In this document: piece by piece, positions 1-64,000 of the stretch
Numbering within the stretch: position 1 is the stretch's first letter
How the letters are laid out: each line of letters starts with the position of its first letter
DNA from: Dehalococcoidia bacterium
Lineage (GTDB): Bacteria > Chloroflexota > Dehalococcoidia > Plut-88900
Assembly: GCA_965207225.1 (NCBI GenBank)
Contig: CBDBLV010000005.1
Coordinates: 1,152,001 to 1,216,000, forward strand
DNA: 64,000 nucleotides
Reading direction: 5' to 3'
Program-made: the position numbers and the translations under genes
Notes under the pieces: generated by a model
Seen by the model: only the letters and a program-made list of their open reading frames with translations
What the model was told of the DNA's origin: nothing
The model's database searches: none

Positions 1-120
1 CTCCGAGGGCGGTGAACCAGACCTTCAACATTGCGGTGCGTCTCCAGCGGGGCGACGAGATCTTCAGGGAAGAATAACACCCTCCAACCTTCGGTCGATA
101 TCTGGGTCGCGAAGGCGGGG

Positions 121-852
121 CTAGTAGACCATCTCTCCGCCGAGGAAGGCGCGAGTCCTGGGGTCACGGGCTTCCGAGAAGAGCTGTTCTGTGGGGCCGA
201 CCTCGACTACTTTGCCGTCAAGGAGGAGGGCCGTGCGGTCGGCGAGGCGTCGGGCCTGGAAGACGTTGTGGGTGACCAGCACGATGGTCGTGCCAATCTC
301 CCTGACATTGCGCTGCATGAGATCTTCGACCAGGGCCACGTTGTAGGGGTCCAGGTTGGCGGTGGGTTCGTCGAGGAGGAGGACCTCGGGTTCCAGGATT
401 AGGGCCCGGGCGAGGGCGACGCGCTGGGTCTCGCCGAAGGAGATGGTTGAAGGGTGCTCGCGGGCCAGGGACTCCATGCCGAGCTTTTCGAGGAAGTCGG
501 CGGCGCGGGTTTTGGCGTCTTTCACGCCGCGCAGCCTGAGGCCGTAGGCGACGTTGTTGAGCACGGAGGTGTTGAAGAGGAGGGGGCTCTGGAAGACCAG
601 GGTCATTCGCCTGCGGAAATCGAGGGAAATCGAGGCCCGGGCGTCGTAGGTCTGGCCGAGGAAGCGGATTGTGCCCGAGGTTTGAGGCTCAAGGAAGTTG
701 AGGAGGCGCAGGAGGGTGCTCTTGCCGGAGCCGCTGGGGCCAATGATGCCGAGGGCCTCACCCCGGTGAATTTCCAGGGACTCTATGTTGCAAGCCTCCC
801 TCTCGCCGTAGCGCTTGACGAGCCGGTCAAGGGTGTAGATGGAGTCGTTCAT
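121..852 (-). CDS. tupC: Tungstate ABC transporter ATP-binding subunit
   Basis: Walker A GPSGSGKST, signature-like SFGETQRV, Walker B LLLDEPT; overlaps the permease gene by 4 nt. Confidence 0.85.
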   Translation of the reverse strand: MNDSIYTLDRLVKRYGEREACNIESLEIHRGEALGIIGPSGSGKSTLLRLLNFLEPQTSGTIRFLGQTYDARASISLDFRRRMTLVFQSPLLFNTSVLNNVAYGLRLRGVKDAKTRAADFLEKLGMESLAREHPSTISFGETQRVALARALILEPEVLLLDEPTANLDPYNVALVEDLMQRNVREIGTTIVLVTHNVFQARRLADRTALLLDGKVVEVGPTEQLFSEARDPRTRAFLGGEMVY

Positions 853-1547
853 CGGGCGAGGGCCCTTCCCTGGAGTCGGGTGGCGATGATGTTGATTGTG
901 AAGGAGATCAGGAGCAGGATGAGGCCGAGGGCAATAGCGGCGGCGAACTCGCCCTTGCGGGTCTCCAGGACGATGGCGGTGGTGAGGACGCGGGTGTTAC
1001 CGGCGATGTTGCCCCCGACGATGATCACGGCCCCAACCTCTGTGACGACGCGGCCGAAGGCGGCGGCGAGGGCGATGACCATGGAGACGCGGGCCTCGCC
1101 GAGGAGGGCGAAAGTGGCCTGGGTGCGGGTTGCACCGAGGCTCCTGAGCTGAAGCCGCATCCCGGGGTTAATGGCCAATATGGCCGACATGGTTAGACTG
1201 GCGATGACGGGGAACGCGATGATGAACTGGGCGACGATTATGGCCCAGGGGGTGAAGAGCCAGCCGAGTATGCCGAATGGCCCCTGCTGAGACAGGAGGA
1301 GGAAGACGATGAGGCCGACGACGACGGTCGGGAAGGCCATGCCGGAATAGGTCAAGCCTATGAGGACTCGGCGGCCGGGGAAGCGGCTGAAGGCTAGCCA
1401 TATTCCGTAGGGTATGGCAGCGGCGGCGGCGAGCAGGAGGGCGAGGCCGGAGACCTGGAGGGAGAAGAGGGCAATGCGCCGGACCTCGGGGTCGAGGCTG
1501 CCGATGAGCTTGAGGGCCTGCCAGATTCCGGATGCTATTTCTTCCAT
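849..1547 (-). CDS. tupB: Tungstate ABC transporter permease
   Basis: Hydrophobic; TupB-like motifs PTVVVGL, EVGAVIIVGGNI, TRVLTTAI. Confidence 0.85.
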   Translation of the reverse strand: MEEIASGIWQALKLIGSLDPEVRRIALFSLQVSGLALLLAAAAAIPYGIWLAFSRFPGRRVLIGLTYSGMAFPTVVVGLIVFLLLSQQGPFGILGWLFTPWAIIVAQFIIAFPVIASLTMSAILAINPGMRLQLRSLGATRTQATFALLGEARVSMVIALAAAFGRVVTEVGAVIIVGGNIAGNTRVLTTAIVLETRKGEFAAAIALGLILLLISFTINIIATRLQGRALAR

Positions 1548-1576
1548 AAGGTCACGCCGCTAGAGTGGAACCGGGG

Positions 1577-2461
1577 TTACGGCATCTCCCCCAGGTGTAC
1601 GGGGTTGAAGAGGGAGAGGCCGAATTCGTCTTTGCGGAAGTCGGCGATACGCTGCTGGGTATCGGGAGAGATGAGGAACCGGATGAAGGCGTCGGCGAGC
1701 TCGGACTGGACCTGGAGGTACTTGTCGGGGTTGACCATGATGACGTGGTAGGGATTGAAGAGCCGTTCGTCGCCTTCGGCCACTATGACGAGGTTGAGCT
1801 CCTTGCGGGCGAGGAAGGTGCCCCTGTCGGTGAGGGTGTATGCGCCGAGCTCGTTGGCAGTAGTAAGGGTGCCGCCCATGCCCTGTCCGAGGGAGAGATA
1901 CCAGTCCTTGGCTTCCACGGACTCCACGCCGGCCTCGGTCCACATTTCTGTTTCCTTGACGTGGGTACCCGACGCATCGCCGCGGGATGCGAACTTGGAG
2001 CCGGTTGCGGCGATGCGGCGGAAGGCCTCGGTGGCGTTGGCTAGGCCCGAGGCCTGGGCGGGGTCGTGGGGGGGGCCGAGGACTACGAAGTCGTTGTACA
2101 TGACGTAGGTGCGGTCGACACCGTTGCCCTCCTCCACGAACTGCAATTCGAGGGAGGGGGCGTGTACTAGGACGACATCGGCGTCGCCTCGGGCGGCGAT
2201 GGCAAGGGCCTGGCCGGTGCCCACGGAGATAACCCTGACGTGGGCGTTGTGCTCGTCCTCGAAGGGGGGGATGACGTGATCCAGGAGGCCGGAGTCGTAG
2301 GTGCTGGTTGTGGTGGTGAGGACAAGGGAGCGCTCGGCGCCCTGGAAGCAGGCGGTCGTTGCCAACAGGGCTGCCAGGGCCAGGAGAGCAAATACCCGCG
2401 ACCGAAGACCGCCTATGTTGCCAAATGTGCTTGTCATTTCCCTTATGGGTCCGTTCTTCAA
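1577..2461 (-). CDS. tupA: Tungstate-binding lipoprotein
   Basis: TTTSTYDSGLL, GTGQAL, SRGDASGTH motifs; lipobox-like LATTAC; true start may lie downstream of 2461. Confidence 0.88.
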   Translation of the reverse strand: MKNGPIREMTSTFGNIGGLRSRVFALLALAALLATTACFQGAERSLVLTTTTSTYDSGLLDHVIPPFEDEHNAHVRVISVGTGQALAIAARGDADVVLVHAPSLELQFVEEGNGVDRTYVMYNDFVVLGPPHDPAQASGLANATEAFRRIAATGSKFASRGDASGTHVKETEMWTEAGVESVEAKDWYLSLGQGMGGTLTTANELGAYTLTDRGTFLARKELNLVIVAEGDERLFNPYHVIMVNPDKYLQVQSELADAFIRFLISPDTQQRIADFRKDEFGLSLFNPVHLGEMP

Positions 2462-2491
2462 AGCCGCCGCATTCTATGCAAGGAAAGTATG

Positions 2492-2521
2492 ATTGTCAAT
2501 AAGATAAGTTTACTTTACAAT
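2492..2521. promoter_or_regulatory. Candidate operator in the tupA/regulator divergent promoter region
   Basis: AT-rich imperfect palindrome ATTGTCAA-N14-TTTACAAT (7/8 match) in the 70-bp divergent gap. Confidence 0.4.
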
Positions 2522-2531
2522 CGACATAGAT

Positions 2532-3644
2532 ATGTCCAGTCTTTCGAATAACCTGAAATCGGCGAGGGTCTCAGCGGGACTTTCGCAGGCGGCGCTGGCG
2601 ATGAAAGCCGGGGTGTCGCGGCAGGCTTACGCGGCAATCGAGGGCGGGAGATCGGTGCCGTCCACGGAGGTGTCGCTGAGGCTGGCTCGGGCGTTGGGGT
2701 GCAGAGTGGAATCGCTGTTCTCGTTGCCGTACGAGGAAGAGGGGATGGTGACCGCGGAGCTGGCACCGACCTCCCAGTCGTCGGTGCTGCCGTCGAGGGT
2801 GCAGCTGTTCAGTGTAGGGGGGAGGAGGTTTGCGCGGCCGCTACTGGGTCGGAACTCTACCAGCTACACGATGGCGCCCGCGGACGGGATAGCGATGGGT
2901 GCAACTTCCCCGGATGGGGTGTCGGTGCGGCTACTGGCGCCCCTGGAAGAGGCGGAAACGCTGGTGCTGGCGGGCGGCGACCCGGCGATACCGTTCCTAT
3001 CCCGGGACTTGGCGTTGCGGAACTTCCGCATGGTACGGCTGGGAGAAGACAGCAACACCGCATTGAGCTACCTTTCGGGGGGGATGGCACACGTGGCGGG
3101 CTGTCACCTGTTTGACGAGGACACGGGCCAGTACAACGTGTCGTGGGTGCGGCGTCGGGCGCCGTTTCCGTGCTCGGTGATCACGTTTGCCATCCGGGAG
3201 CAGGGGCTAATCGTTGCGGCGGGCAACCCGAAGGGGATATCGGGGGTGGGAGACCTTTCGAGGCCTGACATATTGTTCATCAACCGGGAGGAGGGGTCGG
3301 GGAGCCGGGCGCTGATGGACAGGCTCGTGGCGAGAGCGGGGGTGGGAGGGGAGATGATAGGGGGTTACGAGCGGTCGGTGGAAGGGCACCTGGCGGTGGC
3401 GGATGCTGTGGCGACAGGCCTGGCGGACGCGGGGATCGGGGTTAGGTCGGCGGCGGAGGCCCGGGGGCTGGGCTTCGTGTCGCTGGGGCAGGAGCGCTAC
3501 GACTTCGTGATACCCAACCACTTCATGGATTTGCCGATGGTGCAGGCCTTCATCGAGACGCTGAAGCAGCCCTATCCTCGAAGGCAGGTGGAGGCGCTGG
3601 GGGGCTACGACGTTTCGCCGATGGGGGAGGCGGTGGCCGTATAA
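2532..3644 (+). CDS. XRE-HTH + PBP-like (molybdate/tungstate-sensing) transcriptional regulator
   Basis: N-terminal XRE HTH (LSQAALAMKAGVSRQ...IEGG); C-terminal PBP_like domain (FINREEGSGSR, ERYDFVIP); divergent from tupABC. Confidence 0.8.
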   Translation: MSSLSNNLKSARVSAGLSQAALAMKAGVSRQAYAAIEGGRSVPSTEVSLRLARALGCRVESLFSLPYEEEGMVTAELAPTSQSSVLPSRVQLFSVGGRRFARPLLGRNSTSYTMAPADGIAMGATSPDGVSVRLLAPLEEAETLVLAGGDPAIPFLSRDLALRNFRMVRLGEDSNTALSYLSGGMAHVAGCHLFDEDTGQYNVSWVRRRAPFPCSVITFAIREQGLIVAAGNPKGISGVGDLSRPDILFINREEGSGSRALMDRLVARAGVGGEMIGGYERSVEGHLAVADAVATGLADAGIGVRSAAEARGLGFVSLGQERYDFVIPNHFMDLPMVQAFIETLKQPYPRRQVEALGGYDVSPMGEAVAV

Positions 3645-3681
3645 TTGCCTGTGGTCGGGTCTCGGGTTTCTTTGAGTCGAA

Positions 3682-5211
3682 TTGAGTTACCAGGGCTCCG
3701 TGAAGGCTGTACAAATTCCCAACTATTCGGACACGGTAGTAATAGGTGGCGGAACGGCGGGGGCCGCTGTGGCAGGGCTTCTGGCCGAACGGGGTGATCA
3801 GTCAGTGGTCCTCCTTGAAGCAGGACCGGACTACGGCCCATTTTCTGAAGGTCGATGGCCCACCGACCTCCTGGATGGCCGCATCGTAGCCGAGACCCAT
3901 GACTGGGCTTACACGAGTACAGCTATCAACGGTCGGTCGGGCCACGCCCTGGAAAGGGCGAGGGTCATCGGTGGGTGTTCATCGCATAACGGGTGCATTG
4001 CGCTTTGGGGCAGCCGCGTTGACTACGATGGGTGGGCGGCGGCGGGCAACGATGGATGGTCGACGGAGGAGGTGCTGCCGTATTTTCGGAGGGCGTCGGG
4101 GCGGCTGCAGGTGCGGGAGTTTTCTCCCGAAGAGGTGACGCCGTTTCACGGGGCGTGCATCGAGGCGATGGCCGGGGCAGGGGTCCCGGTTATCGAAGAC
4201 CTTAACGACATTGACGAGAACTTCGGGGCGGCGATTTCACCAATTAACATCCGGGAGGGAGTAAGGTGGAATGCCTCATTTGCCTACCTGGACCCTGTGC
4301 GGGACTCAGGCTATCTCACGGTGGTGGGGGACACCGTAGTTGAAAAGATCAATCTGGAGGGCCCGCGTGTTGTATCCGTGGACGCGGTAATTGGTGGGGA
4401 GAGGGCGACGGTCGGGGCGGGGCGGGTGGTGGTGTGTGCGGGGGCGTACGGGTCTGCGGCTGTTCTGATGGGGTCGGGGGTGGGGGCGGGTGGGGAACTG
4501 GCGAGGTTGGGGATTGAAACAGTGGTTGACTTGCCGGGGGTGGGTAGGAATCTGCACGATCATCCGGCCTTCGGCCTCGAATACCGGAGCACAGCGCTGT
4601 TCAACTCGCTGATGGACGATTTTGTGGCCGGGGGCAGGACCGTATATGCGGAGCAAAGCCTGGCAAAGGCGCGGAGCAGTAGATGTGACAAGGCTTTCGA
4701 CCTTCACATTGCTCCAATCGCCTTTATCGAACGCGAGGAGTCGGGGGACTGGCGGTTCAAGATAGCCGTGGCGAACATGGCGCCCAAGTCCCGGGGTCGC
4801 TTAACTCTGCGTGATGCCGACCCGAACAGCGCCCTAAACATCGACACCGGCTATTACACCGACCCAGAGGACTCGGACATTGGGGTGGTGATGGACGGGA
4901 TAGAGTTGGCGAGAGAAATTGCGGGGCAGAAAGCGCTAGCGGAGCTGATAGGAGAGGAGCTTGAGGAGACAGCTAGGCTGGTCTTAGTGGAGGACGTGCG
5001 GCGGAACAGCGTGCACTATTACCACCCTGTCGGGACGTGCAAGATGGGGCCCGACTCGGACCCCAATGCGGTCGTGGATGCGCGAGGGAAGGTGTACGGG
5101 GTGGACAATCTTTATGTGGCGGATGCATCGATCATGCCGGTCGTGCCCCGGGCGAACACAAACCTGCCGTCGGTGATGCTGGCGGAGAAGATTGTGTCGG
5201 GGCTGGGGTAG
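3682..5211 (+). CDS. GMC family FAD oxidoreductase (choline dehydrogenase-like)
   Basis: GGGTAG, LLEAG, GGCSSHNG, VGRNLHDH, YYHPVGTCKMG, DASIMP..PRANT; start may be GTG at 3700. Confidence 0.9.
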   Translation: MSYQGSVKAVQIPNYSDTVVIGGGTAGAAVAGLLAERGDQSVVLLEAGPDYGPFSEGRWPTDLLDGRIVAETHDWAYTSTAINGRSGHALERARVIGGCSSHNGCIALWGSRVDYDGWAAAGNDGWSTEEVLPYFRRASGRLQVREFSPEEVTPFHGACIEAMAGAGVPVIEDLNDIDENFGAAISPINIREGVRWNASFAYLDPVRDSGYLTVVGDTVVEKINLEGPRVVSVDAVIGGERATVGAGRVVVCAGAYGSAAVLMGSGVGAGGELARLGIETVVDLPGVGRNLHDHPAFGLEYRSTALFNSLMDDFVAGGRTVYAEQSLAKARSSRCDKAFDLHIAPIAFIEREESGDWRFKIAVANMAPKSRGRLTLRDADPNSALNIDTGYYTDPEDSDIGVVMDGIELAREIAGQKALAELIGEELEETARLVLVEDVRRNSVHYYHPVGTCKMGPDSDPNAVVDARGKVYGVDNLYVADASIMPVVPRANTNLPSVMLAEKIVSGLG

Positions 5212-5212
5212 G

Positions 5213-5908
5213 CTAAGAAGTGGTCATAGTCTCTCGTCCGTAATCGCAGTACTGGCTTAGGGCGCAGCGGGGACAGTCGGGGCGCTTGCGGCAGACGTCC
5301 TTAGCGAGGGCGATGAGGAGGGCGTGGTATTCGGCGAGCATCTGGGTATCGGCAGGGAGGGAGTCTTCGAAGAAAGCCTGGAGGTCGGGGTAGGGGGCTC
5401 GGGGGTCGGGGACCAGGCCCAGGCGACCCATTATGCGGCGGGTGTATTCGTCTATGACGAATTTGGGATTGCCTGCGGCGTAGAGGAGGATGCAGTCGGC
5501 GGTCTCCCGGCCGATGCCGTGGATGGAGAGGAGTTCGGACCTGAGGGTTTCGGGGTCCTGGGAGAGCATGGCGTCCAGGTCTCCACCATGTCGTCTTATG
5601 ACATGGTCTGCAAATGCCTTTACCCGGCGGGCTTTGATGGTGTAGAAGCCGGAGGAGCGGACGAGATCGCCTATGTCAGTCTTGGAAAGTTCGGCGAGGG
5701 TGGCTACATTCAACGCACCGGCACTTCGGAGGGCGGCGAGGGCTTTTGCGGCATTGGCCCAGGCGGTCGACTGGACCAGAATGGCGCCGATAATCATTTC
5801 GAGAGGGGTGTCGGCGGGCCACCAGTTCTGGGGTCCGTACCTTTCGAGGAGGAGGTCGTAGACCCTGCACAAGTATTTTGATACGTCATTGGTGAGTTTG
5901 CCGCTCAT
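5213..5908 (-). CDS. HhH-GPD endonuclease III-related protein
   Basis: WWPADTPLEMIIGAILVQ, LLSIHGIGRETAD, C-terminal 4Fe-4S motif CRKRPDCPRCALSQYC. Confidence 0.85.
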   Translation of the reverse strand: MSGKLTNDVSKYLCRVYDLLLERYGPQNWWPADTPLEMIIGAILVQSTAWANAAKALAALRSAGALNVATLAELSKTDIGDLVRSSGFYTIKARRVKAFADHVIRRHGGDLDAMLSQDPETLRSELLSIHGIGRETADCILLYAAGNPKFVIDEYTRRIMGRLGLVPDPRAPYPDLQAFFEDSLPADTQMLAEYHALLIALAKDVCRKRPDCPRCALSQYCDYGRETMTTS

Positions 5909-6029
5909 GAGATGCTACCGATGCCCTGCGCTTTCCATTTTCTCTACTATAATTTGCCGGGAAACACTAAGACATTATCGTTTACCAGGCAGCAGACCTA
6001 TACACGGAAAACTACGGGGAGAACGCAAC

Positions 6030-6428
6030 TTGAACCTCGATCAGATGAAGCACTACCAGGGCAAGCTGGCTTATGAAATGGACTCGGCGGACCTGCAGGA
6101 TGCGCTGGACAACGGGGAAGCCATTGTAGTCGTTGATGGACGTGCGGCGAGCGCGTATGCAAGCGAGCATATCCCGGAGGCCATAAGCCTGCCTCACAGG
6201 GAGATCAGCGCCAATTCCACGGAGTGGCTGGATAAGTCGAAAGTGTATGTCTGCTACTGCGACGGAATCGGGTGTAATGCCTCGACGAAGACTGCGCTAA
6301 AGCTGCTGACTCTTGGGTTTGAAGTACGGGAATTGATCGGCGGGCTGGACTGGTGGAAGCGGGACGGCCACCCGACCCACGGCGCCGATGCGCTTATCGG
6401 GAGCGCTGTCGGGTGCGGGTGTAACTAG
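6030..6428 (+). CDS. Rhodanese-like domain protein
   Basis: VVDGR...HIPEAISLP, YCDGIGCNAS, ELIGGLDWW; TTG start after GGGGAG. Confidence 0.85.
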   Translation: MNLDQMKHYQGKLAYEMDSADLQDALDNGEAIVVVDGRAASAYASEHIPEAISLPHREISANSTEWLDKSKVYVCYCDGIGCNASTKTALKLLTLGFEVRELIGGLDWWKRDGHPTHGADALIGSAVGCGCN

Positions 6429-6460
6429 TCACATTCAGTACAGAAGGGTCCGAGGCTCTT

Positions 6461-7153
6461 TCAGGCCAAATCCACCGGGATACGTGCCCCGAGGGTGATC
6501 TCTTCCATGGTGACATCGCACCCGTAGGCGTGGATGTCTACGCCCATTTTCGCAGCTTCTTCCAACGTGGCGGCGAAGTCGGGGTCGGCGGACTTGTAGG
6601 GGGTAAAGAGTTGGGCGTCCGGCCTCTGGACGACGAAGATGACCGCGGCACGGTAGCCCTGGTCGACGGCTTTCATGAGGGTGCGGAGGTGTTTCGTGCC
6701 GCGGGTGGTAGGGGAGTCGGGGAAGAGGGCTGTGCCGTTGCAGACGAGGGTCACGGACTTGGTCTCCACGTAGACCCGGCCCCCGGGGCCCGAGAAACAG
6801 AGGTCGAGGCGGCTTTCCTCAAAGGTCACTTCTCTTTCGATGACCGGGTAGCCCTCGAACTGGGGTAGTTTGCCGAGGGTGTGGGCCTCGGCGACGAGGG
6901 AAGGGGGGAGACGGGCGTCGCAGGAGACCAAGACATTGTCTATGCGGACGAGGCGGAGGTCGAAGGCGGTCTTGCGGTGAGGGGAGGAAGCGGGTGAGAC
7001 ATAGACCTGGGCGTCTGGGACGAATAGCTCATGGAGCCGGCCGGAGTTGGGGACGTGGGCCACGGCCTCCGTGCCGTCCACTTCGACTCGGGCGGCGAAC
7101 CTGTTGAGGCGTTCTTTGAAGAAAGCCTGGCGGAGGTCGGGTGGGGACTTCAT
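6461..7153 (-). CDS. sfsA: Sugar fermentation stimulation protein / nuclease SfsA
   Basis: RLNRF, HVPNSGRL, SRLD, ETKSVTL, FPDSPTTRGTKHL. Confidence 0.92.
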   Translation of the reverse strand: MKSPPDLRQAFFKERLNRFAARVEVDGTEAVAHVPNSGRLHELFVPDAQVYVSPASSPHRKTAFDLRLVRIDNVLVSCDARLPPSLVAEAHTLGKLPQFEGYPVIEREVTFEESRLDLCFSGPGGRVYVETKSVTLVCNGTALFPDSPTTRGTKHLRTLMKAVDQGYRAAVIFVVQRPDAQLFTPYKSADPDFAATLEEAAKMGVDIHAYGCDVTMEEITLGARIPVDLA

Positions 7154-7215
7154 GGAGATGATTGTACCCGTTACGCCCCTCCCACCACTCGTACCAATTG
7201 TGATACGGTTAATCT

Positions 7216-8052
7216 ATGCAGAGCAACAGTTTCGTGGACAAGCTACGGCGGGCCACCGAGGCCAATGAGAGTCTTCTATGCGTGGGGCTGGACCCCGATC
7301 CGCTTCTCATGCCCATCGGCGATGTCTTCGAGTTCAACCGGGCGATTGTGGATGCGACTTGGGACCTGGTCTGCTGTTACAAGCCTAACCTGGCATTCTA
7401 CGAGGCGTTCGGGCCTCCGGGGCTGGAGGCGCTCAAGCGGACGGTGGAGCACATCGGCAGTGACATTCCGGTGATTGGGGATGCGAAGCGGGGAGATATA
7501 GGGAACACGGCCCGGGCATATGCGTCGGCGCTGTTTGATTACTATGGGTTCGACGCGGTGACCGCCAACCCGTACATGGGCGGCGACACACTGGCCCCGT
7601 TCCTTGACTATGCAGACAGAGGGGTCTTTGTGGTGTGCCGAACGTCAAATCCAGGGTCAGGGGACTTCCAATCGCTGCCCATCACCCGACCGGATGGGGA
7701 GGAGTGGCCGCTCTACATGGAAGTGGCGACACGATGCAACGAGTGGAACGTCTCAGGAGGGGTGGGGCTGGTGGTGGGGGCTACGTATGCGGAGGAACTG
7801 CGGCAGGTCCGCGGCCTGTGTCCCGACTTGCCTATCCTCATCCCGGGCATCGGGGTGCAGGGGGGAGATTTGCGGGCGTCGGTGGTGAATGGGCTGGACA
7901 GGCGGGGGGGCGGCATCCTGATCTCGGCCTCCCGGCAGGTGATATACGCATCCAAGGGGCCGGACTTTGCGGAGCGGGCGAGGGACGCCGCCCTTGATTT
8001 GAGGAATCGCATCAACCAGTGCCGGGCAGAAGCGGCCCGAATCCGGGCATAG
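7216..8052 (+). CDS. pyrF: Orotidine-5'-phosphate decarboxylase
   Basis: LCVGLDP, YKPNLAFYE, DAKRGDIGNT, RTSNPGS, LIPGIGVQGG. Confidence 0.95.
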   Translation: MQSNSFVDKLRRATEANESLLCVGLDPDPLLMPIGDVFEFNRAIVDATWDLVCCYKPNLAFYEAFGPPGLEALKRTVEHIGSDIPVIGDAKRGDIGNTARAYASALFDYYGFDAVTANPYMGGDTLAPFLDYADRGVFVVCRTSNPGSGDFQSLPITRPDGEEWPLYMEVATRCNEWNVSGGVGLVVGATYAEELRQVRGLCPDLPILIPGIGVQGGDLRASVVNGLDRRGGGILISASRQVIYASKGPDFAERARDAALDLRNRINQCRAEAARIRA

Positions 8053-8056
8053 ATCT

Positions 8057-8278
8057 ATGCTCCGGGAGTTTGCGATAGGCGACGTGGTACGGATGCGCAA
8101 GCCACACCCGTGCGGGGGTTATGAGTGGGAAGTGACGCGGCTGGGGGCGGATATAGGGGGGCGGTGCGTGAATTGCCAGCACCGGATTTTGCTGTCGCGT
8201 TCGGCGTTTGAGAAGCGGGTGAAGTCGGTGGTGTCCCGGGCCCGGGCGCCGAACCCGCTCACGCCAAATCCGGATTAA
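8057..8278 (+). CDS. DUF951 family protein
   Basis: GDVVRMRKPHPCGGYEWEVTRLGADI..C..C. Confidence 0.9.
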   Translation: MLREFAIGDVVRMRKPHPCGGYEWEVTRLGADIGGRCVNCQHRILLSRSAFEKRVKSVVSRARAPNPLTPNPD

Positions 8279-8284
8279 AGGGCT

Positions 8285-8318
8285 GGGGCCGCCCTGTTTG
8301 ACAGGGCGGCCCCTTTTT
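8285..8318 (+). terminator. Rho-independent terminator
   Basis: 13-bp stem GGGGCCGCCCTGT-ttg-ACAGGGCGGCCCC then TTTTT, between convergent genes. Confidence 0.85.
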
Positions 8319-8338
8319 GCCTTGTTTACCCTTGCGGG

Positions 8339-9658
8339 TTATTTGAAGGTTATCTGGATGGCTAGGAGGGACTCGTCGGGCTCACGGCGCATTACGACGT
8401 CGACCTCCCTACCCGCAACATCGTCTTCGGTGATGTCGCTGGGGAGGGTGCCGGACAGGGCTGCGTCGCCGATGATCTCGGTCTCGAAATCAATGAGGGA
8501 GAAGGTGCGGCCTGCGACTACCCACTCGATGGAGGTGGTGGTAAGGCCTGCCTCGAAGACGGAGACCACCTCAGCGCTTTCAACCGTGCCCGATACGTCC
8601 TGGATAAACCCGCTGCGGCGTTCACAGTCCCATATCAGCTGGGTGACTCTCTCCGTGGAGTAGTCCTCAACAAGGGACTCGCCGTCCACGACGGCGTCAG
8701 ACGTTTGCTCGAGGGAAGACATGCTGTCTGCGCCCGGGAAGAGTGGCGGAAGCTCGCCGTCCAGCCGCCCCTCGAAGTTGTTCAGGTAGCGCCACAGCTC
8801 GGAGTCAGCGTCAAGGACCAAGGTGTCCTGATCGGAAAGGGCCTTGGAGTAGGCCTCCAGGCTGCGCTGGAAGTTGTAGAACTCGGGGTCCTTGTTAAAG
8901 GCGCTGGCGAAGATCTTCACCGCAACGGACTCACCGCAACCACGGATGATGTCGGAGTCACGCATTGCGTTGGCGATGGTGATTGTGCGGGTCCTGTCTG
9001 CGGAGGCCCGGATCCTGAAGTCGAACTCGGACCCTTCCGCTCGGAAGAGAGCGGCTTCCTGCTGACGTTCAGCGTTCATCCTCTGGAAGATGCTCTGCTG
9101 AATGGTCTCGGTAAAGTCCGCCCTCTTGATCCTGACGTCGATAATTTCGACGCCGATGTCCTGGGCGCTCTGTTTACTTATGTCGGTCACAGCCTGCACG
9201 ATGGTAGGCACGCCGTTGATTTCGCCGGTGCGCCTCTGATTGATGATGATGTCCGACTGGTTGTAGGAAGCGATCTGCTTCTTCAGTTCACCAGAGATGA
9301 TGTCCCGGAGGCGGGCATCGGCGCCGGCTTCGTTGATGACCGTTTCGAAGAACTTCCTGGGCTCGGTAATCTTGTACCGGGCATAGGCATCAATGATGAG
9401 GTTCTTCTTGTCGAGGGTAATCAGCGTCTCGGGGGGCGCATCGAAGCGAAGGAGGCGCTTTTCGTACTTGGTGACGGTCTCTATGAACGGGATCTTGGTC
9501 TTAAGACCGGGGTCCCGCACCTCTCTGTTGAATTCTCCGAACCGGAGGACCAAGGCCTGGTTGGTCTCGTCCACGGTATAGAGAAACTGGGGTATCACAA
9601 TCACCGCAATGATGATCAGTACTACCAGTCCAATTGCGTATTTTAGGCCCTTAGGCAT
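8339..9658 (-). CDS. hflC: FtsH modulator HflC with C-terminal extension
   Basis: N-terminal TM, SPFH domain (LVLRFG, PGLKTKIPFI, DVRIKRAD, RMNAER, DPEFYNFQRSLEAY); about 140 extra residues. Confidence 0.9.
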   Translation of the reverse strand: MPKGLKYAIGLVVLIIIAVIVIPQFLYTVDETNQALVLRFGEFNREVRDPGLKTKIPFIETVTKYEKRLLRFDAPPETLITLDKKNLIIDAYARYKITEPRKFFETVINEAGADARLRDIISGELKKQIASYNQSDIIINQRRTGEINGVPTIVQAVTDISKQSAQDIGVEIIDVRIKRADFTETIQQSIFQRMNAERQQEAALFRAEGSEFDFRIRASADRTRTITIANAMRDSDIIRGCGESVAVKIFASAFNKDPEFYNFQRSLEAYSKALSDQDTLVLDADSELWRYLNNFEGRLDGELPPLFPGADSMSSLEQTSDAVVDGESLVEDYSTERVTQLIWDCERRSGFIQDVSGTVESAEVVSVFEAGLTTTSIEWVVAGRTFSLIDFETEIIGDAALSGTLPSDITEDDVAGREVDVVMRREPDESLLAIQITFK

Positions 9659-9690
9659 TGACTCGAGCTCCTGTTTATTTGCTGCAGCGC

Positions 9691-10827
9691 TTACTGCTGG
9701 GTGGTGGTCTCCGCCGCGGCCGCATTAGTAGCTGTCTGGTCGTTGGACGCTCCACCCAGGTTAAGGATGGGCAGGACTTCTTCGCCGCCGCCTTCGGAAG
9801 TGAGGAGGAAGTCATTGGTTTCAGCCAAGACCTGCTCCACGGTTTCGAGGTAGAGGCGGTAGCGGGTTACGAGCGGGGCCTGGCGGTACTCGGTGAGGAT
9901 GGCTTCGAACTCGGCGGCCTTACCAAGGGCCTCCGCCACCCGAGCCCTCTGGGAGGCCTCGGCGTTGAGGACGATCTGCTCGGCTTCACCACGGGCCTTC
10001 GGGACAATGTCGTTTCTGTAGGCCTCGGCCTGGTTGATCAGGCGCACTCTGTCCTCACGGGCTGCCACCACATCGTCAAACGCGGCCTGGACCTGGCTGG
10101 GCGGGTCTACGGACTGGATCTGGACACGTACGATTTCCAGACCGGTGCCGTAGAGGGTCATGAGGTCGGTAAGTATGTCCTGGACTTCGGCTTCGATGAG
10201 GCTTCGCTCTTCGGTAAGGACTTCATCAAGGGAGCCTTCGCCAACGACCTGTCTAAGTGCGGTCTCGGCGGCGTCCCTGAGGGTGACCTGGTCGGGTGAG
10301 CCGTTGGGGTCGAACACGTTAAACAGGAAGGCGGATGCGCCTCTGTCCCGACGCGGTACGAGGGCGTCCGATTCGATCTGGGTAGTGCCGACAGAACCGG
10401 GGTTGATCCGGGCCTGGATGGCCATCTTCACGTCGACGAGGTTTTCGTCACCGGTGAGCATGAGGGACTCGACGGGGAAGGGGGTGATGGTGGCGGGGGG
10501 TCCGGGGTCGACCACTCGGAACCCGACTTCCAGCCGCCTGATTTCTTCCACTCTGACTTTGTCTACCCGCTCTATGGGTGCGGGCCAGTGCCAATGCAGT
10601 CCGGGGTTGGTCTGGCCGACTTCCTGGCCGAACCGCCTGACTATTCCCAACTGTCCGGTGTCAACCTGGTAGATGCCGGTGCCGAGCCAGATCACGAGGA
10701 TCAGGCCGATCACCAAGAGCACCATAACGAGGCCCAGGCCCCTGAAGCGCCTGGAAATGTTGCGGGCGGCGGGGCCGAACGCGTCTAGCATCCGGTCGAA
10801 ATCGCCCCCGCCTGGTCTTCGGGCCAT
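9691..10827 (-). CDS. hflK: FtsH modulator HflK
   Basis: PGLHWHWPAPIE, MLTGDENLVDV, PPSQVQAAFDDV, TRYRLYLET. Confidence 0.92.
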   Translation of the reverse strand: MARRPGGGDFDRMLDAFGPAARNISRRFRGLGLVMVLLVIGLILVIWLGTGIYQVDTGQLGIVRRFGQEVGQTNPGLHWHWPAPIERVDKVRVEEIRRLEVGFRVVDPGPPATITPFPVESLMLTGDENLVDVKMAIQARINPGSVGTTQIESDALVPRRDRGASAFLFNVFDPNGSPDQVTLRDAAETALRQVVGEGSLDEVLTEERSLIEAEVQDILTDLMTLYGTGLEIVRVQIQSVDPPSQVQAAFDDVVAAREDRVRLINQAEAYRNDIVPKARGEAEQIVLNAEASQRARVAEALGKAAEFEAILTEYRQAPLVTRYRLYLETVEQVLAETNDFLLTSEGGGEEVLPILNLGGASNDQTATNAAAAETTTQQ

Positions 10828-10894
10828 ATCTTTTCTCCTGGTTCCTTGAGGCTTTCGGGCTAGATGGGTTTGTTTCTAAGAGAAGGCTGGAAGA

Positions 10895-11248
10895 TCAGGA
10901 CCCGTTTCTGGCCGGGTCATGGTCACCGTCGTCATCATTGAGGATGCGATATTCGCCTTCGGTGACCTTATCGCCTTCCTTGAGGCTGGACCCCCAGATG
11001 GCTTCGCGGTGCTCTCGTACGATTGCGGGCGGCGAGAGGCGGACGAAGATCAGGGAGGCGATGGCGATGATGATAAAGTCTTCGAGGCGGCCTACGACAG
11101 GGATGAAGTCCTTAAGAAGGTCGAAGGGAAGGGCCAGGTAACCCAGGGACATGGGTATGGCCAGCTTGAGCATCAGGGGGACGCGCTGGTCCCAGAAGAG
11201 GCGCCAGACCAGCCTGAAATTCTTGACTATATCCAGAATTCTGCGCAT
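10895..11248 (-). CDS. DUF1232 (YkvA) membrane protein
   Basis: DQRVP..LK, YLALPFDLLKDFIPVVGRLEDF. Confidence 0.8.
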   Translation of the reverse strand: MRRILDIVKNFRLVWRLFWDQRVPLMLKLAIPMSLGYLALPFDLLKDFIPVVGRLEDFIIIAIASLIFVRLSPPAIVREHREAIWGSSLKEGDKVTEGEYRILNDDDGDHDPARNGS

Positions 11249-11360
11249 CGGCTCGAAAGTGAATTATTGCACGGAGCGTTTCATATGACAAGGCAAGCCG
11301 CGTCCGACCACGGCATAGGATTTAACAAATCTGCGTCCAAGAAGTTACCCCCGGCTCCCC

Positions 11361-12098
11361 TCACCCGCCCAGGTGCTTTCTGAAGAACTTTCGGGTCCGG
11401 TCCCAGGCGTCTCGGGCGTCTGATTCGCTGTAGATGTCGGGCTGGGTGTCGTTGAAGAAGGCGTGATGGGCGTTGGCATAGGACTTGACCTCGCCCTCCT
11501 TTCCCGCCGCTTTCATGGCTTCCCGGAGCCTGTTTGCGTGCTCGACGGTAATCCACTCATCGAGGCCGGCGTGGACGAAGAACAGGGGACACGACATTTG
11601 AGGGACCATTTCAATGGGGTTGACTGGACTGTTCTCACTGGGTTCGTCGTTGACTATCTGGCCGTAGAAGGCCGCGGCCGCGCCGATGCCAGTGTCACCG
11701 CAGGCCATGAGCAAGGCATAGCTCCCGCCGAGACAGAAGCCGACGGCGCCTATCCTGTCGGGGTGGGCGTTTTCGAAGGACTTCAGGTAGTCGACGCCGC
11801 CTTTCAGGTAGCGCATGGCGGTATCGTAGCGAAGGTCTTCGGCGAGTTTGGCGGCTTCGTCGGCGTCCTTAGTGACGACGTGGCCTGCGTAGGTGTAGAG
11901 GTCGGGGGCGAGGGCTGCGTAGCCCTCACGGGCGACTCTATCCGTGACGTCCTTGATGTGGGCGTCGACGCCCCACCACTCCTGGATGACGATCATGCCG
12001 GGGTGGGGTCCCGGGGAGGAGGGTCGGGCGAGGTAGGCGGTGACTTCCTCACCCTGGGACTGGTATGACACTGTGGAAGTGGTGATATCCTGGGCCAT
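11361..12098 (-). CDS. Dienelactone hydrolase family protein
   Basis: IQEWWG, APDLY, GFCLGG nucleophile, HAFFND; ATG 12098 preferred over the ORF-track start. Confidence 0.9.
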   Translation of the reverse strand: MAQDITTSTVSYQSQGEEVTAYLARPSSPGPHPGMIVIQEWWGVDAHIKDVTDRVAREGYAALAPDLYTYAGHVVTKDADEAAKLAEDLRYDTAMRYLKGGVDYLKSFENAHPDRIGAVGFCLGGSYALLMACGDTGIGAAAAFYGQIVNDEPSENSPVNPIEMVPQMSCPLFFVHAGLDEWITVEHANRLREAMKAAGKEGEVKSYANAHHAFFNDTQPDIYSESDARDAWDRTRKFFRKHLGG

Positions 12099-12217
12099 TG
12101 CCGTTGCGCCTGGCGGCAAGTATCCTAGACCACTGTTGCGGCTACGCATATTACGCCAAGGCGACCTTTTGTCAAGCCTGCCAAGATGCGGGCCAGAGTC
12201 GCCGGTTTGGGAAGCAG

Positions 12218-12595
12218 ATGATCGAGCTAAAGGGGCTGGACCATTTCGGGATAGAGGTTAGCGACATGGAGCGCAGCCTCGCCTTTTACACAAGCACGCT
12301 GGGGATGGAGTTCCAGGCACGGTTCGGGACGATGTCACTGATGAGATGTGGGGACAATGAGCTGGCGCTGTTCGAGCGGGCCGACCTCCCACCGAAATCG
12401 ATGGAGTTGACGGAGCCTCGGGGCAGGGGGCATTGGGCGTTCCGGGTTGGGGAGAATGATTTCGCTCGGGCGCAGGAGCGGTTTCCGGCAGAGGGGATCC
12501 CTGTGCACGGGCCGGTGGACTGGGGAGACCACGGGTGCTATTACTTCCTGGACCCCGACGGCAACCTACTAGAGCTGATCTGCTACCCCGAGTAG
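12218..12595 (+). CDS. VOC/glyoxalase family protein
   Basis: LDHFGIEVSDMERSLAFY, HWAF, YFLDPDGNLLEL. Confidence 0.88.
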   Translation: MIELKGLDHFGIEVSDMERSLAFYTSTLGMEFQARFGTMSLMRCGDNELALFERADLPPKSMELTEPRGRGHWAFRVGENDFARAQERFPAEGIPVHGPVDWGDHGCYYFLDPDGNLLELICYPE

Positions 12596-12611
12596 CGACC
12601 CATTTACCCTT

Positions 12612-14102
12612 ATGGCATCTGAGTCTTTTGATTGGCGTCGGGCGCACGGAGACAAAGTGGTGGAGGCGGAGGAGGCTGCCCGGTTCGTGAAGTCGAGGGA
12701 CGTAGTGCTGATTACGCGGCACCCCCCGCCCCGACACCTGCTGAACGCCCTGGCCGCACGCAGAGATGAGCTTTCGGAGGTTGTGATACGGGGGGTCTCA
12801 CCCGCCTTTGATCCGGGATGGTTCCAGGAGGGGTGGCAGGACTCTTTCCTCCCCATCCCGGAGACATTCCTGGGCCCCGTGGCCCGACCGGCCCTGGACG
12901 AGCGGCGCATAGACTACCTGCCGGCGCCCTTTTCGCTGCTGATCAAGCCGCAGCGTGAGCGGCCGGAGGAGAGTCGAAGGGTGGACGTATTGCTGACGGT
13001 GGTGTCGGCGCCGGACAGGAATGGGTTTTGCAGCTTCGGGTCGGACCTGTGGGGGAAACGGCAGTCGGCGAAATATGCCCGGAAGGTGATTGCGCAGGTC
13101 AACGAGAGCAGCATCCGCACGTTCGGGCAGAACTATATCCACGTGTCGGAGATCGACCACCTTGTCGACTACACGCCGCCCGTTCTATCCACCGAAGAGA
13201 CCGAGGCCATTATCAACCAGGGCGTGGACGACGAGGCCAAGTCGGAACTGAGGAACATTGCCAGTGCGCTGCCGAGGGAGAGGCTGGCGGAGGTGCTGCC
13301 CATGCTGGTGGTGCGTCGGGCGGGCCAGATAAGGGAGTTTGGTCGGGCGAGGGGGCTCGATAGGCCGGCGGAGGACGTGCGGCGCATCGGGGAGTATTTG
13401 TCAGAGATCATACGGGACGGGGACACGATACAGATAGGGATCGGGACACCCAGCGCGTACATGCCGCAGCTGGGGGTGTTCGATGAGAAGAAGGACCTCG
13501 GGTGGCATTCGGAGATGGGGGCGCCGGGGGTGATAGACCTGATCAGGAAGGGCGTAATCACGGGGAACCGGAAGACGATGAACCGGGGCAAGGCGGTGTT
13601 CACGGGCATGGACGGTTGCAAGGCCGACGAAATAGCCTGGGCCGAAGATAACCCCCTGATTGAGCTCCACGACTCGATAGAAGTGCTGAAGATGACCAAC
13701 ATCGCGGCCCACGACAACATGACGTCCATCAATAACGCCCTCTCAATAGACCTGACGGGGCAGATAAACTCGGAGACGGTGTTCGGGGCGCGGCTGTACA
13801 ACGGGACGGGGGGTCAGCCGGAGTTTCACATGGGGTCGGTGATGGCAAGGGGGGGTCGGGCGATCACGCTGTTGCGGTCGACGGCGGTGGGTGGGGCGGT
13901 GTCACGGATAGTGGCGCACCACGAGGAGGGGGCGGTGATTACGATACCGCGGACCTTTGCGGATATCGTGATTACGGAGTATGGGGTGGCGCGGCTATTG
14001 GGGAAGTCGATAAGGGAGAGGGCTCGGGAGCTGGTGGCTATTGCGCATCCGGATTTTCGGGGGGAGCTGGGGGAGGCGGCGAGGAGGATGTTCTGGCCGT
14101 AG
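12612..14102 (+). CDS. Acetyl-CoA hydrolase/transferase (4-hydroxybutyrate CoA-transferase-like)
   Basis: DGDTIQIGIG, HSEM, SINNALSIDLTGQ, GTGGQPEF, VITEYGVARLLGKS, IAHPDFR. Confidence 0.88.
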   Translation: MASESFDWRRAHGDKVVEAEEAARFVKSRDVVLITRHPPPRHLLNALAARRDELSEVVIRGVSPAFDPGWFQEGWQDSFLPIPETFLGPVARPALDERRIDYLPAPFSLLIKPQRERPEESRRVDVLLTVVSAPDRNGFCSFGSDLWGKRQSAKYARKVIAQVNESSIRTFGQNYIHVSEIDHLVDYTPPVLSTEETEAIINQGVDDEAKSELRNIASALPRERLAEVLPMLVVRRAGQIREFGRARGLDRPAEDVRRIGEYLSEIIRDGDTIQIGIGTPSAYMPQLGVFDEKKDLGWHSEMGAPGVIDLIRKGVITGNRKTMNRGKAVFTGMDGCKADEIAWAEDNPLIELHDSIEVLKMTNIAAHDNMTSINNALSIDLTGQINSETVFGARLYNGTGGQPEFHMGSVMARGGRAITLLRSTAVGGAVSRIVAHHEEGAVITIPRTFADIVITEYGVARLLGKSIRERARELVAIAHPDFRGELGEAARRMFWP

Positions 14103-14238
14103 GGTCACGGTTGTCGCCCACACCCGATCGCGAATCCTTAGGTTGGGCCGCTTGCTCTGGGTGTCTCAAGGGGCTGAGGGTGGGGAGATGGCACTCGTGC
14201 AAGCCAGCACTTCCCGCAGCCTAAACTGACGGGGTTTT

Positions 14239-14448
14239 TCAAGCGTTGTCAAAATCCCGTCGGTCTATACCTAAATCCCTTCGAATTCCGTGGACGGTGC
14301 CTGTAGCCAGGTCTCGATTGCCGTGCCTTGGAATCGTCGTTTCCCGGTTATTGTCCAGATTGATCCAGATTTCGTGGGAACCCCCCGCCTGTCGGTCGAA
14401 GGCGCAGCCAAGCCTTTTGAGTTTCCTAACCAGTTCTCTGTAGGTCAT
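14239..14448 (-). CDS. hicA: HicA family toxin
   Basis: ELVRKLKRLGC..RQAGGSHEIW...TTIPRH..DLATGT. Confidence 0.88.
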   Translation of the reverse strand: MTYRELVRKLKRLGCAFDRQAGGSHEIWINLDNNRETTIPRHGNRDLATGTVHGIRRDLGIDRRDFDNA

Positions 14449-14717
14449 ACCGCAACAGAGATACTGCCCTCTCCTGTAGGGGAGCGGACTATCCCTGCCG
14501 GCAGCGTCTTTCCCCTGTCCTTGTAAGAGAGGATGAACTGCTCAGCCACCGTATAGAGCTCTGCCAGCGCCTCGTTTGCTTTTTCTCCCCACGCCCGACA
14601 GCCTGGCAGTTCCGGTACCTCCGCCATATACATCCACCCCTGGTCTTCGCAGGGTTCGTGCAACACGTAGTCCAGTTGGTATAGCTCCATACCATTCTCC
14701 TTAAGGCCTCGCTCCAC
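14445..14717 (-). CDS. hicB: HicB family antitoxin (short form)
   Basis: YMAEVPELPGCRAWGE...EA; overlaps hicA by 4 nt. Confidence 0.85.
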   Translation of the reverse strand: MERGLKENGMELYQLDYVLHEPCEDQGWMYMAEVPELPGCRAWGEKANEALAELYTVAEQFILSYKDRGKTLPAGIVRSPTGEGSISVAV

Positions 14718-14879
14718 CTCAATCTCCGCTGATCAGCTGCCCGTCAAGCCTACCCGAAGGCTTATTCCCATCCGAGTATAAGACCCGCCGGCACGTCAGT
14801 TCAAACAAACCGTTACCCCCTAGCCACTCGGCCCCTGTCGTACTAAAATCTAGCGGCTTTTGGCCGACACGCACGCGCC

Positions 14880-15863
14880 ATGGAACAGCACGCCATACAT
14901 ACGGAGGGGATAGTCCGCGACTACGGCGGCGTTCGCGCTGTCGATGGGATCAACCTGTCCGTATCTGAAGGGGAGATTTACGCGTTCCTGGGGCCGAACG
15001 GGGCGGGGAAGACGACGCTGGTGAGGATGCTGACGACGCTGTTGATGCCTACGGAGGGTCGGGCGACGGTAGCGGGGCACGACATAGTCTCGGAGGCGAG
15101 GGAGGTGCGGCTGCTGATAGGGGCGGCATTGCAGGACGCATCCCTGGACAACAAGCAGACGGGCCGGGAGCTTATCAAGCTACAGGGTCGGCTGTACGGG
15201 CTGTCGGGGAAGCAGGTCGACATGCGGATCAAAGCGTTGGAGCCGTTGATGGACATAGGCGATGCAATCGACCGGCTTATCGGGGGCTACTCGGGGGGGA
15301 TGAAGCGGAGATTGGACCTGGCGACGGCACTGGTACACAACCCAAAGGTGTTATTCCTGGACGAGCCGACTACGGGCCTGGACCCCGTGGGTCGGGCGCG
15401 GGTGTGGGAGGAAGTGAAGAGCATCAACAAGGACCTGGGGGTGACTATCTTCCTGACCACGCACTACCTTGAGGAAGCCGACAGCCTGGCGCAGAGGGTC
15501 GGGATCATCAACCTGGGCAAGCTGGTGGCGGAAGGGACGCCGGCGGAACTGAAGCGGACCATCGGGACAGACATTATTGTGGCGACGATAGAGGGGGACT
15601 CGGCGATTGCGGCCCGGGCTCTGAGGATGGTGGCCCAAGTAGAGCAAGTGGATATTTACGACGACGTTCTAAGTATCGGGGTGACGAACGGGGTGGAGGC
15701 GATGAGCGACGTGGCACTGGCATTGAGCAGGACCGGGGCCCGGGTGAAGGAGCTGACGCTGCGTACTCCTACCCTGGACGACGTGTTTTTACAGGCTACT
15801 GGCAATCGCCTGGACGCCGATTCCTTTAGCTCCCTCTCCATTGACGGGAGGGCGTCAGGATGA
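14880..15863 (+). CDS. DrrA-type ABC-2 exporter ATP-binding protein
   Basis: GPNGAGKTT, YSGGMKRRLDLA, LFLDEPTTGLDP, PTLDDVF. Confidence 0.92.
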   Translation: MEQHAIHTEGIVRDYGGVRAVDGINLSVSEGEIYAFLGPNGAGKTTLVRMLTTLLMPTEGRATVAGHDIVSEAREVRLLIGAALQDASLDNKQTGRELIKLQGRLYGLSGKQVDMRIKALEPLMDIGDAIDRLIGGYSGGMKRRLDLATALVHNPKVLFLDEPTTGLDPVGRARVWEEVKSINKDLGVTIFLTTHYLEEADSLAQRVGIINLGKLVAEGTPAELKRTIGTDIIVATIEGDSAIAARALRMVAQVEQVDIYDDVLSIGVTNGVEAMSDVALALSRTGARVKELTLRTPTLDDVFLQATGNRLDADSFSSLSIDGRASG

Positions 15864-15879
15864 AGGTGAAGCAGAGCTA

Positions 15880-16683
15880 ATGGCCACACTAGCTGATCCG
15901 AGCACTCAGATACAGGCGCGAAAGGCGGGTTTTGTCAACGAGGTTGCCGCCGTGGCGCGTCGGGCGCTGCGTTCCACGAAGCGGGACACGGAGAGCGTTA
16001 TCCCGGCGCTTATCATTCCGGTGTTCTTCTTCATTGTTAACGTCGGGGCGCTGCAGGATTTGGCGGAGACGCTGCCGGGCCTAGACTACAAGGCGTTCCA
16101 GCTTCCGGTGGCGATCATATTCGCTGTGACGGGGATTTCCCGGGCCGTGACCCTGGTGCTGGACATACAGTCTGGGTACTTTGACCGGCTGTCTCTCACG
16201 CCGGTGAACCGGCTGGCTTTGCTGTTCGGGTTGATGGTGGCGGACTTTGTGCTAGTAGTGGCGCTTACGCTGCCCGTGGTTGCGCTGGGGTTCATAGTCG
16301 GTGTGAGATTTGAAAGCGGGCCGGTGGGGGTAATCGTCTTCATACTGATCTCGGGGGTCTGGGGTCTGGTGTACACGGGGTTCCCATACGCAATCGCATT
16401 CAAGACAGGGAACCCTGCTGCGGTAAACACATCGTTCCTGCTTTTCTTCCCCTTCGCCTTTCTCACGACGGCGTTTCTGCCGAAGGACGCCATGACGGGA
16501 TGGCTGTCCGCCGTTGCCACCTATAATCCCGTGACGTATCTGCTGGAGGGGCTAAGGTCATTGCTGCTGGTCGGGTGGGACGTGGAGGCGCTCTTAAAGG
16601 GGCTAGCGGCGGTGCTGGGGGTGGGGGTGGTGAGCATGACACTGGCGCTACTGGCGCTACGAGGGCGGACACTGCGGCGGTGA
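15880..16683 (+). CDS. ABC-2 type exporter permease
   Basis: About 6 TM segments, DIQSGYFDRL, NPVTY. Confidence 0.88.
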   Translation: MATLADPSTQIQARKAGFVNEVAAVARRALRSTKRDTESVIPALIIPVFFFIVNVGALQDLAETLPGLDYKAFQLPVAIIFAVTGISRAVTLVLDIQSGYFDRLSLTPVNRLALLFGLMVADFVLVVALTLPVVALGFIVGVRFESGPVGVIVFILISGVWGLVYTGFPYAIAFKTGNPAAVNTSFLLFFPFAFLTTAFLPKDAMTGWLSAVATYNPVTYLLEGLRSLLLVGWDVEALLKGLAAVLGVGVVSMTLALLALRGRTLRR

Positions 16684-16752
16684 AAATTGCCGTTTCCTTA
16701 TCAGCCCGGTATCACGTAATATAGCCCGAGCCCTCTCCAAGGAGCCGCAGAT

Positions 16753-17559
16753 TTGAACAAGCTCGACTATTCGGCGGTCGACCTACCGATTATCCGCCAC
16801 TACATGTTCTATCCTCGACCCGATTCCTCTCCCCCGTCCAATGGGGCAGTCGACCACTTTTACTCAGCGCATGACGGGGTCGAGCTGTGCGGTCGATTTT
16901 ATCCGGAGGACAAGGGAAGCCCCACCATACTGTTCTTTCATGGGAACGGAGAGGTAGCGCCGGAGTATGACGGCATCTCGTCGCTGTACAACCATATCGG
17001 GTTGAACCTGTTTGTGGCCGATTACCGGGGCTACGGGAAAAGCCACGGGGAGCCGTCAATATGCGCATTGGCGGAAGACAGCTACACAACGCTGACCACG
17101 TTGGAAAAGATGCTCAGGGAGCAGGGATACAACTCCTCCATTTACGTCATGGGGAGGTCGCTCGGGGCGTATTGCGCGGTGGAGATTGCGGCGGGGGCGC
17201 GGGAAAGCATCAAGGGAATCATCCTTGAAAGCGGCTCGGCGAATGTCGGGGGGATGCCTACGAGACTTGGCATCGCGAATAGACCTGACATCGCCAAGCT
17301 CATTCAGGAGCACTGGGACCGGGTCAAGGGAATCGAAACCCCCCTGCTTACGATCCACGGGGACCGGGACGACCTGGTGCCCATCTCCCATGCCGAGGAG
17401 CTCTACGATGCCATGGCCTCAAAAGACAAGACGTTCTTCACGATTCCCGGCGCGGGCCACAACGACATCATGTACGTGGACACGGACGGATACTTCCAGG
17501 CAATCCGGGACTTCGTGAGGCGGATAGAGGGCGTCAACTCTTCTTCCCTTCACGCATAG
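16753..17559 (+). CDS. Alpha/beta hydrolase
   Basis: FFHGNGE, DYRGYG, GRSLG, IHGDRDDLVP, GAGHND. Confidence 0.9.
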   Translation: MNKLDYSAVDLPIIRHYMFYPRPDSSPPSNGAVDHFYSAHDGVELCGRFYPEDKGSPTILFFHGNGEVAPEYDGISSLYNHIGLNLFVADYRGYGKSHGEPSICALAEDSYTTLTTLEKMLREQGYNSSIYVMGRSLGAYCAVEIAAGARESIKGIILESGSANVGGMPTRLGIANRPDIAKLIQEHWDRVKGIETPLLTIHGDRDDLVPISHAEELYDAMASKDKTFFTIPGAGHNDIMYVDTDGYFQAIRDFVRRIEGVNSSSLHA

Positions 17560-17998
17560 TAACCAGCTCTTTGATGATCCTGTTCACGTGCCGGCCTATC
17601 CCCACAACGATATATTCGTTGGCTGAGCGGATAACGCCCTCTTCATCGATCAGGTAGGTCGTCCTGAAACCTCCCAGGACCCGCATGGACTGGTAAGCAT
17701 TCCTTATCTTTCTGTCGGGATCCGAAAGGAGTATGGCCTCAAGGCCGAGGTCTTCCCGGAATCGGGCGTTGACCTCGGGCTTGTCGGGGCTGACACCAGC
17801 GACGAGGGCGTTGTGCTGTTTGAAGGCTTCTACTGCATCACGGAAGCCCTTAGCCTGGATGCGTCAGAGGAGGCCGTAGGCGCCGTTGTAGAAGTAGAGG
17901 ACCACCGGCTGACTGCCGAGGTTATCGCTGAGTCTGAACTTCTCTCCGTCGTGGCGCACGGCCTCGAAGTCCGGGGCCTTTGTTCCTACCTTTAACAT
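17534..17998 (-). CDS. Peroxiredoxin (BCP/PrxQ-like), probable selenoprotein, divergent copy
   Basis: Absent from the ORF track. Manual translation [11 protein letters not shown]...[13 protein letters not shown]-[TGA 17864-17866]-RIQAKGFRD...GVSPD...LLSDPD...[13 protein letters not shown], 154 aa; GGAGG RBS. Confidence 0.82.
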
Positions 17999-18060
17999 TC
18001 CAACCTCCCGTCTAACTCGTGTTCGTCAATCTTGCACAGTCGCTTGTGTACATCTGGCGA

Positions 18061-18564
18061 CTAGACTCCCGGGGCTCGGGCGAGGCCATCCCTAGCCTCC
18101 AATAATCCACTTTTATCCAGGGCCTTCAGCCCTTCCATGACATCGTCAACATGCTTCCCGATCCGGAATTCGTGGTGGAAGACGCCCCTGACAACGCCGT
18201 CTCTGTCGATGAGATAGGTCACGCGGGACACCCCGAGTCCGAATCTACGGACGACGCCGTAGAGGCGGACGATTTTCTTGTCGGGGTCGGGGAGAAGGGT
18301 GAAGGGGAGGGAAAAGCAGGCGCGGAACCGCTGGTGACTTTCGGGGCGGTCGGGGCTAATGCCGACCAGGTCTGCTCCGTATCCCTTGATGGCTTCGTAT
18401 GCGTCACGGAAGCCCTGCGCCTGGCGGTTTCAGCCAGCGGTGAAGTTCTTGGGGTAGAAATAGAGTACGGCGGGCCTGCCGGCCCTCCATTCGGAGAACC
18501 GGAACTCCCTGCCGTCGTGGCGGAGGGCGTTGAAATCGGGGGCCAATGCCCCGGGCTTGAGCAT
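18061..18564 (-). CDS. bcp: Peroxiredoxin (BCP/PrxQ), probable selenoprotein
   Basis: Absent from the ORF track. MLKPGALAPDF...VLYFYPKNFTAG-[TGA 18430-18432]-NRQAQGFRD...GISPD...RVTYLIDRDGVVR, 167 aa; TGA sits at the C of PxxxTxxC. Confidence 0.88.
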
Positions 18565-18739
18565 TCAGTTTTCCGCTTTTGAGAGATATCTGCAATTCTA
18601 CACCACGCCCACGCGGGTCACGGGGGGGTATTGTCCCTCAGGCGCCGGGCTGGCGGGAAGGGGCCTGACTCGGGGGTGGGGTTTGGGGTAGACTCTCCTC
18701 ACGCCCCGATAGGATGAAAACAACGCTGGAGGTGAAGAT

Positions 18740-19573
18740 ATGTTCGTAAGAAGGCTGGAGGACCTGGCCGGTACAGACAAGGAGATGGTCAGGACTGATG
18801 GGAACAGGAGACTGCAATCGAGGCGGTTGGTGACAAAGGCGGACGGCGCAGGATTTTCCATGTCGGACGTCAGGATATCGGAGGGCTGGGTGATCGACCT
18901 TTGGTACAAAAACCACGTTGAGGGGAACCTGGTGGTGAGCGGCGACCTGCACGTGGAGAACCTGGTTAACGGCGACAGCTGGGACCTGGGCGCGGGCGAC
19001 CTGTATGTGGTCGGGCCGAAGGACCGGCACCGGCTGACGGCCAACAGCGACGTCCACTTAGTCAGCGTCTTCAATCCCGCCACGCTGGGTACCGAGACCC
19101 ACGACGCTGATGGTTCCTATCCGCCCACCGGAGAACTCCCCCCCGAGTGGCAGGGAGAGGATGGCCGGACAATGTTCGTGAAGCGGCTGGCGGACACCAA
19201 GGTGGTTGGGATCAGCCACGGGAAGTCGACGGCATACCGGTATCTCAACCAGCCGGAGGGGTGGGGTTTCACCATGTCGACGCCGCGTTCGCCGGCGGGC
19301 AAGGGGATAGTGCTGTGGTACAAGAACCACGTGGAGGCGAACTACATCCTGGAGGGCGAGGGCACGGTGGAAGACCTAACGACGGGGGAGAAGTGGGACC
19401 TGGCCCCGGGCACGATGTATTTTGTCGGGCCGAAGGACAGGCACCAGACGGTTAAGTTCAGCGACACATACCTCCTGAGCGTGTTCAACCCACCCCTGGT
19501 GGGGCATGAGACCCACGACGAAGAGGGGACGTACACGCCGTCGGGGCCAATCCCCGAGGCCTGGAGGCCGTAG
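18740..19573 (+). CDS. Double-domain ectoine synthase (EctC)-like cupin, copy 1
   Basis: Two repeats of MFV.RL...WYKNHVE...LY.VGPKDRH...SVFNP...ETHD..G.Y. Confidence 0.85.
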   Translation: MFVRRLEDLAGTDKEMVRTDGNRRLQSRRLVTKADGAGFSMSDVRISEGWVIDLWYKNHVEGNLVVSGDLHVENLVNGDSWDLGAGDLYVVGPKDRHRLTANSDVHLVSVFNPATLGTETHDADGSYPPTGELPPEWQGEDGRTMFVKRLADTKVVGISHGKSTAYRYLNQPEGWGFTMSTPRSPAGKGIVLWYKNHVEANYILEGEGTVEDLTTGEKWDLAPGTMYFVGPKDRHQTVKFSDTYLLSVFNPPLVGHETHDEEGTYTPSGPIPEAWRP

Positions 19574-19595
19574 AGACCAACCCGGAGGAGGACCC

Positions 19596-20429
19596 ATGTT
19601 CGTTAGAAGAGTCGATGACCTTAACGGGACCGACAAAGAGATGCTGGTGGAAAAGGACGGGGGCAGGCTGCAGGGCAGGCGGCTACTGACCAAGGAAGAC
19701 GGTTGTGGCTTCTCCTTTTCCGATGTGCGTATATCCGCGGGGTTCAGTGCGGACCTGTGGTACAAGAACCACGTGGAGGGGAACCTGCTGGTGTCGGGGG
19801 AGATGGAAGTGACGGAGCATTCGAGCGGCAACAGCTGGCAGTTGAGCGCGGGAGACCTGTACGTGGTCGGGCCGAGGGACCGACATCGGGGGACTGCGAA
19901 GACCGATTGCCACATCATCAGCGTGTTCTCTCCCGCCACGGTGGGCAACGAGAGGCACGATGCCGACGGCTCCTACCCGCCAACCGGGGAGATTCCCCCG
20001 GCCTGGCAGGGGGAGAACGGCCGCACGATGTTTGTGAGGAGGCTGTCCGAGACCCGGGTGGTGGGGATCAGCCACGGTCGGACCAAGGCATACCGCTACC
20101 TGACCCACGACGACGAATGCGGTTTCACTATCTCGACGCCGCGGGCACCTGCAGGCCAGGGGATCGTGCTTTGGTACCAGAACCACGTGGAGGCGAACTA
20201 CGTCTTCGAGGGTGAGGGCACCCTGGAGGAGAAGAACACGGGCAAAAAGTGGGACGTTGGGCCGGGTACACTGTACGTGGTCGGGCCGAAGGACCCACAC
20301 CAGCTGACCTCGAACACGGGATTCTACGTGATGAGCGTATTCAACCCGCCGCTCTACGGCGGAGAGACGCACGACGACCAGGGCGCTTATCCGCCCACGG
20401 GGCCTATTCCGGAGGCCTGGCGCCCGTAG
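19596..20429 (+). CDS. Double-domain EctC-like cupin, copy 2
   Basis: Same two-domain layout; GGAGGAGG RBS before ATG 19596. Confidence 0.85.
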   Translation: MFVRRVDDLNGTDKEMLVEKDGGRLQGRRLLTKEDGCGFSFSDVRISAGFSADLWYKNHVEGNLLVSGEMEVTEHSSGNSWQLSAGDLYVVGPRDRHRGTAKTDCHIISVFSPATVGNERHDADGSYPPTGEIPPAWQGENGRTMFVRRLSETRVVGISHGRTKAYRYLTHDDECGFTISTPRAPAGQGIVLWYQNHVEANYVFEGEGTLEEKNTGKKWDVGPGTLYVVGPKDPHQLTSNTGFYVMSVFNPPLYGGETHDDQGAYPPTGPIPEAWRP

Positions 20430-20517
20430 CTCAACAGCACACAGTCGATGAGATAGCGTGGCTGCTCATACTTGGCTCTATCGGGTATGAGCGGCCTCTT
20501 CATTTGCAGGTGGAATC

Positions 20518-21462
20518 ATGTTCGTAAGGACGCACGAGGATATCGCAGGGACCGAGAACGAGATGGTGCGGAGGGACGGGGACAAGTCACTGCGGTCTTT
20601 GAGGATGTTGACCAAGGCCGACGGTTGCGGCTTTTCGCTGTCGGATGCGTACTTTTCGGCGGGCTTCTCCCTTGACCTGTGGTACAAGAACCACGTGGAG
20701 GCCAACTTCATATTGAGCGGGGTGGTGCAATTGGACGATGTGACCTCGGGCGGGAGCTGGAACCTGGAAGGAGGGTCTCTGTACATGGTCGGGCCGAGGG
20801 ACAAGCACCGGCTGACTGCGAAAAGCGACGTACACCTGGTCAGCGTGTTCTGTCCGGCCGTGCTGGGAAACGAAAGACACGACGCGGACGGGGCCTTCCC
20901 CCCGACGGGCGACATCCCCCCGGCATGGCAAGGCCCCGACGGCCATACCATGTACGTCAGGACGCGGGATGAGGCACGGGAGGTGGGCATCAAGCACGTA
21001 GGGACGGAGGCGCGGCGATACCTCACGCAGTCTGACGGGTGCGGGTTCACCATATCCACGGCACGGCCGCCAGCCAAGTCGGGGGCCGACTTGTGGTACC
21101 GGAACCACGTGGAGGCGAACTACATCATAGAGGGCGAGGGGTCGGTGGAAGACTTGAACACGGGAGAGAAGTGGGACCTGGCGGCGGGGAGCCTGTACGT
21201 GGTCGGGCCGAGGGACCGGCACCGGATGAGTGCGCATAGCGAGGTCTATCTGATGGCGGTGTTCAACCCTCCGCTGGTGGGGGATGAGACGCATGACGAG
21301 CAGGGAGGTTATCCGCCCACCGGGGTGGTGCCGGAGGGGTGGGGGGTTGTAAGGGCTATGCAGAAACCACCTGAACTGTTAAGGACGAAACACGGGGACG
21401 CTACCCTTTGTGGTCTCTATCACTCCCTGACGTCGATAATCTCAAATTCGGCGAGCGGATAA
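20518..21462 (+). CDS. Double-domain EctC-like cupin, copy 3
   Basis: Same layout; C-terminus runs about 37 aa beyond the paralogs' PEAWRP end. Confidence 0.85.
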   Translation: MFVRTHEDIAGTENEMVRRDGDKSLRSLRMLTKADGCGFSLSDAYFSAGFSLDLWYKNHVEANFILSGVVQLDDVTSGGSWNLEGGSLYMVGPRDKHRLTAKSDVHLVSVFCPAVLGNERHDADGAFPPTGDIPPAWQGPDGHTMYVRTRDEAREVGIKHVGTEARRYLTQSDGCGFTISTARPPAKSGADLWYRNHVEANYIIEGEGSVEDLNTGEKWDLAAGSLYVVGPRDRHRMSAHSEVYLMAVFNPPLVGDETHDEQGGYPPTGVVPEGWGVVRAMQKPPELLRTKHGDATLCGLYHSLTSIISNSASG

Positions 21463-22994
21463 ATTTCGGGGTTCTGTGTTCTCGTAACTCCGATACCTCC
21501 GGCAATCAACACCCGCCCGTCGGACAAGACGGTTGCAGAGTGGTTCACTCGCGGTTTGGACAATTCCGGGCCCAGAGACCAAAGACCTGTAGCGGGATCA
21601 AAGATTTCGGTAAATGAGACAAAAGTCTGCTCTTCTGTAGACGAGGTCTGGATGTCCGAAGATTCCCACGGAAGCTCCACTCTGGCTCCTCCAGCAGCGA
21701 GCACTCGTCCGTCGGGCAGTAGAGACAGGGTAGCCGAGGCTCGCGGGTGAACCATCAGTCCCGCGGGGACCCATAGGTCGGTGCTGGGATCAAATACTTT
21801 AGCTCCAAAAAACCGGGCCTTGAAATCCGCCTCGGATATGCGGGCCCCGTCCGGGAGTTGGACGGATAGTATTTCGGTATCGTCATATTCGATGACTAGG
21901 TGAGTACCGTCAGGGAGCCGAAGAGTGTCGACTCCAGGGGAGCGTTCTACAGGAGTCGCATTATCGATTGCAATGTAATCGCCGGTTACCAACAACCTCT
22001 CATCGGCGAGTTCAACACCGTCTAAGTACACAAAGTAAGGATCAATACTTTCCAATGCGCTCCATTGGTCAGAGTCTGGATCGTAAACCTCTGCATGAAG
22101 AACAGTCGAGTCATAATCCAAAAGCACCGTTCCGATGGCCAGAACCCGACCATCTTCCAGTAAGAAAAGGTTCTGTTCTTCCATCGTCTCCTGTGTAGAT
22201 GCCGCTCGTGTCCAAGTTCCGGTTGAAGGATCGAAAATCTCTGAGGAATTCAGTTTATCGGGATTGGAGAAATATGCGATGTCGTCTGGGGTTACAGCCA
22301 AGCCAGCAGTCATGAAGACGCGTCCATCCTGAAGAAGAAGCAGATTAGGGAGAGCTCGGAGGGCAGAAGGGGGTGGCGCTGCAACCCAGGAATCCGAGTT
22401 TGCGTCGAACAGAGCGGCCATAGGAACAAACTCGCCGTCTTCATGAACTCTTACACCGACCATGAGAACTCTATTATCGGCTAACTCCACCAAGGAATAG
22501 AACGCTCCTGGGCCTTCGATAGGCTCCAATACAGTCCATTCTTCAGTGGAAGGGTCATAAATCTGGATGGGTCCAACCACAGCGTGAATGATCACGTTAT
22601 TGTTGGCTACCAGGCCGGTAATGCCGCCAGCTACTAGGACTCGGCCGTCTTCCAACGCAATCCCAGAATGTTGGAAGACTGGGGCGAACATGTGCGGGCC
22701 TGTAGTTTCCAGCCCCTGAATAGAGAGTGGCGTTGGGGCGGGGCGGGTGCCAGGTACTCCAGTAATGGTCGCGGTAGGGGCAGGTACGCTTGAGGCTGTA
22801 GGAGCAGGCGTTGGGGCACCCAGCAATTCGGGGCTGAGAGATGGGGAAACCGAGGTTGGGGAAGACGGCAATAGCGGGCTAGGGGACGGGGAAACAGGTG
22901 TAGGGGAAGGACCGAAAGACGATGGGTCTTCTATACAGCCTTGGGCTAGAGCCAAGGATAGCAGAAGGCAAAGGACCAGAAACCAGAGTTTCAT
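21420..22994 (-). CDS. Kelch-repeat (beta-propeller) lipoprotein
   Basis: Signal peptide with lipobox-like LAQGC, Pro/Ser/Thr linker, repeated L.DGRVL..GG and E.FDP.T..W motifs. Confidence 0.82.
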   Translation of the reverse strand: MKLWFLVLCLLLSLALAQGCIEDPSSFGPSPTPVSPSPSPLLPSSPTSVSPSLSPELLGAPTPAPTASSVPAPTATITGVPGTRPAPTPLSIQGLETTGPHMFAPVFQHSGIALEDGRVLVAGGITGLVANNNVIIHAVVGPIQIYDPSTEEWTVLEPIEGPGAFYSLVELADNRVLMVGVRVHEDGEFVPMAALFDANSDSWVAAPPPSALRALPNLLLLQDGRVFMTAGLAVTPDDIAYFSNPDKLNSSEIFDPSTGTWTRAASTQETMEEQNLFLLEDGRVLAIGTVLLDYDSTVLHAEVYDPDSDQWSALESIDPYFVYLDGVELADERLLVTGDYIAIDNATPVERSPGVDTLRLPDGTHLVIEYDDTEILSVQLPDGARISEADFKARFFGAKVFDPSTDLWVPAGLMVHPRASATLSLLPDGRVLAAGGARVELPWESSDIQTSSTEEQTFVSFTEIFDPATGLWSLGPELSKPRVNHSATVLSDGRVLIAGGIGVTRTQNPEIYPLAEFEIIDVRE

Positions 22995-23045
22995 ATTGAA
23001 GAGGCCGTCAACAAACGGTTTTGACCTATCCGAGGTCTGGACACC

Positions 23046-24179
23046 CTAGTTCAGCCCGTACAGCGTCGCTGCATTCTCGCCAACTATCTTGACGGTTTCG
23101 TGCTGGGGGATGTCGTGGAAGTCCTTGGCGATCTGTTGCCGGGAGAAGGGGAATACGCCCTCGGGGTGGGGGTAGTCGGAGCCCCACATCAGCCTGTCCA
23201 CGTCGAGGAGCTCGCGGGTTAGAAGGCCGGCTCGGTCATCTTCGAACGTGGCCCAGAACTGTCGGAAGAAGTAGCTGCTGGGCGGCTCTTCCAGCTTGGG
23301 CTCCATCCAGTGGCGGTGATCCTCCCACCAGTGGTCGTTGAGGCGCAGGACGCTCGGGATCCAGCCGATACCGCCTTCGGCCATAACGAATTTCAGGCCG
23401 GGGAAGGCCTGGGGGACGCCGGAAAGAATGAGGTCGGTGAGGCCACGGGCCACGGCGCATATCTTCTGCTCAATAACTGCGACGCCGACGCCCATACTGC
23501 GGTACTTGTCGGCGCTAACGGACTTTGTGCTTGAACCGACGTGAAACCCCAAGGGCAGGCCGACATCCTGTAGGGCACCCCAGAGCCGGTCGCCACCTTC
23601 CATGTTGACGTATCCACCTTCAATTTCCAGGGGAAGCATTACGGATTTCAGCCCCAACCTAGCGCACCTCTCAACCTCGGCGATCTTGCTTTCGGTGGAG
23701 CCGCGCATGGGCAGGATGCCGACGCCCATGAGGCGGTCGGGTGAGGAGGCGCTGAACTCGGCGATCCAGTCGTTGTAGACGCGGACGATTTCGATGTGGA
23801 GGTCGGCGTCGGAGGCGTTGTAACACCAGAGACCGAAGACGCCGGGGTACATGATCTCGGCGCGGATGCCGTCCAGGTCCTGGTCCTTGAGGCGCTCGAC
23901 GGGGTCCCAGGCGCCGGGTCGGGTGTCCTCATAGCGGAGGCCGGCCATGTGGATCTCTTTGCCCTCGGCCTTGTCGGTGGCAGCGGTGCCCTCGCCTGAG
24001 AGTCCGATGGCGAACTCGCCGAAACCCTCCATCACGTAGAAGTCGCCTGAGTCCCGGGACTCGATGTGGGGGGCCTTGGCGGCCATCTTGCTGTCCATTC
24101 GAGACGTGAACAGGTCCCTGGGCTCCACAATGTGTCCGTCAGCGGAAACATAGCCTCCGGAAAGGGTGGTCGTTGACAT
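23046..24179 (-). CDS. Amidohydrolase_2 family protein
   Basis: SADGHIVEP, FHVG, AEGGIGW, LMWGSDYPHPEG. Confidence 0.9.
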   Translation of the reverse strand: MSTTTLSGGYVSADGHIVEPRDLFTSRMDSKMAAKAPHIESRDSGDFYVMEGFGEFAIGLSGEGTAATDKAEGKEIHMAGLRYEDTRPGAWDPVERLKDQDLDGIRAEIMYPGVFGLWCYNASDADLHIEIVRVYNDWIAEFSASSPDRLMGVGILPMRGSTESKIAEVERCARLGLKSVMLPLEIEGGYVNMEGGDRLWGALQDVGLPLGFHVGSSTKSVSADKYRSMGVGVAVIEQKICAVARGLTDLILSGVPQAFPGLKFVMAEGGIGWIPSVLRLNDHWWEDHRHWMEPKLEEPPSSYFFRQFWATFEDDRAGLLTRELLDVDRLMWGSDYPHPEGVFPFSRQQIAKDFHDIPQHETVKIVGENAATLYGLN

Positions 24180-24290
24180 GGCATCCCTCCTCGCTCCGTC
24201 CGACCAACAAGGGGCTGAGACTGTCGCCCGTGTGCTAACATTCCCCTCGGAATCCCGAAAGGGAAATAGGCGGCATCGGAGTCATTATAC

Positions 24291-25247
24291 ATGGGCAAAT
24301 CTGAAGACCGGCTGATGCCCGAGGCCTGGCAGGACGGGCCCCGGTACGGCAGCCCCAGCACCTTTATGCAAGTACCCGGCACGCGGGACCTGTCCAGGGC
24401 CGACGTGGCGGTGGTCGGGCTACCGCTGGACCTGGGAACGATAATTCGGTCGGGGGCGAGGTTCGGGCCGAGAGGGATACGGACGGCGTCGATGCACGTC
24501 GGGCTGCACGGTTTGGACGAAGCGGAACTTCGGGAGCCTTTCAAGAGCCTCCGGATTGTCGATTACGGCGATATCGAGCTGACCTACGGGTACATAGAGG
24601 AGGCGGTGAATAGGATAGAAAACGCGGTTTCGGAGATAATCTCGCATGACGTGTTCCCGGTGTGTCTCGGGGGCGACCATACGGTGTCGCTGCCCATACT
24701 GCGGGCGCTGTACAAGAAGCACGGGAAGATATCGCTGGTGCACTTCGACGCCCACCCCGACTTCTGGGAGCCGTCCAAGGACATGCCCCTCCATCATGGC
24801 ACCATGTTCCGGATCGCCTCGGACGAAGGGATCATGGATCCAAAGACGTCGGTGCAGGTGGGGATAAGGGGTCGGCCGGCCATGGGGATATTGGACAACG
24901 TAAGAGAGGCGGGCATCACGGTGATCACCGGCGAGGAGTTCTGGCACACCGGGGTTGATGCGACCATCGAGAAGATTAAGGAAGCCACGAAGAGTCGGCC
25001 GGTGCACATTTCGTACGACATCGACAGCGTTGACCCGGGTTTTGCGCCGGGAACCGGTACGCCGGAGGTTGCGGGACTGACGAGTCGGGAGGCGATGGCG
25101 TTGGTGAAGGGGCTGAAGGGAATCGGGACGGTGGGGTTCGATATTGTTGAGGTTGCCCCAGCCTACGACACGTCGGAGATAACCGCTCTGCTGGCGGCAA
25201 ACCTAACATTGCAGTTCATGCTGACCCTGGTCCCGGACAAAGAGTAG
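24291..25247 (+). CDS. speB: Agmatinase/ureohydrolase family amidinohydrolase
   Basis: GARFGP, GGDHT, DAHPD, SYDIDSVDPGFAPGTGTP, VEVAP; exact substrate uncertain. Confidence 0.85.
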   Translation: MGKSEDRLMPEAWQDGPRYGSPSTFMQVPGTRDLSRADVAVVGLPLDLGTIIRSGARFGPRGIRTASMHVGLHGLDEAELREPFKSLRIVDYGDIELTYGYIEEAVNRIENAVSEIISHDVFPVCLGGDHTVSLPILRALYKKHGKISLVHFDAHPDFWEPSKDMPLHHGTMFRIASDEGIMDPKTSVQVGIRGRPAMGILDNVREAGITVITGEEFWHTGVDATIEKIKEATKSRPVHISYDIDSVDPGFAPGTGTPEVAGLTSREAMALVKGLKGIGTVGFDIVEVAPAYDTSEITALLAANLTLQFMLTLVPDKE

Positions 25248-25265
25248 CCCGAGGGCCGGGGCAGG

Positions 25266-25637
25266 ATGGCTTCAAAGAGGACTTTTGAAGACTGGCTGGA
25301 GGGGGTGGAGCCCAGGCTGAGGCCAATGGCCCTGGGGCTGAGGCGGATGTTCCTGGATGCTGAGCCGGGGTTGGGGGAGTCGATCAAGTGGGGCAACCCC
25401 TGCTTTGAGAAGAAGCTGAGGGTGTTCTACCTGGCTTCGCAGGGGGACAGGTATATTACGCTGGGTTTGTGGCAAGGGGCACTTCTTCCGAACTCGGAGG
25501 GGCTGATCGAGGGGACGGGGAAGAGGATGAGGCACGTCAAGATCAGGACTGCAGAGGAGTTGGAGAACCCGGAGGTGGGGCGGATAATCCGGGAGGCGGT
25601 GGAAATAGACGGGACGGAGGGTACGAGTAACCGGTAG
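25266..25637 (+). CDS. DUF1801 (YdhG-like) protein
   Basis: ESIKWGNPCF, GALL...LIEGTGKRMRHVKI. Confidence 0.85.
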   Translation: MASKRTFEDWLEGVEPRLRPMALGLRRMFLDAEPGLGESIKWGNPCFEKKLRVFYLASQGDRYITLGLWQGALLPNSEGLIEGTGKRMRHVKIRTAEELENPEVGRIIREAVEIDGTEGTSNR

Positions 25638-25670
25638 GGTGCGCCCCCACCCTGTTCGGCTCTTGACCCC

Positions 25671-25727
25671 CCCTTCGAGAGCCTCAGGACATGTTCGACT
25701 CTGCTCAGGGCGAGGGGAACCCCCACC
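25671..25727. repeat. REP-like palindromic repeat, family C (two nested units)
   Basis: cccttcgagagcctcagg + ttcgactctgctcagggcgag; relatives near 37784, 48236, 48347, 53151, 55741, 58638, 59919. Confidence 0.7.
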
Positions 25728-25898
25728 CCAAGTTCACGCCTCAGGCGCATCTTCGACCTCGCTGGACATCGAAATGGCATAGGGAGAGGCAACGTTTATC
25801 TTGTTTATAGTTGGGGGGAGAGACTATACTCGCGGCGGCCTTGGGGAGAGGTACCAGGGTCTTTCTGATTATGAATTCACCCGTCTCGGGAGGTAGCA

Positions 25899-27149
25899 AT
25901 GGTTGACCATGCCGTCGAGGAGCGCGTCCTGCGCCAGATCAAGACCGAGCAGACCGTCAAGCTGGCCAGCGACCTAATCTCCATACCCAGCTTCAAGACC
26001 GAGGAGCAGAAGGTCGCACGGTTCCTGGCTCGATTCTTCCAGCGCCGCGGCTACGAGGTTGATCTACAAGAAGTCGAGCCGGGCCGGTACCAGACGATCG
26101 CGACGCTGAAGGGGTCGGGTGGGGGTAAGAGCCTGATGCTGAACGGGCACATAGACATCGACCCCTTGGCCATGGGCTGGGTGCGGGAGCCGTTCACGCC
26201 CAGCTGGGAAGGCGACCGGCTGTACGGGGCGGGCGTCAACAACATGAAGGGCGGCGTAACCGCAATCATCACTGCCGCCGAAGCGATTCGGAAGGCCAAG
26301 GCCCCGATGAAGGGCGACCTTGTCGTGGCGTGCGTGGTTGGCGAGCTACAGGGGGGTGTCGGGACAGTCTACGCGTTGAAAAACGGTATGAGGACGGATG
26401 GGGCGTACGTGGCTGAACCCACGGGCGACGGGGACAACATTATGACGACCCATGCAGGCGTGGTTGAACTGGCGATCAGCACGATTGGGCTGTCACAGCA
26501 CGTGAGTCGGTCTCACCTGGCCGTGGATGCGCTGGAGATGATGACAAAGGCTATCCCAGCAATCAAGAACGTGGACTTCACATACGAACACAGGCCCGAC
26601 CTGCCAGACCTGCCGCGAATCATTTGCGGGACGATTATCGGGGGTCGGGGGAGGAACCACGACCTGAAGGGGCCAAATTTCACCTGCGACTACTGTACGG
26701 TGATAGTCGATGCCCGGATAGTCCCCGGGCAGTCCCACGTCACGGTGAAGGCCGACCTGGACAGGGTGATGAGCAAATTCAAGGAAGAGGACCCGAACTT
26801 CGAATACGAGATCGTTACGCCCGTGCCACCCGAGTACAAGGTAATGACCGAGTTCATGAACCCGCTGGACGTTCCGAAGGACAACGTGATAGTGCAGAAC
26901 CTGGAGAAGGCATACACGAGGGTGTCGGGGCGGGCGCCGGATAAGGTCGGGGCTATTCTGACGCAGTCATACGCAGGCAACGACAGCTGCCACATCTGGG
27001 AGGCGGGGATACCGGTGTGTCTGATGGGGGCGGAGAACGGTCGGGACCAGAAGGGCGAACCCGACTCCTACGTCATAGTGCCGAGCATGGTGCAGTTGGC
27101 GAAGACGTACGCGATGGCGGCGCTGGACTGGTGCAACCAGGAGAAGTAG
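25899..27149 (+). CDS. M20 (ArgE/DapE-like) deacylase, copy 1
   Basis: LMLNGHID, LYGAGVNNMKGG, VVGELQGG, VAEP. Confidence 0.88.
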   Translation: MVDHAVEERVLRQIKTEQTVKLASDLISIPSFKTEEQKVARFLARFFQRRGYEVDLQEVEPGRYQTIATLKGSGGGKSLMLNGHIDIDPLAMGWVREPFTPSWEGDRLYGAGVNNMKGGVTAIITAAEAIRKAKAPMKGDLVVACVVGELQGGVGTVYALKNGMRTDGAYVAEPTGDGDNIMTTHAGVVELAISTIGLSQHVSRSHLAVDALEMMTKAIPAIKNVDFTYEHRPDLPDLPRIICGTIIGGRGRNHDLKGPNFTCDYCTVIVDARIVPGQSHVTVKADLDRVMSKFKEEDPNFEYEIVTPVPPEYKVMTEFMNPLDVPKDNVIVQNLEKAYTRVSGRAPDKVGAILTQSYAGNDSCHIWEAGIPVCLMGAENGRDQKGEPDSYVIVPSMVQLAKTYAMAALDWCNQEK

Positions 27150-27174
27150 GACGAGGTACAGAAGAGGCAATTCG

Positions 27175-28419
27175 ATGGATGCAAGCGCAAAGCAGAAAGT
27201 CCTCTCCAAGATCAGGGACCGGGAGGTCGTAGACCTTTGCAGCAACCTGCTGCGGATCCCGAGCTTCAAGACGGAGGAGCAGAAGGTTGCCAGGTACCTG
27301 GCCGGCTACTTCCGGCGCCGGGGGTACGAGGTTGATCTGCAGGAGGTGGAGCCGGGTCGGTACCAGACGATAGCGACGCTTAAGGGGTCGGGCGGGGGGA
27401 AGAGCTTGATGCTGAACGGTCACATAGACATCGACCCCCTGGCCATGGGCTGGGCCCGAGACCCCTGGAGTCCAAGCTGGGAGGGCGACCGGCTCTACGG
27501 GGGCGGCGCTTTCAACATGAAGGGCGGCGTGGCGTCGATGATATCCGCGGCGGAGGCGATACGGAAGTCGGGGGTGGGGTTGAAGGGGGACATCGTGGTG
27601 GCGTGCGTTGTGGGTGAGCTGCAGGGAGGAGTGGGGACGGTGCATGCCTTGGAGAGCGGAGTATCGGCGGACATGGCCATTGTTGCGGAGCCTTTCGGGT
27701 CACGGACCATCATGACCACCCACGCAGGCGTTATAGGGATGGCGATAAACACCCTGGGCTACTCCACGCACATCACGGTGCGGGAGCAGGGAGTCGACGC
27801 CATAGCGAAGATGATGAAGGTGATCGATGCGGTGGACAAGGTCGAACTCAGGCACACGCCCCACCCCGAGCTGCCGGGTCTGCCGCGTATCAACTGCGGG
27901 GCAATCATAGGGGGTCGGGGGAGGGACCAGGACCTAAAGGGGCCCAACTATGTAAGCGATTTCTGCACCTCCATCTGGGACGTGCGGATTGTTCCGGGCC
28001 AGACCGCGGAGACCGTGGAAGAGGATGTTCGTAAAGTTCTCGAGGCTCTTGGCGCCGAGGACCCGGACTTAAGGTGGGAAGTAGAGATTCCACCGCCCGC
28101 CAAGTACAAGGGTGTGGCGGTCACCATGGACCCTGTGGACATCCCGAGGGACGAGTATATAGTCGGGGCGGTGGCGCGGGCGATGGAAGAGCACACAGGT
28201 TCGCCACCGGAGAATATCGGGGCAATTCTTCCCCGTTCATATGCGGGGAACGATACCTGCCACCTCTGGAAAGCGGGCATCCCGTGCGTGCTCAACGGCC
28301 CCGGGGGCGACCGAACCTTCGATGACGTGCCGGACACCTTTGTCTACGTAAGCGAGATGGTCGAGTGTGCGAAGACTCACGCCCTGACCGCACTTGAAGT
28401 CTGCAACCTGTCCGCCTAG
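27175..28419 (+). CDS. M20 (ArgE/DapE-like) deacylase, copy 2
   Basis: Clear paralog of copy 1 with the same motifs. Confidence 0.88.
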   Translation: MDASAKQKVLSKIRDREVVDLCSNLLRIPSFKTEEQKVARYLAGYFRRRGYEVDLQEVEPGRYQTIATLKGSGGGKSLMLNGHIDIDPLAMGWARDPWSPSWEGDRLYGGGAFNMKGGVASMISAAEAIRKSGVGLKGDIVVACVVGELQGGVGTVHALESGVSADMAIVAEPFGSRTIMTTHAGVIGMAINTLGYSTHITVREQGVDAIAKMMKVIDAVDKVELRHTPHPELPGLPRINCGAIIGGRGRDQDLKGPNYVSDFCTSIWDVRIVPGQTAETVEEDVRKVLEALGAEDPDLRWEVEIPPPAKYKGVAVTMDPVDIPRDEYIVGAVARAMEEHTGSPPENIGAILPRSYAGNDTCHLWKAGIPCVLNGPGGDRTFDDVPDTFVYVSEMVECAKTHALTALEVCNLSA

Positions 28420-28433
28420 CCGGGAGACTGACA

Positions 28434-29681
28434 ATGGCTACCCAAACACTAGAAAGAGTAACAAACCGGGTGAAGGAGGACTGGCTCGTCTCCTTCGCGA
28501 GGAAGCTGATCGACATACCCAGCTTCAAGACCGAGGAGTCGCAGATCGCCTTGTTTCTCGCATCGAATTTCCGGCGCTGGGGATACGATGTTGACCTGCA
28601 GGAGGTCGATCCCGGGCGATACCAGGTGATAGCGACGCTGAAGGGCTCGGGGGGCGGGAAGACACTGATGCTGAACGGCCATATAGACCAGGACCCGCTA
28701 TCCATGGGCTGGAAACGAGACCCGTGGACCTCCAGCGTAGAAGGCGACCGGCTGTACGGGGCGGGAATCTACAACATGAAGGGCGGGGTAGCGTCGATAG
28801 TTGCGGCGGCGGAGGCGGTGCGTCGGTCAAAGGCGGCTCACAAGGGCGATATCCAGGTTGCCTGTGTGGTGGGAGAGCTGCAGGGGGGAGTCGGGACGGA
28901 GTATGCGCTGGAGCACGGGTACCGGCCCGACATGGCCATAGTCGCAGAGCCCAACGATGCGGATACCGTCCTCACCGTACACGCCGGGTGGCTGGAAATC
29001 GCAATTCACGTCCTGGGCAGGTCGCGGCACATAAGCCAGAAGGAGACGGGGGTCAACGCCATCCAGAAGATGTCAAAGGCCATTGAGGCCATCAACGGGC
29101 TTGAACTCACTCACACCCACTTCCCAGCGCTTCCCTCTCTCCCCCGGCTGCACGTTGGCGCCATAATCGGAGGGCAGGGCAGGAACCACGTTATCAACGG
29201 GCCCAACTTCGTCCCCGACTTCTGCACGGCGTTAGTGGATGGCCGGATGGTGCCGGGGCAGAGCTCAGAGGTGGTACTCGAGGATGTGCGGCGGGCTTTG
29301 GACGGGATCAAGGAGTCGGACCCCGACTTCGAATACGAACTGGAGATGCCACCCGATCCCGAGTACCGCGTCCTCCGCACCATCATGGAGCCGATGAATA
29401 TGTCCGCCGACGAGGAGATAGTGAAAGCGGTGGGTCGGGGGTACAAGGCGGTGACGGGTGGAGAGCTGGCGCACGTCGGCAGCAAGCTGCCGAACTCCTA
29501 CTCGGGGAACGACACTACGCACCTGTGGCAGGCCGGGATCCCCTGCGTCCTATACGGCCCCGGGGGCAACTGGGACGCTGCCGTAGACGAACCCGACCAC
29601 TACATCCGCATCAGCGATATGGTGACCGCAGCCAGGGTAATGGCTGCGACGGCGCTGGACGTTTGCAATCAGGAGGCCTGA
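28434..29681 (+). CDS. M20 (ArgE/DapE-like) deacylase, copy 3
   Basis: Clear paralog with the same motifs. Confidence 0.88.
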   Translation: MATQTLERVTNRVKEDWLVSFARKLIDIPSFKTEESQIALFLASNFRRWGYDVDLQEVDPGRYQVIATLKGSGGGKTLMLNGHIDQDPLSMGWKRDPWTSSVEGDRLYGAGIYNMKGGVASIVAAAEAVRRSKAAHKGDIQVACVVGELQGGVGTEYALEHGYRPDMAIVAEPNDADTVLTVHAGWLEIAIHVLGRSRHISQKETGVNAIQKMSKAIEAINGLELTHTHFPALPSLPRLHVGAIIGGQGRNHVINGPNFVPDFCTALVDGRMVPGQSSEVVLEDVRRALDGIKESDPDFEYELEMPPDPEYRVLRTIMEPMNMSADEEIVKAVGRGYKAVTGGELAHVGSKLPNSYSGNDTTHLWQAGIPCVLYGPGGNWDAAVDEPDHYIRISDMVTAARVMAATALDVCNQEA

Positions 29682-30370
29682 TCGGGCACTTCCAGCTTCT
29701 CCTTGAGCCAGCCGAATAGCAACTCATCAAGCTCTTCACGGCATTCCATCAGGCCGTGGCCCGCGCCTTCGAAGTAGCGGAGTTCCTTGGGCTGCTGGGC
29801 GAGGTCGTAGATGAACTGGGAAGCGCGGGGTGGAAGGATGGCATCGTCGGTGCCATGGACCAGGAGGAGGGGTCGGGGGGCTATGTCGGCCACCCGCTGT
29901 GCACCGGCGCTCTGGCTTGAGAGACCAGCGACGGCAACCACCTTGTCATTGTACGGTGCTGCAGCGATGACTACGGCCCCGCCGAAGGAGTGCCCGACCA
30001 GGGCCACTCTCTCAAAACCGACGCCCGACAACAAGGTAACCCCAGCCAGCGTATCCAGAACGCATTCATAGAGGTCGTTGGGCAAACGGTAGTCGAGGCG
30101 GAGGGAGGCTATGCCTTCGGCGGTCAGTTTTTCGGCAAGGCGTACGTAGATGCCGCCGGCGGGGCCCGTGACGCCTCCCCCGGCTCCCCAGACCCATACG
30201 ACGGCGGCATCCATCGTCTGGGTAGGATGAAAGAGGCTGAAGATGTTGCCCCGGGAAGTGTTGATGAGGGTACCTTGACCGGAGTGGCCTTCCGGGGCTC
30301 GGAAACCCTGGTACCCCTGCACCTGGATTTGTTCGTCGTTGGCGGGTGGAGGGCCAGAGGGGCCAGTCAT
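29669..30370 (-). CDS. Alpha/beta hydrolase
   Basis: GHSFGG, LLVHGTDD, EGAGH; ATG overlaps the upstream TGA (TGATG coupling). Confidence 0.85.
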   Translation of the reverse strand: MTGPSGPPPANDEQIQVQGYQGFRAPEGHSGQGTLINTSRGNIFSLFHPTQTMDAAVVWVWGAGGGVTGPAGGIYVRLAEKLTAEGIASLRLDYRLPNDLYECVLDTLAGVTLLSGVGFERVALVGHSFGGAVVIAAAPYNDKVVAVAGLSSQSAGAQRVADIAPRPLLLVHGTDDAILPPRASQFIYDLAQQPKELRYFEGAGHGLMECREELDELLFGWLKEKLEVPDQAS

Positions 30371-31887
30371 CAGGATATGACCAGGTCCCTGGCCTGCACT
30401 ATCGACCACAGTTTGGCCTCCGCCGTTTTAGCAGAGGCAACGGGGTTGTCGGCGAAGGTGGCGAAACCGCAGTCGGGGGTGAGGAGAAGGCGCTCCTTGC
30501 CAAAGAGGTCTACGCCCAGATCTACGCTTTCGCGGATGGCGTAGGGGGTTTCTACGGCGTCGAGCTTCTGGTTAACGACGCCGATGCCGATGCGCTTGTC
30601 CTCGGGCAGCATGCCCAGCACCGAGGCCTCTCCTGCCCGAGGAGTGGACAGTTCAAAGAAGAGTGTCCCGACGTTTGCGCTCTTGAGCAGGTCCAACAAA
30701 GGCCTGTAGTCTCCTGAGAGTGCCGCCGACTCGTCACGGGTCCAGTTACCGCGGCAGATGTGGAGGCCCAGGCGGTCGGTGGGGAGGTCGCAGACAACCT
30801 CGTTAAGGAGGTTGGTTGCGAAGTCCAGTTCGGCGTCGGGAGGGAGCTTTTCGCTCAGGGCGCCGCACATGAATGTCCGGTTACCGGTTGCGTTGCCGAA
30901 CACGACCTCGGTGAGAACGGGTTCATCGAACTGGACGAGGGCTGCGCCGGAGGCGAGGAGGAAGTGAATCTCTTCGCGGAGGACTCGAACTACGTCCTGG
31001 GCGAGGTCTTCACGGGTCTGGTATGGGAGGTCGGTGAGGCAGTCGAGCCACATGGTGCGGGTGAGGAGGTAGGGGCCAGGGAGGGCAATCTTGATGGGCT
31101 TCTCAGTGCACTCCCGAGCAAATTTCAGTTCGTGGAGGGCGAGGGGACGGCTTCTACCCAGCTTTCCGTAGACTACGGGGTGTCGGACCTCGCCAGCGGG
31201 GACATCCAGGGCTCGAAGCTCTTTTTCGAACTTCTCCGGGTCGTCGACCATTGCGGTCAGGTCGGTCAATGGAATCAGCTGGCAGTTGTCGAGGAGGCCC
31301 CCGACAAAGCTGGCGTAACTGTCCCGTCGCTGTTCGCCGTCAGTCACCACATCAACGCCGGCCCGGACCTGGGCGTCGATTGAAAGTCGGACCGCGTCGT
31401 CGGCGGTGGCCTGGAAGTCTTCCTCGTCGAGCCGACCCTCAAGCCGGTCGTGGATTGCCTGGAGCATCCAGCGGGGGCGCGGCCAGCTGCCGATACCCAT
31501 GACGGACAAAGGGGCAATCTTCGGGGCGGGGGCGGGTGGGGGGAGGTGGTCGGGTATAGATACCTCCACTCGGAGCTGTTCCCCTATGGAGGGAACGGGC
31601 TGAACCGGGGCTGCGGCCCGGCTTCTCGATAATGGGCCCTTGCTCACCAGGAAGCTGCGCTGGCCGTTGACCCTGGTCCAGGAGACCATTTCGTTGCTGG
31701 TCATCCGGCACCAGGCGGGCAGCTCCACTTCGACTGTGGAGTCGGTGGAGAGGATTTCGAGCAAACCGCCGCGTTCCATGGGGTCGATGTGGCGGCGAAT
31801 CAGGAGCAGGAGCCCGCTGCCGCAGTCCAGGTCTCCGCCGTCGAAGCTGACGTCCGGGGTGTAGGGATGGCGGTCTACGGGGTCCAT
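30370..31887 (-). CDS. TusA-like domain fused to cobalamin-independent methionine synthase II (MetE C-terminal) domain
   Basis: N-term FDGGDLDCGSGLL...LEILSTD...LPAWCR; C-term GSWPRP, TDGEQRR, QFDEP, HICRGN, TPDCGF. Confidence 0.85.
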   Translation of the reverse strand: MDPVDRHPYTPDVSFDGGDLDCGSGLLLLIRRHIDPMERGGLLEILSTDSTVEVELPAWCRMTSNEMVSWTRVNGQRSFLVSKGPLSRSRAAAPVQPVPSIGEQLRVEVSIPDHLPPPAPAPKIAPLSVMGIGSWPRPRWMLQAIHDRLEGRLDEEDFQATADDAVRLSIDAQVRAGVDVVTDGEQRRDSYASFVGGLLDNCQLIPLTDLTAMVDDPEKFEKELRALDVPAGEVRHPVVYGKLGRSRPLALHELKFARECTEKPIKIALPGPYLLTRTMWLDCLTDLPYQTREDLAQDVVRVLREEIHFLLASGAALVQFDEPVLTEVVFGNATGNRTFMCGALSEKLPPDAELDFATNLLNEVVCDLPTDRLGLHICRGNWTRDESAALSGDYRPLLDLLKSANVGTLFFELSTPRAGEASVLGMLPEDKRIGIGVVNQKLDAVETPYAIRESVDLGVDLFGKERLLLTPDCGFATFADNPVASAKTAEAKLWSIVQARDLVIS

Positions 31888-31908
31888 GAAGGGCTCATCT
31901 GCGGCTTA

Positions 31909-32271
31909 TCAGTACGAGACGCAGGGGCTGCCGTCGGAGAGAAACTCCACCAGCTTTGCTCCACCGACTATGGTCGCACCGTCAACGAGGGAGTTCTCGT
32001 CGAGGCCGCGCTTCTTGAAGCAGGGGGCACAGACGAAGATGTCGCCACCGAAGGATGCGAAGCTTTCCATCAGGTCCTTGAGAGGCAGGAAGCCGTCCTC
32101 GTGGATGTCGTCGACGTAGCCCTTCTGGGCGACTCGTACACCCTCGGTGCTGAGGAAGACCATAGTCTCTTTCTCCGAGCCGAGGGCGGCGTTGGCGATT
32201 ACGAAGGCCACAGTAGCCTTGTCGGGGTTGTCTTTGGCATGGGTAAGGCTGACACAGAACTTATCGGACAT
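31909..32271 (-). CDS. DsrE family sulfur-relay protein
   Basis: KATVAFVIANAA, FLSTEGV, VCAPCFKKRG. Confidence 0.85.
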   Translation of the reverse strand: MSDKFCVSLTHAKDNPDKATVAFVIANAALGSEKETMVFLSTEGVRVAQKGYVDDIHEDGFLPLKDLMESFASFGGDIFVCAPCFKKRGLDENSLVDGATIVGGAKLVEFLSDGSPCVSY

Positions 32272-32289
32272 TTGGGTTCCTTTCAGGGT

Positions 32290-32523
32290 CTATTTTTGTT
32301 CGATCCAGTAGTGAGGGTGGTCTGCTTTGAGGAGTCGGCGGCCGGTGAGCCGGCACCAAGCGGGGATGTCTTGGTGGGCGCCGAGGTCGTAGGTTGTGAG
32401 CTTGAACACCTCGCCCGGGGCCAGGGGCTGGACGCGCTGCCTGAGCAGGATGATGACCTCACCGCAGCCCATGTGGCCTGCGTCCCAATAATCGGCTGCA
32501 GCGAATTCCTGAAGGGTGTCCAT
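32290..32523 (-). CDS. TusA/SirA family sulfur carrier
   Basis: WDAGHMGCGE...PGEVFKLTTYDLGAHQDIPAWCRLTG. Confidence 0.85.
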   Translation of the reverse strand: MDTLQEFAAADYWDAGHMGCGEVIILLRQRVQPLAPGEVFKLTTYDLGAHQDIPAWCRLTGRRLLKADHPHYWIEQK

Positions 32524-32682
32524 TCGGGTAGCAGTTTGGCCGTTATCAGTGTTAACCACGGATATGAAACGGCATTGGAGGAGTGTACCCAAGGGACGCA
32601 TTGGCTACAAGGGGGTGCATGTGGAGTCTGCTATCCTTAAACTGTCCGGTGAAATACCCATGCTTTCAGTGGAGGAATCGGG

Positions 32683-33294
32683 ATGACGGAACTGGCAAAT
32701 AAACGTTTGGACTATCACGTCCCCGCTCGAGAGGGCAAGGCGTTCAGGGTGTCCAAAGGCGAGTTGATCAAGGTGATTGATCTGAGAGGCGGCCAGGCGG
32801 TCGACCTCTTCGCTTTCAACGTCGAAAACGTCAAGGAATTCCTTAGCGCCCACCACACCCGGCCTTCCATCGAGAGGCTGTTCCCCATTGAAGGGGAGGC
32901 TTTCTATACCCAGGAGCGTCGGCCCATTATCACCCTCGTGAAGGACCACAGCCCCGGCATCCATGACCTGCTTTTCGCTGCGTGCAACCCGAGCCGGTAC
33001 CGGGAGTTGGGGGTGGAGGGGTGGCACGCCAGCTGCGAGGAGAACCTGCAGAAGGAGATGGAGAAGATCGGGGTGCCGGGCGTCGAGGTCCCGCAGCCGG
33101 TCAACCTGTTCACCAATTTCCCGGTGTTCCCCGATGGGCGGATGGGCGTAGCTGCTCCGCAGACCAAGGCCGGTGACTACGTGATTCTCAGGGTGGAGAT
33201 GGACTGCTGGATATGTGTCTCGGCGTGCCCGCAGGACCAGAACGACACCAACAGCGGCAACCCCACGGACGTCAGTGTGGAAGTTGGTTCGTAA
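32683..33294 (+). CDS. DUF1989 (urea carboxylase-associated) protein
   Basis: GGQAVDL, HDLLFAAC, HASCEENL, NLFTN, SACPQD. Confidence 0.88.
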   Translation: MTELANKRLDYHVPAREGKAFRVSKGELIKVIDLRGGQAVDLFAFNVENVKEFLSAHHTRPSIERLFPIEGEAFYTQERRPIITLVKDHSPGIHDLLFAACNPSRYRELGVEGWHASCEENLQKEMEKIGVPGVEVPQPVNLFTNFPVFPDGRMGVAAPQTKAGDYVILRVEMDCWICVSACPQDQNDTNSGNPTDVSVEVGS

Positions 33295-33311
33295 CCAACG
33301 AAAGAGACGTG

Positions 33312-33824
33312 ATGGAAGGCGCATCAATAGTAGAGCAGGTGGCAGAGGCGCTGAAGGAGCGGGGGCTGACTGTCTCGGTGGCTGAGGCCTGTACCTCGGG
33401 GCTGATAGCGTCGAAGCTGACCAGCGTATCGGGTAGTTCTCGCTATTTCCTGGGAGGCGTCTTGGCCTATGCCAACCAGGTCAAGGAGGGGGTGCTCGGG
33501 GTGCCGAAGGGCGTGATGGTCATGGAGGGGTCGGTCTCGCCAATCACAGCCCGAGAGATGGCCAAGGGCGCCCGACACCTGATAGGAACGGACCTCGCCG
33601 TTGCCGCAACGGGAGTCATGGGCCCGACGGGCGGCACCAGGACCAAACCCGTGGGACTGTTCTTCGTGGCGGTTGCAGGTGATGATATCGACGTTTGCGT
33701 GGAGAGACGCTTCTCGGGGGACAGGGCCGAGAACCGGGAGTCGGCGTCCAACGCCGCCATAGAGCTGCTGAGAGACATTCTGATGGGCAACAGCCCCGAG
33801 TCGGAGGTTCCCGCCAGGGACTGA
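33312..33824 (+). CDS. CinA C-terminal / NMN amidohydrolase PncC-like
   Basis: VAEACTSGLIA, GSSRYFLGG, TGVMGPTGGT..KPVG. Confidence 0.85.
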   Translation: MEGASIVEQVAEALKERGLTVSVAEACTSGLIASKLTSVSGSSRYFLGGVLAYANQVKEGVLGVPKGVMVMEGSVSPITAREMAKGARHLIGTDLAVAATGVMGPTGGTRTKPVGLFFVAVAGDDIDVCVERRFSGDRAENRESASNAAIELLRDILMGNSPESEVPARD

Positions 33825-34732
33825 TGGTACAGGAGGACGTTTCCCTCACGGAGGTCCGGGACGAAGCCATTGACATGGCCAAAGGGGCGGCCCGAATCCT
33901 CGAGAGCCATTTCGGAAACGTGGGGGGAGTGGAAGGGAAGGCGGGCAGCAAGTCCGACCTGGTATCCGAGGCGGACAAGGAGAGCGAAGCCTACCTGAAG
34001 GGCGAGATCGCCCGGCGTTTCCCGGGCCACGGGATCCTGGGAGAAGAGGGTACGGACGAGCAGACCGAGGAGTCGGAGTTTATATGGGTTCTGGATCCCC
34101 TGGACGGCACTCTCAACTACATCAACGGCCTGCCGATCTACGCGGTTTCCATAGGGGTGCTCCACAATGGGGAACCGGAGGTCGGGTGCATATGGACGCC
34201 TTGGCCCGCGAAGTCAGAAGGGGTGCTGTTCCACGCCTGCAAGGGGCAAGGGGCTTTCAAGGATGACGTTCCTGTAGCAGTGAAGCAGAACCCCGCACCC
34301 CAGCCTGGCCAGCTGGCCATATTCCACCGGGACTTCCGGATGATGTATACGAAGAATGCCGGCCCGAGCGCACCAATTGGGGAGGGTCGGGGGCCGGGGA
34401 GCCTGGCGTACGAGATGGCCCTGACCTCCAGCGGCGTGTTCCAGTATTCGGTGTTCACTGCGCCGCGGATATGGGATGTTGCAGCGGGAATCGTGCTGGT
34501 TAAGGAGGCCGGGGGCTCGGTGCTGACTTACGAGAGGGAACGGAAGCATTGGAAGGAGTTTTCCACGTTTCGGATGGGTACAGGGGATGGAAAAGTCGCC
34601 ACCCCCAGGCTCAGAAACTGGAACTCTCCCATAATGGCGGGCAATGAAGAGCTGGTGCAGTACCTGGCTAAGTTCGCCCGACACGAGACCTTTATAGAGA
34701 AGGTGAAGGGCGTCTTCGGGGGGAACGACTAG
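33824..34732 (+). CDS. Inositol monophosphatase family protein
   Basis: ILGEEG, WVLDPLDGTLNY, WDVAAG. Confidence 0.9.
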   Translation: MVQEDVSLTEVRDEAIDMAKGAARILESHFGNVGGVEGKAGSKSDLVSEADKESEAYLKGEIARRFPGHGILGEEGTDEQTEESEFIWVLDPLDGTLNYINGLPIYAVSIGVLHNGEPEVGCIWTPWPAKSEGVLFHACKGQGAFKDDVPVAVKQNPAPQPGQLAIFHRDFRMMYTKNAGPSAPIGEGRGPGSLAYEMALTSSGVFQYSVFTAPRIWDVAAGIVLVKEAGGSVLTYERERKHWKEFSTFRMGTGDGKVATPRLRNWNSPIMAGNEELVQYLAKFARHETFIEKVKGVFGGND

Positions 34733-34744
34733 GCGGGCAAGCGT

Positions 34745-35515
34745 TCAGACCAGGGGCCAGGGGACCTCCCACCGGCTCCGCAGCACGGGCAACACTGGCT
34801 CACTGAGCACTTCCTGCATTCTCCTGGCCAGCCAGTCAATCTCTTCCTCGTCGAGTAGACCGTGTAGCCGGCTGGCAAGGCCCTCGGGGGTGTAGAACCG
34901 GGCGAGCTCACGGGCCACCGACTCGAGACAATCTCTCGCAATCTTTTCCCCGCCGAAGTCCCAGATGACCGTGCGGAGCTTGGGGTCGATGCTGAAGGTG
35001 AGGCCATGGTCGATGCCCCAGACCTTGCCGCCCGGATCCTTGATGCAGTGGCCGCCCTTCCTGTCCGTGTTGTTGACCAGCAGGTCGAAGACGGCGATGC
35101 GCTTCACCTCCTCTGGGTGGGTGTCCCGGAGGTCGAAGTAGTGGGTCTTGTGGGCATCGCGGATGAAGAGCTGGAGGGAGCCTTCGCCGTAGGGGCCGTC
35201 CCAGATGACGGTCGGGGGGATGAAGTGCCAGCCGAGGGTCTCGCTGAGCACGTAAGCGGCGACCTCCCTCTTGTACAGAGTGCCTATGGGGAAGTCCCAG
35301 AGTGGATTTTCGCCGCGGCGGGGCTTATAGATGCCGTAGTCGAAGGGCTTGCCGTCGAGGGAGAGGGCCACGAGGAAGGTGTAGTTAGAGCCCCTCAGGA
35401 CCTGGTCGCACCTGTCCGCCGTGGCCCGGGTAAGGTCGCGGCATATCTTGGGATGGCGGGAGGGGTCGATGCTCGGCCGAAGGGGGTCATCCGTCCCCTC
35501 GGCGTCCGGCGCCAT
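34745..35515 (-). CDS. SCO1664 family protein (PI3/4-kinase-like fold)
   Basis: GSNYTF, YKPRRGENPLWDFP.GTLYKREVAAY, NNTDRKGGH, IDHGLTF. Confidence 0.88.
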   Translation of the reverse strand: MAPDAEGTDDPLRPSIDPSRHPKICRDLTRATADRCDQVLRGSNYTFLVALSLDGKPFDYGIYKPRRGENPLWDFPIGTLYKREVAAYVLSETLGWHFIPPTVIWDGPYGEGSLQLFIRDAHKTHYFDLRDTHPEEVKRIAVFDLLVNNTDRKGGHCIKDPGGKVWGIDHGLTFSIDPKLRTVIWDFGGEKIARDCLESVARELARFYTPEGLASRLHGLLDEEEIDWLARRMQEVLSEPVLPVLRSRWEVPWPLV

Positions 35516-35516
35516 G

Positions 35517-36035
35517 CTATTGGAGCCTTTCGACAGCGTTGACGGGGTGGCCGTTGGAGCGGGAGCAGAAATGGCCGTCGGGGTTGATGGGCTCGTGGCA
35601 GAGGGGGCAGATGGGCCTGCCGGAGGAGCAGACCCGCAGGCTTTCATCGGCGAATTGCATCACCTGGGCCACCGTGGCCTCGAAAACGAGAGAGGCGACA
35701 TCGGCCTCGTCTTCAACATCGTAGTTCCAGAAGCGGAAAATGCCGCCCTCTTCGTCGAACTCCACGGCCTGCTTGCCCAGCTTGAATTCGAGGACCGGGG
35801 AGTCGAGGGCGGGGAAGTCGAGGCTGGGGGACTGGGCCCCCTCCATGTCATCCATCGTGCCCAGGGTCCTCTTGAGGTGGATCCCCAGCTCCAGGAGCTG
35901 CTCCTTTTCGAGCCAGATGACAGCCGTGCCCAGCTCCGAGCCGACCATTAGCCGGAAGGTGCGCTTACCGGGTTCGCCGATGGCCTCGGGGGCAAAGGTG
36001 TTGACGAGTCCCATGTCCTGGGTGGATTCGGGCAT
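35517..36035 (-). CDS. DUF3090 family protein
   Basis: AIGEPGKRTFRL, LEKEQ, GRPICPLCHEPINPDGHFCSRSNGH. Confidence 0.88.
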   Translation of the reverse strand: MPESTQDMGLVNTFAPEAIGEPGKRTFRLMVGSELGTAVIWLEKEQLLELGIHLKRTLGTMDDMEGAQSPSLDFPALDSPVLEFKLGKQAVEFDEEGGIFRFWNYDVEDEADVASLVFEATVAQVMQFADESLRVCSSGRPICPLCHEPINPDGHFCSRSNGHPVNAVERLQ

Positions 36036-36213
36036 TGGTTCCTCCGGGAGACGCTTGGATGCGATGCGGCCCCTATTCTAACGTTTGGGGGTCGGGGCTT
36101 GCCATAACCGAGGTGGGAACCGGCAGGAATCCCGGTATAGGCTTCGACAGGCGGGGTGGGGTGGGTATAATGGCGCGGTTGTCCGAGGTCCCCAAGCGTT
36201 CAGGATAGATGCC

Positions 36214-37344
36214 ATGACAGAAGAGAGGATCACCAACCTGCTGCCGGAGTTCGCTATTGGGTCGGCGGGGCTGGAGGCGGCATTCGGGGCGGCCTACTTT
36301 GGGGCGTCGATAATCGCGGGATTTCTCGTGTATTTCATCGTCACAAGGATAATCAGGACGGCCACGGGCAAGACCGGGACCTCCCTGGACGATAAGATTG
36401 TCGACGCCGTGGGACGGCCTGTGTTCCTGTTCGTGGTCTTGTTCGGCGCGTATGCGGGGTTGACCGCCTCGACCTTCCTTGACACTCACCAGGAGCAGGT
36501 GGACAGGGGCCTCCTCTCCGCCGTCATCGTGGTTGCGGGATACCTGGTCAGCCGCCTGGTGCATGCATTGATCGCCTGGTATGGCGCCGAGATTGCGAGC
36601 CGGACGGAGACGACGTGGGACGACAGGATTCTGCCGCTGATCGAGCGGGTGACCAACGCGATCATATTCGGGCTGGTGATAATGCTGGTGCTCCAGGCCC
36701 AGGGTCTGAACATCAGCCCGTTGATCGCCGGTCTGGGCATCGGCGGGTTGGCTGTGGCACTGGCGGTGCAGCCCACGCTGGCCAACTTCGTAGCGGGAAC
36801 GTACACGGTGACCGAGAGCGGGATATCCGTCGGGGACTTCATCGAAATAGAAGGCGGGCCATCCGGGTGGGTCGAGCAGGTGGGGTGGAGGACTACGAAG
36901 ATACGGACATTCTGGAACAACCGGGTGATTATTCCGAACGGGAAACTCTCGGAGTCTGTGGTGACCAACTACCAGGGCCCCGACCCCTCTGTCTATGCGC
37001 TGGTGAACGGGGGCGTCAGCTACGACAGCGACCTGCAGCACGTGAACGACGTGGCCCTGGAGGTCGCCCACGACGTACTGAGCAAGACCGAGAAGGCGGA
37101 CATGAGCTACGAGCCGGCGGTAAGGTTCAGGAATTTCGGGGATTCGAACATTGACTTCATGGTGATCTTCAAGGTGAAGGGCTACGTGGACCAGTTCCTG
37201 ATCAAAGACCAGATCATCCGGGGCATCCACAAGCGGTTTGGAGAGGAAGGGATAGAGATCAACTACCCGGTGCGGAAGCTGGTCTACCCGCATGAGGTGT
37301 CGGGTGGGGAGGGAGACGGGAGCCCCCCGATAAACGGGGCTTAG
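36214..37344 (+). CDS. mscS: Small-conductance mechanosensitive channel (MscS family)
   Basis: AGLGIGGLAVALAVQPTLANFVAG, VGDFIEI, GWRTTKIRT, IPNGKL, GVSYDSD, GIEINYP. Confidence 0.92.
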   Translation: MTEERITNLLPEFAIGSAGLEAAFGAAYFGASIIAGFLVYFIVTRIIRTATGKTGTSLDDKIVDAVGRPVFLFVVLFGAYAGLTASTFLDTHQEQVDRGLLSAVIVVAGYLVSRLVHALIAWYGAEIASRTETTWDDRILPLIERVTNAIIFGLVIMLVLQAQGLNISPLIAGLGIGGLAVALAVQPTLANFVAGTYTVTESGISVGDFIEIEGGPSGWVEQVGWRTTKIRTFWNNRVIIPNGKLSESVVTNYQGPDPSVYALVNGGVSYDSDLQHVNDVALEVAHDVLSKTEKADMSYEPAVRFRNFGDSNIDFMVIFKVKGYVDQFLIKDQIIRGIHKRFGEEGIEINYPVRKLVYPHEVSGGEGDGSPPINGA

Positions 37345-37394
37345 GGGCGAGGGCGCCGGGCGCCGACGGGGTATGCGGCTGTGGGGGCGGGGTT

Positions 37395-37459
37395 TTGATT
37401 GAACGTTGATTGAACATTGATTAAACGTTGATTGAACTCGTAGCTGGTTTGATTGAATG
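37395..37459. repeat. AT-rich 11-bp tandem direct repeats
   Basis: TTGATTGAACG TTGATTGAACA TTGATTAAACG TTGATTGAACT, a 10-bp gap, then TTGATTGAATG. Confidence 0.9.
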
Positions 37460-37507
37460 ACGCCTAAAGGGATTTCTGGGGATTTCGCGTGGTGCGGGGG
37501 ACACCCC

Positions 37508-37662
37508 CAGCCCCACAGGGGAACCCTCACCCCCTTGATCCCCCTCTCCCCCTCGAGGGACTCGGGGCAGGCTCTCAGGGCCATTGAGGGAGAGGGGGAG
37601 AGAAGAACAGAGGCGGAGGTTGGCGCAGAAGCGCCAACCTCCGCCTCTAGTTCAATACTGGG
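37508..37662. repeat. Composite repeat family A, copy 1
   Basis: gggaaccctcacccccttgatccccctctccc...gggagag...gaac(t)agag-[hairpin]-ctctagttcaRtactggg; other copies at 38573-38713 and 51714-53124. Confidence 0.85.
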
Positions 37663-37685
37663 AGAAGAAGACAGGACACCACCCC

Positions 37686-37713
37686 AGATTCCTCGCGGGG
37701 CATCGGAATGACA
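37686..37713. repeat. REP-like palindrome, family B
   Basis: agattcctcgcggggcatcggaatg(aca); copies at 38758, 39596, 48152 (variant), 62268 (variant). Confidence 0.85.
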
Positions 37714-37886
37714 GTGTGAGGGGCGTTGGTTGGTGTTTGCGGTCCCGCGCCAGGGAGGAACCCCGCCCCGTTCCGCTCTTGAGACCCTTCGACTCCGCTC
37801 AGGGCGAGCGGAACCCCCACCCGTAGGTTCCCGATCGGGGCCGGGAATGACGGTGTAAAAGGTCGGGGCGGTGGAGAGGGTGGGGT

Positions 37887-38352
37887 AGGCGATGGAAGAT
37901 CCGTGACCAGGGCGCAGGGGCCAGGGGGCCAGGCTGCGCCAGACCCGCAAGTCGGCAGGGCTAGAGGAAGTATCCCTTTGCGGCCTGTCCGTATGCGGGA
38001 GACGCTCTACCATTCGGAGGGATGGGAGCGCGAACTCTCCGCCGTCTCCGGGTGTAAGGGCATCTCCGAGAGATGAGACGGGGGAGTCCTGAAAGGGGTA
38101 TGAACCCCAGACGCTTTCAACCGTTCGGAGGGGGTCGGGCGTATCCTCCTTCCCGTCGCCGTAGTAAAGGGGAGTTCCGAGGGAAGCGACGGGGGAGTCG
38201 AGCCGGGGCGCGATGGCCTCCGGGGACCCGAGGGTGTCGGGTCGTCCCCCTGGCCTGTAGCCGGGGGTGAGTGCGCCATTAAGGTGGCGCAGACGCGGGA
38301 GGGACCTGGGAGACAGGTGTGCCGCGTGTGGTCGATGGACCTTCCATCGCCT
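37887..38352. ncRNA. Putative structured RNA or MITE-like element, family unknown
   Basis: About 22-bp imperfect terminal inverted repeat, many internal hairpins, internal ~90-nt duplication with a compensatory change. Confidence 0.4.
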
Positions 38353-38508
38353 GGTAGGAAAGGGTGAGGGGCTGAGGCGCGTGTCGGTGGCCGGGCGGTC
38401 GCGCAGCGTCCGGGTGCGACGTGAGCTGATCAGGCTGGTGCGTCTCATAGACTCCTTATTCCTTTCCTGTGATGGGCCCCGAGGTACGAGGTCGGTGGCC
38501 TGGGGTGT

Positions 38509-38537
38509 AGTATAGCACGGGGGTTCAGGTAGGGCAA
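38509..38537 (-). promoter_or_regulatory. Sigma70-type promoter with extended -10
   Basis: Minus strand TTGCCC-17 bp-TATACT with TG at the extended -10 position; AAGGAG RBS and ATG at 38448 downstream. Confidence 0.6.
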
Positions 38538-38572
38538 ATGTGCAGGTTGGGGGGGATGCCCCTCGACCCCCC

Positions 38573-38713
38573 AGGGGAACCCTCACCCCCTTGATCCCCC
38601 TCTCCCCCTCGAGGGACTCGGGGCAGGCTCTTAGGGCCTTTAAGGGAGAGAGGAGAACTAGAGGGCCACGGGAGTGCTGCGCACCCCCGTGGCCCTCTAG
38701 TTCAGTACTGGGG
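38573..38713. repeat. Composite repeat family A, copy 2
   Basis: Near-identical frame to 37508-37662 but a different hairpin sequence. Confidence 0.85.
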
Positions 38714-38892
38714 AGAGGAAGGGGGGAGGAGGGAAAAAGCGTGAGTGGGCAAGTCCTAGATTCCTCGCGGGGCATCGGAATGGGATGGGAGAAGGGGGGT
38801 AGATTCAGGGTATGGGGGCGGGATGAGGGTGCTGCTTCGGTTCGCTATGCTAGACTCTAGCCTCGGCCACACTCGATTTCAGGAGGAGAGAT

Positions 38893-39414
38893 ATGGAAGC
38901 TAACGAGCTGCTTACTAAGATGTTGAAGCAGAACCGGAGCATGGTGAGGAAGGCTTTTGACGGGCTTTCGGATGAGGAAGTTTCGAGGAGGCCGAGTGCG
39001 GACTGTAACTCGATGGCGTGGCTGTTGTGGCACCTGTGCCGGGTGGAGGACGGCTTCATATCCTCGTTGGAAGGGACGGGGGAGCTATGGGACCAAGGGT
39101 GGTCGGAGAAGTGCGGGATATCGGAGGAGACGGAGGGGATGGGGTACGGGCACAACGCAGGGGACCTGGAGACGTTCAGCGTGGGGTCGGTGGATGCCTT
39201 GAAGGAGTACTTCGGGGAGACGGAGAAGAGGGTGGCGAACTTCCTGGCATCGCTGACCCCCGAGGGCCTGGACAGACAGGTGCCAGCAATGATTGGAGAG
39301 GGTACAGTGCCGGTGGCTGCCCACATCCAGATCCTTGTGAACGAGGCGCTGGTACACGGGGGGCAGATTGCGTATTTGAGGGGGATGCACAAGGGGATGG
39401 GGTGGTATTTCTAG
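38893..39414 (+). CDS. DinB family protein
   Basis: NSMAWLLWHLCRVED, ALVHGGQIAYLR; AGGAG RBS. Confidence 0.85.
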   Translation: MEANELLTKMLKQNRSMVRKAFDGLSDEEVSRRPSADCNSMAWLLWHLCRVEDGFISSLEGTGELWDQGWSEKCGISEETEGMGYGHNAGDLETFSVGSVDALKEYFGETEKRVANFLASLTPEGLDRQVPAMIGEGTVPVAAHIQILVNEALVHGGQIAYLRGMHKGMGWYF

Positions 39415-39490
39415 AGCGTGAGGGGTGGGAGGGTGACCCCTCCCTCACCCCGGGATAGAGTGGAGTCCCACCCACCCACCCTGTTTCATT

Positions 39491-39525
39491 GACATATCAA
39501 AAATGCAGTGCATTTTTGATATGTC
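39491..39525. repeat. Perfect AT-rich 35-bp palindrome
   Basis: GACATATCAAAAATGCA-G-TGCATTTTTGATATGTC. Confidence 0.9.
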
Positions 39526-39662
39526 CTTCCCAAGGGGGATGCCGGGGAGGGCTGTGAGTTGTAGATATCGGGGTAGGTTTATGGATGGGCGTTGTAGATT
39601 CCTCGCGGGGCATCGGAATGGGAAGGAAAAGGAATCAGGATGGAAGGGGACGAGGAAAGGAG

Positions 39663-40664
39663 CTAGGTGAGGGTTAGGGCGGCGGCGCCGTTGATGCGGC
39701 CTTGTTTTAGGTCTATGAGGGCGTCGTTGGCGGATTCGAGGGGGTAGGGTTGGACGTGGGTGCGGACGGGGACTTCGGCGGCGAGGGTTAGGAGTTCTTG
39801 CACGTCTTGACGGGTGTTGTTGGCGGCGCTGCGTATGACTTTTTCGTCGTAGAGGTGTCGGGTGTAGTCGAGGGTGGGGATGGGGGTCATGTAGATGCCG
39901 GCGAGGGAGAGGACTCCACCCTTCTTCATGTGTTCAAGGGCCAGGGGGACCAGCTCGCCGGCGGGGGCGAAGATGATGGAGGAGTCGAGCTGGTGGGGCG
40001 GGCCCTGCTGCGCGGTCCCGACCCAAACTGCGCCCAGGTGTCGGGCGAGGGCTCCGTGCTCCTCGCTGCGGGAGAAGACGTAGACTTCCAGCCCCATGTG
40101 GACGGCTAGCTGGATAACTATATGAGCCGATCCCCCGAACCCGTATAGCCCCAACCTACCACCTGATGGGACATCGGCGAGGCGGAGGGCACGGTAGCCG
40201 ATTACCCCGGCACAGAGCAAGGGCACGGCCTGGAGGTCCGGGAAGGCGTCGGGGATGGGGAAGGTGAAAGAGGCCTCGCTGAGGATGTAGTCGGCGTAGC
40301 CGCCGTCGACGGTGTAGCCGTTGAAGAGGGCCGCTTCGCAGAGGTTTTCACGGCCTCGCTGGCAGAATTCACAGCGGCCGCAGGTGCGGTGTACCCAGGG
40401 GACGCCGACCCGGGTCCCGATCTCAAGCGCTTCCACTCCTTCGCCCAAGGCTTGCACCGTTCCAACTACCTGGTGGCCGGGGGTGAGGGGAGACTTCCTG
40501 GGCGGCAATTCTCCCTCGATGACGTGGAGGTCGGTGCGGCAGACGCCGCAGGCGGAGACCCGCACGAGGACCTGGCCCGGGCCCGGGGAGGGGATAGGGA
40601 CGTCGTTGAGTTCGAGCGGTCGGCGCTCCACGGGTGTGGGAGCGCTGAAGGACATGGCTCTCAT
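39663..40664 (-). CDS. Zinc-dependent alcohol dehydrogenase family protein
   Basis: CGVCRTDLH, PGHQVVG, CGRCEFC...ENLC, GLYGFGGSA. Confidence 0.92.
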   Translation of the reverse strand: MRAMSFSAPTPVERRPLELNDVPIPSPGPGQVLVRVSACGVCRTDLHVIEGELPPRKSPLTPGHQVVGTVQALGEGVEALEIGTRVGVPWVHRTCGRCEFCQRGRENLCEAALFNGYTVDGGYADYILSEASFTFPIPDAFPDLQAVPLLCAGVIGYRALRLADVPSGGRLGLYGFGGSAHIVIQLAVHMGLEVYVFSRSEEHGALARHLGAVWVGTAQQGPPHQLDSSIIFAPAGELVPLALEHMKKGGVLSLAGIYMTPIPTLDYTRHLYDEKVIRSAANNTRQDVQELLTLAAEVPVRTHVQPYPLESANDALIDLKQGRINGAAALTLT

Positions 40665-40680
40665 GGGTCGGGCCCTGCGC

Positions 40681-41292
40681 CTAGTCGTAGACCTCCAGCA
40701 GGAGGTCGGAGGGGTTGTAGCCGTTGCAGGGGTTCAGGTCCTGGGGGCAGGCCGACCCGGCGACGATAAGGTCGTCGAGGGCCAGAAGGACGACGTAGTC
40801 TCCGGCCCGGGAGACGGGCTCTTTGACGGAGAGGTTTCCTTCGTCGTCGGGGCCGCTGTTCTGGAAGATGTTGAAGACCTCGGGGGTCACGGGCGGGTGG
40901 ACGTCGAGGGTGGCGAGGGCTTCGAGGACGTTTTCCTTGCAGCTTCGGTGATCAGTGACTTCGTAGTCGATCAGGTATCTCTGGGGGTCGCAGGGGGCGT
41001 AGAGCATGTCGTGGATGCCGATGGTGGTGTCCTCGACGAAGGCCATGATGGCATGGCGATGGTTGTCGTATAGGGTGTCTCCGACTCGGGGGCGCACGCG
41101 GGCAATGGTACTCCGGGTGTAGACGCCCGAGAGGTAGACAGCGGGGTCAGACACCCGAAGGGCAAAGAAGTCGCAGACCTGCTTGCCCTCGACATCAGTT
41201 ACTTTAACTTTCTGACCCCCGCGTGCGATGACGGCGCGGCCGTGTCGGGCGGGGATGGTGACGGATTCTACCAATTTTCCTAGCTCTGCCAT
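40681..41292 (-). CDS. DUF1989 protein (second copy)
   Basis: GKQVCDF, HDMLYAPC, HRSCKEN, NIFQN, SACPQD. Confidence 0.88.
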   Translation of the reverse strand: MAELGKLVESVTIPARHGRAVIARGGQKVKVTDVEGKQVCDFFALRVSDPAVYLSGVYTRSTIARVRPRVGDTLYDNHRHAIMAFVEDTTIGIHDMLYAPCDPQRYLIDYEVTDHRSCKENVLEALATLDVHPPVTPEVFNIFQNSGPDDEGNLSVKEPVSRAGDYVVLLALDDLIVAGSACPQDLNPCNGYNPSDLLLEVYD

Positions 41293-41446
41293 GAGTGCCC
41301 CCTTTGGTTGAACCTGGAAATTCTTCAAGCGTCCGGGTCCGGGTATAGGGTAGTATATTCCCTCCGCGGATGAAATTACGAGATGCGTGGACTAGAATTG
41401 GCGTAACCGGGCTCCTGCCAAGGTGCCAGTTTCAGGAGGGACAATA

Positions 41447-42892
41447 ATGAGCAGCAGATACGTGGATACCATCGTGCATGACGGCGAGGTTGTTACGTCG
41501 AAGGATGTGACTCGGACGAGCATTGCGGTAAAGGATGGGAAGATCGTGGCGCTCGGGCCTAAGGAGCTGCTGCCGGAGGCGGGGCAGTACATCGATGCCT
41601 CGGGAAAGTACGTGCTGCCGGGCGCGATTGACGCCCATATGCACATCGACCCGCTGAAGTGTGACGACTGGGTCAACGCGCCCCTGGCTGCGGCGCACTC
41701 TGGGATAACCAGCCTCATCGTCTTCTGCATCTACGACGATCTGAACGGGGAGACGATTCCCGATGCCCTCCGGCGGAACCAGGAGGAGGCGAAGGCGGGG
41801 TCGGTGCTGGACTATGCCTTCCACTTCATCCTGCATAAGCAGCCCTACATCCTGGAAGGTCTGCCCGAGGCTTTCGACATGGGCGTTACCTCCTACAAGA
41901 TGTTCATGACCTACAAGACCCGGAAGTACCGTATGTGCTCCGACGACTTCATCCTGCAAGCCATGGACGTCATCGGGAGTCACGGCGGTGTGACCCAGCT
42001 TCACTGCGAAAACGGAGACGTACTGGACTACCTGCAGACAAAGTTCATGTCGGAAGGGTGCACGCACCCGCGGTACTTCCCTCAGTCCTGTCCCCCGTGG
42101 GCCGAGGCGGAGGCCATTAACAGAGCGATCAACATGGGAGCGATGACCCAGTGCCCGACCTACGTTGTCCACCTGAGCACCCAGGGAGGCCTGGAGAAGA
42201 TCAAGGAGGCGCAACAGCGGGGGCAGCGGATCTGGACCGAGACCTGTCCCCAGTACCTTCTTTTGACCGACGCCGAGATGGAAAAGTGGGGACCTCATGC
42301 GAAGATCGGGCCTCCTTTGAGGCCGGAAGACGGGCCTGACCAGGAGGCGCTGTGGGGCGGACTCCAGGGCGGACAGATCTCGATTGTTGCGAGCGACCAC
42401 TCGGCGACGCACAAGGAGAAGAAGGAGTCGGGGTGGGACAACGTGTTCCAGGACGCGCAGGGCAACACCGTGCCCTTTGGCAGCGCGTCAGTGGAGACGA
42501 TGCTGCCGCTTATGTACAGCGAGGGCGTGGTGAAGAGAGGGATGTCGATAACCTGGATAGCCCGGGCGCTGGCGGAGAACCCGGCGCGGGTGTTCGGGCT
42601 GTACCCGCGTAAGGGCGTGATAAACATCGGCTCAGATGCCGACCTGCTGCTGATAGACCCGAACTATGAGCGGACGATCACGGCTTCGGAAATGAAGAGC
42701 AATGCGGGGTTGACGCTGTACGAAGGCTGGGGTCAGAAGGGTCGGCCGTGGATGACTATGGTGCGGGGGGAGGTGGTGATGAAGGAGGGCGAGATCCTGC
42801 AGAAGCCGGGCTACGGAGAGTTCGTGCGGTGCGGCGGGCCGATGGCACCGCTAGGCGGGCCGGTGGCTACCACGGAAGTGGCGGTGAACTAG
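41447..42892 (+). CDS. Dihydropyrimidinase/hydantoinase-type cyclic amidohydrolase
   Basis: PGAIDAHMH, SYKMFMTY, HCENG, YVVHLS, ETCPQYL, SDHS, GSDADL. Confidence 0.9.
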   Translation: MSSRYVDTIVHDGEVVTSKDVTRTSIAVKDGKIVALGPKELLPEAGQYIDASGKYVLPGAIDAHMHIDPLKCDDWVNAPLAAAHSGITSLIVFCIYDDLNGETIPDALRRNQEEAKAGSVLDYAFHFILHKQPYILEGLPEAFDMGVTSYKMFMTYKTRKYRMCSDDFILQAMDVIGSHGGVTQLHCENGDVLDYLQTKFMSEGCTHPRYFPQSCPPWAEAEAINRAINMGAMTQCPTYVVHLSTQGGLEKIKEAQQRGQRIWTETCPQYLLLTDAEMEKWGPHAKIGPPLRPEDGPDQEALWGGLQGGQISIVASDHSATHKEKKESGWDNVFQDAQGNTVPFGSASVETMLPLMYSEGVVKRGMSITWIARALAENPARVFGLYPRKGVINIGSDADLLLIDPNYERTITASEMKSNAGLTLYEGWGQKGRPWMTMVRGEVVMKEGEILQKPGYGEFVRCGGPMAPLGGPVATTEVAVN

Positions 42893-43776
42893 GGCCGGTA
42901 GGTGCGGAACTGGGGGCCGTCTTTGGGGGCCCAACTATCGGCTACGACCTCACGGGGGAAGGAGTCGGGGAGGACGCCGTCGGTGGCGTATTCGTAGAGC
43001 GCGGCTACGTAGATGGCCTTCAGCGCCGCAGTGACCAGGATGAGGGCCCCCAGCCCCACCACCCCCAGGGCCACGGCGATGACTATTCCTGCGGGCGCTG
43101 GGATAATAAAGGCTATAGCCACGCACACCAGCACGATGGGCAGCCCCACTATGATGACCATTAGGTCGAACCCAAACCTGCTGACGAGCTGCTCTCCCCA
43201 AGTCCTGCGCAACAATGCCGCCGAGCGTTTGATGGCCTCTATCGGGCCCACGCCTTCCACGACGAGAACGGGAATGACGAGATAGGTGAACACTGACCAG
43301 GCCCCTCGTAGCAACCAGGTCACGATCAAGAACGCGAAGGCTCCAATACCGCCTCGACCCCTTGCCGCCTTTTCGAGGGCATAGAAGATCAGGGACACGA
43401 TGGCAGAGATAAATGCCCACCCCAGGATGCCGACAAGGTTGGAATTGGCGGCGCGGAAACCGTCCCGGAGGGTAGGGTCGCCGCCTCGGAGGCGGATGCG
43501 TGCTGCGCCAATGAGGGCGGCGTTAAAGTATATGATGATGAAGTAGTTGACGAAGTAGAAGATGCCCATGAGCAGGTAGTCGGTGGGTACCAGGGCGATT
43601 TCGCCTTCTGTGGAGTCGGCGGCGCGGAATACCATGCCGGAGCCGAAGATCATCGCGGCGGTGATGACGAGGGCGATGGTCGAGATCAGGGGGAAGACGA
43701 GGAGCTCTTTGTCGTGGAGGAGGACCCTCCAGCAGACCTTGTAGAGCTGCCAACTCCGGCCGATGGTGGCGAACAT
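42889..43776 (-). CDS. Membrane protein (DUF6159-like)
   Basis: SWQL...VLLHDKELLVFP, YFNAAL, IKRSAALLRRTWGE; multiple TM segments. Confidence 0.7.
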   Translation of the reverse strand: MFATIGRSWQLYKVCWRVLLHDKELLVFPLISTIALVITAAMIFGSGMVFRAADSTEGEIALVPTDYLLMGIFYFVNYFIIIYFNAALIGAARIRLRGGDPTLRDGFRAANSNLVGILGWAFISAIVSLIFYALEKAARGRGGIGAFAFLIVTWLLRGAWSVFTYLVIPVLVVEGVGPIEAIKRSAALLRRTWGEQLVSRFGFDLMVIIVGLPIVLVCVAIAFIIPAPAGIVIAVALGVVGLGALILVTAALKAIYVAALYEYATDGVLPDSFPREVVADSWAPKDGPQFRTYRP

Positions 43777-43914
43777 GTAAGTAATTATACGCCTATCTCC
43801 CTTGTCCAACATCTTCGAATTGCGGGGCAAGGGGGGTGAGGGGACCAATAGGCATATACGGTATACTTGCGCCGGTTTTAGCCGGGGACAAGGGACGCAT
43901 GAAAGGAGCTCGGG

Positions 43915-45198
43915 GTGACTACGGAGGCAACGGCAGAAAAGACCGCAAATCCGGAGCAGGGAAGCGCCCTGGCGACAGCGCTAGAGCAGTTTGAGACGGC
44001 GGCGAACTTCCTTGACCTGGACGAGAATATCAGGAGGATCCTGCGTGCACCCAAGAGGGAGTTGATAGTCCATTTTCCTGTGAGCATGGATGACGGGAGC
44101 ACCGAGGTCTTCACGGGATACCGGGTGCAGCACAGCATGTCCCGGGGCCCGGCCAAGGGAGGCATCCGCTACCACCCCTCGGTAAGCCTGGACGAGGTCC
44201 GGGCACTGGCCATGTGGATGACCTGGAAATGTGCAGTGGTGGATATTCCGTTTGGTGGGGCCAAGGGGGCGGTGGCCTGCGACCCCAAGCTGCTTTCCAT
44301 GAGGGAGTTGGAAGGGCTCAGCAGGCGGTATGCCACAGAGATATCGATAATCATAAGCCCGGAAGGCGACATTCCGGCCCCGGACATGAACACGAACGCC
44401 CAGATCATGGCCTGGATAATGGATACCTACAGCATGCACAGGGGCTACTCGGTGCCGGGGGTGGTGACGGGGAAGCCGTTCAGCGTTGGGGGGACGCGGG
44501 GGAGGGTGGAGTCGACGGGGAGGGGCTGCATGAACATGGCAAAGGAGACCGCGAGGCACCTCTCTATGCCATTGGAAGGTGCGAAGGTGGTGGTGCAGGG
44601 GTTCGGCAACGTGGGCTCCGTGGCGGCGAGGATGCTTCAAGAGCAGGGATGCAAGATAGTTGCCATTAGCGATGCGTCGGGAGGGGTGTTCAACGACTCG
44701 GGGCTGGACGTGGAGGCGATGCTTGCCGACAGGGAACATATCCACAACCTTCGGGACTCGAGGCACGGGGACAGGATAACCAACGCCGAACTGTTGGAGC
44801 TCCCCTGCGATATCCTGATGCTGGCGGCCATGGAAGGTCAGATAACCGAGGCCAATGCCTCGAAGGTCAAGGCCAGGATCATCGTCGAGGGGGCGAATGG
44901 ACCCACTTCTACTGAAGCCGACAAAATCCTGGTGGACAAGGGCGTATTCATAGTGCCGGACATCCTGGCCAACGCAGGCGGGGTCATAGTCTCCTACTTC
45001 GAATGGGTGCAGGACCTGCAGTTCTACTTCTGGGAGGAGCAGGAAGTGGAGAAGCGTCTGGACTCGATTATGAAGCACAGCTTCGAGTCGGTGCTGGCGA
45101 CGGCGGAAGAGAATAAGGTGAGCATGAGGATGGGGGCTTACATTCAGGGGGTGAGCCGGGTGACGGCGGCGCACAACACCCGGGGCATATACCCCTAG
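43915..45198 (+). CDS. gdhA: Glutamate dehydrogenase (Glu/Leu/Phe/Val family)
   Basis: [56 protein letters not shown]. Confidence 0.93.
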
Positions 45199-45236
45199 TT
45201 CTAAATCTTCCCTGCGAAGTGCGATAGCAGAAAATC

Positions 45237-46478
45237 GTGGAATTTAATGCCGACGCGCCTATGAAAGACAGATCGCTTTACGGGATTAGGGTGGTGGAGG
45301 TGGGAGAGATGGTGTCGGCGCCGTATTGTGCGCGACTGATGGCGGCTCTGGGGGCGGAGGTGGTCAAAGTGGAGCCGCCCGGGGGCGACGGGGCCCGGGC
45401 CAACGGACCCTTCCTCAACGACGAACCCCACCCCGAAAAGAGCGGCCTCTTCCTGGCTATGAACCTGGACAAGAAGGGGGTCACGCTGGACATCACGTCC
45501 GCGGAGGGGGCCCGGCTATTCAGGAGGCTGGTGGGGGAGTCGGATATAGTGGTGGAGAACGGGCCGCCGGGGTGGTTGGGGGAGTTGGGACTGGGGTACG
45601 AGTCGCTGAAGGCGGAGAACCCGGGGTTGATCATGGTGTCGATTACCCCTTTCGGGCAAGACGGGCCTTACAAGGATTTCAAAGCCCACGATCTGAACAG
45701 GTGGCACGCCGGGGGATGGGGGTATTTGTGGAAGGAACGAGGCGCTGATGGGGTGCCGGGTCGGCTGGTGGGGGGCCCAAGTTTCCTGCCGGGATTTCAA
45801 GCAGCGTACAACGCCCTGACGGCCACACTGGGCGCTCTTTATTTCCGGGACATGGGTGGGGAGGGGCAGCATATCGACGTGTCGGAGCAGGAGGCGATGG
45901 CCTTCATCATTGCCGGGAGCTTTCCCGTGTACAACGGAGAAAAACGCATACATGGGAAGGACGTGGCGATACCTGCGTCGGTGCCTTCCGGAGTGCTGCC
46001 GTGCCGGGACGGGTACGTGTTGATCAGCGCTATCGAGCACCACCAGTGGGAAGGGTTGGTGAAGATGCTGGGAGAGCCGGGGTGGAGCCAGGAGGGGTGG
46101 GCCAACACGGTGGAGGGTCGACGGCTGAACTACGACATCATAAACGCCTTCATGATGGAGTGGCTGGAGGACAAGAGTGTCGACTGGGTAGTCAAAAAAG
46201 CGATTGAGCATCGGATACCGGCCAGCCCGGTCGGGGTGACGGCGGAGCACATCCATGGAGATGAGCATCTGAAGGAGCGGGGATTCTTCTCCGAGATCGA
46301 TCATTCGGTGGCGGGTAGGCTGGAGTATCCGTCGGCGCCGTTCAGATTTTCGGAAACGGAGAGCGGGACGAGGGCGCCGGCACCGTTGCTGGGCCAGCAC
46401 AACGATGAGATTTACAGTGGGTGGTTGGGGTTGGGACAGGATGAACTGGCGCGGCTGAAGCGAGAAGGAACCATCTAG
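45237..46478 (+). CDS. CaiB/BaiF family III CoA-transferase, copy 1
   Basis: LGAEVVKVEPPGGD, DIVVEN, GQHIDVS, APLLGQHN. Confidence 0.9.
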   Translation: MEFNADAPMKDRSLYGIRVVEVGEMVSAPYCARLMAALGAEVVKVEPPGGDGARANGPFLNDEPHPEKSGLFLAMNLDKKGVTLDITSAEGARLFRRLVGESDIVVENGPPGWLGELGLGYESLKAENPGLIMVSITPFGQDGPYKDFKAHDLNRWHAGGWGYLWKERGADGVPGRLVGGPSFLPGFQAAYNALTATLGALYFRDMGGEGQHIDVSEQEAMAFIIAGSFPVYNGEKRIHGKDVAIPASVPSGVLPCRDGYVLISAIEHHQWEGLVKMLGEPGWSQEGWANTVEGRRLNYDIINAFMMEWLEDKSVDWVVKKAIEHRIPASPVGVTAEHIHGDEHLKERGFFSEIDHSVAGRLEYPSAPFRFSETESGTRAPAPLLGQHNDEIYSGWLGLGQDELARLKREGTI

Positions 46479-46510
46479 GGTTGGTTAAGGGAGTCAGGGG
46501 GACGGGGGGA

Positions 46511-47722
46511 ATGAAAGGGGCGCTAGCCGGGGTACGGGTGGCGGATTTTACGGCGTCGTGGGCGGGGCCTCACTGCGTATCGCTGCTGGCCTTCATGGGG
46601 GCGGAGGTCATCAAGATAGAGAGCGAGGCCAAGCTGGACCTGGCCCGTTACTACCCGCCTTTCAAGGACGGCATCGAAAGCCCGGACAGGGCGATGTGGT
46701 TCGCCCAGATGCACCGGAACAGTCTTAGCGTCACCCTGAATCTGCGGGAGCCCGAGAGCGTGGAGCTTGCCAAGAGGATTGTCGCCATCTCGGATGTGGT
46801 GGCGGAGAACTTCCGGGCGGGAGTGGCGGACCGACTCGGGCTGGGATATGAAGAGCTAGTAGGGGTGAATCCGCAGGTGATTATGGCGTCGCTGTCGGGG
46901 TTTGGGGCGTATGGCCCGAGGTCGCGGTGGGTGACCTACGGGATGCACGTGTCCAATATCTCGGGGCTGATGAGCATGGTGGGGTATCCGGATTCGGAGC
47001 CGGTGTCGGACTGGGTGGAGATGCCGGACCCGTCGGGAGGGGTGGCGGGGGCGTCGGCAATTCTGGCAGCGCTTCACTACAGGTTGAAGACCGGGAAGGG
47101 GCAGCACATCGACCTATCGGAGGAAGAGACGGCGATCGGCTTCCAGCCTGAGAAGCTAATGGACTACGCGATGAACGGCAGGGAGGCCGTGAAGATGGGC
47201 AACCGGCGCCCGAGCATGGCGCCCCACGGGGTGTACGGGTGCGCCGGCGATGACGAGTGGGTGAGCATAGCGGTCGGGAGCGAGGAGGAATGGGGCAGGT
47301 TTTGCTCGGCGGTTGGGATGGAGTGTTTAGCCCAAGATTCAAGGTTTGCCACGGTGTCGGCGCGGAAGGAGAATGAGGATGCGCTGGACGAGATTGTGGA
47401 GAGGTGGACCCGACAGCATTCCAAGTCGGAGGTGATGAGGGTGTTGCAGGGGTCGGGGGTGGGGGCGATGGTCACCTTCACCAATGCCGACCTGTATCAC
47501 GACGAACACCTGGCGGCCCGGGGTTTCTTCACGTGGGACGAGCACCCGGTGCAGGGTCGGGCGAAGATGCCTGCACAGCCGTGGAAGATGTCGGAGACGC
47601 CGTTGGCGATGACCAGGCCGGGCCCGAGGATGGGTGAGCACAACAGGTATGTGCTGGAGGAGCTGCTGGGGCTGAGTCGGGAGGAGGTTGAGGGGCTGGT
47701 GAGGGGTGGGGTGGTGTATTAG
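46511..47722 (+). CDS. CaiB/BaiF family III CoA-transferase, copy 2
   Basis: WAGP, GAEVIKIES, DVVAENFRAG, GQHIDLS, PRMGEHN. Confidence 0.9.
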   Translation: MKGALAGVRVADFTASWAGPHCVSLLAFMGAEVIKIESEAKLDLARYYPPFKDGIESPDRAMWFAQMHRNSLSVTLNLREPESVELAKRIVAISDVVAENFRAGVADRLGLGYEELVGVNPQVIMASLSGFGAYGPRSRWVTYGMHVSNISGLMSMVGYPDSEPVSDWVEMPDPSGGVAGASAILAALHYRLKTGKGQHIDLSEEETAIGFQPEKLMDYAMNGREAVKMGNRRPSMAPHGVYGCAGDDEWVSIAVGSEEEWGRFCSAVGMECLAQDSRFATVSARKENEDALDEIVERWTRQHSKSEVMRVLQGSGVGAMVTFTNADLYHDEHLAARGFFTWDEHPVQGRAKMPAQPWKMSETPLAMTRPGPRMGEHNRYVLEELLGLSREEVEGLVRGGVVY

Positions 47723-47726
47723 GGGT

Positions 47727-48032
47727 TCAGGCTATCTGATAGCGCTCAACGTGGATATCGGAGGCTTGGGCGCGCATTTGGGCGGCGTCGTACCAAGCCT
47801 GCATTCGGAGAAGCATGTCCATGCTCATGCCGAAGGCCTTTTCAACTCGTAACGCCATCTCGGGAGACAGGGAGGACTTGGAGTTGAGGAGGTCGGAAAG
47901 TGTAGCCCTACGCACCCCCAGGGCCTTTGCGGCCTTTGTTACGCTCAGCCCTAAATCTTCTATGATTTCTGTTCGTATGAAGTCGCCGGGGTGGGAGGGG
48001 GTCATTTTGACCTTGATTTCAGGCGTTGTCAT
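47727..48032 (-). CDS. higA: HigA family antitoxin (XRE HTH)
   Basis: HPGDFIR, LSVTKAAKALGVRRATLS, LSPEMALR..KAFG, MQAWYD. Confidence 0.88.
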   Translation of the reverse strand: MTTPEIKVKMTPSHPGDFIRTEIIEDLGLSVTKAAKALGVRRATLSDLLNSKSSLSPEMALRVEKAFGMSMDMLLRMQAWYDAAQMRAQASDIHVERYQIA

Positions 48033-48420
48033 CAATGGTAAGGCAATAAAGCAAAACTGATTTGCAGTCCTTACTGTATTGCAATGCGCGTCCAATTGCC
48101 ACCCGCTTTTTACCGCGCCGGACTAACAAGTGATGTGAGCGGTTAAGTCCGAGATCCCTCGCGGGGCCTCGGGATGACATAGCGGAGGTGGGTGGCGGGG
48201 TGGATGTGGACGCAAGGGCAGGCATGGGCCTCTCCCCGCTCATGCTTCGAGAGCCTCAGCACGAGCGGCCTCACCGCCGGGGGGGCAGGCACGAGACCTG
48301 TCCCTACGGGGGATAGGACGGGATGCCACCCTATTCCGCTCTAGAGACCCCCTCGAGGGACTCGGGGCAGGCTATTCGACTCCGCTCGGGGCGAGAATAC
48401 CCCAACCCCCAGGATGCACC

Positions 48421-48891
48421 CTACCGGCGGCGGACGTGGGAGCGACCGGCGCGGGCCACGAGGTCTCCGTGCTGGTTGTGGAAGCTGTGCTCGACGACTA
48501 TGAAGGCCATGTCTCCGGTGCGGCCGGTCTTGCGGTAGACGTCTGCGAGTCGGGCGGTACAGGTGAGGGTGTCGCCGGGACGAACGGGGAGAAGGGGCTC
48601 GACCCACTGACCGGCCATGTAGATGGTGCCATCGAATTGGAGGTTGAGGTCGGGGGGCTCTTCCAGGCGGATAAAGGAAGCGACGAAGGCGGGCGGGGCG
48701 ATGATGTCGCCGTGGGGGCCACGGGCGGCGGCTTCCTCGTCGACAAAGAGCGGGTTGGTTTCACCTATGGCGAGGGAAAAACCGAGGATCATGTCCCGGG
48801 TGACGGTGTGGGTGGCCCTAAGGAAGTCCCTACCCAATGTCTCCCGGTTGAACCGGAGGGTGTCCTCGGGGGTGGGTTGGGCGGCGGTCAT
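48421..48891 (-). CDS. MaoC/FAS1-like dehydratase (hotdog fold)
   Basis: FSLAIGETNPLF, IAPPAF, PVRPGDTL, NQHGDLV. Confidence 0.85.
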   Translation of the reverse strand: MTAAQPTPEDTLRFNRETLGRDFLRATHTVTRDMILGFSLAIGETNPLFVDEEAAARGPHGDIIAPPAFVASFIRLEEPPDLNLQFDGTIYMAGQWVEPLLPVRPGDTLTCTARLADVYRKTGRTGDMAFIVVEHSFHNQHGDLVARAGRSHVRRR

Positions 48892-48906
48892 GGCTTTTGG
48901 GGAACC

Positions 48907-50241
48907 CTAGTCGTGGGCCTTGATTTCGACTACGACCCGATCCCCGGACTGGACAGCGCCGTTGGTAAAGCCGGGGCTGGTGTAGTCACCGCAGAAGTGG
49001 AGCCGGCCCACGGGCTTTTGGAGGAGGGGATAGGTCTCGGTGTGGCCCGGTTTCCAGAGAGGAATGGCGTGGCGCCAATGGGCGACGTCGGACTCGACTA
49101 CCTTGCCCCGGACCCCGGGGACCATGTCGATGAGGTCGTCAAGCAAGATTTCCGAGACCTCGCCGTCGGAGCGGGACATGAGGTCTTTGGCGACGGCGTT
49201 GCCCGTGTAGACCCTCAGGATACCCTGGCCGGTCTTGCGCTTGTATTCATCGGGGTAGGTGAAGGAGGGGTCGGTGATGGCACAGACCTTCTGGCCGGCG
49301 ACCGGGACCCGCCATACGCCCCTGCCAATCAGGTTCTCCGAAAGGTCGTTGACCAGGAAGGCGGCGGTGGTCATGGAGCCATACTCGATCTTGGCGAGGG
49401 CGTCGCGCTTCCAGTCGGGGAGGTCCTGGACGCATTCGAGGGTCAGGGGGGCCTGGGTGGCAAGGACGCAGCGTCGGGCGTGGACGGTTTCCTTCTTGCC
49501 GCCGCGGTCGTAGGTGACCTGAACCCGGTCATCGAGCTCTTTGACCTCAGTTACTTCCGCGCCGAGAAGGGCCTTGTCTCCGAGGAGCCTGTGGAGGGCG
49601 ATGGTGGCCTGGTGAGTGCCGCCTTCGACGAAATACTCTTCGGCCATGAAGAAGAAGATGACCATGAGGGCGTGGTAGGGGGTGACGGCCTCGGAGCCCA
49701 TGGTGCTGGCTGTGACGGCGAATACGTCCCAAATCTCCCGGACGGACCTGGGGGCCTTGCCGATGAACTCAGCCACTGTCTTTGAGTTCAGCTCGATGAC
49801 CTTGGGATCCGTAGGGTCGAAGTCGGCGCCGAGGAGGGACCTGTATTTGCGTCGGGTCTTCCAGATGTGCCAGGCGAACCAGACCTTGTCCCACAGGGGA
49901 ATGGGCATTTTGAGCAAAAGCCCGAGCTCGCTCGATGACGCAACCAGCTTGCCGTTTATGTACATGGGCAGCTTGGACTTAGCGATCAGGGTGCGCTTGA
50001 CGCCAATCTCGTCGACAAGGGTGGCCAACGGGCCGTCGTCACCGAGGACGACCTGGGCCCCGGCGTTGTAGACGTAGGGGCCCAGGGTGCGGGACTCGGT
50101 GCGGCCGCCGGGAATCTCCTCCTTCTCCAGCAGGAGGATGTTGCGGTCCCGAAGGCGGTAGGCGGCGGTAAGGCCGGCGAGGCCACCGCCAACGATGACA
50201 ACGTCGAGGAAAGAGTCGGGGGTGGTGAGTGAGTCGGGCAT
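48907..50241 (-). CDS. FAD-dependent amine oxidase / HemY-like oxidoreductase, copy 1
   Basis: IVGGGLAGLTAA, LEK...GGR, LHFCGDY, GAVQSG. Confidence 0.85.
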   Translation of the reverse strand: MPDSLTTPDSFLDVVIVGGGLAGLTAAYRLRDRNILLLEKEEIPGGRTESRTLGPYVYNAGAQVVLGDDGPLATLVDEIGVKRTLIAKSKLPMYINGKLVASSSELGLLLKMPIPLWDKVWFAWHIWKTRRKYRSLLGADFDPTDPKVIELNSKTVAEFIGKAPRSVREIWDVFAVTASTMGSEAVTPYHALMVIFFFMAEEYFVEGGTHQATIALHRLLGDKALLGAEVTEVKELDDRVQVTYDRGGKKETVHARRCVLATQAPLTLECVQDLPDWKRDALAKIEYGSMTTAAFLVNDLSENLIGRGVWRVPVAGQKVCAITDPSFTYPDEYKRKTGQGILRVYTGNAVAKDLMSRSDGEVSEILLDDLIDMVPGVRGKVVESDVAHWRHAIPLWKPGHTETYPLLQKPVGRLHFCGDYTSPGFTNGAVQSGDRVVVEIKAHD

Positions 50242-50244
50242 GGG

Positions 50245-51594
50245 TTAGGCGGCGGGTTCCTGCTGCAGTTCCCGGAGGACGCGCTGGGCGGAGAGGACAG
50301 CGGCTTCCAGACCTCCGCTGACTGTGTAGTCGCCGCAGTAGTGGATTCGGCCCGTGGGCTGCTTGATCCTTTCGGCGATTTCCAGGCGTCCGATGCGCCA
50401 GGGGCTGATGGCGTGGGGCCAATGCTTTATTGAGGTCTCGACGATCTTGCCAGCGATGTCGGGGAAGGCGGAGATTAGATCTTCAGTGAGGACTTCGAGG
50501 GCCTCACCGTCGGACATTTTCTGTAGCTCCTTGGACTCCTTGTCGCCGGTGTATACCCTCAGGAGCCCCTGTCCAGTGCGTTCCTTCACTTCCCTCGGGA
50601 AGGTGAAAGTAGGGTTGGTCACCGATATGATTTTCCTGCCAACGATAGGTACCCGCCATACACCCTCACCGAGGAATTTCTCCGAGTTCTCGCTGAGGAG
50701 GAACCCGGCGGAAGTCATGGATCCGAAGTCGACCTGCTCCATAACTTCCCGTTTCCACTGGGGCATGTCCTTGACGATGCCGGTGACGAGGGGTGCGGGT
50801 ATGGATATGACGCAGCGTCGGGTGGTTACGGTCTTGCGCTCACCGGAGTGGTCGTAGCTTACGCGAACGGCGCCGTTTTCGTGGACTATCTCGTCGACGG
50901 TGGCCGAAGTCTCGGTCTTGTCCTTGACGTGGTCCCAGAGGGCCCTGGTCAACTCCCAGGTGCCGCCGGTGACGTAGTACTCGTCCTCGGCAAAGTGAAG
51001 GAAGGTATTGATGGGCTGGAATGCGGCGACTTCGTCGGCGGTGGCGGTGTTGGCGCCCTTGGAAAGGGTGTCCCAGATGGCCCGGATGTCGGGGTGGTGG
51101 GCGTCCATGAAGTCTTCCAGGGTCTCGGCGCAGAGCTCCTGGGTCTTGGGATTATTGGGGTCGGGTTCCTGGTCGACCAACTCGCTGAAGCGGCTGCGGA
51201 TTCGGAGGACCTTGAGGCCCATCTTGACCTTCTCTATCAACGGGATGGGGAGGCGCCAGAGGAAGAGGGGTTCACCGAGGGAACGGGGGCGGAGGGGGGC
51301 GGTAATCAGCCTGCCCTTCATGTGCATGGGCATACGGGTCTTGTCGATGAGGGTCTTCTCTACACCGATCTCCCGGGCCAGCTTGGACGTTTCGCCTTCG
51401 TCGTTGAGGACCACCTGGGCGCCGGTGTTGTAGACATACTCGCCCATCTTGCGGGAAACGGTGCGTCCGCCGCATACGTCCTCCTTTTCCAGGACGAGGA
51501 TGTTCTTGTCCCTGAGTCGGTAGGCGGTAGCGAGGCCTGCGAGGCCCGCACCCACGATTACTGCGTCAAGGATTTGATTGTTTTCATCGGGCAT
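50245..51594 (-). CDS. FAD-dependent amine oxidase / HemY-like oxidoreductase, copy 2
   Basis: IVGAGLAGLATA, GGRT, IHYCGDY; paralog of the neighbour; ATG 51594 preferred. Confidence 0.85.
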   Translation of the reverse strand: MPDENNQILDAVIVGAGLAGLATAYRLRDKNILVLEKEDVCGGRTVSRKMGEYVYNTGAQVVLNDEGETSKLAREIGVEKTLIDKTRMPMHMKGRLITAPLRPRSLGEPLFLWRLPIPLIEKVKMGLKVLRIRSRFSELVDQEPDPNNPKTQELCAETLEDFMDAHHPDIRAIWDTLSKGANTATADEVAAFQPINTFLHFAEDEYYVTGGTWELTRALWDHVKDKTETSATVDEIVHENGAVRVSYDHSGERKTVTTRRCVISIPAPLVTGIVKDMPQWKREVMEQVDFGSMTSAGFLLSENSEKFLGEGVWRVPIVGRKIISVTNPTFTFPREVKERTGQGLLRVYTGDKESKELQKMSDGEALEVLTEDLISAFPDIAGKIVETSIKHWPHAISPWRIGRLEIAERIKQPTGRIHYCGDYTVSGGLEAAVLSAQRVLRELQQEPAA

Positions 51595-51766
51595 TTGCGG
51601 TTGTCCCTTCGGGCAGTGAGGTTGGTGGCAAGCAGAGGCTCGGGGGCCGGGGGAATGATACAACATCGGGGTGGGGGGTGTGCGATGGTGCCACGGGGCT
51701 GAGAGCAACCACTCAGCCCCACAAGGGAACCCTCACCCCCTTGGTCCCCCTCTCCCTTAGGGCCTG

Positions 51767-53035
51767 TGTATAGACCGGGGAGAAGGGTAACAGTTGTTCG
51801 GGGAGATAGGTAACACATTTCCTACTTACTTAGATCTATGGTAGCAATGGGTTGTACGGAGAAGAAGACTTTCCACGTGCCGTCTTTGGACCCGGGTCTA
51901 AGGGCGACACACTTTCTTCGGAAGGCTTTCCCCACCTTAAAGGTTCTGCCCTTGAACCATATGCGGCCGTTGATGTCGACCTTGCGCACCTGGTCATTGG
52001 TGTCGTACTCGATGGCAGGCAGGACCTCGGGGAAGGGCCGGGGGCTGGGGGTGTATCGGCTGGAGGGGGTATTGAGGTCCAGGGCATGGTGAGGACGCTG
52101 GAGGTTGTAGAAGTCTCTCCAGGTGTCGAAGCTGCCCTGGCAGTGGTGCAGGTCTGTGTAGATGCTTCCCTGGAGCAGTTCGCTCTTGAGGGACTTGTGG
52201 AAGCGTTCAAGCTTGCCGAGAGTCTGGGGGTGGTGGGGTCTGCTGTGGATCACCCTGACTCCCAGTTGCAGCAACCAGACGGTCAAGGGCGTGAAGGGAT
52301 GGTAGAGGTCGTGGCCCCAGGGGGCGCCGTTGTCTACCAGCATAGTGACGGGCATGCCGTAACGGCGGAATACAGAGGTGAGGTGGCCACGGACCGTGGG
52401 AGTCTTCTCATCTGGGCAAGCCCTTACAGCCAGGGAGAACCTGGAGTGATCATCGAGGATCGTCAGAGGGTGACATCTTCCACCACTGGACATGGGTATA
52501 TGTCCCTTGAAGTCCATCTGCCAAAGGTCGTTGGGCCGGGGGTGCTCAAAGCGGCGGTAGGGCTTGTGCTTGAGGCTCTGGGCCGGCTCTATAAGTCCAT
52601 GTCGACTGAGGATGGCTGTGACGGTGCTCTTGGCCGGTACACCGCCGTACCCTCTGTCCTTGAGCATCTTGGCCAGCACATGACCCCCCTTGGTGGGGAA
52701 CTCCCTTCGAAGGTCTATTACCAGTTGCTCCATATCGGCGCTGGTGCGGTTCGGCGAGTGATGGGGACACTTGGAAAGGTCTTCCAGACTCCCCTTACCC
52801 CCTTCCAGGTATCGTCTCAGCCACTTGTAGCCGGTCTTACGGCTGATCCCGCTGCGCAGACACAGCTCACTCATGTTCACACCCTCGGACTGGGCCAGGA
52901 CCACAAACTCTTCCCGTTGAGACATGACCGTTCCAACCTTCCATGGCATAGAAACCCTCCTCTTGCAGAATCGCTATGCCTAATGGTGTAACCTATGTCT
53001 CCGAACATGTGTAACCTATGTCCCCGGTCTATACA
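51767..53035 (-). mobile_element. IS481-family insertion sequence, 1269 bp
   Basis: TGT...ACA ends; IR TGTATAGACCGGGGA perfect for 15 bp (22/26); subterminal repeats at both ends. Confidence 0.92.
51822..52949 (-). CDS. IS481 DDE transposase
   Basis: HTH SRKTGYKWLRRY, WQMDFKG, LVDNG, GKLERFH, YNLQRPH; intact frame. Confidence 0.95.
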   Translation of the reverse strand: MPWKVGTVMSQREEFVVLAQSEGVNMSELCLRSGISRKTGYKWLRRYLEGGKGSLEDLSKCPHHSPNRTSADMEQLVIDLRREFPTKGGHVLAKMLKDRGYGGVPAKSTVTAILSRHGLIEPAQSLKHKPYRRFEHPRPNDLWQMDFKGHIPMSSGGRCHPLTILDDHSRFSLAVRACPDEKTPTVRGHLTSVFRRYGMPVTMLVDNGAPWGHDLYHPFTPLTVWLLQLGVRVIHSRPHHPQTLGKLERFHKSLKSELLQGSIYTDLHHCQGSFDTWRDFYNLQRPHHALDLNTPSSRYTPSPRPFPEVLPAIEYDTNDQVRKVDINGRIWFKGRTFKVGKAFRRKCVALRPGSKDGTWKVFFSVQPIATIDLSK

Positions 53036-53313
53036 ACGGCCCTAAGGGAGAGGGGGGAAAGAAGAACAGAGACATACCCCATGCGCTAAAGCGCATGGGG
53101 TATGTCTCTAGTTCAGTACTGGGGGGTGGGCGATGTTCACTGGCCCACACAGAATCCGTTCGACCCTTCGAGTCACCTCAGGATGAGCGGATTCTGCCCC
53201 ACCCCTACAGCTAAACTGCTAAGTGTTCCGGGAGAGCCAGGCATCAAGTTATGTAAGGGTCTCCTTAAGTGGGAGGGGACCGGACATCTCCACGCGTCCT
53301 GCAGAGTCGGGGG

Positions 53314-53730
53314 TTAACTGGGGTCGTGGTTGAGCATCCAGCTTATGCCGAACTTGTCGGTGCAGGAGCCGAAGTAGGAGCCCCAGAACATGTCCTGCTG
53401 GGGCATGGTTACGATGCCGCCCTCGGAGAGTTTGGCAAAGAGCTGATCGGCTTCCTCTCGGGTGGAGGGCATGTAGGAGATGGAGAAGTTGGTGCCCGAG
53501 ACGGGGGGAGGGCCAAAGGCGGAGGGGACGTCGCTGCCCATGAGGACGCTGCTGCCGATGCTGTAGGAGACGTGCATGACGTTGTTGCGCTCTGCCTCGG
53601 GGATGGGCATGTCCTCGGGGCCTTCGGCGAAGGTGGTGAAGATGTCGTACTCCCCGCCGAAGATGGAGCGGTAGAACTCGAAGGCCTCGCGGCAGTTGCC
53701 GTTGAAGTGGAGGTATACGTAGAGGGACAT
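53314..53730 (-). CDS. VOC family PhnB-like protein
   Basis: YLHFNGNCREAFEFY, VMH, MGSD, FWGSYFGSCTDKFGISW. Confidence 0.9.
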   Translation of the reverse strand: MSLYVYLHFNGNCREAFEFYRSIFGGEYDIFTTFAEGPEDMPIPEAERNNVMHVSYSIGSSVLMGSDVPSAFGPPPVSGTNFSISYMPSTREEADQLFAKLSEGGIVTMPQQDMFWGSYFGSCTDKFGISWMLNHDPS

Positions 53731-53932
53731 GTTTTCCTGCCTTTTGGTTTATTTCTATCACGGACACCAGGAGCACTGTGGCGCAAGTTGATTGACACCG
53801 AAGGTGTATTTTACTCAATCACACTCCATTCCCCAAACACCAATCCTGATGACCTGGGCTAATGCCCTTCGTTACTTGTACCATGAGGGATACGGGCCTA
53901 GTGGATGATATAATTGGCCATCCGGTGAAACC

Positions 53933-54220
53933 ATGCCTCTGAAGCGCGAAGAAGTTGAGCACATTGCCCGGTTGGCGCGGGTCGGGATGACGGAGGAGGA
54001 TTTGGAGATCTTCGGGGGGCAACTGTCGCACATCCTGGAGCAGTTCAACGTGCTGAGGGAGGTCGACACCGAGAATGTTCTCCCTACCTCCCACACCGTG
54101 AACCTGTCCAGCGTCTTCAGGGACGACGAGGAGCGCGCCTCCCTGGCCCAGGAAGACGTATTGGTAAACGCGCCTCGCAGGGACGACGACTTTTTCAGGG
54201 TCAAGCCGGTGCTCGGCTGA
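53933..54220 (+). CDS. gatC: Asp/Glu-tRNA amidotransferase subunit C
   Basis: EEVEHIARLAR, VDTENV.PT, NAP....FFRV. Confidence 0.93.
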   Translation: MPLKREEVEHIARLARVGMTEEDLEIFGGQLSHILEQFNVLREVDTENVLPTSHTVNLSSVFRDDEERASLAQEDVLVNAPRRDDDFFRVKPVLG

Positions 54221-54228
54221 CCCGCACC

Positions 54229-55698
54229 ATGAACGCTTCGCAACCTCTCCACGCTCTCACCATCCACGACGCATCCGAACTGCTGGCGCGCCGCCAGATC
54301 TCCTCTGTAGAGCTTACGGAGGCCGTGCTGGCCCGCATTGAGGGAGTGGATGAGAGGGTCAAGGCTTTCGTTACGGTCACTGGGGATAGGGCGATGGAAG
54401 AAGCGCGGGCGTCGGATGAGAGACGGGGTGCAAGAAGGCTCGGGCCCCTGGACGGGGTGCCGATGATGCTGAAGGACAACCTCTGCACGAACGGCATTAG
54501 AACCACGTGCTCCTCCAAAATGCTAGAGAACTTCGTGCCGCCCTATGATGCCCACGTTACGGAGCGGCTGCGGGAGTCGGGGGCGGTTATGGTGGGGAAG
54601 GGCAACCTTGACGAGTTTGCGATGGGGTCTTCGACGGAGAACTCGGCGTATTTCACGACGAGTAACCCCTGGGACCTGGGTCGGGTGCCGGGGGGGAGCA
54701 GCGGGGGAGCAACGGCTGCGGTGGCGGCGGGGGAGGCAATGTATTCGCTGGGCTCCGACACGGGCGGCAGCATCCGGCAGCCGGCGTCCTTCTGCGGGGT
54801 GGTGGGATTGAAGCCGACCTACGGGGCGGTGAGCAGGTACGGGCTGGTGGCCTTCGGGAGCTCGCTGGACCAGATAGGCCCGATTACCAAGGACGTGAAG
54901 GACAGCGCGCTGGTGATGAACGTGATTGCGGGGCACGATGCACGGGACTCGACGTCCGTACCATTTGAGCCGCCGGACTACACTGAATCCCTGGTGCCGA
55001 ACATCAAGGGGATGAGGATAGGGGTACCGAAGGAGTATTTTGTCGAGGGGATGGGGCAGGACGTGGTCGACGTTATAGGGAGAGCCATTGCCAAGCTTGA
55101 GGAGCTGGGGGCGGAGGTAGAACGCGACGTATCCTTGCTCCACACGAAGTACGCACTGGCGGTGTACTACATCATTGCTCCCTCGGAGGCGTCGGCGAAT
55201 TTGGCCCGGTACGACGGTGTGAAGTACGGGTACTCGGCGCAGGATGCGGGGAGCATGTGGGAGGCGATGGAGAAGACGCGGCAGCACGGGTTCGGGCCCG
55301 AGGTGAAGCGGCGGATAATGCTCGGGACCTATGCTCTGTCGTCGGGCTACCACGATGCTTACTACCTGAAAGCGCAGAAGGTGAGGACGTTGATACGTCG
55401 TGAGTTCGAAGAGGCGTTTGAGCGGTACGACGCCCTGGTAGCGCCGACTTGCCCGACTCCGGCCTTTGAGCTCGGGGCGAAGACCGACGACCCCGTGCAG
55501 ATGTACCTGAGCGACATTTGCACCATCCCGGCGAACATTGCTGGCATCCCTGCGATCTCGGTGCCGGCGGGGTTTTCGTTCGGGCTGCCGGTGGGGATGC
55601 AGATCATGGCCAAGGCCTTTGGGGAGCCGACCCTCTTCAGGCTGGCCTACGCCTACGAGCAGTCGATGGGGTGGCGGCACCTTCGGGCGCCGGTCTAA
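54229..55698 (+). CDS. gatA: Asp/Glu-tRNA amidotransferase subunit A
   Basis: NLDEFAMGSSTENS, PGGSSGG, GSDTGGSIRQP, EVKRRIMLGTYALS.GY.DAYY. Confidence 0.96.
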   Translation: MNASQPLHALTIHDASELLARRQISSVELTEAVLARIEGVDERVKAFVTVTGDRAMEEARASDERRGARRLGPLDGVPMMLKDNLCTNGIRTTCSSKMLENFVPPYDAHVTERLRESGAVMVGKGNLDEFAMGSSTENSAYFTTSNPWDLGRVPGGSSGGATAAVAAGEAMYSLGSDTGGSIRQPASFCGVVGLKPTYGAVSRYGLVAFGSSLDQIGPITKDVKDSALVMNVIAGHDARDSTSVPFEPPDYTESLVPNIKGMRIGVPKEYFVEGMGQDVVDVIGRAIAKLEELGAEVERDVSLLHTKYALAVYYIIAPSEASANLARYDGVKYGYSAQDAGSMWEAMEKTRQHGFGPEVKRRIMLGTYALSSGYHDAYYLKAQKVRTLIRREFEEAFERYDALVAPTCPTPAFELGAKTDDPVQMYLSDICTIPANIAGIPAISVPAGFSFGLPVGMQIMAKAFGEPTLFRLAYAYEQSMGWRHLRAPV

Positions 55699-55837
55699 GA
55701 AGGCCCGGCACTTAACCTCGCAAGTAATCTTCTTAGATTCGCCCATGCTTCGACAGGCTCAGCACAGGCAGTGTGAGTACGGTGCATTTTGCTATACTCA
55801 CAGGACTCCTCCCGAGTCTTTATTTCCTGACGACACT

Positions 55838-57379
55838 ATGGGCAATCGCGACGTTTCGGCGGCCTGGGACTATCACAACGCCACCAAGCACACTTACTGG
55901 AGCGTGCGCGGGGGTCTCGGGCTGGACTGGCCCAACCAACCCCTGCCTTTCAAGATTTACAAGGATGTAGAGAGCATTCGGCTTCCGAGAGACGGGGGCC
56001 CGATAACGGCGGGACTGCTGGAGGCGCTAGGTGCTTCCCCAGCATCTCTTGAAGGGGAGTCGGTCCCCGACCTGGGCCTGCTGGCCCGCATCCTGTATTT
56101 CTCCGCGGGCATTACGAAGAGGATGCCGTACACGGGAGGCGAGATCTTCTTCCGGGCGGCGGCCTGCACGGGTGCGCTGTATCACATCGACCTGTACCTG
56201 GTCTGCGGTGACATGCCGGGCCTGGAAGCGGGGATCTACCATTTCGGGCCGCACGACTTCGGGTTGGTGCAATTGCGGAAGGGAGACTTCCGGCGTGTGC
56301 TGGTGGAAGCATCGGGGGAGGAGCCGGCAGTGGCAGAAGCGCCGGTGACGGTTGTTCTGGCCGACACCCATTGGAGAAATGCCTGGAAATACGGGGCCCG
56401 GGCGTACCGGCACGCGTTCTGGGACTCGGGGACGCTGCTGGCGAATATGCTGGCTGCGGCGTCGGGGGCGGGAGTCCCGGCGAGGGTTGTGACTTCTTTT
56501 GTGGACGAGGAGGTGCACCGATTGCTCGGGTTGGAAGCGGAGAAGGAGTCGGTGATTGCATTGGTGCCGTTGGGTCAGGTGCCGGGTCAAGTGGTCGGGG
56601 AAACACCTCCCATCGAGCCTCTCAACCTTTCCACCGAGTCCCTTTCCCCCAAGATGATCGAGTACCCCGCGATCTACGATTTTCACAGGAGTTCTTCCCT
56701 TGAATCGGCAGAAGAGGTGAAGGACGTAAGAGATGGGACGCCGGAGAGGGAAGAAGGTGAGGAAGTGGGAGAGCTTATCGCACTGCCTCGGGATGGGGAG
56801 GGGTTGGGGGACCGGACGCTGGAGGAGACGATTGTAAGGCGGGGGTCGACGCGTGCGTTTGCGCATGAGTCGATATCCCTGGAACAGCTAGTTGTGGCGC
56901 TGGACTATTCGACTCGGGGGATTGACGCAGACTTCCTACCGTCTTGCGGTTCGTCGATCAACCGGCTTTTCCTGATAGTGAACGCAGTCGAGGGCCTCGC
57001 CCCGGGCGCGTACCTGTACCACCGAGGGCAGCATGCGCTGGAGTTGCTGAAGGAGGGAGACTTCCGTAGGGAGGCGGGATATCTGGGTCTTGAGCAGAAG
57101 ATCCCTGCCGATGCCAGCGTTAACGTCTACATGCTTGCAGACTTGAACCAAGTCCTGGGAGCGTACGGGAACCAGGGGTACCGGATGGCGGAGCTGGAAT
57201 CGGGGATAATAGGGGGCCGGTTGTACCTGGTGGCCTACGGCACGGGATTCGGGGCCAGTGGTCTGACATTCTACGACGATGAGGTAGTCGAGTTTTTCGG
57301 GCCGAGGGCGGAAGGGCTGAGCGTGATGTTCCTGGTGGCGCTGGGACGGTCTGTGAAGCGGCGGAAAGTCGGGGAATAG
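55838..57379 (+). CDS. SagB/ThcOx-like double-domain FMN nitroreductase-fold protein
   Basis: YHNATKH, RAAACTGALY, KYGARAYR, second domain RRGSTR...GLAPGAY...YRMAELESG. Confidence 0.8.
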   Translation: MGNRDVSAAWDYHNATKHTYWSVRGGLGLDWPNQPLPFKIYKDVESIRLPRDGGPITAGLLEALGASPASLEGESVPDLGLLARILYFSAGITKRMPYTGGEIFFRAAACTGALYHIDLYLVCGDMPGLEAGIYHFGPHDFGLVQLRKGDFRRVLVEASGEEPAVAEAPVTVVLADTHWRNAWKYGARAYRHAFWDSGTLLANMLAAASGAGVPARVVTSFVDEEVHRLLGLEAEKESVIALVPLGQVPGQVVGETPPIEPLNLSTESLSPKMIEYPAIYDFHRSSSLESAEEVKDVRDGTPEREEGEEVGELIALPRDGEGLGDRTLEETIVRRGSTRAFAHESISLEQLVVALDYSTRGIDADFLPSCGSSINRLFLIVNAVEGLAPGAYLYHRGQHALELLKEGDFRREAGYLGLEQKIPADASVNVYMLADLNQVLGAYGNQGYRMAELESGIIGGRLYLVAYGTGFGASGLTFYDDEVVEFFGPRAEGLSVMFLVALGRSVKRRKVGE

Positions 57380-57423
57380 TGATTTCGTATGTAGGTTGCC
57401 TTGATCAGAAGGGAGAAGGGAAG

Positions 57424-58584
57424 ATGAAACAGGCTACATGGCAGTATTGCACGCTGGAGGAATACCAGGGCAGGCTGGATGCGCTGAGGGCTCGCATGGA
57501 GGCCAAGGGCGTGGACTGCATGATGGTGCACACGCCGGAGAACCTGTGCTACCTGACGGGATATCAAACGCCCGGCTACTACTGGTACCAGACCCTCATC
57601 GTGCCCATGGACCGGGAGCCGGTCTTCATCACCAGACTCCTCGAGAACTCCAACGTGGAGCACCTTACCTGGGTGGAGGACAGCCGGCCCTACGGTGACT
57701 CGGACGACTGGGTAAAGCAGACCAAAGACACACTTGTCGATCTGGGCATGGGGTCGAAGAGGATTGGGGTGGAGATGGGCTCCTGGTTCATAACCATCTC
57801 GGACTATCAACGTCTCCAGGGGATGCTGCCGGATGCACAGTGGGTGGACTGCTCGATGATGGTGGAAGAGGGCCGGATGATCAAATCGCCGCAGGAAATC
57901 GAGTACATCACGCAGGCGGCGAGGGCCACGGAGGCGGGGGTAGTGGCCGGCATCGAGGCCTCGGCGGTGGGGGCGACGGAGAATGAGGTAGCGGCGGCAG
58001 TGTATGCGGCGCAAATCAAGGCTGGCAGCGAGTACACGGGCCTGCCGCTGTTCGTAACGGCGGGCAAGAGGTCGTTCCTGGGCCACGTGACGTGGTATCG
58101 AGAGACGATTCAGGCGGGGGACACGGTGTTCCTTGAGATATCGGGGTGCATAAACCGGTATCACGCATCGCAGATGCGGAACGTGTACCTGGGGGACCCG
58201 CCGGAGGCGTCGGTAAGGGCGACGGGTGTGATGGCCACGGCCCTGGAGGAGATGATCAAGTTCATCAAGCCGGGGGTCAGGGCGCACGACGCCCACATGG
58301 TCTGCAAGAACGTTATCGGGGACGCGGGGCTGGGGGTAGAACTCAATCACCGGGCGGGATATTCCATCGGCATAGCCTTCGCACCTGACTGGGGGGAGGG
58401 CCACATCATCAGCCTGAACGAAGGCGAGTACCGGGAATTGCGTCCCGGCATGACGTTCCACCTGATCCCGGCGGTCTTCATACCGGGCCTGACGTCGGTG
58501 GGGGTGAGCGAGACGGTGCTTGTTACGGAGTCGGGGTGCGAGCCGATAACGGGGAACGTTGAGAGGAAGCTGTTTTCGAAGTAG
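57424..58584 (+). CDS. M24-fold DoeA/EutD (ectoine hydrolase)-like protein, copy 1
   Basis: LEEYQGRL, IKSPQEIEY, HVTW, FLEISGCINRYHA, GYSIGIAFAPDWGE, PGMTFH. Confidence 0.8.
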   Translation: MKQATWQYCTLEEYQGRLDALRARMEAKGVDCMMVHTPENLCYLTGYQTPGYYWYQTLIVPMDREPVFITRLLENSNVEHLTWVEDSRPYGDSDDWVKQTKDTLVDLGMGSKRIGVEMGSWFITISDYQRLQGMLPDAQWVDCSMMVEEGRMIKSPQEIEYITQAARATEAGVVAGIEASAVGATENEVAAAVYAAQIKAGSEYTGLPLFVTAGKRSFLGHVTWYRETIQAGDTVFLEISGCINRYHASQMRNVYLGDPPEASVRATGVMATALEEMIKFIKPGVRAHDAHMVCKNVIGDAGLGVELNHRAGYSIGIAFAPDWGEGHIISLNEGEYRELRPGMTFHLIPAVFIPGLTSVGVSETVLVTESGCEPITGNVERKLFSK

Positions 58585-58719
58585 GGGGTTGAGGGTGATC
58601 CCTCACCTTAAGCCTCTGCCAAGCCTACCCCAGCCCCCCGCTCATACTTCGAGAGCCTCAGCATGAGCGGCCCCACCCAATGGATGAATGGAGTTTATGA
58701 GTTGTAGGTAAAGAAAGAG

Positions 58720-59880
58720 ATGAAGAAACCGAACTGGCAGTATTTCGAGTTGGAGGAGTACCAGCGGAGGCTGGATGCTCTGAGGGGTCGGATGGAGGGG
58801 TTGGGTGTGGACGCGGTGCTCATCAACACCCCCGAGAACCTCTACTACCTTTCGGGATACCAGACCCCTGGGTACTACTGGTGGCAGACGCTGGTCGTGC
58901 CGATGGACCGGGAGCCGGTTTCGGTGACACGCCGGGTGGAAGATTCGAACATGCGGGAGCTGGGGTGGGTGGAAGATAGGCGGCCCTATGAAGATTACGA
59001 AGACTGGGTCGAGAAGACCCGGGACGTGCTGGTGGACCTGGGGCTTGGGGGGAAGACCATCGGGATGGAGTTGGGCAGCTTCTTCCTGCCAGCGAGGGAC
59101 TATCTGAAGCTGCAAACGCTGATGCCCGGCGCCCGGTTTGTCGACAGCACGGGACTTGTGGAGGCCGGACGGCTTATCAAGTCCCCTCAGGAGATTGAGT
59201 ACATGTGGCAGGCGGCCCGGGCGGCGGAGGCGGCAACACTGGCAGGTATCGAGGCGGTGAGACTCGGGGCAACGGAGAACGACGTGGCAGCGGAGATGCA
59301 CCTGGCACAGATCAAGGCCGGCAGCGAGTACACGGGCCTACCGATGTTCATAGCGTCGGGGGTGAGGTCTACGATGACCCACGCCACCTGGTACCGGAGA
59401 CCCTTGGAGAAGGACGAGGTGGTCTTCTTCGAGGTGCCGGGGTGCATAAACCGCTACCACGCAGCGATGATGCGAGAGGTCTACATTGGGGACCCGCCGG
59501 AGTGGATGTCACGAGGGATGGACGTGGTGACCGACACCCTTGCAAAAGCCAAAGAGAAGATCAAGCCGGGGGTCGTGGCTGGGGAATTGTTCGAAGAGAT
59601 CAAGGGGATGCTGGACTCGGCGGAGCTGGGGGCCAAGCTGGAGCGTCGGGCGGCGTACTCCATAGGCATAGCATTCGCGCCCGACTGGGGCGAGGGCCAT
59701 ATACTGAGCATAATGAGGGGCGAGGAGCGGACTCTCCAGCCGGGGATGACCTTCCACCTGATCCCCGGGGTCCGGGTGGTGGGGCTGGGGGGCATCCTGT
59801 GCAGCGACACGGTGCTTGTCACGGAGGACGGGTGTGAGACGTTGACGAGTGGGGTGGAGCAGAAGCTGTTTGTGAAGTGA
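58720..59880 (+). CDS. M24-fold DoeA/EutD-like protein, copy 2
   Basis: Same motifs; ends QKLFVK. Confidence 0.8.
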   Translation: MKKPNWQYFELEEYQRRLDALRGRMEGLGVDAVLINTPENLYYLSGYQTPGYYWWQTLVVPMDREPVSVTRRVEDSNMRELGWVEDRRPYEDYEDWVEKTRDVLVDLGLGGKTIGMELGSFFLPARDYLKLQTLMPGARFVDSTGLVEAGRLIKSPQEIEYMWQAARAAEAATLAGIEAVRLGATENDVAAEMHLAQIKAGSEYTGLPMFIASGVRSTMTHATWYRRPLEKDEVVFFEVPGCINRYHAAMMREVYIGDPPEWMSRGMDVVTDTLAKAKEKIKPGVVAGELFEEIKGMLDSAELGAKLERRAAYSIGIAFAPDWGEGHILSIMRGEERTLQPGMTFHLIPGVRVVGLGGILCSDTVLVTEDGCETLTSGVEQKLFVK

Positions 59881-60010
59881 GGGTAAGCGAGACGGAATGG
59901 CGGGAGTGAACCCCGCCCCCGCTCGACCCTTCGACTCCGCTCAGGATGAGCGGCCCCGCCGCCCCAGAGAAAATATACAGGAGTTATCTGTAAACGGGTA
60001 AGGAGTGAAG

Positions 60011-61186
60011 ATGAGAAAACCGAAGTATCAGTTCTTCACGCTGGAGGAGTACCAAGCTCGGCTGGACGCACTTAGGGGTCGGATGGAGCAGCGGGGGATC
60101 GACGTTTTGCTGGTGAACTCGCCGGAGAACCTCTACTACATCTCGGGGTACCAGACGCCAGGTTACTACTGGTACCAGACTCTGATCGTGGGGCTGGACA
60201 GGGAGCCGACCTTCGTGACGCGGCTAAACGAGGCTTCCAACATCGAACCCTTCTCCTGGGTGGAGGACAGCCGTCCATACGAAGACCACGAGGACTGGAT
60301 TGATCACACGCGGGTTGCGCTGGTAGACCTGGGACTGGCGGACAAGCGGGTCGGGCTGCAGTACGATTCATTCTTCCTGACCTCAAGGGACGAGAAGAGG
60401 CTGACGGCGGCGCTGTCCGATGCGACGTTCGTGGATGGGTCGGGGTTGGTGGAGGAGGGGCGGATGGTCAAGTCGGAGCAAGAGATCGAATATATCCGGC
60501 AGGCGGCGAGGACGGCGGAGGCGGGGCTGAGGGCGGGGATCGAAGCGTGCGCGGTCGGGGTGACGGAGAACGACGTAGCGGCGGAGATTCACCGGGCCCA
60601 GATAGCAGCGGGCAGCGAGTACACGGGCCTGCCCATATTCATCAGGACGGGGTCTCGAGACCTGATGACCCACTCGACCTGGTATCGCAACACCCTGCAA
60701 GCCGGAGAGAGCGTTACCATCGAGATGCCAGGATGCATCAACCGGTATCACGCGGCGACGTACCAGCAAATATATCTCGGGGACCCGCCGGAACTGCTGT
60801 TGAGGGCGCGGGAGGTAGGGGCAAAGGTGATGGCTGAGGCGAAGTCGGCGATAAGGCCTGGGGTGCCAGCCGGGGACATTCACAGGCTGGTTCAGGACAG
60901 TTTGGAGGAGGCGATGGGTGTCGGGAGCAAGCGGAACAGTCGGGCGGCGTACTCTATAGGCATCGCCTTTGCGCCCGACTGGGGGGAGGGGCACATCATC
61001 AGCATGACAGAGGGCGAGACACGGCCGCTGCAGGTCGGTATGACCTTCCACCTGTTGGCGGGCCACGTGGCCCTGCAGGGCCTGGACGGGGTGAAGAGGG
61101 CTGTGAACAGCGACACGATACTGGTAACGGAAGAGGGCTGTGAAACGCTAACGGACGGGTTGGAGCACAGGTTGTGGGTGAAGTAG
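60011..61186 (+). CDS. M24-fold DoeA/EutD-like protein, copy 3
   Basis: Same motifs; FTLEEYQARL. Confidence 0.8.
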   Translation: MRKPKYQFFTLEEYQARLDALRGRMEQRGIDVLLVNSPENLYYISGYQTPGYYWYQTLIVGLDREPTFVTRLNEASNIEPFSWVEDSRPYEDHEDWIDHTRVALVDLGLADKRVGLQYDSFFLTSRDEKRLTAALSDATFVDGSGLVEEGRMVKSEQEIEYIRQAARTAEAGLRAGIEACAVGVTENDVAAEIHRAQIAAGSEYTGLPIFIRTGSRDLMTHSTWYRNTLQAGESVTIEMPGCINRYHAATYQQIYLGDPPELLLRAREVGAKVMAEAKSAIRPGVPAGDIHRLVQDSLEEAMGVGSKRNSRAAYSIGIAFAPDWGEGHIISMTEGETRPLQVGMTFHLLAGHVALQGLDGVKRAVNSDTILVTEEGCETLTDGLEHRLWVK

Positions 61187-61204
61187 GAACCTGGAGGTGA
61201 CACC

Positions 61205-62203
61205 ATGAAATTCGGGATTATGCTGCCGCATTCAGGGGCGCTGGCGGAGGTGGAAGCTATCAGGCGCGTGGCGCTGGAGGCCGACGATTTGGGCTTCGAC
61301 TCCGTATGGTGCCACGACCACGTGACCTACGATACAGACTGGTTCCTGCACCGGGGTTCGGGGTTGATTGAGCAGTGCGAGGGTATCGAGCCACATTTCT
61401 ACGAGTCGATAAACACGCTGACCTGGGTGGCTGGGATGACGCAGAACGTGAAGCTGGGGACGGCGATACTCGTGCTGCCTCTGCGGGACCCCCGGGTGCT
61501 GGCCCGGCAGGCGATGACGTTGCAGTCACTGTCGGGTGGGAGGCTGATGCTGGGGGTCGGGATCGGGGACTACCCGATCGATTTCCGGGTGATGCAAATC
61601 CCCTACGACGAAAAGAACCGCATCACCGACGAGTACATAGACGTACTGAACGCGGCGTTCCAGGGCGGACACGTCGACTTCCAGGGGCCGAACATCTCGT
61701 TTGAGAATGCATCGTACTTCCCGAGAACGGAGCCCAAGGTGCCGGTCCTATACGGGGGTGGGGTGGTGTACCCGCGCCCGACGCGCCAGCCGAAACTCTA
61801 TGAACCGGCCATTCGGCGCATAGCCCAACGGTGCGACGGGTGGATACCTGAGGGGCCGCCCCATGTGATGGCGGAGGGTATCAAGCGGATCCGGGAGCTG
61901 GCGGCGGAGGCGGGGAGGGGGGACGTCGACTTCCAGGTGACGGGGTACATCCCGCTTTACATAGACCAGGACTCGGCGGCGCAGGCGATGACCAGAAAGA
62001 CATTGGTAACGGAGATCCACACCTTTGAAGAGGGGTTGGCAGGGTCCCTGGTGGGGTCGGTGGGGCGGATATGCAAGGTGATCGAGTCTTACCAGGAGGC
62101 GGGTGTCAATGGGTTGGGGATGCGGTGCTGGGCAGAAAACTTGCCGAGGTTCGTGGCGATGATGAGGACGTTTGCGCGGGAGGTTATGCCTCGGTTTGCG
62201 TGA
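61205..62203 (+). CDS. LLM-class (luciferase-like) flavin/F420 oxidoreductase
   Basis: MKFGIMLP, GFDSVWCHDH, VKLGTAILVLPLRDP, SGGRLMLGVGIG, CDGWIP. Confidence 0.9.
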   Translation: MKFGIMLPHSGALAEVEAIRRVALEADDLGFDSVWCHDHVTYDTDWFLHRGSGLIEQCEGIEPHFYESINTLTWVAGMTQNVKLGTAILVLPLRDPRVLARQAMTLQSLSGGRLMLGVGIGDYPIDFRVMQIPYDEKNRITDEYIDVLNAAFQGGHVDFQGPNISFENASYFPRTEPKVPVLYGGGVVYPRPTRQPKLYEPAIRRIAQRCDGWIPEGPPHVMAEGIKRIRELAAEAGRGDVDFQVTGYIPLYIDQDSAAQAMTRKTLVTEIHTFEEGLAGSLVGSVGRICKVIESYQEAGVNGLGMRCWAENLPRFVAMMRTFAREVMPRFA

Positions 62204-62306
62204 GGGTCTGGGTTAACCCTCACCCCAGCCCTCTCTCGTAGAGGGAAATGCGGTTGGCCTTCTCCCCAGATTCCTCGCGGAGCCTCGGAATGACCGTTCG
62301 ATGGAG

Positions 62307-63467
62307 TTAACCGACGGTGGGGGCGGGAATGGTGAGATTGTAGAGGGCCAAAGCGTTTTCGCCGAGGATTTTGCGTTGGTCTGCTTCGGGGAGGTCTGAG
62401 ATGTGGGACTTGACCTTGCTGACGGGGTCGGTGTGGCCCTCGGGGTGGGGCCAGTCGGAGCCCCAGAGGAAGCGGTCGGTCCCGACTATGGGGGCGATGG
62501 CGCCCAGGGCTTTCTCGGTGGGTTCGGCACTGATCCAGCACTGGCGCTTGAAGTATTCGCTGGGCTTCATAGTGAGGATGGACTCGTGTCCGAAGCGGGA
62601 GAACTTGAAGTCGAGGAAGTCGAGCCAGTGGGCGATCCACGTGCAGCCGATCTCGACCATGGAGATGCGCAGCTCGGGGAACTTTTCGAAGACGCCCTCA
62701 GTCATCATGTTGGTGAAGGAGAGGAAGGGGTCGCCGAAGACCATGGACTCTACGAAGAAGTCGGGGCCGAGGCCCGGGTAGTCGGGGTAGAGGTGCTTGC
62801 CGATGTAGTCGGGGTTGAAGATGACGTGCAGGGTGACGGGCATGTCCAGCTCCTGGGCGGCGGCCCAGAATGGATCGTAGTAGGAGTCCCCGTACTTGAT
62901 GCCGTTCACGGGCGCTGGGCAGATGAAGGCGCCTTTCATACCGTCCCTAGCGGCGCGGTACAGCTCCGAGACGCCAAGCTCGACCTCCCTGACCGAGACG
63001 TGGGCCACGGGGTAGAGCTGGTCTGAGTGGTCCTTGCAGAACTCGACGAGCCAGCGGTTGTAGGCCCGGCAGTAGGCGTCGGAGATTTCGGCGTCTTTAC
63101 ACTCGGCCTCCCAGCCCAGGCCGAGGCTGGGGAAGAGGAAGGTCTTGTCGACGCCCTCCCTGGCCAGGTGCTTGATCCGTTCTTCGGGGTAGGCGGCGCC
63201 CGGGGCAAGGTTGGCGGCCTCGGCGTAGGGGAGGGGGAAGGTCCCCCTGACCCACTCGGGGTCCTTTTCGACGCCGGCGATACGGCCCAGGGCCCCGCCG
63301 TTGTAACCGCTGCTCATCTTGCCGTCGATGTCCAGGTATTCAAGGCCCTGGTCGTCTGCGTTGATGAACATGGCGCGGGATCGGTAGGCGGGGTCGATGT
63401 AATCACGCCACATGTTGGCGGGTTCAACGATGTGGCTGTCGGAGTCTACGACTGTTCCTCGTGACAT
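62307..63467 (-). CDS. Amidohydrolase_2 family protein
   Basis: DSDSHIVEP, LHV, EIGCTW, WGSDWPHPEG. Confidence 0.9.
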   Translation of the reverse strand: MSRGTVVDSDSHIVEPANMWRDYIDPAYRSRAMFINADDQGLEYLDIDGKMSSGYNGGALGRIAGVEKDPEWVRGTFPLPYAEAANLAPGAAYPEERIKHLAREGVDKTFLFPSLGLGWEAECKDAEISDAYCRAYNRWLVEFCKDHSDQLYPVAHVSVREVELGVSELYRAARDGMKGAFICPAPVNGIKYGDSYYDPFWAAAQELDMPVTLHVIFNPDYIGKHLYPDYPGLGPDFFVESMVFGDPFLSFTNMMTEGVFEKFPELRISMVEIGCTWIAHWLDFLDFKFSRFGHESILTMKPSEYFKRQCWISAEPTEKALGAIAPIVGTDRFLWGSDWPHPEGHTDPVSKVKSHISDLPEADQRKILGENALALYNLTIPAPTVG

Positions 63468-63485
63468 GGCAGATGCTCCTTCCGG

Positions 63486-64000
63486 CTAGCCAACTGCGGG
63501 GGCCGGCACGTTCAGGCCGTACATGGCGAGGGCATTTTCGCCCAGTATCTTGTTCTGGTCGGCTTCAGGGAGGGTGGAGATGTTGGACTTTACCTTGTTG
63601 AGTGGGTCGGTGTGGCCCTCGGGGTGGGGCCAGTCTGAGCCCCACATCAGGCGGTCGGCCCCGACCATCTGGGCCACGGCCCCAATACCCTTCTCCACGG
63701 GCTCGGCGCTGACCCAGACCTGGCGGCGGAAATATTCGCTGGGGGTCATGGTGTGAGGCATGTCGAAGCTGAATCGGTCGGTCTTGAAGTCCATCATGTC
63801 GAGCCAGTGGAGCAGCCACGTGCAGCCGATTTCGACCATGGCGAGCTTGAGTCGTGGAAACTTTTCGAAGGTGCCGTCGCCCATCATGCAGGTGAAGCTG
63901 ATGAGGGGGTCGGCGAAGGTCATCACGTTGTTGAAGAAGACAGGCCCGAGGCCGGTCTCGTCTTCGGGGTAGGAGTTGCGGCCGGGGTAGTCGGGGTTCA
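63486..64000 (-). CDS. Amidohydrolase_2 family protein (5' part outside the window)
   Basis: Paralog of the downstream gene (EIGCTW, WGSDWPHPEGHTDP); frame continues to the window edge. Confidence 0.88.
   Translation of the reverse strand, partial: NPDYPGRNSYPEDETGLGPVFFNNVMTFADPLISFTCMMGDGTFEKFPRLKLAMVEIGCTWLLHWLDMMDFKTDRFSFDMPHTMTPSEYFRRQVWVSAEPVEKGIGAVAQMVGADRLMWGSDWPHPEGHTDPLNKVKSNISTLPEADQNKILGENALAMYGLNVPAPAVG

Follow-up and report, generated by a model that had tools for sequence, protein, structure and literature searches.

Fused double-EctC gene arrays in a Dehalococcoidia genome without ectoine synthesis genes, and the M20 and DoeA-like M24 triplets of the same region

Gene arrays of the locus and the host genome

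The analysed stretch of 64,000 nucleotides (the window) was found to contain three tandem gene triplets, encoding double-EctC proteins, M20 deacylases and DoeA-like M24 hydrolases, and domain searches bore out the original prediction on all three (Table 1). The neighbours that it had named, an agmatinase, two DUF1989 proteins, a hydantoinase and GDH, were likewise verified. The window also contained an IS481 transposase.

Table 1. Features of the window with their positions, strands and supporting evidence (scores given as "x vs y" are set against the reference value of the family)
Feature	Position	Strand	Evidence and remarks
Double-EctC gene a, 277 aa bicupin	18740..19573	+	two PF06339 stretches, E 2.6e-64; NF009806 221.1 bits; AF2 model
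Double-EctC gene b, 277 aa from ATG 19596	19596..20429	+	two PF06339 stretches, E 3.7e-63; NF009806 218.7 bits; ORF opens at 19506, homology begins at the ATG
Double-EctC gene c, 314 aa	20518..21462	+	two PF06339 stretches, E 1.4e-66; NF009806 227.4 bits; homologues cover 88%
Kelch-repeat gene	21420..22994	-	absent here in relatives L003-L009
Amidohydro_2 (PF04909) gene	23046..24179	-	convergent with EctC array; syntenic in L003-L009
Agmatinase-family ureohydrolase	24291..25247	+	NF002564 308.7 vs 302; opens the agmatinase-DUF1801-M20x3 block
DUF1801 protein	25266..25637	+	syntenic in L003-L009
M20 ArgE/DapE-type deacylase 1	25899..27149	+	M20 + M20_dimer; TIGR01910 188.8
M20 deacylase 2	27175..28419	+	M20 + M20_dimer; TIGR01910 204.0
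M20 deacylase 3	28434..29681	+	M20 + M20_dimer; TIGR01910 204.5; best solved relative ArgE 7RSF, E 5.7e-23
DUF1989 protein	32683..33294	+	ortholog right after M20 triplet in sister genus G154
DUF1989 protein	40681-41328	-	domain search
Hydantoinase	41423-42892		TIGR02033 396.9 vs 393.25
GDH	43915-45198		neighbour verified
Amidase	54229..55698	+	upstream part of separate M24 module
Nitroreductase-domain protein, 613 aa	55538..57379	+	
DoeA-like M24 hydrolase 1	57379(57424)..58584	+	Creatinase_N + Peptidase_M24
DoeA-like M24 hydrolase 2	58720..59880	+	Creatinase_N + Peptidase_M24
DoeA-like M24 hydrolase 3	60005..61186	+	Creatinase_N + Peptidase_M24
F420/LLM-class oxidoreductase	61205..62203	+	after M24 triplet; TIGR03619 165.7 vs 166.9

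Each of the double-EctC proteins was found to contain two stretches of PF06339 (Ectoine_synth) and passed the NF009806 cut-off of 128 bits, and gene c carried a C-terminal extension of 37 aa relative to its homologues. The locus maps of the relatives L003-L009 contained no Kelch gene, EctC2 abutting the Amidohydro_2 gene directly. The genome contained 14 EctC domains in total, forming seven double-EctC genes, three of them in the window and four on contig C1 (C1:56472-60063), and the same two-cluster layout was found in complete congener chromosomes. The paralogs were 52-78% identical to one another (a and b, 68%), and individual paralogs had orthologs in other MAGs; one relative contained a TAA codon inside a double-EctC copy. 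In the tree of EctC halves, the N-halves grouped together (100/99), as did the C-halves (100/98), and the paralogs paired congruently in the two groups; the fusion is therefore older than the paralog radiation. Fused double-EctC proteins were found in 418 metagenomic clusters at E<=1e-3 and in 269 stretches across several phyla when one genome per species was considered.

The three M20 proteins contained the Peptidase_M20 and M20_dimer domains, and their best NCBIfam family was TIGR01910 (ArgE/DapE), all three scoring under its subfamily cut-off of 217.6. The best family of the three M24 proteins was NF038259 (ectoine_DoeA_2), with 387.3, 370.3 and 346.6 bits against a cut-off of 575, followed by TIGR02993 with 224.9, 220.2 and 193.5 against 613; as both cut-offs were missed, the proteins are DoeA-like and not equivalogs. 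Their closest solved structure was DoeA 6TWK (E 1.2e-56, residues 10-385, full length). The copy number of three for each family did not hold genome-wide, where the double-EctC genes numbered seven, the close M20 paralogs five and the M24 paralogs about 27. Other families were expanded in the same genome as well, with 82 copies of Amidohydro_2, 59 of CaiB, 56 of LLM, 13 of agmatinase and 10 of amidase, and amidase-M24 pairs recurred at other places.

The host genome (completeness 92.3%, contamination 8.33%) was searched with profiles for the remaining ectoine genes. No match to ectA (TIGR02406) was found genome-wide, and none of the 13 matches to ectB (TIGR02407) exceeded the cut-off (best 196.1 against 552.2) or lay within the window. 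The genome contained no match to eutE/doeB (TIGR02994) or to the AstE/AspA family (AstE_AspA_cat, PF24827), leaving the M24 triplet without a doeB/eutE partner. AA_kinase (PF00696) had four matches genome-wide and none in the window. The profiles thus agreed with the earlier statement that the window contains no ectA, ectB, ask or DoeB/EutE; extended to the whole genome, they showed no DoeB-type enzyme and no ectAB elsewhere by which the EctC copies could be explained as biosynthetic. The host genome is predicted to be unable to make ectoine by the known route.

Active site and fold of the double-EctC proteins

The iron ligands Glu57, Tyr84 and His92 were found to be conserved in all 14 EctC domains (alignment), together with Arg25, Tyr52 and Phe106, and the same residues were invariant across 21 aligned proteins. 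The residues Trp21, Asn38 and Thr40, which bind N-gamma-ADABA in EctC (roles as given, with those of the iron ligands, in PMC6344544), were found to be replaced: Asn38 by Ser in 12 domains and by Ala in two, and Thr40 by Val, Ala or Pro in all 14. Trp21 was absent from its own position in every domain, a Trp displaced by one residue being present in two. Since these three residues were not kept, N-gamma-ADABA or ectoine is unlikely to be the substrate of the double-EctC proteins.

Compared with EctC of P. lautus (5ONM/5ONN/5ONO) and S. alaskensis (5BXX), each half matched the full domain (E ~1e-23) and kept the family matches, iron ligands and remaining conserved residues, whereas the two domains in one chain, the altered N-gamma-ADABA-binding residues, the lack of co-encoded ectA and ectB and the seven paralogs set the present proteins apart. 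The orphan or solitary EctC proteins (Czech et al. 2018, 2019; PMC5924519, PMC6344544) are similar in occurring without ectAB, often in several copies, and in containing Ser at position 104. The described ones differ in being single-domain, with the predicted binding residues mostly conserved and Trp21 either in place or two residues away. Fused forms are unmentioned in the available portions of these two papers, and the word 'fusion' has no occurrence in those of PMC6344544. The fused double-EctC proteins, encoded in arrays without ectoine synthesis genes, constitute a previously undescribed family.

The AF2 model of gene a (pLDDT 94.4, pTM 0.92) contained two jelly-roll barrels packed like those of known bicupins, with 237 residues aligned to YxaG 1Y3T (VIA Z 22.9, rmsd 3.0). 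Against the classical bicupins YxaG quercetinase, oxalate decarboxylase and ureidoglycine aminohydrolase, the same two-barrel fold was found over 220-240 residues (Z 20-23, rmsd ~3 Å), whereas the identity was 13-21% and the metal ligands were of the EctC type.

Gene linkage within the genus, in sister genera and in other phyla

The neighbourhood comparison upheld the proximity of M20 to EctC and not that of M24. In all nine genomes of the genus, 2.8-6.8 kb separated the M20 triplet from the EctC array, whereas the M24 triplet lay at 35, 35, 36, 40, 45, 71, 269, 284 and 412 kb. The genus genomes were 81-98% identical at the EctC/M20 locus, and the M20 link is one of synteny within a single genus; M20 was found beside double-EctC in none of the 64 loci outside L003-L009 (M20_c query). 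As its linkage to the EctC array is variable, the M24 triplet forms an independent module, together with the neighbouring genes for the amidase, the nitroreductase-like protein and the LLM-class oxidoreductase. Another, more distant M24 gene was found directly upstream of the C1 EctC array and in seven related loci.

Sister genera also contained the M20 and M24 triplets together with a single, distant double-EctC gene. In the sister genus G154 the M20 triplet (0.70 Mb) and the single double-EctC gene (2.38 Mb) were 1.7 Mb apart; the three M20 genes adjoined an ortholog of the first DUF1989 protein of the table (L074, E 3.4e-118), and the double-EctC gene and three Amidohydro_2 genes formed a run with gaps of 13-94 bp. 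An operon-like arrangement of this kind, double-EctC with Amidohydro_2 genes, was found in the sister genera. The triplets are real, but they do not form one ectoine pathway.

Among the 62 loci outside L003-L011, the commonest neighbour of double-EctC was a Rieske oxygenase alpha subunit (17 loci), GbcA-like by its best NCBIfam family (GbcA, 165 against 670) and placed directly upstream on the same strand in at least nine of the 17. TauD (8 loci), PhyH (6) and DAO (10) were also present, as were GCV_T and ferredoxin, and the Rieske, TauD and PhyH neighbours could point to oxidative chemistry. Seven of the 62 loci contained two to three tandem AstE/AspA-family genes, one to six double-EctC genes and an SBP_bac_3 ABC system. 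These arrays belong to an alphaproteobacterial clade, the orthologs of which were 67-74% identical among three sub-lineages, and AstE/AspA is the superfamily of DoeB. In all five genomes inspected, which were picked for having the pairing, two to three of the 6-10 AstE-family genes were found beside EctC. The alphaproteobacterial arrays lend modest independent support to a pairing of cupin and deacylase. In the tree, the proteobacterial proteins formed a separate branch with independent fusions, so their gene context may not transfer to the Dehalococcoidia.

Possible function of the double-EctC arrays

Published work on EctC already covers the reversibility and the hydrolysis of ring-size analogues assumed in the original prediction: EctC acts hydrolytically on homoectoine and DHMICA and forms ADPC in a reversible reaction, its hydrolysis of ectoine itself is reported to be negligible, and for ectoine the equilibrium favours ring closure (PMC5924519). 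Both that paper and PMC6344544 describe the role of orphan EctC-type proteins as an open question. We tentatively favour, at slightly under even chances, the reading that the double-EctC proteins are catabolic hydro-lyases which open and close the rings of ectoine-like nitrogen compounds, with the M20 block plausibly downstream and the M24 triplet separate. Each protein is a single-chain bicupin with two complete EctC-type domains, both containing the iron triad with Tyr, Arg and Phe and both with a pocket remodelled where EctC holds the alpha-amino/carboxylate end of its substrate. Such metal-dependent enzymes would catalyse hydration or dehydration at a C-N bond, the candidate reaction being the opening or closing of a cyclic amidine or a related N-acyl diamino compound other than N-gamma-ADABA/ectoine. 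The old paralogs may have diverged to different related substrates in the scavenging of small nitrogen-rich solutes. The adjoining agmatinase-DUF1801-M20x3 block would plausibly provide deacylation or deguanidination downstream, a link suggested within this genus only, and the 3+3+3 pattern would simply reflect the tandem expansion of paralogs throughout the lineage. A published precedent is provided by putative Bacillaceae ectoine clusters which lack eutE and contain the M20 gene abgB (PMC13188858). Against this catabolic reading stand the restriction of the M20 link to the synteny of one genus, the G154 triplet being placed with DUF1989, the Rieske oxygenase and not a hydrolase as the commonest outside neighbour, the Amidohydro_2 runs of the sister genera, the separate branch of the proteobacterial proteins and the negligible hydrolysis of ectoine reported for EctC.

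The competing explanations differ in what they make of the same neighbourhoods. The single 3+3+3 system first proposed, in which M24 enzymes open rings, M20 enzymes replace EutE and double-EctC interconverts the ring-opened isomers, is improbable: all three families lie inside 43 kb, the M24 proteins come nearest to DoeA, a distant M24 gene adjoins the C1 array and EctC of H. elongata recycles the N-gamma isomer produced by DoeA (PMC3187862), but the M24-EctC distance varies widely among the congeners, the M24 scores of a family of some 27 paralogs fall far below the DoeA cut-offs, sister genera contain both triplets with one distant double-EctC gene and the N-gamma-ADABA-binding residues are lost. 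Its replacement of EutE by M20 gains from the absence of DoeB and the proximity in nine of nine congeners, and loses in that this link does not extend beyond the genus. Equally doubtful is a role as biosynthetic cyclases, with one or several ectoine-like compatible solutes as products and with N-acyl diamino acids, imported or made in another way, as precursors. The favoured ring closure and the solitary EctC of P. syringae, which made ectoine once given plant material (PMC5924519), speak for such cyclases, whereas the missing ectA and ectB, the seven diverged paralogs with altered substrate-binding residues and a neighbourhood of hydrolases, oxidases and importers such as is typical of catabolic loci speak against them.

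A different chemistry (oxygenase, isomerase or decarboxylase), by which methylated amines or N-heterocycles would be degraded oxidatively in concert with Rieske/TauD/PhyH oxygenases and Amidohydro_2 enzymes, with EctC likeness as mere ancestry, is rather unlikely and still the more probable of the rivals. It draws on the Rieske, TauD, PhyH and DAO neighbours, on the EctC-Amidohydro_2 run of G154 and on the frequency of dioxygenases among bicupins; the Amidohydro_2 family includes decarboxylases and lactonases. The cupin dioxygenase metal site is His-rich, unlike the EctC-type triad, and the invariance of this unusual Glu/Tyr/His triad with Tyr52, Arg25 and Phe106 argues against other chemistry, as do the 82 Amidohydro_2 copies, of which the neighbouring ones were not mutual closest paralogs. 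That the proximity is functionally meaningless, the product of rampant neutral tandem duplication with some copies decaying, carries little probability: the genome-wide expansions, the altered C-terminus of copy c beside the inserted Kelch gene, the TAA codon of one relative and the transposase are consistent with it, whereas the retained catalytic residues, the age of the paralogs, their orthologs in other genomes and the parallel array-plus-deacylase layout of Alphaproteobacteria are not.

A wider proposal, built on the catabolic reading and rather unlikely, is that double-EctC arrays together with deacylase arrays of unrelated folds (M20 in this genus of Dehalococcoidia, an AstE/AspA subfamily in one clade of Alphaproteobacteria) may form an unrecognised DoeA-independent route, in which the cupin opens ectoine-like cyclic amidine solutes and the deacylase completes the reaction. 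DoeA/EutD-DoeB/EutE degradation is similar in its ring opening followed by deacylation, in the closeness of the M24 proteins to DoeA and in the AstE/AspA-family genes adjoining double-EctC in Alphaproteobacteria; here the M24 triplet was unlinked and below the cut-offs, no DoeB-family gene was present and the cupin, not the M24 enzyme, would take the ring-opening role. If true, the route would assign a role in catabolism to the orphan EctC proteins, which have long lacked an explanation, and catabolic enzymes of this kind would represent new turnover routes for nitrogen-rich osmolytes in dissolved organic matter. The seven diverged paralogs and their candidate partner enzymes provide a defined panel for expression and screening. 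The fused form carries the plain annotation 'ectoine synthase', a label that would lead to wrong counts of ectoine producers among marine and host-associated Chloroflexota and Proteobacteria.

Gene sets of the window and of the whole genome

The double-EctC, M20 and M24 genes, each predicted as a set of three tandem copies, were located by an ORF listing and Pfam/NCBIfam scans of the window, which was found to have a high GC content (0.58-0.64) and a positive GC skew along its whole length. The double-EctC copies a-c scored 218.7-227.4 bits against the NF009806 cut-off of 128. The M20 proteins were found to be ArgE/DapE-like, slightly below the cut-off of TIGR01910 (188.8-204.5 against 217.6). 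The M24 proteins were found to have the creatinase fold, with ectoine_DoeA_2 as the best family at scores far below its cut-off (346.6-387.3 against 575) and DoeA 6TWK as the nearest solved structure (E 1.2e-56); judged by these matches, "DoeA-like" is a fair label and "DoeA" is not. The predicted neighbours, namely agmatinase, two DUF1989 proteins, a hydantoinase and GDH, were all present.

Positions of the features (window coordinates unless a contig, C, or a locus, L, is named)
Feature	Position	Strand	Remark
Double-EctC copy a	18740-19573		two complete Ectoine_synth domains
Double-EctC copy b	19596-20429		two complete Ectoine_synth domains; ORF opens at 19506
Double-EctC copy c	20518-21462		two complete Ectoine_synth domains
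Kelch-repeat gene	21420-22994	-	between copy c and Amidohydro_2
M20 triplet	25899-29681		
DUF1989 gene	32683-33294		
900-aa ORF	36073-38775	-	no Pfam match at E<=0.001
CaiB-type CoA-transferase pair	45237-47722	+	tandem
Flavin amine oxidase pair	48907-51708	-	
IS481-type transposase	51822-52949	-	rve, LZ_Tnp_IS481; between amine-oxidase pair and amidase/M24 block
M24 triplet	57379-61186		
DAO-family FAD oxidoreductase	L001:11080-12435		precedes C1 array
C1 array with directly preceding M24 gene	C1:55231-60063 (L001:15231-20000 + L002:1-63)		
Second array, four tandem double-EctC genes	C1:56472-60063		
M24 beside amidase, agmatinase-family or DUF1989 genes	C5:1751409-1753997		
M24, same type of place	C5:754702-758541		
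M24, same type of place	C4:285223-291286		
M24, same type of place	C4:348323-350426		
M24, same type of place	C5:1424048-1426536		
M20x3 and DUF1989 of sister genus	L074:9318-13880		

The C-terminus of copy c was found to be 37 aa longer than in its homologues, and the Kelch-repeat gene seems to have been inserted there and to have replaced the end of this copy, because in the close relatives (L003-L009) the EctC array directly abuts Amidohydro_2 with no intervening Kelch gene. Besides the tandem pair of the window, amine oxidases were also found close to Rieske-EctC loci of Gammaproteobacteria (L028, L030, L031).

The assembly (4.03 Mb, 5 contigs, completeness 92.3%, contamination 8.33%), in which the window occupies C5:1152001-1216000, was found to contain no genome-wide match to ectA, to eutE/doeB or to the AstE/AspA catalytic domain, in agreement with the absence of a DoeB/EutE-type deacetylase noted for the window, and no ectB match above the cut-off genome-wide or of any kind inside the window. 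The genes of ectoine synthesis and DoeB are thus missing from the assembled sequence, and the possibility that ectAB elsewhere in the genome might refute the original prediction is therefore inapplicable. No EhuB-type ectoine-binding protein exceeded the cut-off in the genome (best match 41.1 against 190.9), and the four amino-acid kinases were all located outside the window.

A total of 14 EctC domains was found genome-wide, belonging to seven double genes, three in the window and four on contig C1. Immediately before the C1 array lie a DAO-family FAD oxidoreductase and an M24 gene that is more distantly related (142 bits to DoeA_2); after the array come genes for an MBL-fold protein and for an M16 peptidase. 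Paralogs of the window proteins, counted by phmmer in the ORF set of the genome at E<1e-5, comprised 7 copies of double-EctC, 7 of M20 (5 of them at E<1e-40), 27-28 of M24, 82 of Amidohydro_2, 59 of CaiB CoA-transferases, 56 of LLM oxidoreductases, 13 of the agmatinase family and 10 of amidase. Tandem and dispersed paralog expansion is therefore the rule in this genome, and the proposed "3+3+3" set represents no stoichiometry. M24 paralogs were also found beside amidase, agmatinase-family or DUF1989 genes at five further places, and this recurrence suggests a repeated module of M24 with an amide/guanidine hydrolase, independent of EctC.

Linkage of the M20 and M24 arrays to double-EctC

In all nine genomes of the genus, 2.8-6.8 kb separate the M20 triplet from the EctC array, whereas the DoeA-like M24 triplet was found at distances of 35, 35, 36, 40, 45, 71, 269, 284 and 412 kb in these genomes. 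The IS481-type transposase may be related to the way the M24 block shifts its place from one congener to the next. In five close relatives (L004, L006-L009) the two EctC clusters were merged into one block with the order DAO, M24, three to six double-EctC, Amidohydro_2 (-), agmatinase, DUF1801 and M20 genes, the agmatinase not being kept in the maps of L004 and L009.

In the sister genus (G154), three tandem M20 genes were found to be directly followed by an ortholog (E 3.4e-118) of the window DUF1989 gene, so the M20x3 and DUF1989 genes may form an older conserved unit. These M20 genes are located 1.7 Mb from the one double-EctC gene of that genome, which opens a run continued in the same direction by three Amidohydro_2 genes, the gaps being 13-94 bp. 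In another genome (G083) the EctC gene was found amid Amidohydro_2 genes with no M20 gene nearby, and an M24 triplet or pair was present in all four genera. The M20 and M24 arrays are therefore older than the EctC expansion, which is specific to the genus, and they occur without it. The adjacency of M20 to EctC is a genus-level feature, the M20 triplet being linked to EctC only within the genus and the M24 triplet not being linked to it, and the proposed joining of the three sets into one catabolic pathway for ectoine-like cyclic amidines does not hold.

Residues, fold and origin of the double-EctC proteins

The residues were assigned by HMMER alignments to P. lautus EctC and transferred by aligning the seven paralogs with one another. 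The iron triad Glu57/Tyr84/His92 was found to be conserved in all 14 EctC domains of the genome, together with Arg25, Tyr52 and Phe106. The Asn38 position was occupied by Ser in 12 domains and by Ala in two, the Thr40 position in every domain by Val, Ala or Pro, and Trp21 was missing from the 14 domains, although two N-halves carry a Trp at a shifted place. The residue roles follow PMC6344544, in which Asn38, Thr40 and Trp21 contact N-gamma-ADABA at its carboxylate, its alpha-amino group and its C3/C4 atoms. Both metal sites are thus conserved and the pocket is altered. The same 12 catalytic positions were identical throughout an alignment of 21 double proteins that come from several phyla. 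An AlphaFold2 model from this 21-protein alignment (pLDDT 94.4, pTM 0.92) predicted a classical bicupin fold, matching YxaG with Z 22.9 and rmsd 3.0 Å over 237 aligned residues. The halves of copy a were 47% identical and the seven paralogs 52-78% identical pairwise; the paralogs are old and conserved.

A tree was built from 86 domain rows, namely the halves of 22 double proteins and 42 single-domain proteins (126-148 aa), the singles being hand-picked from 77 matches with 35 omitted, mostly fragments or 171-236-aa pieces. The N-halves of the Dehalococcoidia proteins grouped in one clade (100/99) and their C-halves in a second (100/98), the paralogs pairing up alike in both; there was therefore a single fusion, before the paralogs radiated. 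A few "singles" nested in the N-clade may come from gene calls that were cut short. The proteobacterial doubles were placed elsewhere, intermixed with 137-138-aa singles, and the two halves of P0085 (Bradyrhizobium arachidis per its source) were sisters; the fusion therefore arose more than once, independently in several lineages.

Neighbourhoods, function and distribution

The ORFs of 71 loci, taken from the best 80 of 269 stretches, were called, searched with the window proteins and clustered all-against-all, and the clusters were annotated by Pfam/NCBIfam. The M20_c query was found to match in seven of the 71 loci (all L003-L009), M20_a in eight, M24 in ten (seven close relatives, L027, L031 and L037) and agmatinase in nine (seven close relatives, L028 and L031). 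The alpha subunit of a Rieske oxygenase, with GbcA as its best NCBIfam family (165 against 670), was found in 17 loci, all outside L003-L011, and its gene lay on the same strand directly upstream of EctC in at least nine of them. TauD-family dioxygenases were found in eight loci, PhyH in six, SBP_bac_3 in six and DAO-family oxidoreductases in ten (six of them close relatives), as well as at the C1 cluster of the window genome.

An AstE/AspA-family gene, the family to which DoeB belongs (PMC3187862), was found in two to three tandem copies in seven alphaproteobacterial loci (L016, L020, L022-L024, L038, L039), placed divergently beside one to six tandem double-EctC genes. In all five such genomes, which were chosen for having the pairing, two to three of the 6-10 AstE-family matches adjoin EctC and form a low-scoring subgroup. 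The orthologs were 67-74% identical across three sub-lineages and the paralogs inside one locus 40-48% identical. The seven loci belong to one clade and therefore count as one further independent case. Amidohydro_2 is at most a possible specific partner of EctC: it was found near both EctC arrays of the genome and near EctC in L012-L014, L075 and L076, but the family has 82 copies and the neighbouring members are not each other's closest paralogs.

The double-EctC arrays exist, and we infer that their proteins carry out EctC-type hydro-lyase chemistry on other substrates and probably serve catabolism. EctC was reported to hydrolyse homoectoine and DHMICA, to form ADPC reversibly and to hardly hydrolyse ectoine (PMC5924519). 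A deacylase would act downstream of double-EctC, a pairing supported by the parallel AstE-type arrays, the total absence of the AstE family from the genome and the Bacillaceae clusters described in PMC13188858 without eutE and with the M20 gene abgB. Against the hydro-lyase reading, oxygenases are the commonest partners outside the lineage and Amidohydro_2 enzymes within the family, and a different chemistry is therefore a serious rival, although a less likely one. Orphan EctC-type proteins, some of them multi-copy, have already been described in PMC6344544 and PMC5924519, which treat what these proteins do as an unsettled question. No description of fused double-EctC forms or arrays was found in literature searches on ectoine, ectoine synthase or ectC together with bicupin, SAR202, Chloroflexota or Dehalococcoidia, the supplementary alignments (145 orphans, Czech et al.) being outside this scope. 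The arrays offer a concrete panel for testing this acknowledged question.

Double-EctC was matched at E<=1e-3 by 418 protein clusters of 172-550 aa, most of them 274-286 aa, and the named ones carry just the label "ectoine synthase". With one genome per species, the 269 stretches were found to encode double-EctC relatives, and the 71 loci belonged to Dehalococcoidia, Alpha- and Gammaproteobacteria, Rokubacteria, Binatia, Entotheonella and others. The 22 matching sequencing runs included no RNA run, and some runs with shares of 0.16-0.26 carried the labels sponge, coral or marine metagenome, as labels only. PF06339 was found in 24 of 301 sampled genomes of the class (above the cut-off in 18) and in 12 of 12 genomes of the window's family, where the nine genomes of the genus contained from 7 to at least 13 domain matches each and the three other genera one double-EctC gene apiece. 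A single-domain EctC at canonical-level scores (188-193 bits) was found in five unrelated genomes of the class (G098, G167, G213, G210, G287), which may be true ectoine producers.

Follow-up and report, generated by a model that had tools for sequence, protein, structure and literature searches.

Three tandem genes encode proteins with two ectoine synthase-family domains

The window, a 64,000-nucleotide stretch of a Dehalococcoidia genome, carries three genes arranged head to tail on the + strand. The product of each contains two full Pfam PF06339 (Ectoine_synth) domains (E 1e-63 to 1e-66), and we refer to these products as double EctC proteins.

18740..19573, + strand: gene W1, double EctC, 277 aa (PF06339 twice, E 2.6e-64); N-domain at about 18740-19159 (aa 1-140), C-domain at about 19160-19570 (aa 141-277)
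19596..20429, + strand: gene W2, double EctC, 277 aa (PF06339 twice, E 2.3e-63); N-domain 19596-20015, C-domain 20016-20426
20460..20496, + strand: hairpin with a 16-bp stem and a T-rich tail, between W2 and W3, from a consensus scan
20518..21462, + strand: gene W3, double EctC, 314 aa (PF06339 twice, E 1.4e-66); 277-aa core 20518-21348, 37-aa C-terminal tail 21349-21459

A sequence-only reading of this stretch had described three tandem genes for fused EctC domains, and two family models bear this out. Whole proteins score 212-223 bits against PF06339 (cut-off 27) and single domains 101-116 bits, and NCBIfam model NF009806, "ectoine synthase", matches two stretches of each window gene at 219-227 bits (cut-off 128), indicating that both halves are genuine members of the EctC family. 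All three genes contain the linker PPTG(E/D)(L/I)PP.WQG..G.TM, and all six domains the motif WY(K/Q/R)NHVE, as that reading had claimed. Its triplication holds for the window only, as four further genes of this kind on another contig (C1, 56472-60063) bring the total in the genome to seven. The genome thus has 14 PF06339 domain matches (101-116 bits) versus none in 14 control genomes, and we found no single-domain EctC in its 4.03 Mb (92.3% complete).

The ATG of W1 is preceded by GGAGG. The mechanically called ORF of W2 spans 19506-20429, and the conserved MFVRR start lies at 19596 with GGAGG upstream; the methionine of this motif is most likely the true start. The tail of W3 overlaps the end of a convergent Kelch gene, and the W3 orthologs of two relatives (L017 and L025) are 277 aa long without a tail. 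The hairpin, from a weak scan that found 3 sites where 1.8 were expected, may act as a terminator or attenuator that sets W1-W2 apart from W3. Between 16500 and 23500 no Rfam family matched, leaving no riboswitch sign that would hint at a ligand, and a promoter scan returned no sigma-70-like site. None of the 22 listed sequencing runs (11 studies) that contain the stretch or part of it is an RNA run. Some of these runs, each with a share of ~0.3 of the stretch, are labeled sponge, marine or coral metagenome, labels that are evidence for neither habitat nor expression.

The metal site of EctC is kept and its substrate pocket is altered

We called residues after aligning the domains with the HMMER match to Paenibacillus lautus EctC (5ONO, E 1e-24) as anchor, using P. 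lautus numbering and the roles in iron and substrate binding given in PMC6344544. The iron ligands Glu57, Tyr84 and His92 are present in all 14 domains of the genome, including the six of the window, as are Arg25, Tyr52 and Phe106. Absent from every one of the 14 are Trp21, Asn38 and Thr40, which bind N-gamma-acetyl-diaminobutyrate: position 21 has Leu, Ser, Thr or Ala instead, position 38 Ser or Ala, and position 40 Val, Ala or Pro. At position 21 the window's N-domains have Leu and its C-domains Ser or Thr. This alignment agrees with the earlier observation that the tryptophan is replaced and the Glu/Tyr/His positions are kept in all six window domains. Since the three substrate-binding residues are lost in both barrels, the double EctC proteins probably do something other than ectoine synthesis, and the loss could mean a different chemistry as well as a different substrate.

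The same pattern extends across 124 family members. N-domains retain Glu57 in 116 cases, Tyr84 in 123 and His92 in 123; for C-domains these counts are 122, 119 and 121. The two domains diverge consistently at pocket positions. At position 21, 84 of the 124 N-domains have Leu, and C-domains have Ala, Thr or Ser; at position 40, 94 N-domains have Val and 79 C-domains have Pro. At position 51, 61 N-domains have Trp and 59 have His, versus 114 C-domains with Trp. These differences uphold two further points of the sequence-only reading, namely that N- and C-domains differ systematically and that each chain has two non-equivalent sites. Both barrels are probably active, because the EctC metal site and the C-terminal lid motif are kept in both domains. 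The seven paralogs of the genome carry different residues at pocket positions, which suggests that they act on a set of related substrates.

Double EctC proteins are predicted bicupins distinct from known EctC proteins

That reading had also proposed structure prediction. An AlphaFold2 model of W1 (pLDDT 95.9, pTM 0.93) gives a confident two-barrel chain in which the predicted cupin beta-barrels adopt the canonical bicupin arrangement. Using Foldseek and VIA-align, which here compared overall two-barrel geometry, we found that the whole model superposes on bicupins with Z 20-23, including 1y3t (Z 23.0, 240 residues aligned) and the ureidoglycine aminohydrolase 4e2q (Z 21.2). Classical bicupins such as the quercetinase YxaG (1Y3T), oxalate decarboxylase and (S)-ureidoglycine aminohydrolase (4E2Q/YlbA) thus resemble the modeled two-barrel layout over 222-241 residues (Z 21-23, rmsd 2.9-3.3). 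However, they share only 12-19% identity with it, use His-rich metal motifs, catalyze other reactions and have no EctC-type domains.

EctC proteins of solved structure (P. lautus 5ONM/5ONN/5ONO; S. alaskensis 5BXX/5BY5) belong to the same Pfam family and have in common with the double proteins Glu57/Tyr84/His92, Arg25, Tyr52 and Phe106, an identical WYKNHVEA and the lid motif FNPP..G.E.HD..G.Y. Yet EctC is a head-to-tail homodimer of ~130-aa single cupins, whereas the double proteins place two domains in one 277-aa chain; they also lack Trp21, Asn38 and Thr40 and have Ser, Thr or Ala in place of Cys104. In this genome they occur without ectA and ectB, in seven copies and in arrays beside hydrolases. 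Compared with bona fide ectoine synthases, they retain Arg25, Tyr52 and Glu57 but are not single-domain, have no ectAB and lack the full set of substrate residues. Solitary EctC proteins (e.g. that of Pseudomonas syringae B728a; groups 1-3 of Czech et al. 2018, PMC5924519) are likewise encoded away from ectAB, and Ser at position 104 is common in such orphans, as in the double proteins. Nevertheless, the orphan EctC proteins described so far are single-domain and are reported to keep Trp21 and most substrate residues (PMC6344544).

The double architecture is widespread, and its copies are under purifying selection

At least 326 loci of species-representative genomes encode the double PF06339 architecture, and the family comprises 470 protein clusters; it is not peculiar to the window. 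The 73 loci that we kept belong to seven or more named phyla, with Chloroflexota, Pseudomonadota, Rokuibacteriota and Binatota among them. In 50 of them the gene is single copy, and tandem arrays are frequent in the family. The related claim that the architecture is uncharacterized stands insofar as our searches of the ectoine and EctC literature found no paper describing it, although supplementary orphan-EctC alignments (PMC5924519, PMC6344544) might include double-length sequences; it is qualified by the breadth of the family and by the databases, which name its members "ectoine synthase".

In domain trees the genome's own N-domains fall into one clade (27 N-domains plus 2 fragments, SH-aLRT 96) and its own C-domains into another (16 C-domains, SH-aLRT 96), indicating that the fusion is older than the expansion of paralogs. 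A family-wide tree of only 140 columns did not resolve N-, C- and single domains into clean clades (9, 6 and 12 changes), and some of its "single" proteins are probably fragments of double ones. A tree of double proteins only, built from 46 of the 124 (every third one plus the seven of the genome, with P0188 left out for its long branch), required 3 changes of the N/C label, of which well-supported branches force only 1, a pattern that fits one ancient fusion as well as more than one. The double proteins lie apart from single-domain proteins that bear the Trp/Thr residues. All seven paralogs are under purifying selection, with dN/dS of 0.02-0.30 against orthologs (W1, 0.02-0.08; W2, 0.05-0.07; W3, 0.11-0.30).

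The ectoine pathway is missing and the neighboring genes encode hydrolases

The earlier observation that ectA and ectB are absent proved true genome-wide. The EctA model had no match in the whole 4.03-Mb genome (92.3% complete), and the EctB model had no match over its cut-off, its only hits being 13 aminotransferases (best 196 bits versus 552). EctA exceeds its cut-off in only two of the 29 other carrier genomes. Downstream of the array lie the following genes:

23046..24179, - strand: Amidohydro_2 hydrolase (PF04909, E 4.4e-28), kept beside the array in relatives
24291..25247, + strand: arginase-family ureohydrolase of the agmatinase subfamily (PF00491, E 9.4e-90; NF002564, 308.7 bits, cut-off 302)
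25266..25637, + strand: DUF1801 protein, found in the relatives' locus too
25899-27149, 27175-28419 and 28434-29681, + strand: three tandem M20 (ArgE/DapE-type) deacylases (PF01546, PF07687)

The M20 deacylases score 189-205 bits against TIGR01910, below its cut-off of 217.6. In relatives (L019-L021) the order is an FAD oxidase (DAO), an M24 gene, four to six double EctC genes, Amidohydro_2, the agmatinase-like gene, DUF1801 and three M20 genes; the window array thus corresponds to one half of what the relatives have as a single unbroken locus. An M24 gene (C1, 55231-56427) lies directly upstream of the four-gene array on contig C1, as it does upstream of the relatives' arrays. Its closest solved relative is the ectoine hydrolase DoeA (6twk, E 6.5e-30, full length), followed by prolidases (3e-17). 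Because it scores only 142 bits against a DoeA cut-off of 575, its sequence identifies it as a paralog of DoeA and not DoeA itself. With 28 matches to the DoeA/EutD model in the genome, 23 of them nearly full length, the adjacent M24 gene is also less specific than it appears. We considered creatinine or creatine catabolism, prompted by the Creatinase_N/M24 gene and a SoxB-like oxidase, and rejected it: no creatinase appeared among PDB matches at E <= 1e-5, and DoeA was the best match.

Neighborhoods could be mapped for 66 of the 73 loci, the other seven being lost to crude ORF calling in very GC-rich loci. Of the 66, 13 have an Amidohydro_2 gene no more than 6 kb from the EctC genes, 8 have a Rieske oxygenase gene as the immediate same-strand neighbor of the double EctC gene, and 7 (alphaproteobacterial) have AstE-family genes within 6 kb. 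Neighbors in Proteobacteria are Rieske oxygenases of the alpha-only type, TauD, AstE/DoeB-family deacylases and ABC importers. Outside Chloroflexota the neighbors vary, and many loci have no recognized neighbor family; the neighborhood signal is strong in a single Dehalococcoidia genus only, and the members of that genus, being related, do not count as independent cases. Five neighbor clusters from GC-rich proteobacterial loci (c9, c25, c26, c42 and c63) were set aside, as they look like Arg-rich shadow ORFs.

This setting recalls ectoine catabolism by DoeA/EutD and DoeB/EutE, in that a DoeA-related M24 gene lies upstream and AstE/DoeB-family genes flank the double EctC gene in seven alphaproteobacterial loci. 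It differs in that the M24 protein is a DoeA paralog and the genome has no canonical DoeB, and no EctC-type gene appeared in the ectoine-catabolism literature consulted.

Discussion

We propose, with a probability of roughly one half, that the double EctC proteins are metal-dependent cyclic-amidine/N-acyl-amine (de)hydratases with two different sites that act in the catabolism of nitrogen-rich small molecules. We infer their chemistry, its direction and their substrates as follows. Each chain would form a bicupin of two EctC-type barrels, each binding a metal through Glu/Tyr/His (iron in P. lautus EctC). In EctC, the Trp21, Asn38 and Thr40 that are lost here hold N-gamma-acetyl-2,4-diaminobutyrate at its amino-acid end and at its amidinium. 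EctC-like Lewis-acid chemistry, in which an amine and the carbonyl of an amide (or ureido/guanidino) group reversibly lose or take up water, would then close or open a cyclic amidine on substrates other than those of EctC. EctC itself is reversible on the cyclic amidines ADPC, homoectoine and DHMICA, according to a review (PMC5924519, citing Witt et al. 2011). The role would be breakdown of ectoine-like, N-acylated or guanidino compounds instead of osmolyte synthesis, a reading we favor because the neighbors are a DoeA-like M24 protein, an FAD amine oxidase, an agmatinase-family enzyme, ArgE/DapE-type deacylases and Amidohydro_2, together with the oxygenases, TauD, deacylases and importers of the proteobacterial loci.

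The same chemistry could run in a biosynthetic direction, the proteins serving as anabolic cyclases that turn N-acyl or amide precursors into one or several other cyclic amidine solutes or into building blocks of natural products. EctC chemistry is inherently cyclization, Halomonas elongata EctC can make ADPC from glutamine (PMC5924519), and biosynthetic clusters also hold tandem diversified paralogs. However, the conserved neighbors are hydrolases, oxidases, oxygenases and importers, and within their partial annotation we recognized no acetyltransferase/aminotransferase pair or biosynthetic core, making this direction unlikely. We consider it quite unlikely that the EctC scaffold was recruited for another reaction altogether (oxygenase, decarboxylase, isomerase or aminohydrolase), as in other bicupins, in which case resemblance to EctC would say little about chemistry. 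The whole-chain structural matches are indeed quercetinases, oxalate decarboxylases and a ureidoglycine aminohydrolase, three substrate-holding residues are lost, and position 51, with His in place of Trp in 59 of the 124 N-domains, might provide an extra metal ligand or a base. Nevertheless, the unusual Glu/Tyr/His triad, Tyr52, Arg25, Phe106 and the EctC lid motif are kept in both domains, and the match to P. lautus EctC (E 1e-24) stands against an identity of only 13-19% in the fold matches to other bicupins.

In several bicupins only one of the two sites is active. One barrel might likewise be catalytic here, with the other a structural or regulatory stand-in for the second subunit of the EctC homodimer; the N-site is the more variable at position 51, and Glu57 is lost in 8 of 124 N-domains versus 2 of 124 C-domains. 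We view this as very unlikely, as the full triad and lid occur in both barrels of all seven proteins of the genome and N-domains are as conserved between orthologs as C-domains, judged by whole-gene dN/dS. Finally, despite NCBIfam scores over the cut-off, the retained metal triad, Arg25, Tyr52 and Phe106, and functional complementation reported for solitary EctC (PMC5924519), it is highly improbable that these are ordinary ectoine synthases supplied with N-gamma-acetyl-diaminobutyrate by uptake or another route, as proposed for the solitary Pseudomonas syringae EctC: none of the 14 domains has Trp21, Asn38 or Thr40, the P. lautus Trp21Ala variant has 9.7% activity left and Trp21 is conserved even in 145 orphan EctC proteins (both reported in PMC6344544), EctA is absent here and from 27 of 29 other carriers, and one substrate hardly explains seven diverged copies.

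Returning to catabolic (de)hydratases, a bolder and less probable extension of the proposal is a new class of two-site ring-opening and ring-closing enzymes that degrade N-acylated diamino acids and osmolytes of the cyclic amidine or guanidine type. In this scheme, one barrel would cyclize a linear precursor or a "wrong" acyl isomer. The ring of this intermediate would be opened by the second barrel, or by the adjacent DoeA-like hydrolase, to give the isomer on which deacylases and ureohydrolases can complete the breakdown. If this were true, tandem arrays with as many as six genes would let marine and soil bacteria feed on a wide range of these compounds, and the long-open role of orphan EctC-type proteins would be catabolism.

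Predictions of ectoine producers from genomes and metagenomes use EctC as their signature gene. Carriers of double EctC genes would be wrongly scored as producers, since the proteins are automatically named "ectoine synthase" yet lack the precursor-binding residues and occur without ectA. Two reviews (PMC5924519, PMC6344544) call it unresolved what EctC-type proteins do outside ect clusters. The double EctC family offers a tractable way into this question, as it has a confident model, two sites that can be told apart, naturally varying pockets within one genome and candidate partner enzymes next door. Should these proteins open or interconvert cyclic amidines, they would add an extra step to the turnover of nitrogen-rich osmolytes.

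Three tandem genes each encode two fused EctC domains

The window holds three genes, W1, W2 and W3, arranged head to tail, each specifying a protein in which two ectoine-synthase-like (EctC) domains, an N-domain and a C-domain, are fused (double EctC).

18740-19573 (+): W1, double EctC, 277 aa, PF06339 in two stretches, E 2.6e-64
19596-20429 (+): W2, double EctC, 277 aa, PF06339 in two stretches, E 2.3e-63
20518-21462 (+): W3, double EctC, 314 aa, PF06339 in two stretches, E 1.4e-66

NCBIfam NF009806 ('ectoine synthase') also matches two stretches in each gene, at 219-227 bits (cut-off 128). With two models agreeing, the tandem double genes noticed in a sequence-only reading of this DNA are real, and each motif described there was found in W1-W3 just as stated. 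The mechanical ORF of W2 runs from 19506; the conserved MFVRR Met, with GGAGG ahead of it, lies at 19596. The repeat unit extends from MFV(R/K)R through YPP(T/S)G.(I/L)P.AW, and the second unit begins 4-5 residues past the end of the first (...PPEWQGEDGRT-MFVKRL...), so that the join looks like two neighbouring EctC genes read through. At the end of W3 (21349-21462, +) the usual family stop after ...PE.W.. is lost, which adds 37 codons, and the gene overlaps by 43 nt the 3' end of the next gene after the array, a convergent Kelch-repeat lipoprotein gene (21420-22994, -). This 37-aa tail is missing from orthologues in relatives, which stop at 277 aa.

Just upstream of the array lie two tandem Bcp/AhpC-TSA peroxiredoxin genes.

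17534-17998 (-): peroxiredoxin with one in-frame TGA
18061-18564 (-): peroxiredoxin with one in-frame TGA

In each, the single TGA falls exactly at the expected peroxidatic Cys (in one, ...FYPKNFTAG-U-NRQ...). Translation of TGA as U gives proteins of 167 and 154 aa with PF00578 matches of E 3e-32 and 4e-29, and SelB is present in the genome above cut-off (326.6 bits vs 242); these are probably selenocysteine peroxiredoxins. GC skew is positive in all 2-kb bins of the window (1-64000), so the cumulative skew climbs without a turn, and the + strand carries most long ORFs around the array.

The genome carries seven double EctC genes

A six-frame search of the source genome (4.03 Mb, five contigs, 92.3% complete, 8.3% contamination) recovered 14 PF06339 domains, all above cut-off; 14 control genomes searched in the same way gave no match. 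Of these domains, six lie in the window, and the remaining eight form four double genes on contig C1.

contig C1 56472-57305: double EctC, 277 aa, two PF06339 domains
contig C1 57467-58300: double EctC, 277 aa, two PF06339 domains
contig C1 58372-59205: double EctC, 277 aa, two PF06339 domains
contig C1 59230-60063: double EctC, 277 aa, two PF06339 domains

The genes had been taken as triplicated; they are indeed tandem, diversified copies, but there are seven in the genome. Among relatives with complete, single-contig genomes, G001, G002 and G006 have one six-gene array and G007 and G008 a 4+3 split, which indicates that the split in the source genome is real and not an assembly artefact.

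No single-domain EctC was detected in the six-frame PF06339 search of this 92.3% complete, 4.03-Mb genome, nor did the EctA model match it. The EctB model matched 13 aminotransferases (top score 196 bits, cut-off 552). Together with the presence of EctA above cut-off in only 2 of 29 other carrier genomes, these results show that the double EctC family is uncoupled from ectA.

Both domains retain the metal site and differ from EctC in the substrate pocket

We numbered residues after P. lautus EctC (5ONO) using a HMMER alignment of the W1 C-domain (E 1.2e-24), to which all domains were then aligned. According to PMC6344544, iron is bound in this enzyme by Glu57, Tyr84 and His92, the substrate N-gamma-ADABA by Trp21, Arg25, Asn38, Thr40, Tyr52 and Glu57, and the product ectoine by Ser23, Asn38, Tyr52, Glu57 and Phe106; Trp21Ala leaves 9.7% activity, and Trp21 is conserved even among 145 orphan EctC proteins. 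All 14 domains of our genome have Arg25, Tyr52, Glu57, Tyr84, His92 and Phe106, and none has Trp21, Asn38 or Thr40. Position 21 is Leu in N-domains and Ser, Thr or Ala in C-domains; position 40 is Val or Ala in the former and Pro or Ala in the latter; position 38 is Ser or Ala in both. At position 51, where EctC has Trp, the N-domains of two contig C1 genes (C1a and C1b) and the C-domain of C1a carry His.

The pattern extends across 124 aligned full-length members. Position 21 is Leu in 84/124 N-domains, and position 40 is Val in 94/124 N-domains and Pro in 79/124 C-domains. Glu57 is retained in 116 N- and 122 C-domains, Tyr84 in 123 N- and 119 C-domains, and His92 in 123 N- and 121 C-domains (each of 124), while position 51 is Trp in 61/124 and His in 59/124 N-domains and Trp in 114/124 C-domains. 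The lid motif (FNP.. G.E.HD..G.Y) and metal site are intact in both halves. These alignments show metal site and lid retained in both domains, with Trp21, Asn38 and Thr40, which hold N-gamma-ADABA in EctC, lost from both; they likewise show N- and C-sites that differ consistently, and pockets that differ among the seven paralogues. Since double EctC lacks the Trp21 that the 145 orphans keep, its pocket is further from canonical EctC than those of orphans described so far. The proposal of a fused pseudo-dimer whose two sites differ, in diversified copies, holds in outline, although it underestimated copy number and how common the family is.

An AlphaFold2 model of W1 built from a 125-row alignment (pLDDT 95.9, pTM 0.93) had bicupins as its top Foldseek matches, among them quercetinases and, at E 4.5e-15, the oxalate decarboxylase 6l9i. 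With VIA-align the whole chain superposed on YxaG 1y3t (Z 23.0, rmsd 2.9, 240 residues), DR1152 1sfn (Z 22.1) and ureidoglycine aminohydrolase 4e2q (Z 21.2), which supports a predicted compact two-barrel protein (bicupin) of two EctC-type domains.

The fusion predates the expansion and the family is widespread

Within the genome, identity is 44-87% among N-domains, 57-75% among C-domains and 38-50% between the two. In a quick maximum-likelihood tree of 131 rows (the seven own doubles and every fourth other double, 30/117, halved, plus 57 single-domain proteins), the own N-domains fall within a clade of 27 N-domains and two short 'single' proteins, and the own C-domains within a clade of 16 C-domains (SH-aLRT 96 for each). 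On this topology the fusion came before the sevenfold expansion. Single-domain proteins bearing Trp21 and Thr40 were placed elsewhere. Across the whole family, the fusion may have had a single origin. Each of the seven paralogues has an orthologue in a related species, with dN/dS of 0.02-0.30, showing at the codon level that all seven are maintained under purifying selection. C1a and C1b are 87% identical in their N-domains and only 69% in their C-domains, the kind of difference that separate constraints on the evolution of the two sites would give.

The family is common: at E <= 0.001 the search reaches 470 protein clusters (90% identity), and of the best 120 most are 271-286 aa long; a 50%-identity library gave 472 matches (21 at E <= 1e-30); and at least 326 stretches in GTDB (one genome per species) encode a relative. 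Of the 30 nearest ESM Atlas clusters, 25 have the same family set as the best hits (proteins of ~275 aa). Going by record titles, the 73 loci kept from the GTDB stretches comprise 34 Alphaproteobacteria, 11 Gammaproteobacteria and 2 other Pseudomonadota, 13 Dehalococcoidia and 1 other Chloroflexota, 3 Rokuibacteriota, 2 Thermodesulfobacteriota, single loci from Gemmatimonadota, Binatota and Entotheonellia, and 4 for which no phylum is named. Adjacent same-strand copies (two or more) occur in 23/73, with up to five or six per locus in Dehalococcoidia and Alphaproteobacteria alike. Among 40 relatives, the domain is present in all 11 of the source genome's family (7-14 domains in each of eight congeners, 2 in each of three other genera), and no PF06339 match exceeded cut-off in the 29 genomes that belong to the class's other families. 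The family is thus widespread.

Double EctC genes sit among hydrolases, oxidases and importers

Beyond the Kelch lipoprotein gene, the window array is followed by

23046-24179 (-): Amidohydro_2
24291-25247: agmatinase-subfamily ureohydrolase (308.7 bits, cut-off 302)
between ureohydrolase and M20 genes: DUF1801
25899-29681: three tandem ArgE/DapE-type M20 deacylases (189-205 bits, under cut-off 217.6)

On contig C1 an M24/Creatinase_N gene lies 45 nt before the four-gene array on one strand, with a SoxB/ThiO-like FAD oxidase upstream of it and an MBL-fold hydrolase, an M16 peptidase and a second Amidohydro_2 downstream of the array. In the relatives L019-L021 both halves form one locus: DAO, M24, 4-6 double EctC, Amidohydro_2, agmatinase-like, DUF1801 and three M20 genes. 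In NCBIfam the C1 M24 protein scores best against the two models for ectoine hydrolase (142 and 124 bits, far under the cut-offs 575 and 613). Among solved structures DoeA 6twk is nearest to it, with a full-length match at E 6.5e-30, and prolidases come second (3e-17). The EutD/ectoine-hydrolase model TIGR02993 has 28 matches in the genome, 23 near full length and none above cut-off; M24 paralogues are therefore abundant, which calls for caution over the adjacent one. By these matches there is a large paralogue expansion of DoeA/EutD-like M24 hydrolases. No DoeB was found in the genome. Three of the matches are tandem DoeA/EutD-like M24 genes in the window.

57379-58584 (+): M24
58720-59880 (+): M24
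60005-61186 (+): M24

Between the C1 FAD oxidase and M24 genes are two small ORFs on the minus strand (131 and 96 aa; L090 8129-8811, G000:C1:54129-54811) that, judged by eye, resemble a PIN-domain toxin and antitoxin (VapBC-like), with a 244-aa ORF without Pfam match and low-coding DNA nearby; there may have been an insertion into the locus at this pair.

Neighbours were counted within 6 kb of double EctC genes at the 66 of 73 loci that passed the ORF filter, among which the Dehalococcoidia loci, being close kin, count as roughly one observation. Amidohydro_2 occurs at 13/66, an alpha-only Rieske oxygenase at 12 (same strand and directly adjacent in 8), DAO and M24 at 8 each, arginase-family proteins and AstE/aspartoacylase-family deacylases at 7 each, and TauD and M20 at 6 each; SDRs, glutathione-dependent formaldehyde-activating enzyme and ABC importers are further neighbours. 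The best NCBIfam model for the Rieske oxygenase is GbcA (143 bits, cut-off 670), and its PDB matches include carnitine monooxygenase and stachydrine demethylase. Many of the 66 loci had no neighbour assignable to a named family. The maps show double EctC genes among hydrolases, oxidases and importers. In other, more distant Dehalococcoidia (L027, L028), a lone double EctC gene lies amid 3-5 same-strand Amidohydro_2 paralogues, and its partner enzyme may be other than in the window's genus.

A candidate role in the catabolism of nitrogen-rich small molecules

We favour, at a probability of about 0.5, EctC-like Lewis-acid cyclic-amidine (de)hydration that serves the breakdown of nitrogen-rich small molecules. 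The reaction would run between a carbonyl of the amide type and an amine, with a cyclic amidine opened or closed. EctC itself is reported in PMC5924519 (citing Witt et al. 2011) to act reversibly on ADPC, homoectoine and DHMICA. EctC chemistry would also suit a biosynthetic cyclase, which we consider unlikely in a setting of hydrolases, oxidases and importers. Different chemistry, to which the bicupin matches and altered pockets might point, is rather doubtful with metal site and lid retained. Activity of one barrel only is improbable where both keep the iron ligands. An ordinary ectoine synthase, as the database names would have it, is very improbable for a family without Trp21 and uncoupled from ectA.

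The architecture had not been recognised as characterised, and in agreement we found no description of it in full-text searches of a largely open-access literature; the accessible parts of PMC5924519, PMC6344544 and PMC13342039 do not mention fused or double EctC. Clusters bear the source name 'ectoine synthase' or 'L-ectoine synthase', in a single case 'quercetin dioxygenase-like cupin', and automatic naming calls the best ESM Atlas hits 'L-ectoine synthase' or 'putative ectoine synthase'. The family is probably misannotated across databases. Double EctC is a new, uncharacterised form within a known enzyme family, and it bears on the question of what EctC-type proteins do outside ect clusters.

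Follow-up and report, generated by a model that had tools for sequence, protein, structure and literature searches.

Four co-oriented genes lie on the minus strand of the window, the 64,000-nucleotide stretch of a Dehalococcoidia bacterium genome analysed here. The first (32290..32523) encodes a small TusA-like carrier of 77 amino acids, recognised by a Pfam TusA match just below cut-off and by alignment to E. coli TusA; the ATG at 32523 was chosen as its start because this form has the same length in relatives. It is followed after 18 nt by the gene for a DsrE-like carrier of 120 amino acids (31909..32271; Pfam DsrE match), and after a further 21 nt by an open reading frame of 505 amino acids (30370..31887) in which a TusA-like domain is fused to a core-MetE barrel. 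The last gene (29669..30370) encodes an alpha/beta hydrolase of the dienelactone-hydrolase type (233 amino acids from its ATG; Pfam Hydrolase_4, Abhydrolase_6 and DLH), and its start has one base in common with the stop of the fusion gene (TGATG), an overlap by which the two are translationally coupled. The shared orientation, short gaps and terminal overlap are all as an earlier note on this DNA had described them. Upstream, the region between the cassette and a divergent DUF1989 gene (32524..32682, unstranded) presumably holds the cassette promoter; neither a sigma-70-like site nor an Rfam element was detected in it.

The fusion protein is built of three parts. Its N-terminal TusA-like domain (residues 1 to about 88; 31624..31887, minus strand) carries Cys22, within a DCG motif, and Cys60, scores 23.4 bits (E 5.4e-5) on Pfam TusA, below the cut-off of 28.6, and is predicted to fold as strand-helix-strand-helix-strand-strand. 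The linker (residues about 89-125; 31513..31623, minus strand), delimited by pLDDT and conservation pattern, begins with a disordered part (pLDDT <50 at residues 90-102) and continues as a conserved proline-rich stretch (pLDDT 94-95 in blocks over residues 111-130). The remainder (residues about 126-505, with the stop codon; 30370..31512, minus strand) is a Meth_synt_2 zinc barrel, in which PF01717 matches residues 132-481 at 86.7 bits (cut-off 21); Meth_synt_1, the N-terminal MetE domain, has no Pfam match in the fusion, which confirms that the N-terminal half of MetE is missing. The zinc ligands, placed by Pfam and PDB alignments as His376 and Cys378 (HIC), Glu412 and Cys473 (PDCG), are each present in 81/81 fused sequences, so that their proposed retention is borne out. 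Equally invariant in the fused proteins are Ser134, Glu185 and Asp321, which align with the GSxP, DGE and DEP motifs of PDB 3RPD, and the serine, glutamate and aspartate of these motifs are named as homocysteine contacts of MetE and MesD in the excerpted text of Price et al. (2021, PMC7857596). Such residues would suit a methionine synthase equally well, a point that is counted against reading the cassette as a sulfur relay. Three further residues, Cys202, His236 and Cys283, are invariant in the 81 fused sequences and missing from all ten of the closest unfused paralogues (40-46% identity), which retain the zinc and homocysteine residues. When the protein is aligned with T. maritima MetE, His236 lies within the RPPIIYG hairpin and Cys283 in the loop that follows the LTGP strand, on what we take to be the donor side of the barrel.

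Both TusA-like parts lack the CPxP motif of the TusA family: the small protein has GCGE instead, and the fused domain has DCG(S/G)G. The small protein scores 27.8 bits (E 2.3e-6) on PF01206, just under the cut-off of 28.6. Part of the homologues carry a PF01206 annotation on record. In the small protein, Cys20 (GCG) and Cys57 (AWC) are both kept in 70/70 sequences and align with Cys19 and Cys56 of E. coli TusA (PDB 3LVJ, E 5e-4); Cys20 is also aligned with Cys19 in 1DCJ, and so stands at the position of the TusA catalytic cysteine. In the fused domain, Cys22 is found in 81/81 sequences and Cys60 in 79/81. The missing CPxP motif and the scores of both parts under the Pfam cut-off are entered against a relay. 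The DsrE-like protein matches PF02635 well above cut-off (54.6 against 22.7 bits), with a mean column identity of 82% over 72 sequences; Cys81 of its CAPC motif (78/78; Cys84 in 77/78) aligns with a cysteine of 3MC3, the nearest solved relative (E 2.7e-11), presumably at the DsrE active-site position. The motifs that the earlier note had read, GCG or DCG in place of CPxP and CAPC in DsrE, are thus all present and near-invariant in 70-81 homologues, and the possibility that the TusA cysteine is not conserved can be set aside (Cys20 in 70/70, Cys22 in 81/81).

At 62-96% identity, the fused proteins make up a single clade, and 199 relatives are found among species-representative genomes; in a tree that took in this clade and its unfused paralogues only, it has 100% SH-aLRT support and is set off from the paralogues by a branch of 0.82. 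In 77 of 80 related loci, which span at least 11 phyla, a DsrE gene adjoins the fusion or lies close to it, and this linkage stays while all other neighbours vary; the small TusA gene is present in 69/80 loci and missing from six of Binatia type, and in four loci an ABC transporter intervenes between the DsrE gene and the fusion. No further universal partner was found in the 80 loci, nor a conserved gene for a cysteine desulfurase or rhodanese in the cassette, which is counted against a relay, nor a conserved methyl-donor-making gene beside it, which is counted for one, together with the spread of the cassette across phyla and its invariant carrier cysteines. The hydrolase gene, present in 6/80 loci, all of them nearest relatives of the same genus, is a lineage-specific addition outside the conserved unit, and the functional unit is formed by the first three genes. 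The interpretation of the earlier note therefore stands in part: the fusion is not sporadic and recurs within a conserved cassette, and the TusA cysteines are invariant, whereas the hydrolase that it had placed in the sulfur-relay system does not belong there. A literature search returned no paper on the three-gene module, which is widespread, highly conserved and unstudied.

The fusion is far below the cut-off of every NCBIfam methionine-synthase model: 146 against 406 bits for PRK04326, 104 against 392 for PRK09121, 88 against 258 for PRK00957, 75.5 against 576 for PRK06233 and 40.5 against 399 for PRK01207; on the canonical MetE model TIGR01371 it scores 61 bits against 930. Elsewhere, the same genome encodes a core synthase of the PRK04326 type, which scores 374 bits on a 303-residue piece and is by this measure the more canonical of the two enzymes, so that the fusion is a diverged paralogue of the PRK04326 kind. 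As 13 out of 25 other cassette genomes also have MetH, a housekeeping methionine-synthase role for the fusion is disfavoured. Canonical MetE is above cut-off in only one of the 25, and for eight, no match to MetH or to a MetE-like protein reached the thresholds applied; the near-absence of MetE would also suit a cassette that replaces it, and is in that respect counted against a relay. In the six Binatia-type loci, the cassette is divergent from metY, metX, metW and a phosphorylase of the PNP/MTA type, a neighbourhood that ties it to homocysteine/methionine metabolism; the homocysteine-making MetY already encoded there is a further point entered against a relay. Among cassette genomes (n=25), MetX has three strong and six weak matches, and MetA and HcyBio are found in 0/25; none of the three was found in the genome of the window. 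A gap in homocysteine synthesis specific to cassette genomes faded as an explanation, since of 151 Acidobacteriota sampled as background, one with the cassette, only 30 have MetX and only 12 have MetA.

Among known systems, the barrel is closest to MesD, a core methionine synthase known from aerobic bacteria. PDB 3RPD is both the best PDB sequence match of the fusion (E 1.3e-21) and its best fold match (TM 0.81 on target), and the two proteins share a single barrel of the MetE C-terminal type, the zinc ligands, and the serine, glutamate and aspartate homocysteine contacts. Each also has a partner encoded next to it, of a different family: MesD needs the accessory protein MesX (DUF1852), encoded alongside, according to part of the account of Price et al. 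(2021, PMC7857596), whereas the partners here are TusA and DsrE. MesX (PF08908) had no match in the window's genome, which is 92% complete, or in any of 14 control genomes searched identically, and clustering revealed no DUF1852 gene in the 80 loci. The score on PRK09121, the extra TusA-like domain, and Cys202, His236 and Cys283 further separate the fusion from MesD. The archaeal-type, MesA-like PRK04326, its top NCBIfam model, shares the domain, zinc site and homocysteine site, and differs by the margin of score given above.

The carriers resemble those of Tus and Dsr relays. In the E. coli Tus relay, sulfur passes from IscS to TusA, TusBCD, TusE and finally MnmA. The cassette has in common with these relays, including DsrE3-TusA, a TusA-like protein with a cysteine on E. 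coli Cys19, an adjoining DsrE-family protein, and a layout of carrier, carrier and terminal enzyme; it differs from them in having GCG and DCG for CPxP, one small CxxC DsrE protein in place of the DsrEFH or TusBCD trimer of subunits, and no TusE or DsrC. A relay ending in a MetE-fold zinc barrel was not described in the literature searched. A parallel from the side of the enzyme is the MetE-fusion of Phaeocystis and other protists, which, in the portion of Rao et al. (2024, PMC10861871) drawn on here, joins core MetE to a PP-binding carrier-type thiol domain and a disulfide oxidoreductase, has no known methyl donor, and has prokaryotic homologues that align with its MetE domain only; its accessory domains are from other families than those of the cassette.

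Together these findings point to undescribed sulfur handling at a homocysteine-binding site. The reading that we favour, to which we would give slightly less than an even chance, is that the MetE-fold enzyme has been neofunctionalised, is fed by a relay and works on a substrate of the homocysteine type. A relay of cysteines, organised as in the Tus system of E. coli, would hand carrier-bound sulfane sulfur, or possibly selenium, to a pocket that still accommodates zinc and an amino acid of the homocysteine type, where the fusion enzyme would carry out carbon-sulfur or sulfur-sulfur chemistry in place of ordinary methyl transfer. Delivery of sulfur by the carriers to the zinc site would fit the Cys202, His236 and Cys283 set, the alignment of Cys20 with Cys19, and the presence of a separate, better synthase.

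A less probable, still credible, alternative is that the fusion represents a fifth family of core methionine synthase that needs neither folate nor cobalamin, methylates homocysteine from an unspecified donor, and has TusA and DsrE as accessories that might protect the zinc-thiolate site from oxidation in air, gate the site, or share in donor handling. The invariant zinc ligands and three MetE/MesD homocysteine contacts, the fold proximity to MesD (PDB 3RPD), the adjoining metY, metX and metW in six Binatia-type loci, and the paucity of canonical MetE and of any MetH or MetE-like match among cassette genomes (1/25, and neither in 8/25) all suit such an enzyme, as does the eukaryotic MetE-fusion, taken as a methionine synthase in the part of PMC10861871 cited above, with its own thiol carrier domain and disulfide oxidoreductase. 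Against it, the genome already has a PRK04326-type synthase (374 bits, compared with 146 for the fusion), no methyl-donor gene is conserved nearby, and known MetE chemistry gives no role to the clade-specific Cys/His/Cys set. We also know of no means by which cysteine carriers could donate a methyl group. Searches of the window stretch and of 21 loci revealed neither a SAM or cobalamin riboswitch nor any other Rfam regulatory element; this too weighs against a fifth family, and, with a homocysteine-synthesis gap that is not specific to cassette genomes, it is also entered against a relay.

It is rather improbable that the cassette handles selenium, with carriers that hold a perselenide and an enzyme that builds or breaks a seleno-amino acid or feeds SelD. 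SelD is present in 48/50 cassette genomes, a modest enrichment because the background among related genomes is high (231/301 Dehalococcoidia, 121/151 Acidobacteriota). SelA, SelB and a SelD whose gene contains an in-frame TGA are encoded in the genome of the window, but all are away from the cassette, the nearest being SelB at about 48 kb; among the 80 loci, SelB is less than 6 kb from the cassette in two, SelA and SelD are near it in none, and a TGA codon occurs at none of the conserved cysteine positions. Four loci have a PhnD-family ABC transporter in or beside the cassette, whose match to a putative selenate-binding protein model is weak (85 against 250 bits) and is exceeded by its match to phosphonate models (153 bits). 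Very improbable is the absence of any working relay, whereby the TusA-like domain would have a purely structural part, capping the protein in place of the lost N-terminal barrel of MetE, and the small genes would serve another pathway: the sub-threshold TusA-like parts without CPxP, the loss of small TusA from six Binatia-type loci and the transporter that splits DsrE from the fusion in four loci suit it, against the invariance of Cys22 (81/81) and of Cys20 and Cys57 (70/70), the linkage of DsrE in 77/80 loci and at least 11 phyla while every other neighbour changes, and carrier genes as conserved as the enzyme (DsrE, 82% mean column identity).

For the relay-fed enzyme, we infer the direction of the relay, its substrate and all of its chemical steps. 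Zinc would activate the Cys22 persulfide, which would attack the gamma-carbon of an activated homoserine to give a carrier-homocysteine mixed disulfide, and this would be resolved by Cys202/Cys283 or by the DsrE CxxC motif with release of homocysteine. Taken as a single reaction, this homocysteine-forming one is the likeliest for the fusion, at a probability that we would still call low. There are partial precedents. CysO-CysM and HcyS-MetY use a protein-bound sulfur donor for the synthesis of cysteine and homocysteine, through carriers that are thiocarboxylates of the ubiquitin-like type and partner PLP enzymes, and the epoxyalkane:CoM transferase XecA uses a MetE-fold zinc site for thiolate attack on a carbon other than methyl; the proposed reaction shares their concept, and the carriers of the cassette differ in type. 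In its most specific and correspondingly doubtful form, the cassette would be a PLP-independent, carrier-fed homocysteine synthase, a Tus-like persulfide relay that ends in a MetE-fold zinc alkyltransferase and joins carrier-bound sulfur (or selenium) to activated homoserine. If this is true, uncultured aerobic phyla would gain a means of assimilating sulfur into methionine without free sulfide.

The conserved element in this region is a self-contained, strongly conserved and mobile cassette that groups two cysteine carriers with a zinc enzyme of the MetE fold. In the window it comprises a small TusA-like gene (32290-32523, minus strand; 77 aa from the ATG at 32523, a length in agreement with its relatives), a DsrE-like gene (31909-32271, minus; 120 aa; Pfam DsrE, 54.6 bits) and a gene fusing a TusA-like domain to a core-MetE barrel (30370-31887, minus; 505 aa; Meth_synt_2, 86.7 bits over residues 132-481), separated by gaps of 18 and 21 nt. 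A co-oriented alpha/beta hydrolase gene (29669-30370, minus; 233 aa from its ATG; several alpha/beta-hydrolase Pfam families) adjoins, its start codon overlapping the stop codon of the fusion by one base (TGATG). Both TusA-like domains score below the Pfam TusA cut-off of 28.6 (27.8 for the small protein, 23.4 for the fusion N-terminus). Every motif listed in the earlier note (GCG, DCG, CAPC, HIC, Glu, PDCG) is present in the window proteins, and the loss of the N-terminal half of MetE that it described is borne out by a Pfam search, which returned no Meth_synt_1 domain in the fusion. Neither a promoter-like site nor an Rfam element was seen around the operon. Beside it, an M20 / ArgE-DapE-type deacylase is encoded by three paralogous genes in head-to-tail tandem (25899-29681, plus strand; 416, 414 and 415 aa), the third of which overlaps the oppositely oriented hydrolase gene at the latter's 3' end; a count confined to this third copy places it in the loci of the six closest relatives as well. 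Divergent from the cassette is a gene for a DUF1989 protein of the urea-amidolyase-associated / TMAO-demethylase N-terminal type (32683-33294, plus), a linkage limited to the window's genus (6/80 loci), and at 34745-36035 (minus) a PI3/PI4-kinase-like protein of 300 aa, weakly matched at 24.4 bits (below the cut-off), overlaps a DUF3090 protein of 172 aa.

A scan using one genome per species gave 242 pattern matches, 199 of which encoded relatives; the loci compared here are the 80 best. These derive from Dehalococcoidia, Latescibacterota, Acidobacteriota, Planctomycetota, Verrucomicrobiota, Binatia, Burkholderiales, Rokubacteria, Myxococcota-type and other MAGs. DsrE accompanies the fusion in 77 of them, two of the three misses being contigs of 1.6 and 4 kb, and a small TusA of at least 40% identity in 69; six Binatia-type loci hold DsrE and the fusion without the small TusA. 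The hydrolase, DUF1989, M20 peptidase, CinA and inositol monophosphatase genes each occur in the same 6/80 loci only, those of the closest relatives, and no further universal partner emerged from clustering all ORFs of the loci or, separately, their same-strand immediate neighbours. The functional unit is therefore three genes, not four: the operon proposed earlier stands as four co-oriented ORFs with a terminal overlap, while its last member falls outside the conserved unit. Identities within the cassette range from 62 to 96% across at least 11 phyla. A protein collection contains many full-length homologues of the fusion, of which the best 120 are 73-96% identical and, with one exception, about 500-525 aa long; a homologue search confined to proteins of 30-276 residues returned fragments, and the fused form makes up five clusters in the ESM Atlas. 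Among 301 sampled Dehalococcoidia genomes, 27 contain fused-enzyme matches (65-100% identity), full-length except in one genome (G264; residues 118-503 only). These 27 are nine members of the window's genus (window included), 16/16 of one other genus, and two single genomes.

Alignments of 70 small TusA, 78 DsrE and 81 fusion sequences, window included, show key cysteines of all three proteins to be invariant or nearly so. In the small TusA, Cys20 and Cys57 are invariant, and align with the catalytic Cys19 and with Cys56 of E. coli TusA (PDB 3LVJ). In DsrE, Cys81 is invariant and Cys84 kept in 77/78; the closest protein to the DsrE profile is a structural-genomics DsrE/DsrF protein (3MC3), on a cysteine of which Cys81 falls. 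The fusion retains Cys22, Cys202, His236, Cys283, Cys341, His376, Cys378, Glu412 and Cys473 in 81/81 sequences, and Cys60 in 79/81. Its AlphaFold2 model (mean pLDDT 82.9, pTM 0.76) consists of a strand-helix-strand-helix-strand-strand N-terminal domain, a disordered segment (90-102) and a barrel. Foldseek ranks MesD (PDB 3RPD; TM 0.81 on the target) first and C-terminal halves of MetE structures next, and 3RPD likewise heads the PDB matches by sequence. The homocysteine contacts given by Price et al. 2021 (PMC7857596), namely Ser of GSxP, Glu of DGE and Asp of DEP, correspond to Ser134, Glu185 and Asp321 of the fusion, which are invariant. Besides contributing the third carrier domain of the cassette, the fusion has its zinc and homocysteine sites intact and bears Cys202, His236 and Cys283 as a clade-specific set.

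That this set is peculiar to the fused clade is apparent from unfused paralogues (covering approximately residues 120-502, 40-46% identity), which occur in many genomes, the window's own included: all ten examined keep Ser134, Glu185, Asp321, Cys341 and the four zinc ligands, and all ten lack Cys202, His236 and Cys283. A quick IQ-TREE reconstruction (LG+G4, 91 rows, none omitted) places the 81 fused sequences on one side of a branch of length 0.82, with SH-aLRT support of 100%. The earlier note had allowed that the fusion might be sporadic; what was found is one clade, with 199 relatives and a conserved cassette. The nesting of Terriglobia and Latescibacterota sequences within Chloroflexota groups suggests transfer between phyla. 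In a library clustered at 50% identity, the most distant fused representative is 52% identical and has Gln in place of His236. The sole unfused representatives bearing the Cys/His/Cys set, P0243 and P0262, begin exactly at internal Met130 and look like truncated gene calls; two others, P0304 and P0285, look chimeric or frameshifted, and an OsmC-like appearance of P0304 had no Pfam support. The unfused paralogue of the window's genome (G000:C5:1723733-1726362, outside the window; L110 7734-10363) adjoins a divergent second Meth_synt_2 gene; genes for a homocysteine S-methyltransferase and two members of the phosphotriesterase family are found upstream. A tandem rhodanese gene follows the paralogue at a distance of 650 nt, a lead set aside when only 2/10 paralogue loci shared it.

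In MetE and XecA alike, enzymes of the MetE fold employ a zinc-bound thiolate to attack carbon, and this family chemistry makes it conceivable that a carrier persulfide could be joined to activated homoserine. We propose that the carriers would deliver sulfur to the zinc site of the fusion, where such joining may take place, and that the extra cysteines or the CxxC of DsrE might then release homocysteine. The cassette has the same layout as the Tus relay, and the proposed release would parallel what MnmA and ThiI do with a persulfide and a resolving cysteine. The general reading, in which the carriers feed the zinc site, we hold at a little under an even chance; the specific homocysteine-forming reaction within it is a good deal more speculative, and on balance improbable. 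Genomic context offers a pathway hint in a single lineage only: in six Binatia-type loci the cassette is divergent from genes for MetY, MetX, MetW and a phosphorylase of PNP/MTA type. We also considered whether the cassette fills a gap in homocysteine synthesis. No MetX, MetA or HcyBio was detected in the window's genome (92% complete), which holds a single Cys/Met-metabolism PLP enzyme of ambiguous type; among 25 cassette genomes, themselves mostly chromosome-level assemblies and drawn from a set of 50, MetX gave three strong and six weak matches, and MetA and HcyBio none. In 151 sampled Acidobacteriota, however, MetX was found in 30, MetA in 12 and the cassette in one (the centre genome), so that genomes devoid of the cassette often show this gap too, and it lends the idea no support.

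The foremost alternative, unlikely in our estimation yet deserving of attention, is that the fusion represents a fifth core methionine synthase family with thiol accessories. The likeness to MesD and the intact homocysteine site sit well with such an activity; the fusion nevertheless comes nowhere near the curated cut-off with any methionine-synthase model of NCBIfam (best the archaeal-type PRK04326, 146 bits vs 406). Meth_synt_2 is matched six times in the window's genome, including a tandem core-MetE pair outside the window (G000:C5:692679-694541). The first member of this pair scores 374 bits on PRK04326 even when only a 303-aa piece is scored, and probably serves as the housekeeping methionine synthase; in one search a TAG was read between the two genes. 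This genome has several homocysteine S-methyltransferase domains, and neither a full MetH nor a canonical MetE. Across the 25 cassette genomes, MetH exceeds its cut-off in 13 and canonical MetE in one, with a MetE-like C-terminal half in three more, indicating that a genome with the cassette usually has another methionine synthase as well; that canonical MetE is so rare among them would nevertheless fit a back-up role. No SAM or cobalamin riboswitch was detected in the window stretch or in 21 scanned loci of the 80.

A selenium-specific role for the cassette appears distinctly improbable. SelD occurs in 48/50 cassette genomes, the window's genome encodes SelD (with an in-frame TGA), SelA and SelB, with no SelU found, and SelB lies downstream of the cassette in two loci of one Dehalococcoidia lineage. 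SelD is, however, also present in 231/301 sampled Dehalococcoidia and 121/151 sampled Acidobacteriota (tallies that include genomes flagged unpublished, namely the Dehalococcoidia genome G243 and the Acidobacteriota genomes G399 and G374; the Acidobacteriota sample is that used for MetX, MetA and the cassette, and nothing else here depends on these genomes), so its enrichment in cassette genomes, which are themselves interrelated, is modest. SelA and SelD are near the cassette in 0/80 loci, and no TGA stands at a conserved cysteine position in the 80. The high background, and adjacency in only 2/80 loci, weaken this lead. The SelD gene of the window's genome (G000:C5:649975-650898), with its one TGA, is of selenocysteine type, as in most cassette, Dehalococcoidia and Acidobacteriota genomes surveyed; the frequency of 77-80% in the sampled Dehalococcoidia and Acidobacteriota is far above that in named control genomes (2/14). 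In Binatia and some Acidobacteriota (e.g. G340, G342, G348) the SelD match falls inside open frames of about 750-880 aa, which suggests fusion to another domain. That the cassette holds no working relay is the least probable alternative, and very improbable, given that Cys20 and Cys22, whose lack of conservation would by the earlier note have spoken against its proposal, are invariant. A predicted complex of the fusion, DsrE and zinc scored 0.01 (mark 0.32), which bears neither way on binding.

Other neighbours of the cassette differ by lineage. A PhnCDE-type ABC transporter lies beside or inside it in four Burkholderiales and Rokubacteria loci, and in the three betaproteobacterial loci among them it separates DsrE from the fusion. 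In one such locus, L055 from a betaproteobacterial MAG (3237-5962 and 7539-11524), a PhnD/PhnE/PhnC-type transporter makes the split, and the genes downstream of the fusion encode another PhnD-like binding protein, a double permease and an aminoethylphosphonate- or oxyanion-type ATPase; these downstream genes are described from this one examined locus. In Latescibacterota, sulfatases occur in seven loci, and a small ORF, named cupin-like by eye, lies downstream in five. ZnuA precedes the cassette in 5/80 loci, all from Dehalococcoidia, and a zinc-uptake link was accordingly taken as lineage-limited.

Searches of the literature on TusA/DsrE with methionine synthase, TusA with MetE, and core methionine synthases found no published work on the fusion or cassette, although this family might appear in the datasets of Price et al. 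or among the domain tables that accompany Rao et al. The words TusA, fusion and fused do not occur in Price et al. 2021 (PMC7857596). Rao et al. 2024 (PMC10861871) describe a eukaryotic core-MetE fused to a PP-binding carrier and a disulfide oxidoreductase, with the prokaryotic homologues found there aligning to the MetE domain alone, and a further study (PMC12478193) mentions uncharacterized core-MetE homologues in marine bacteria. Methionine and homocysteine synthesis belong to core metabolism, and variants such as MesA-D and the MetE-fusion have only recently come to light. The present cassette appears noteworthy for its conservation across phyla, its apparent movement between them, and the seeming connection of a relay of sulfur carriers with a zinc site of the MetE fold; with three genes, it is small enough to be amenable to direct testing. 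If the relay does feed the zinc site, carrier proteins would join the substrates of the MetE fold, and TusA/DsrE sulfur trafficking would gain a new end point.
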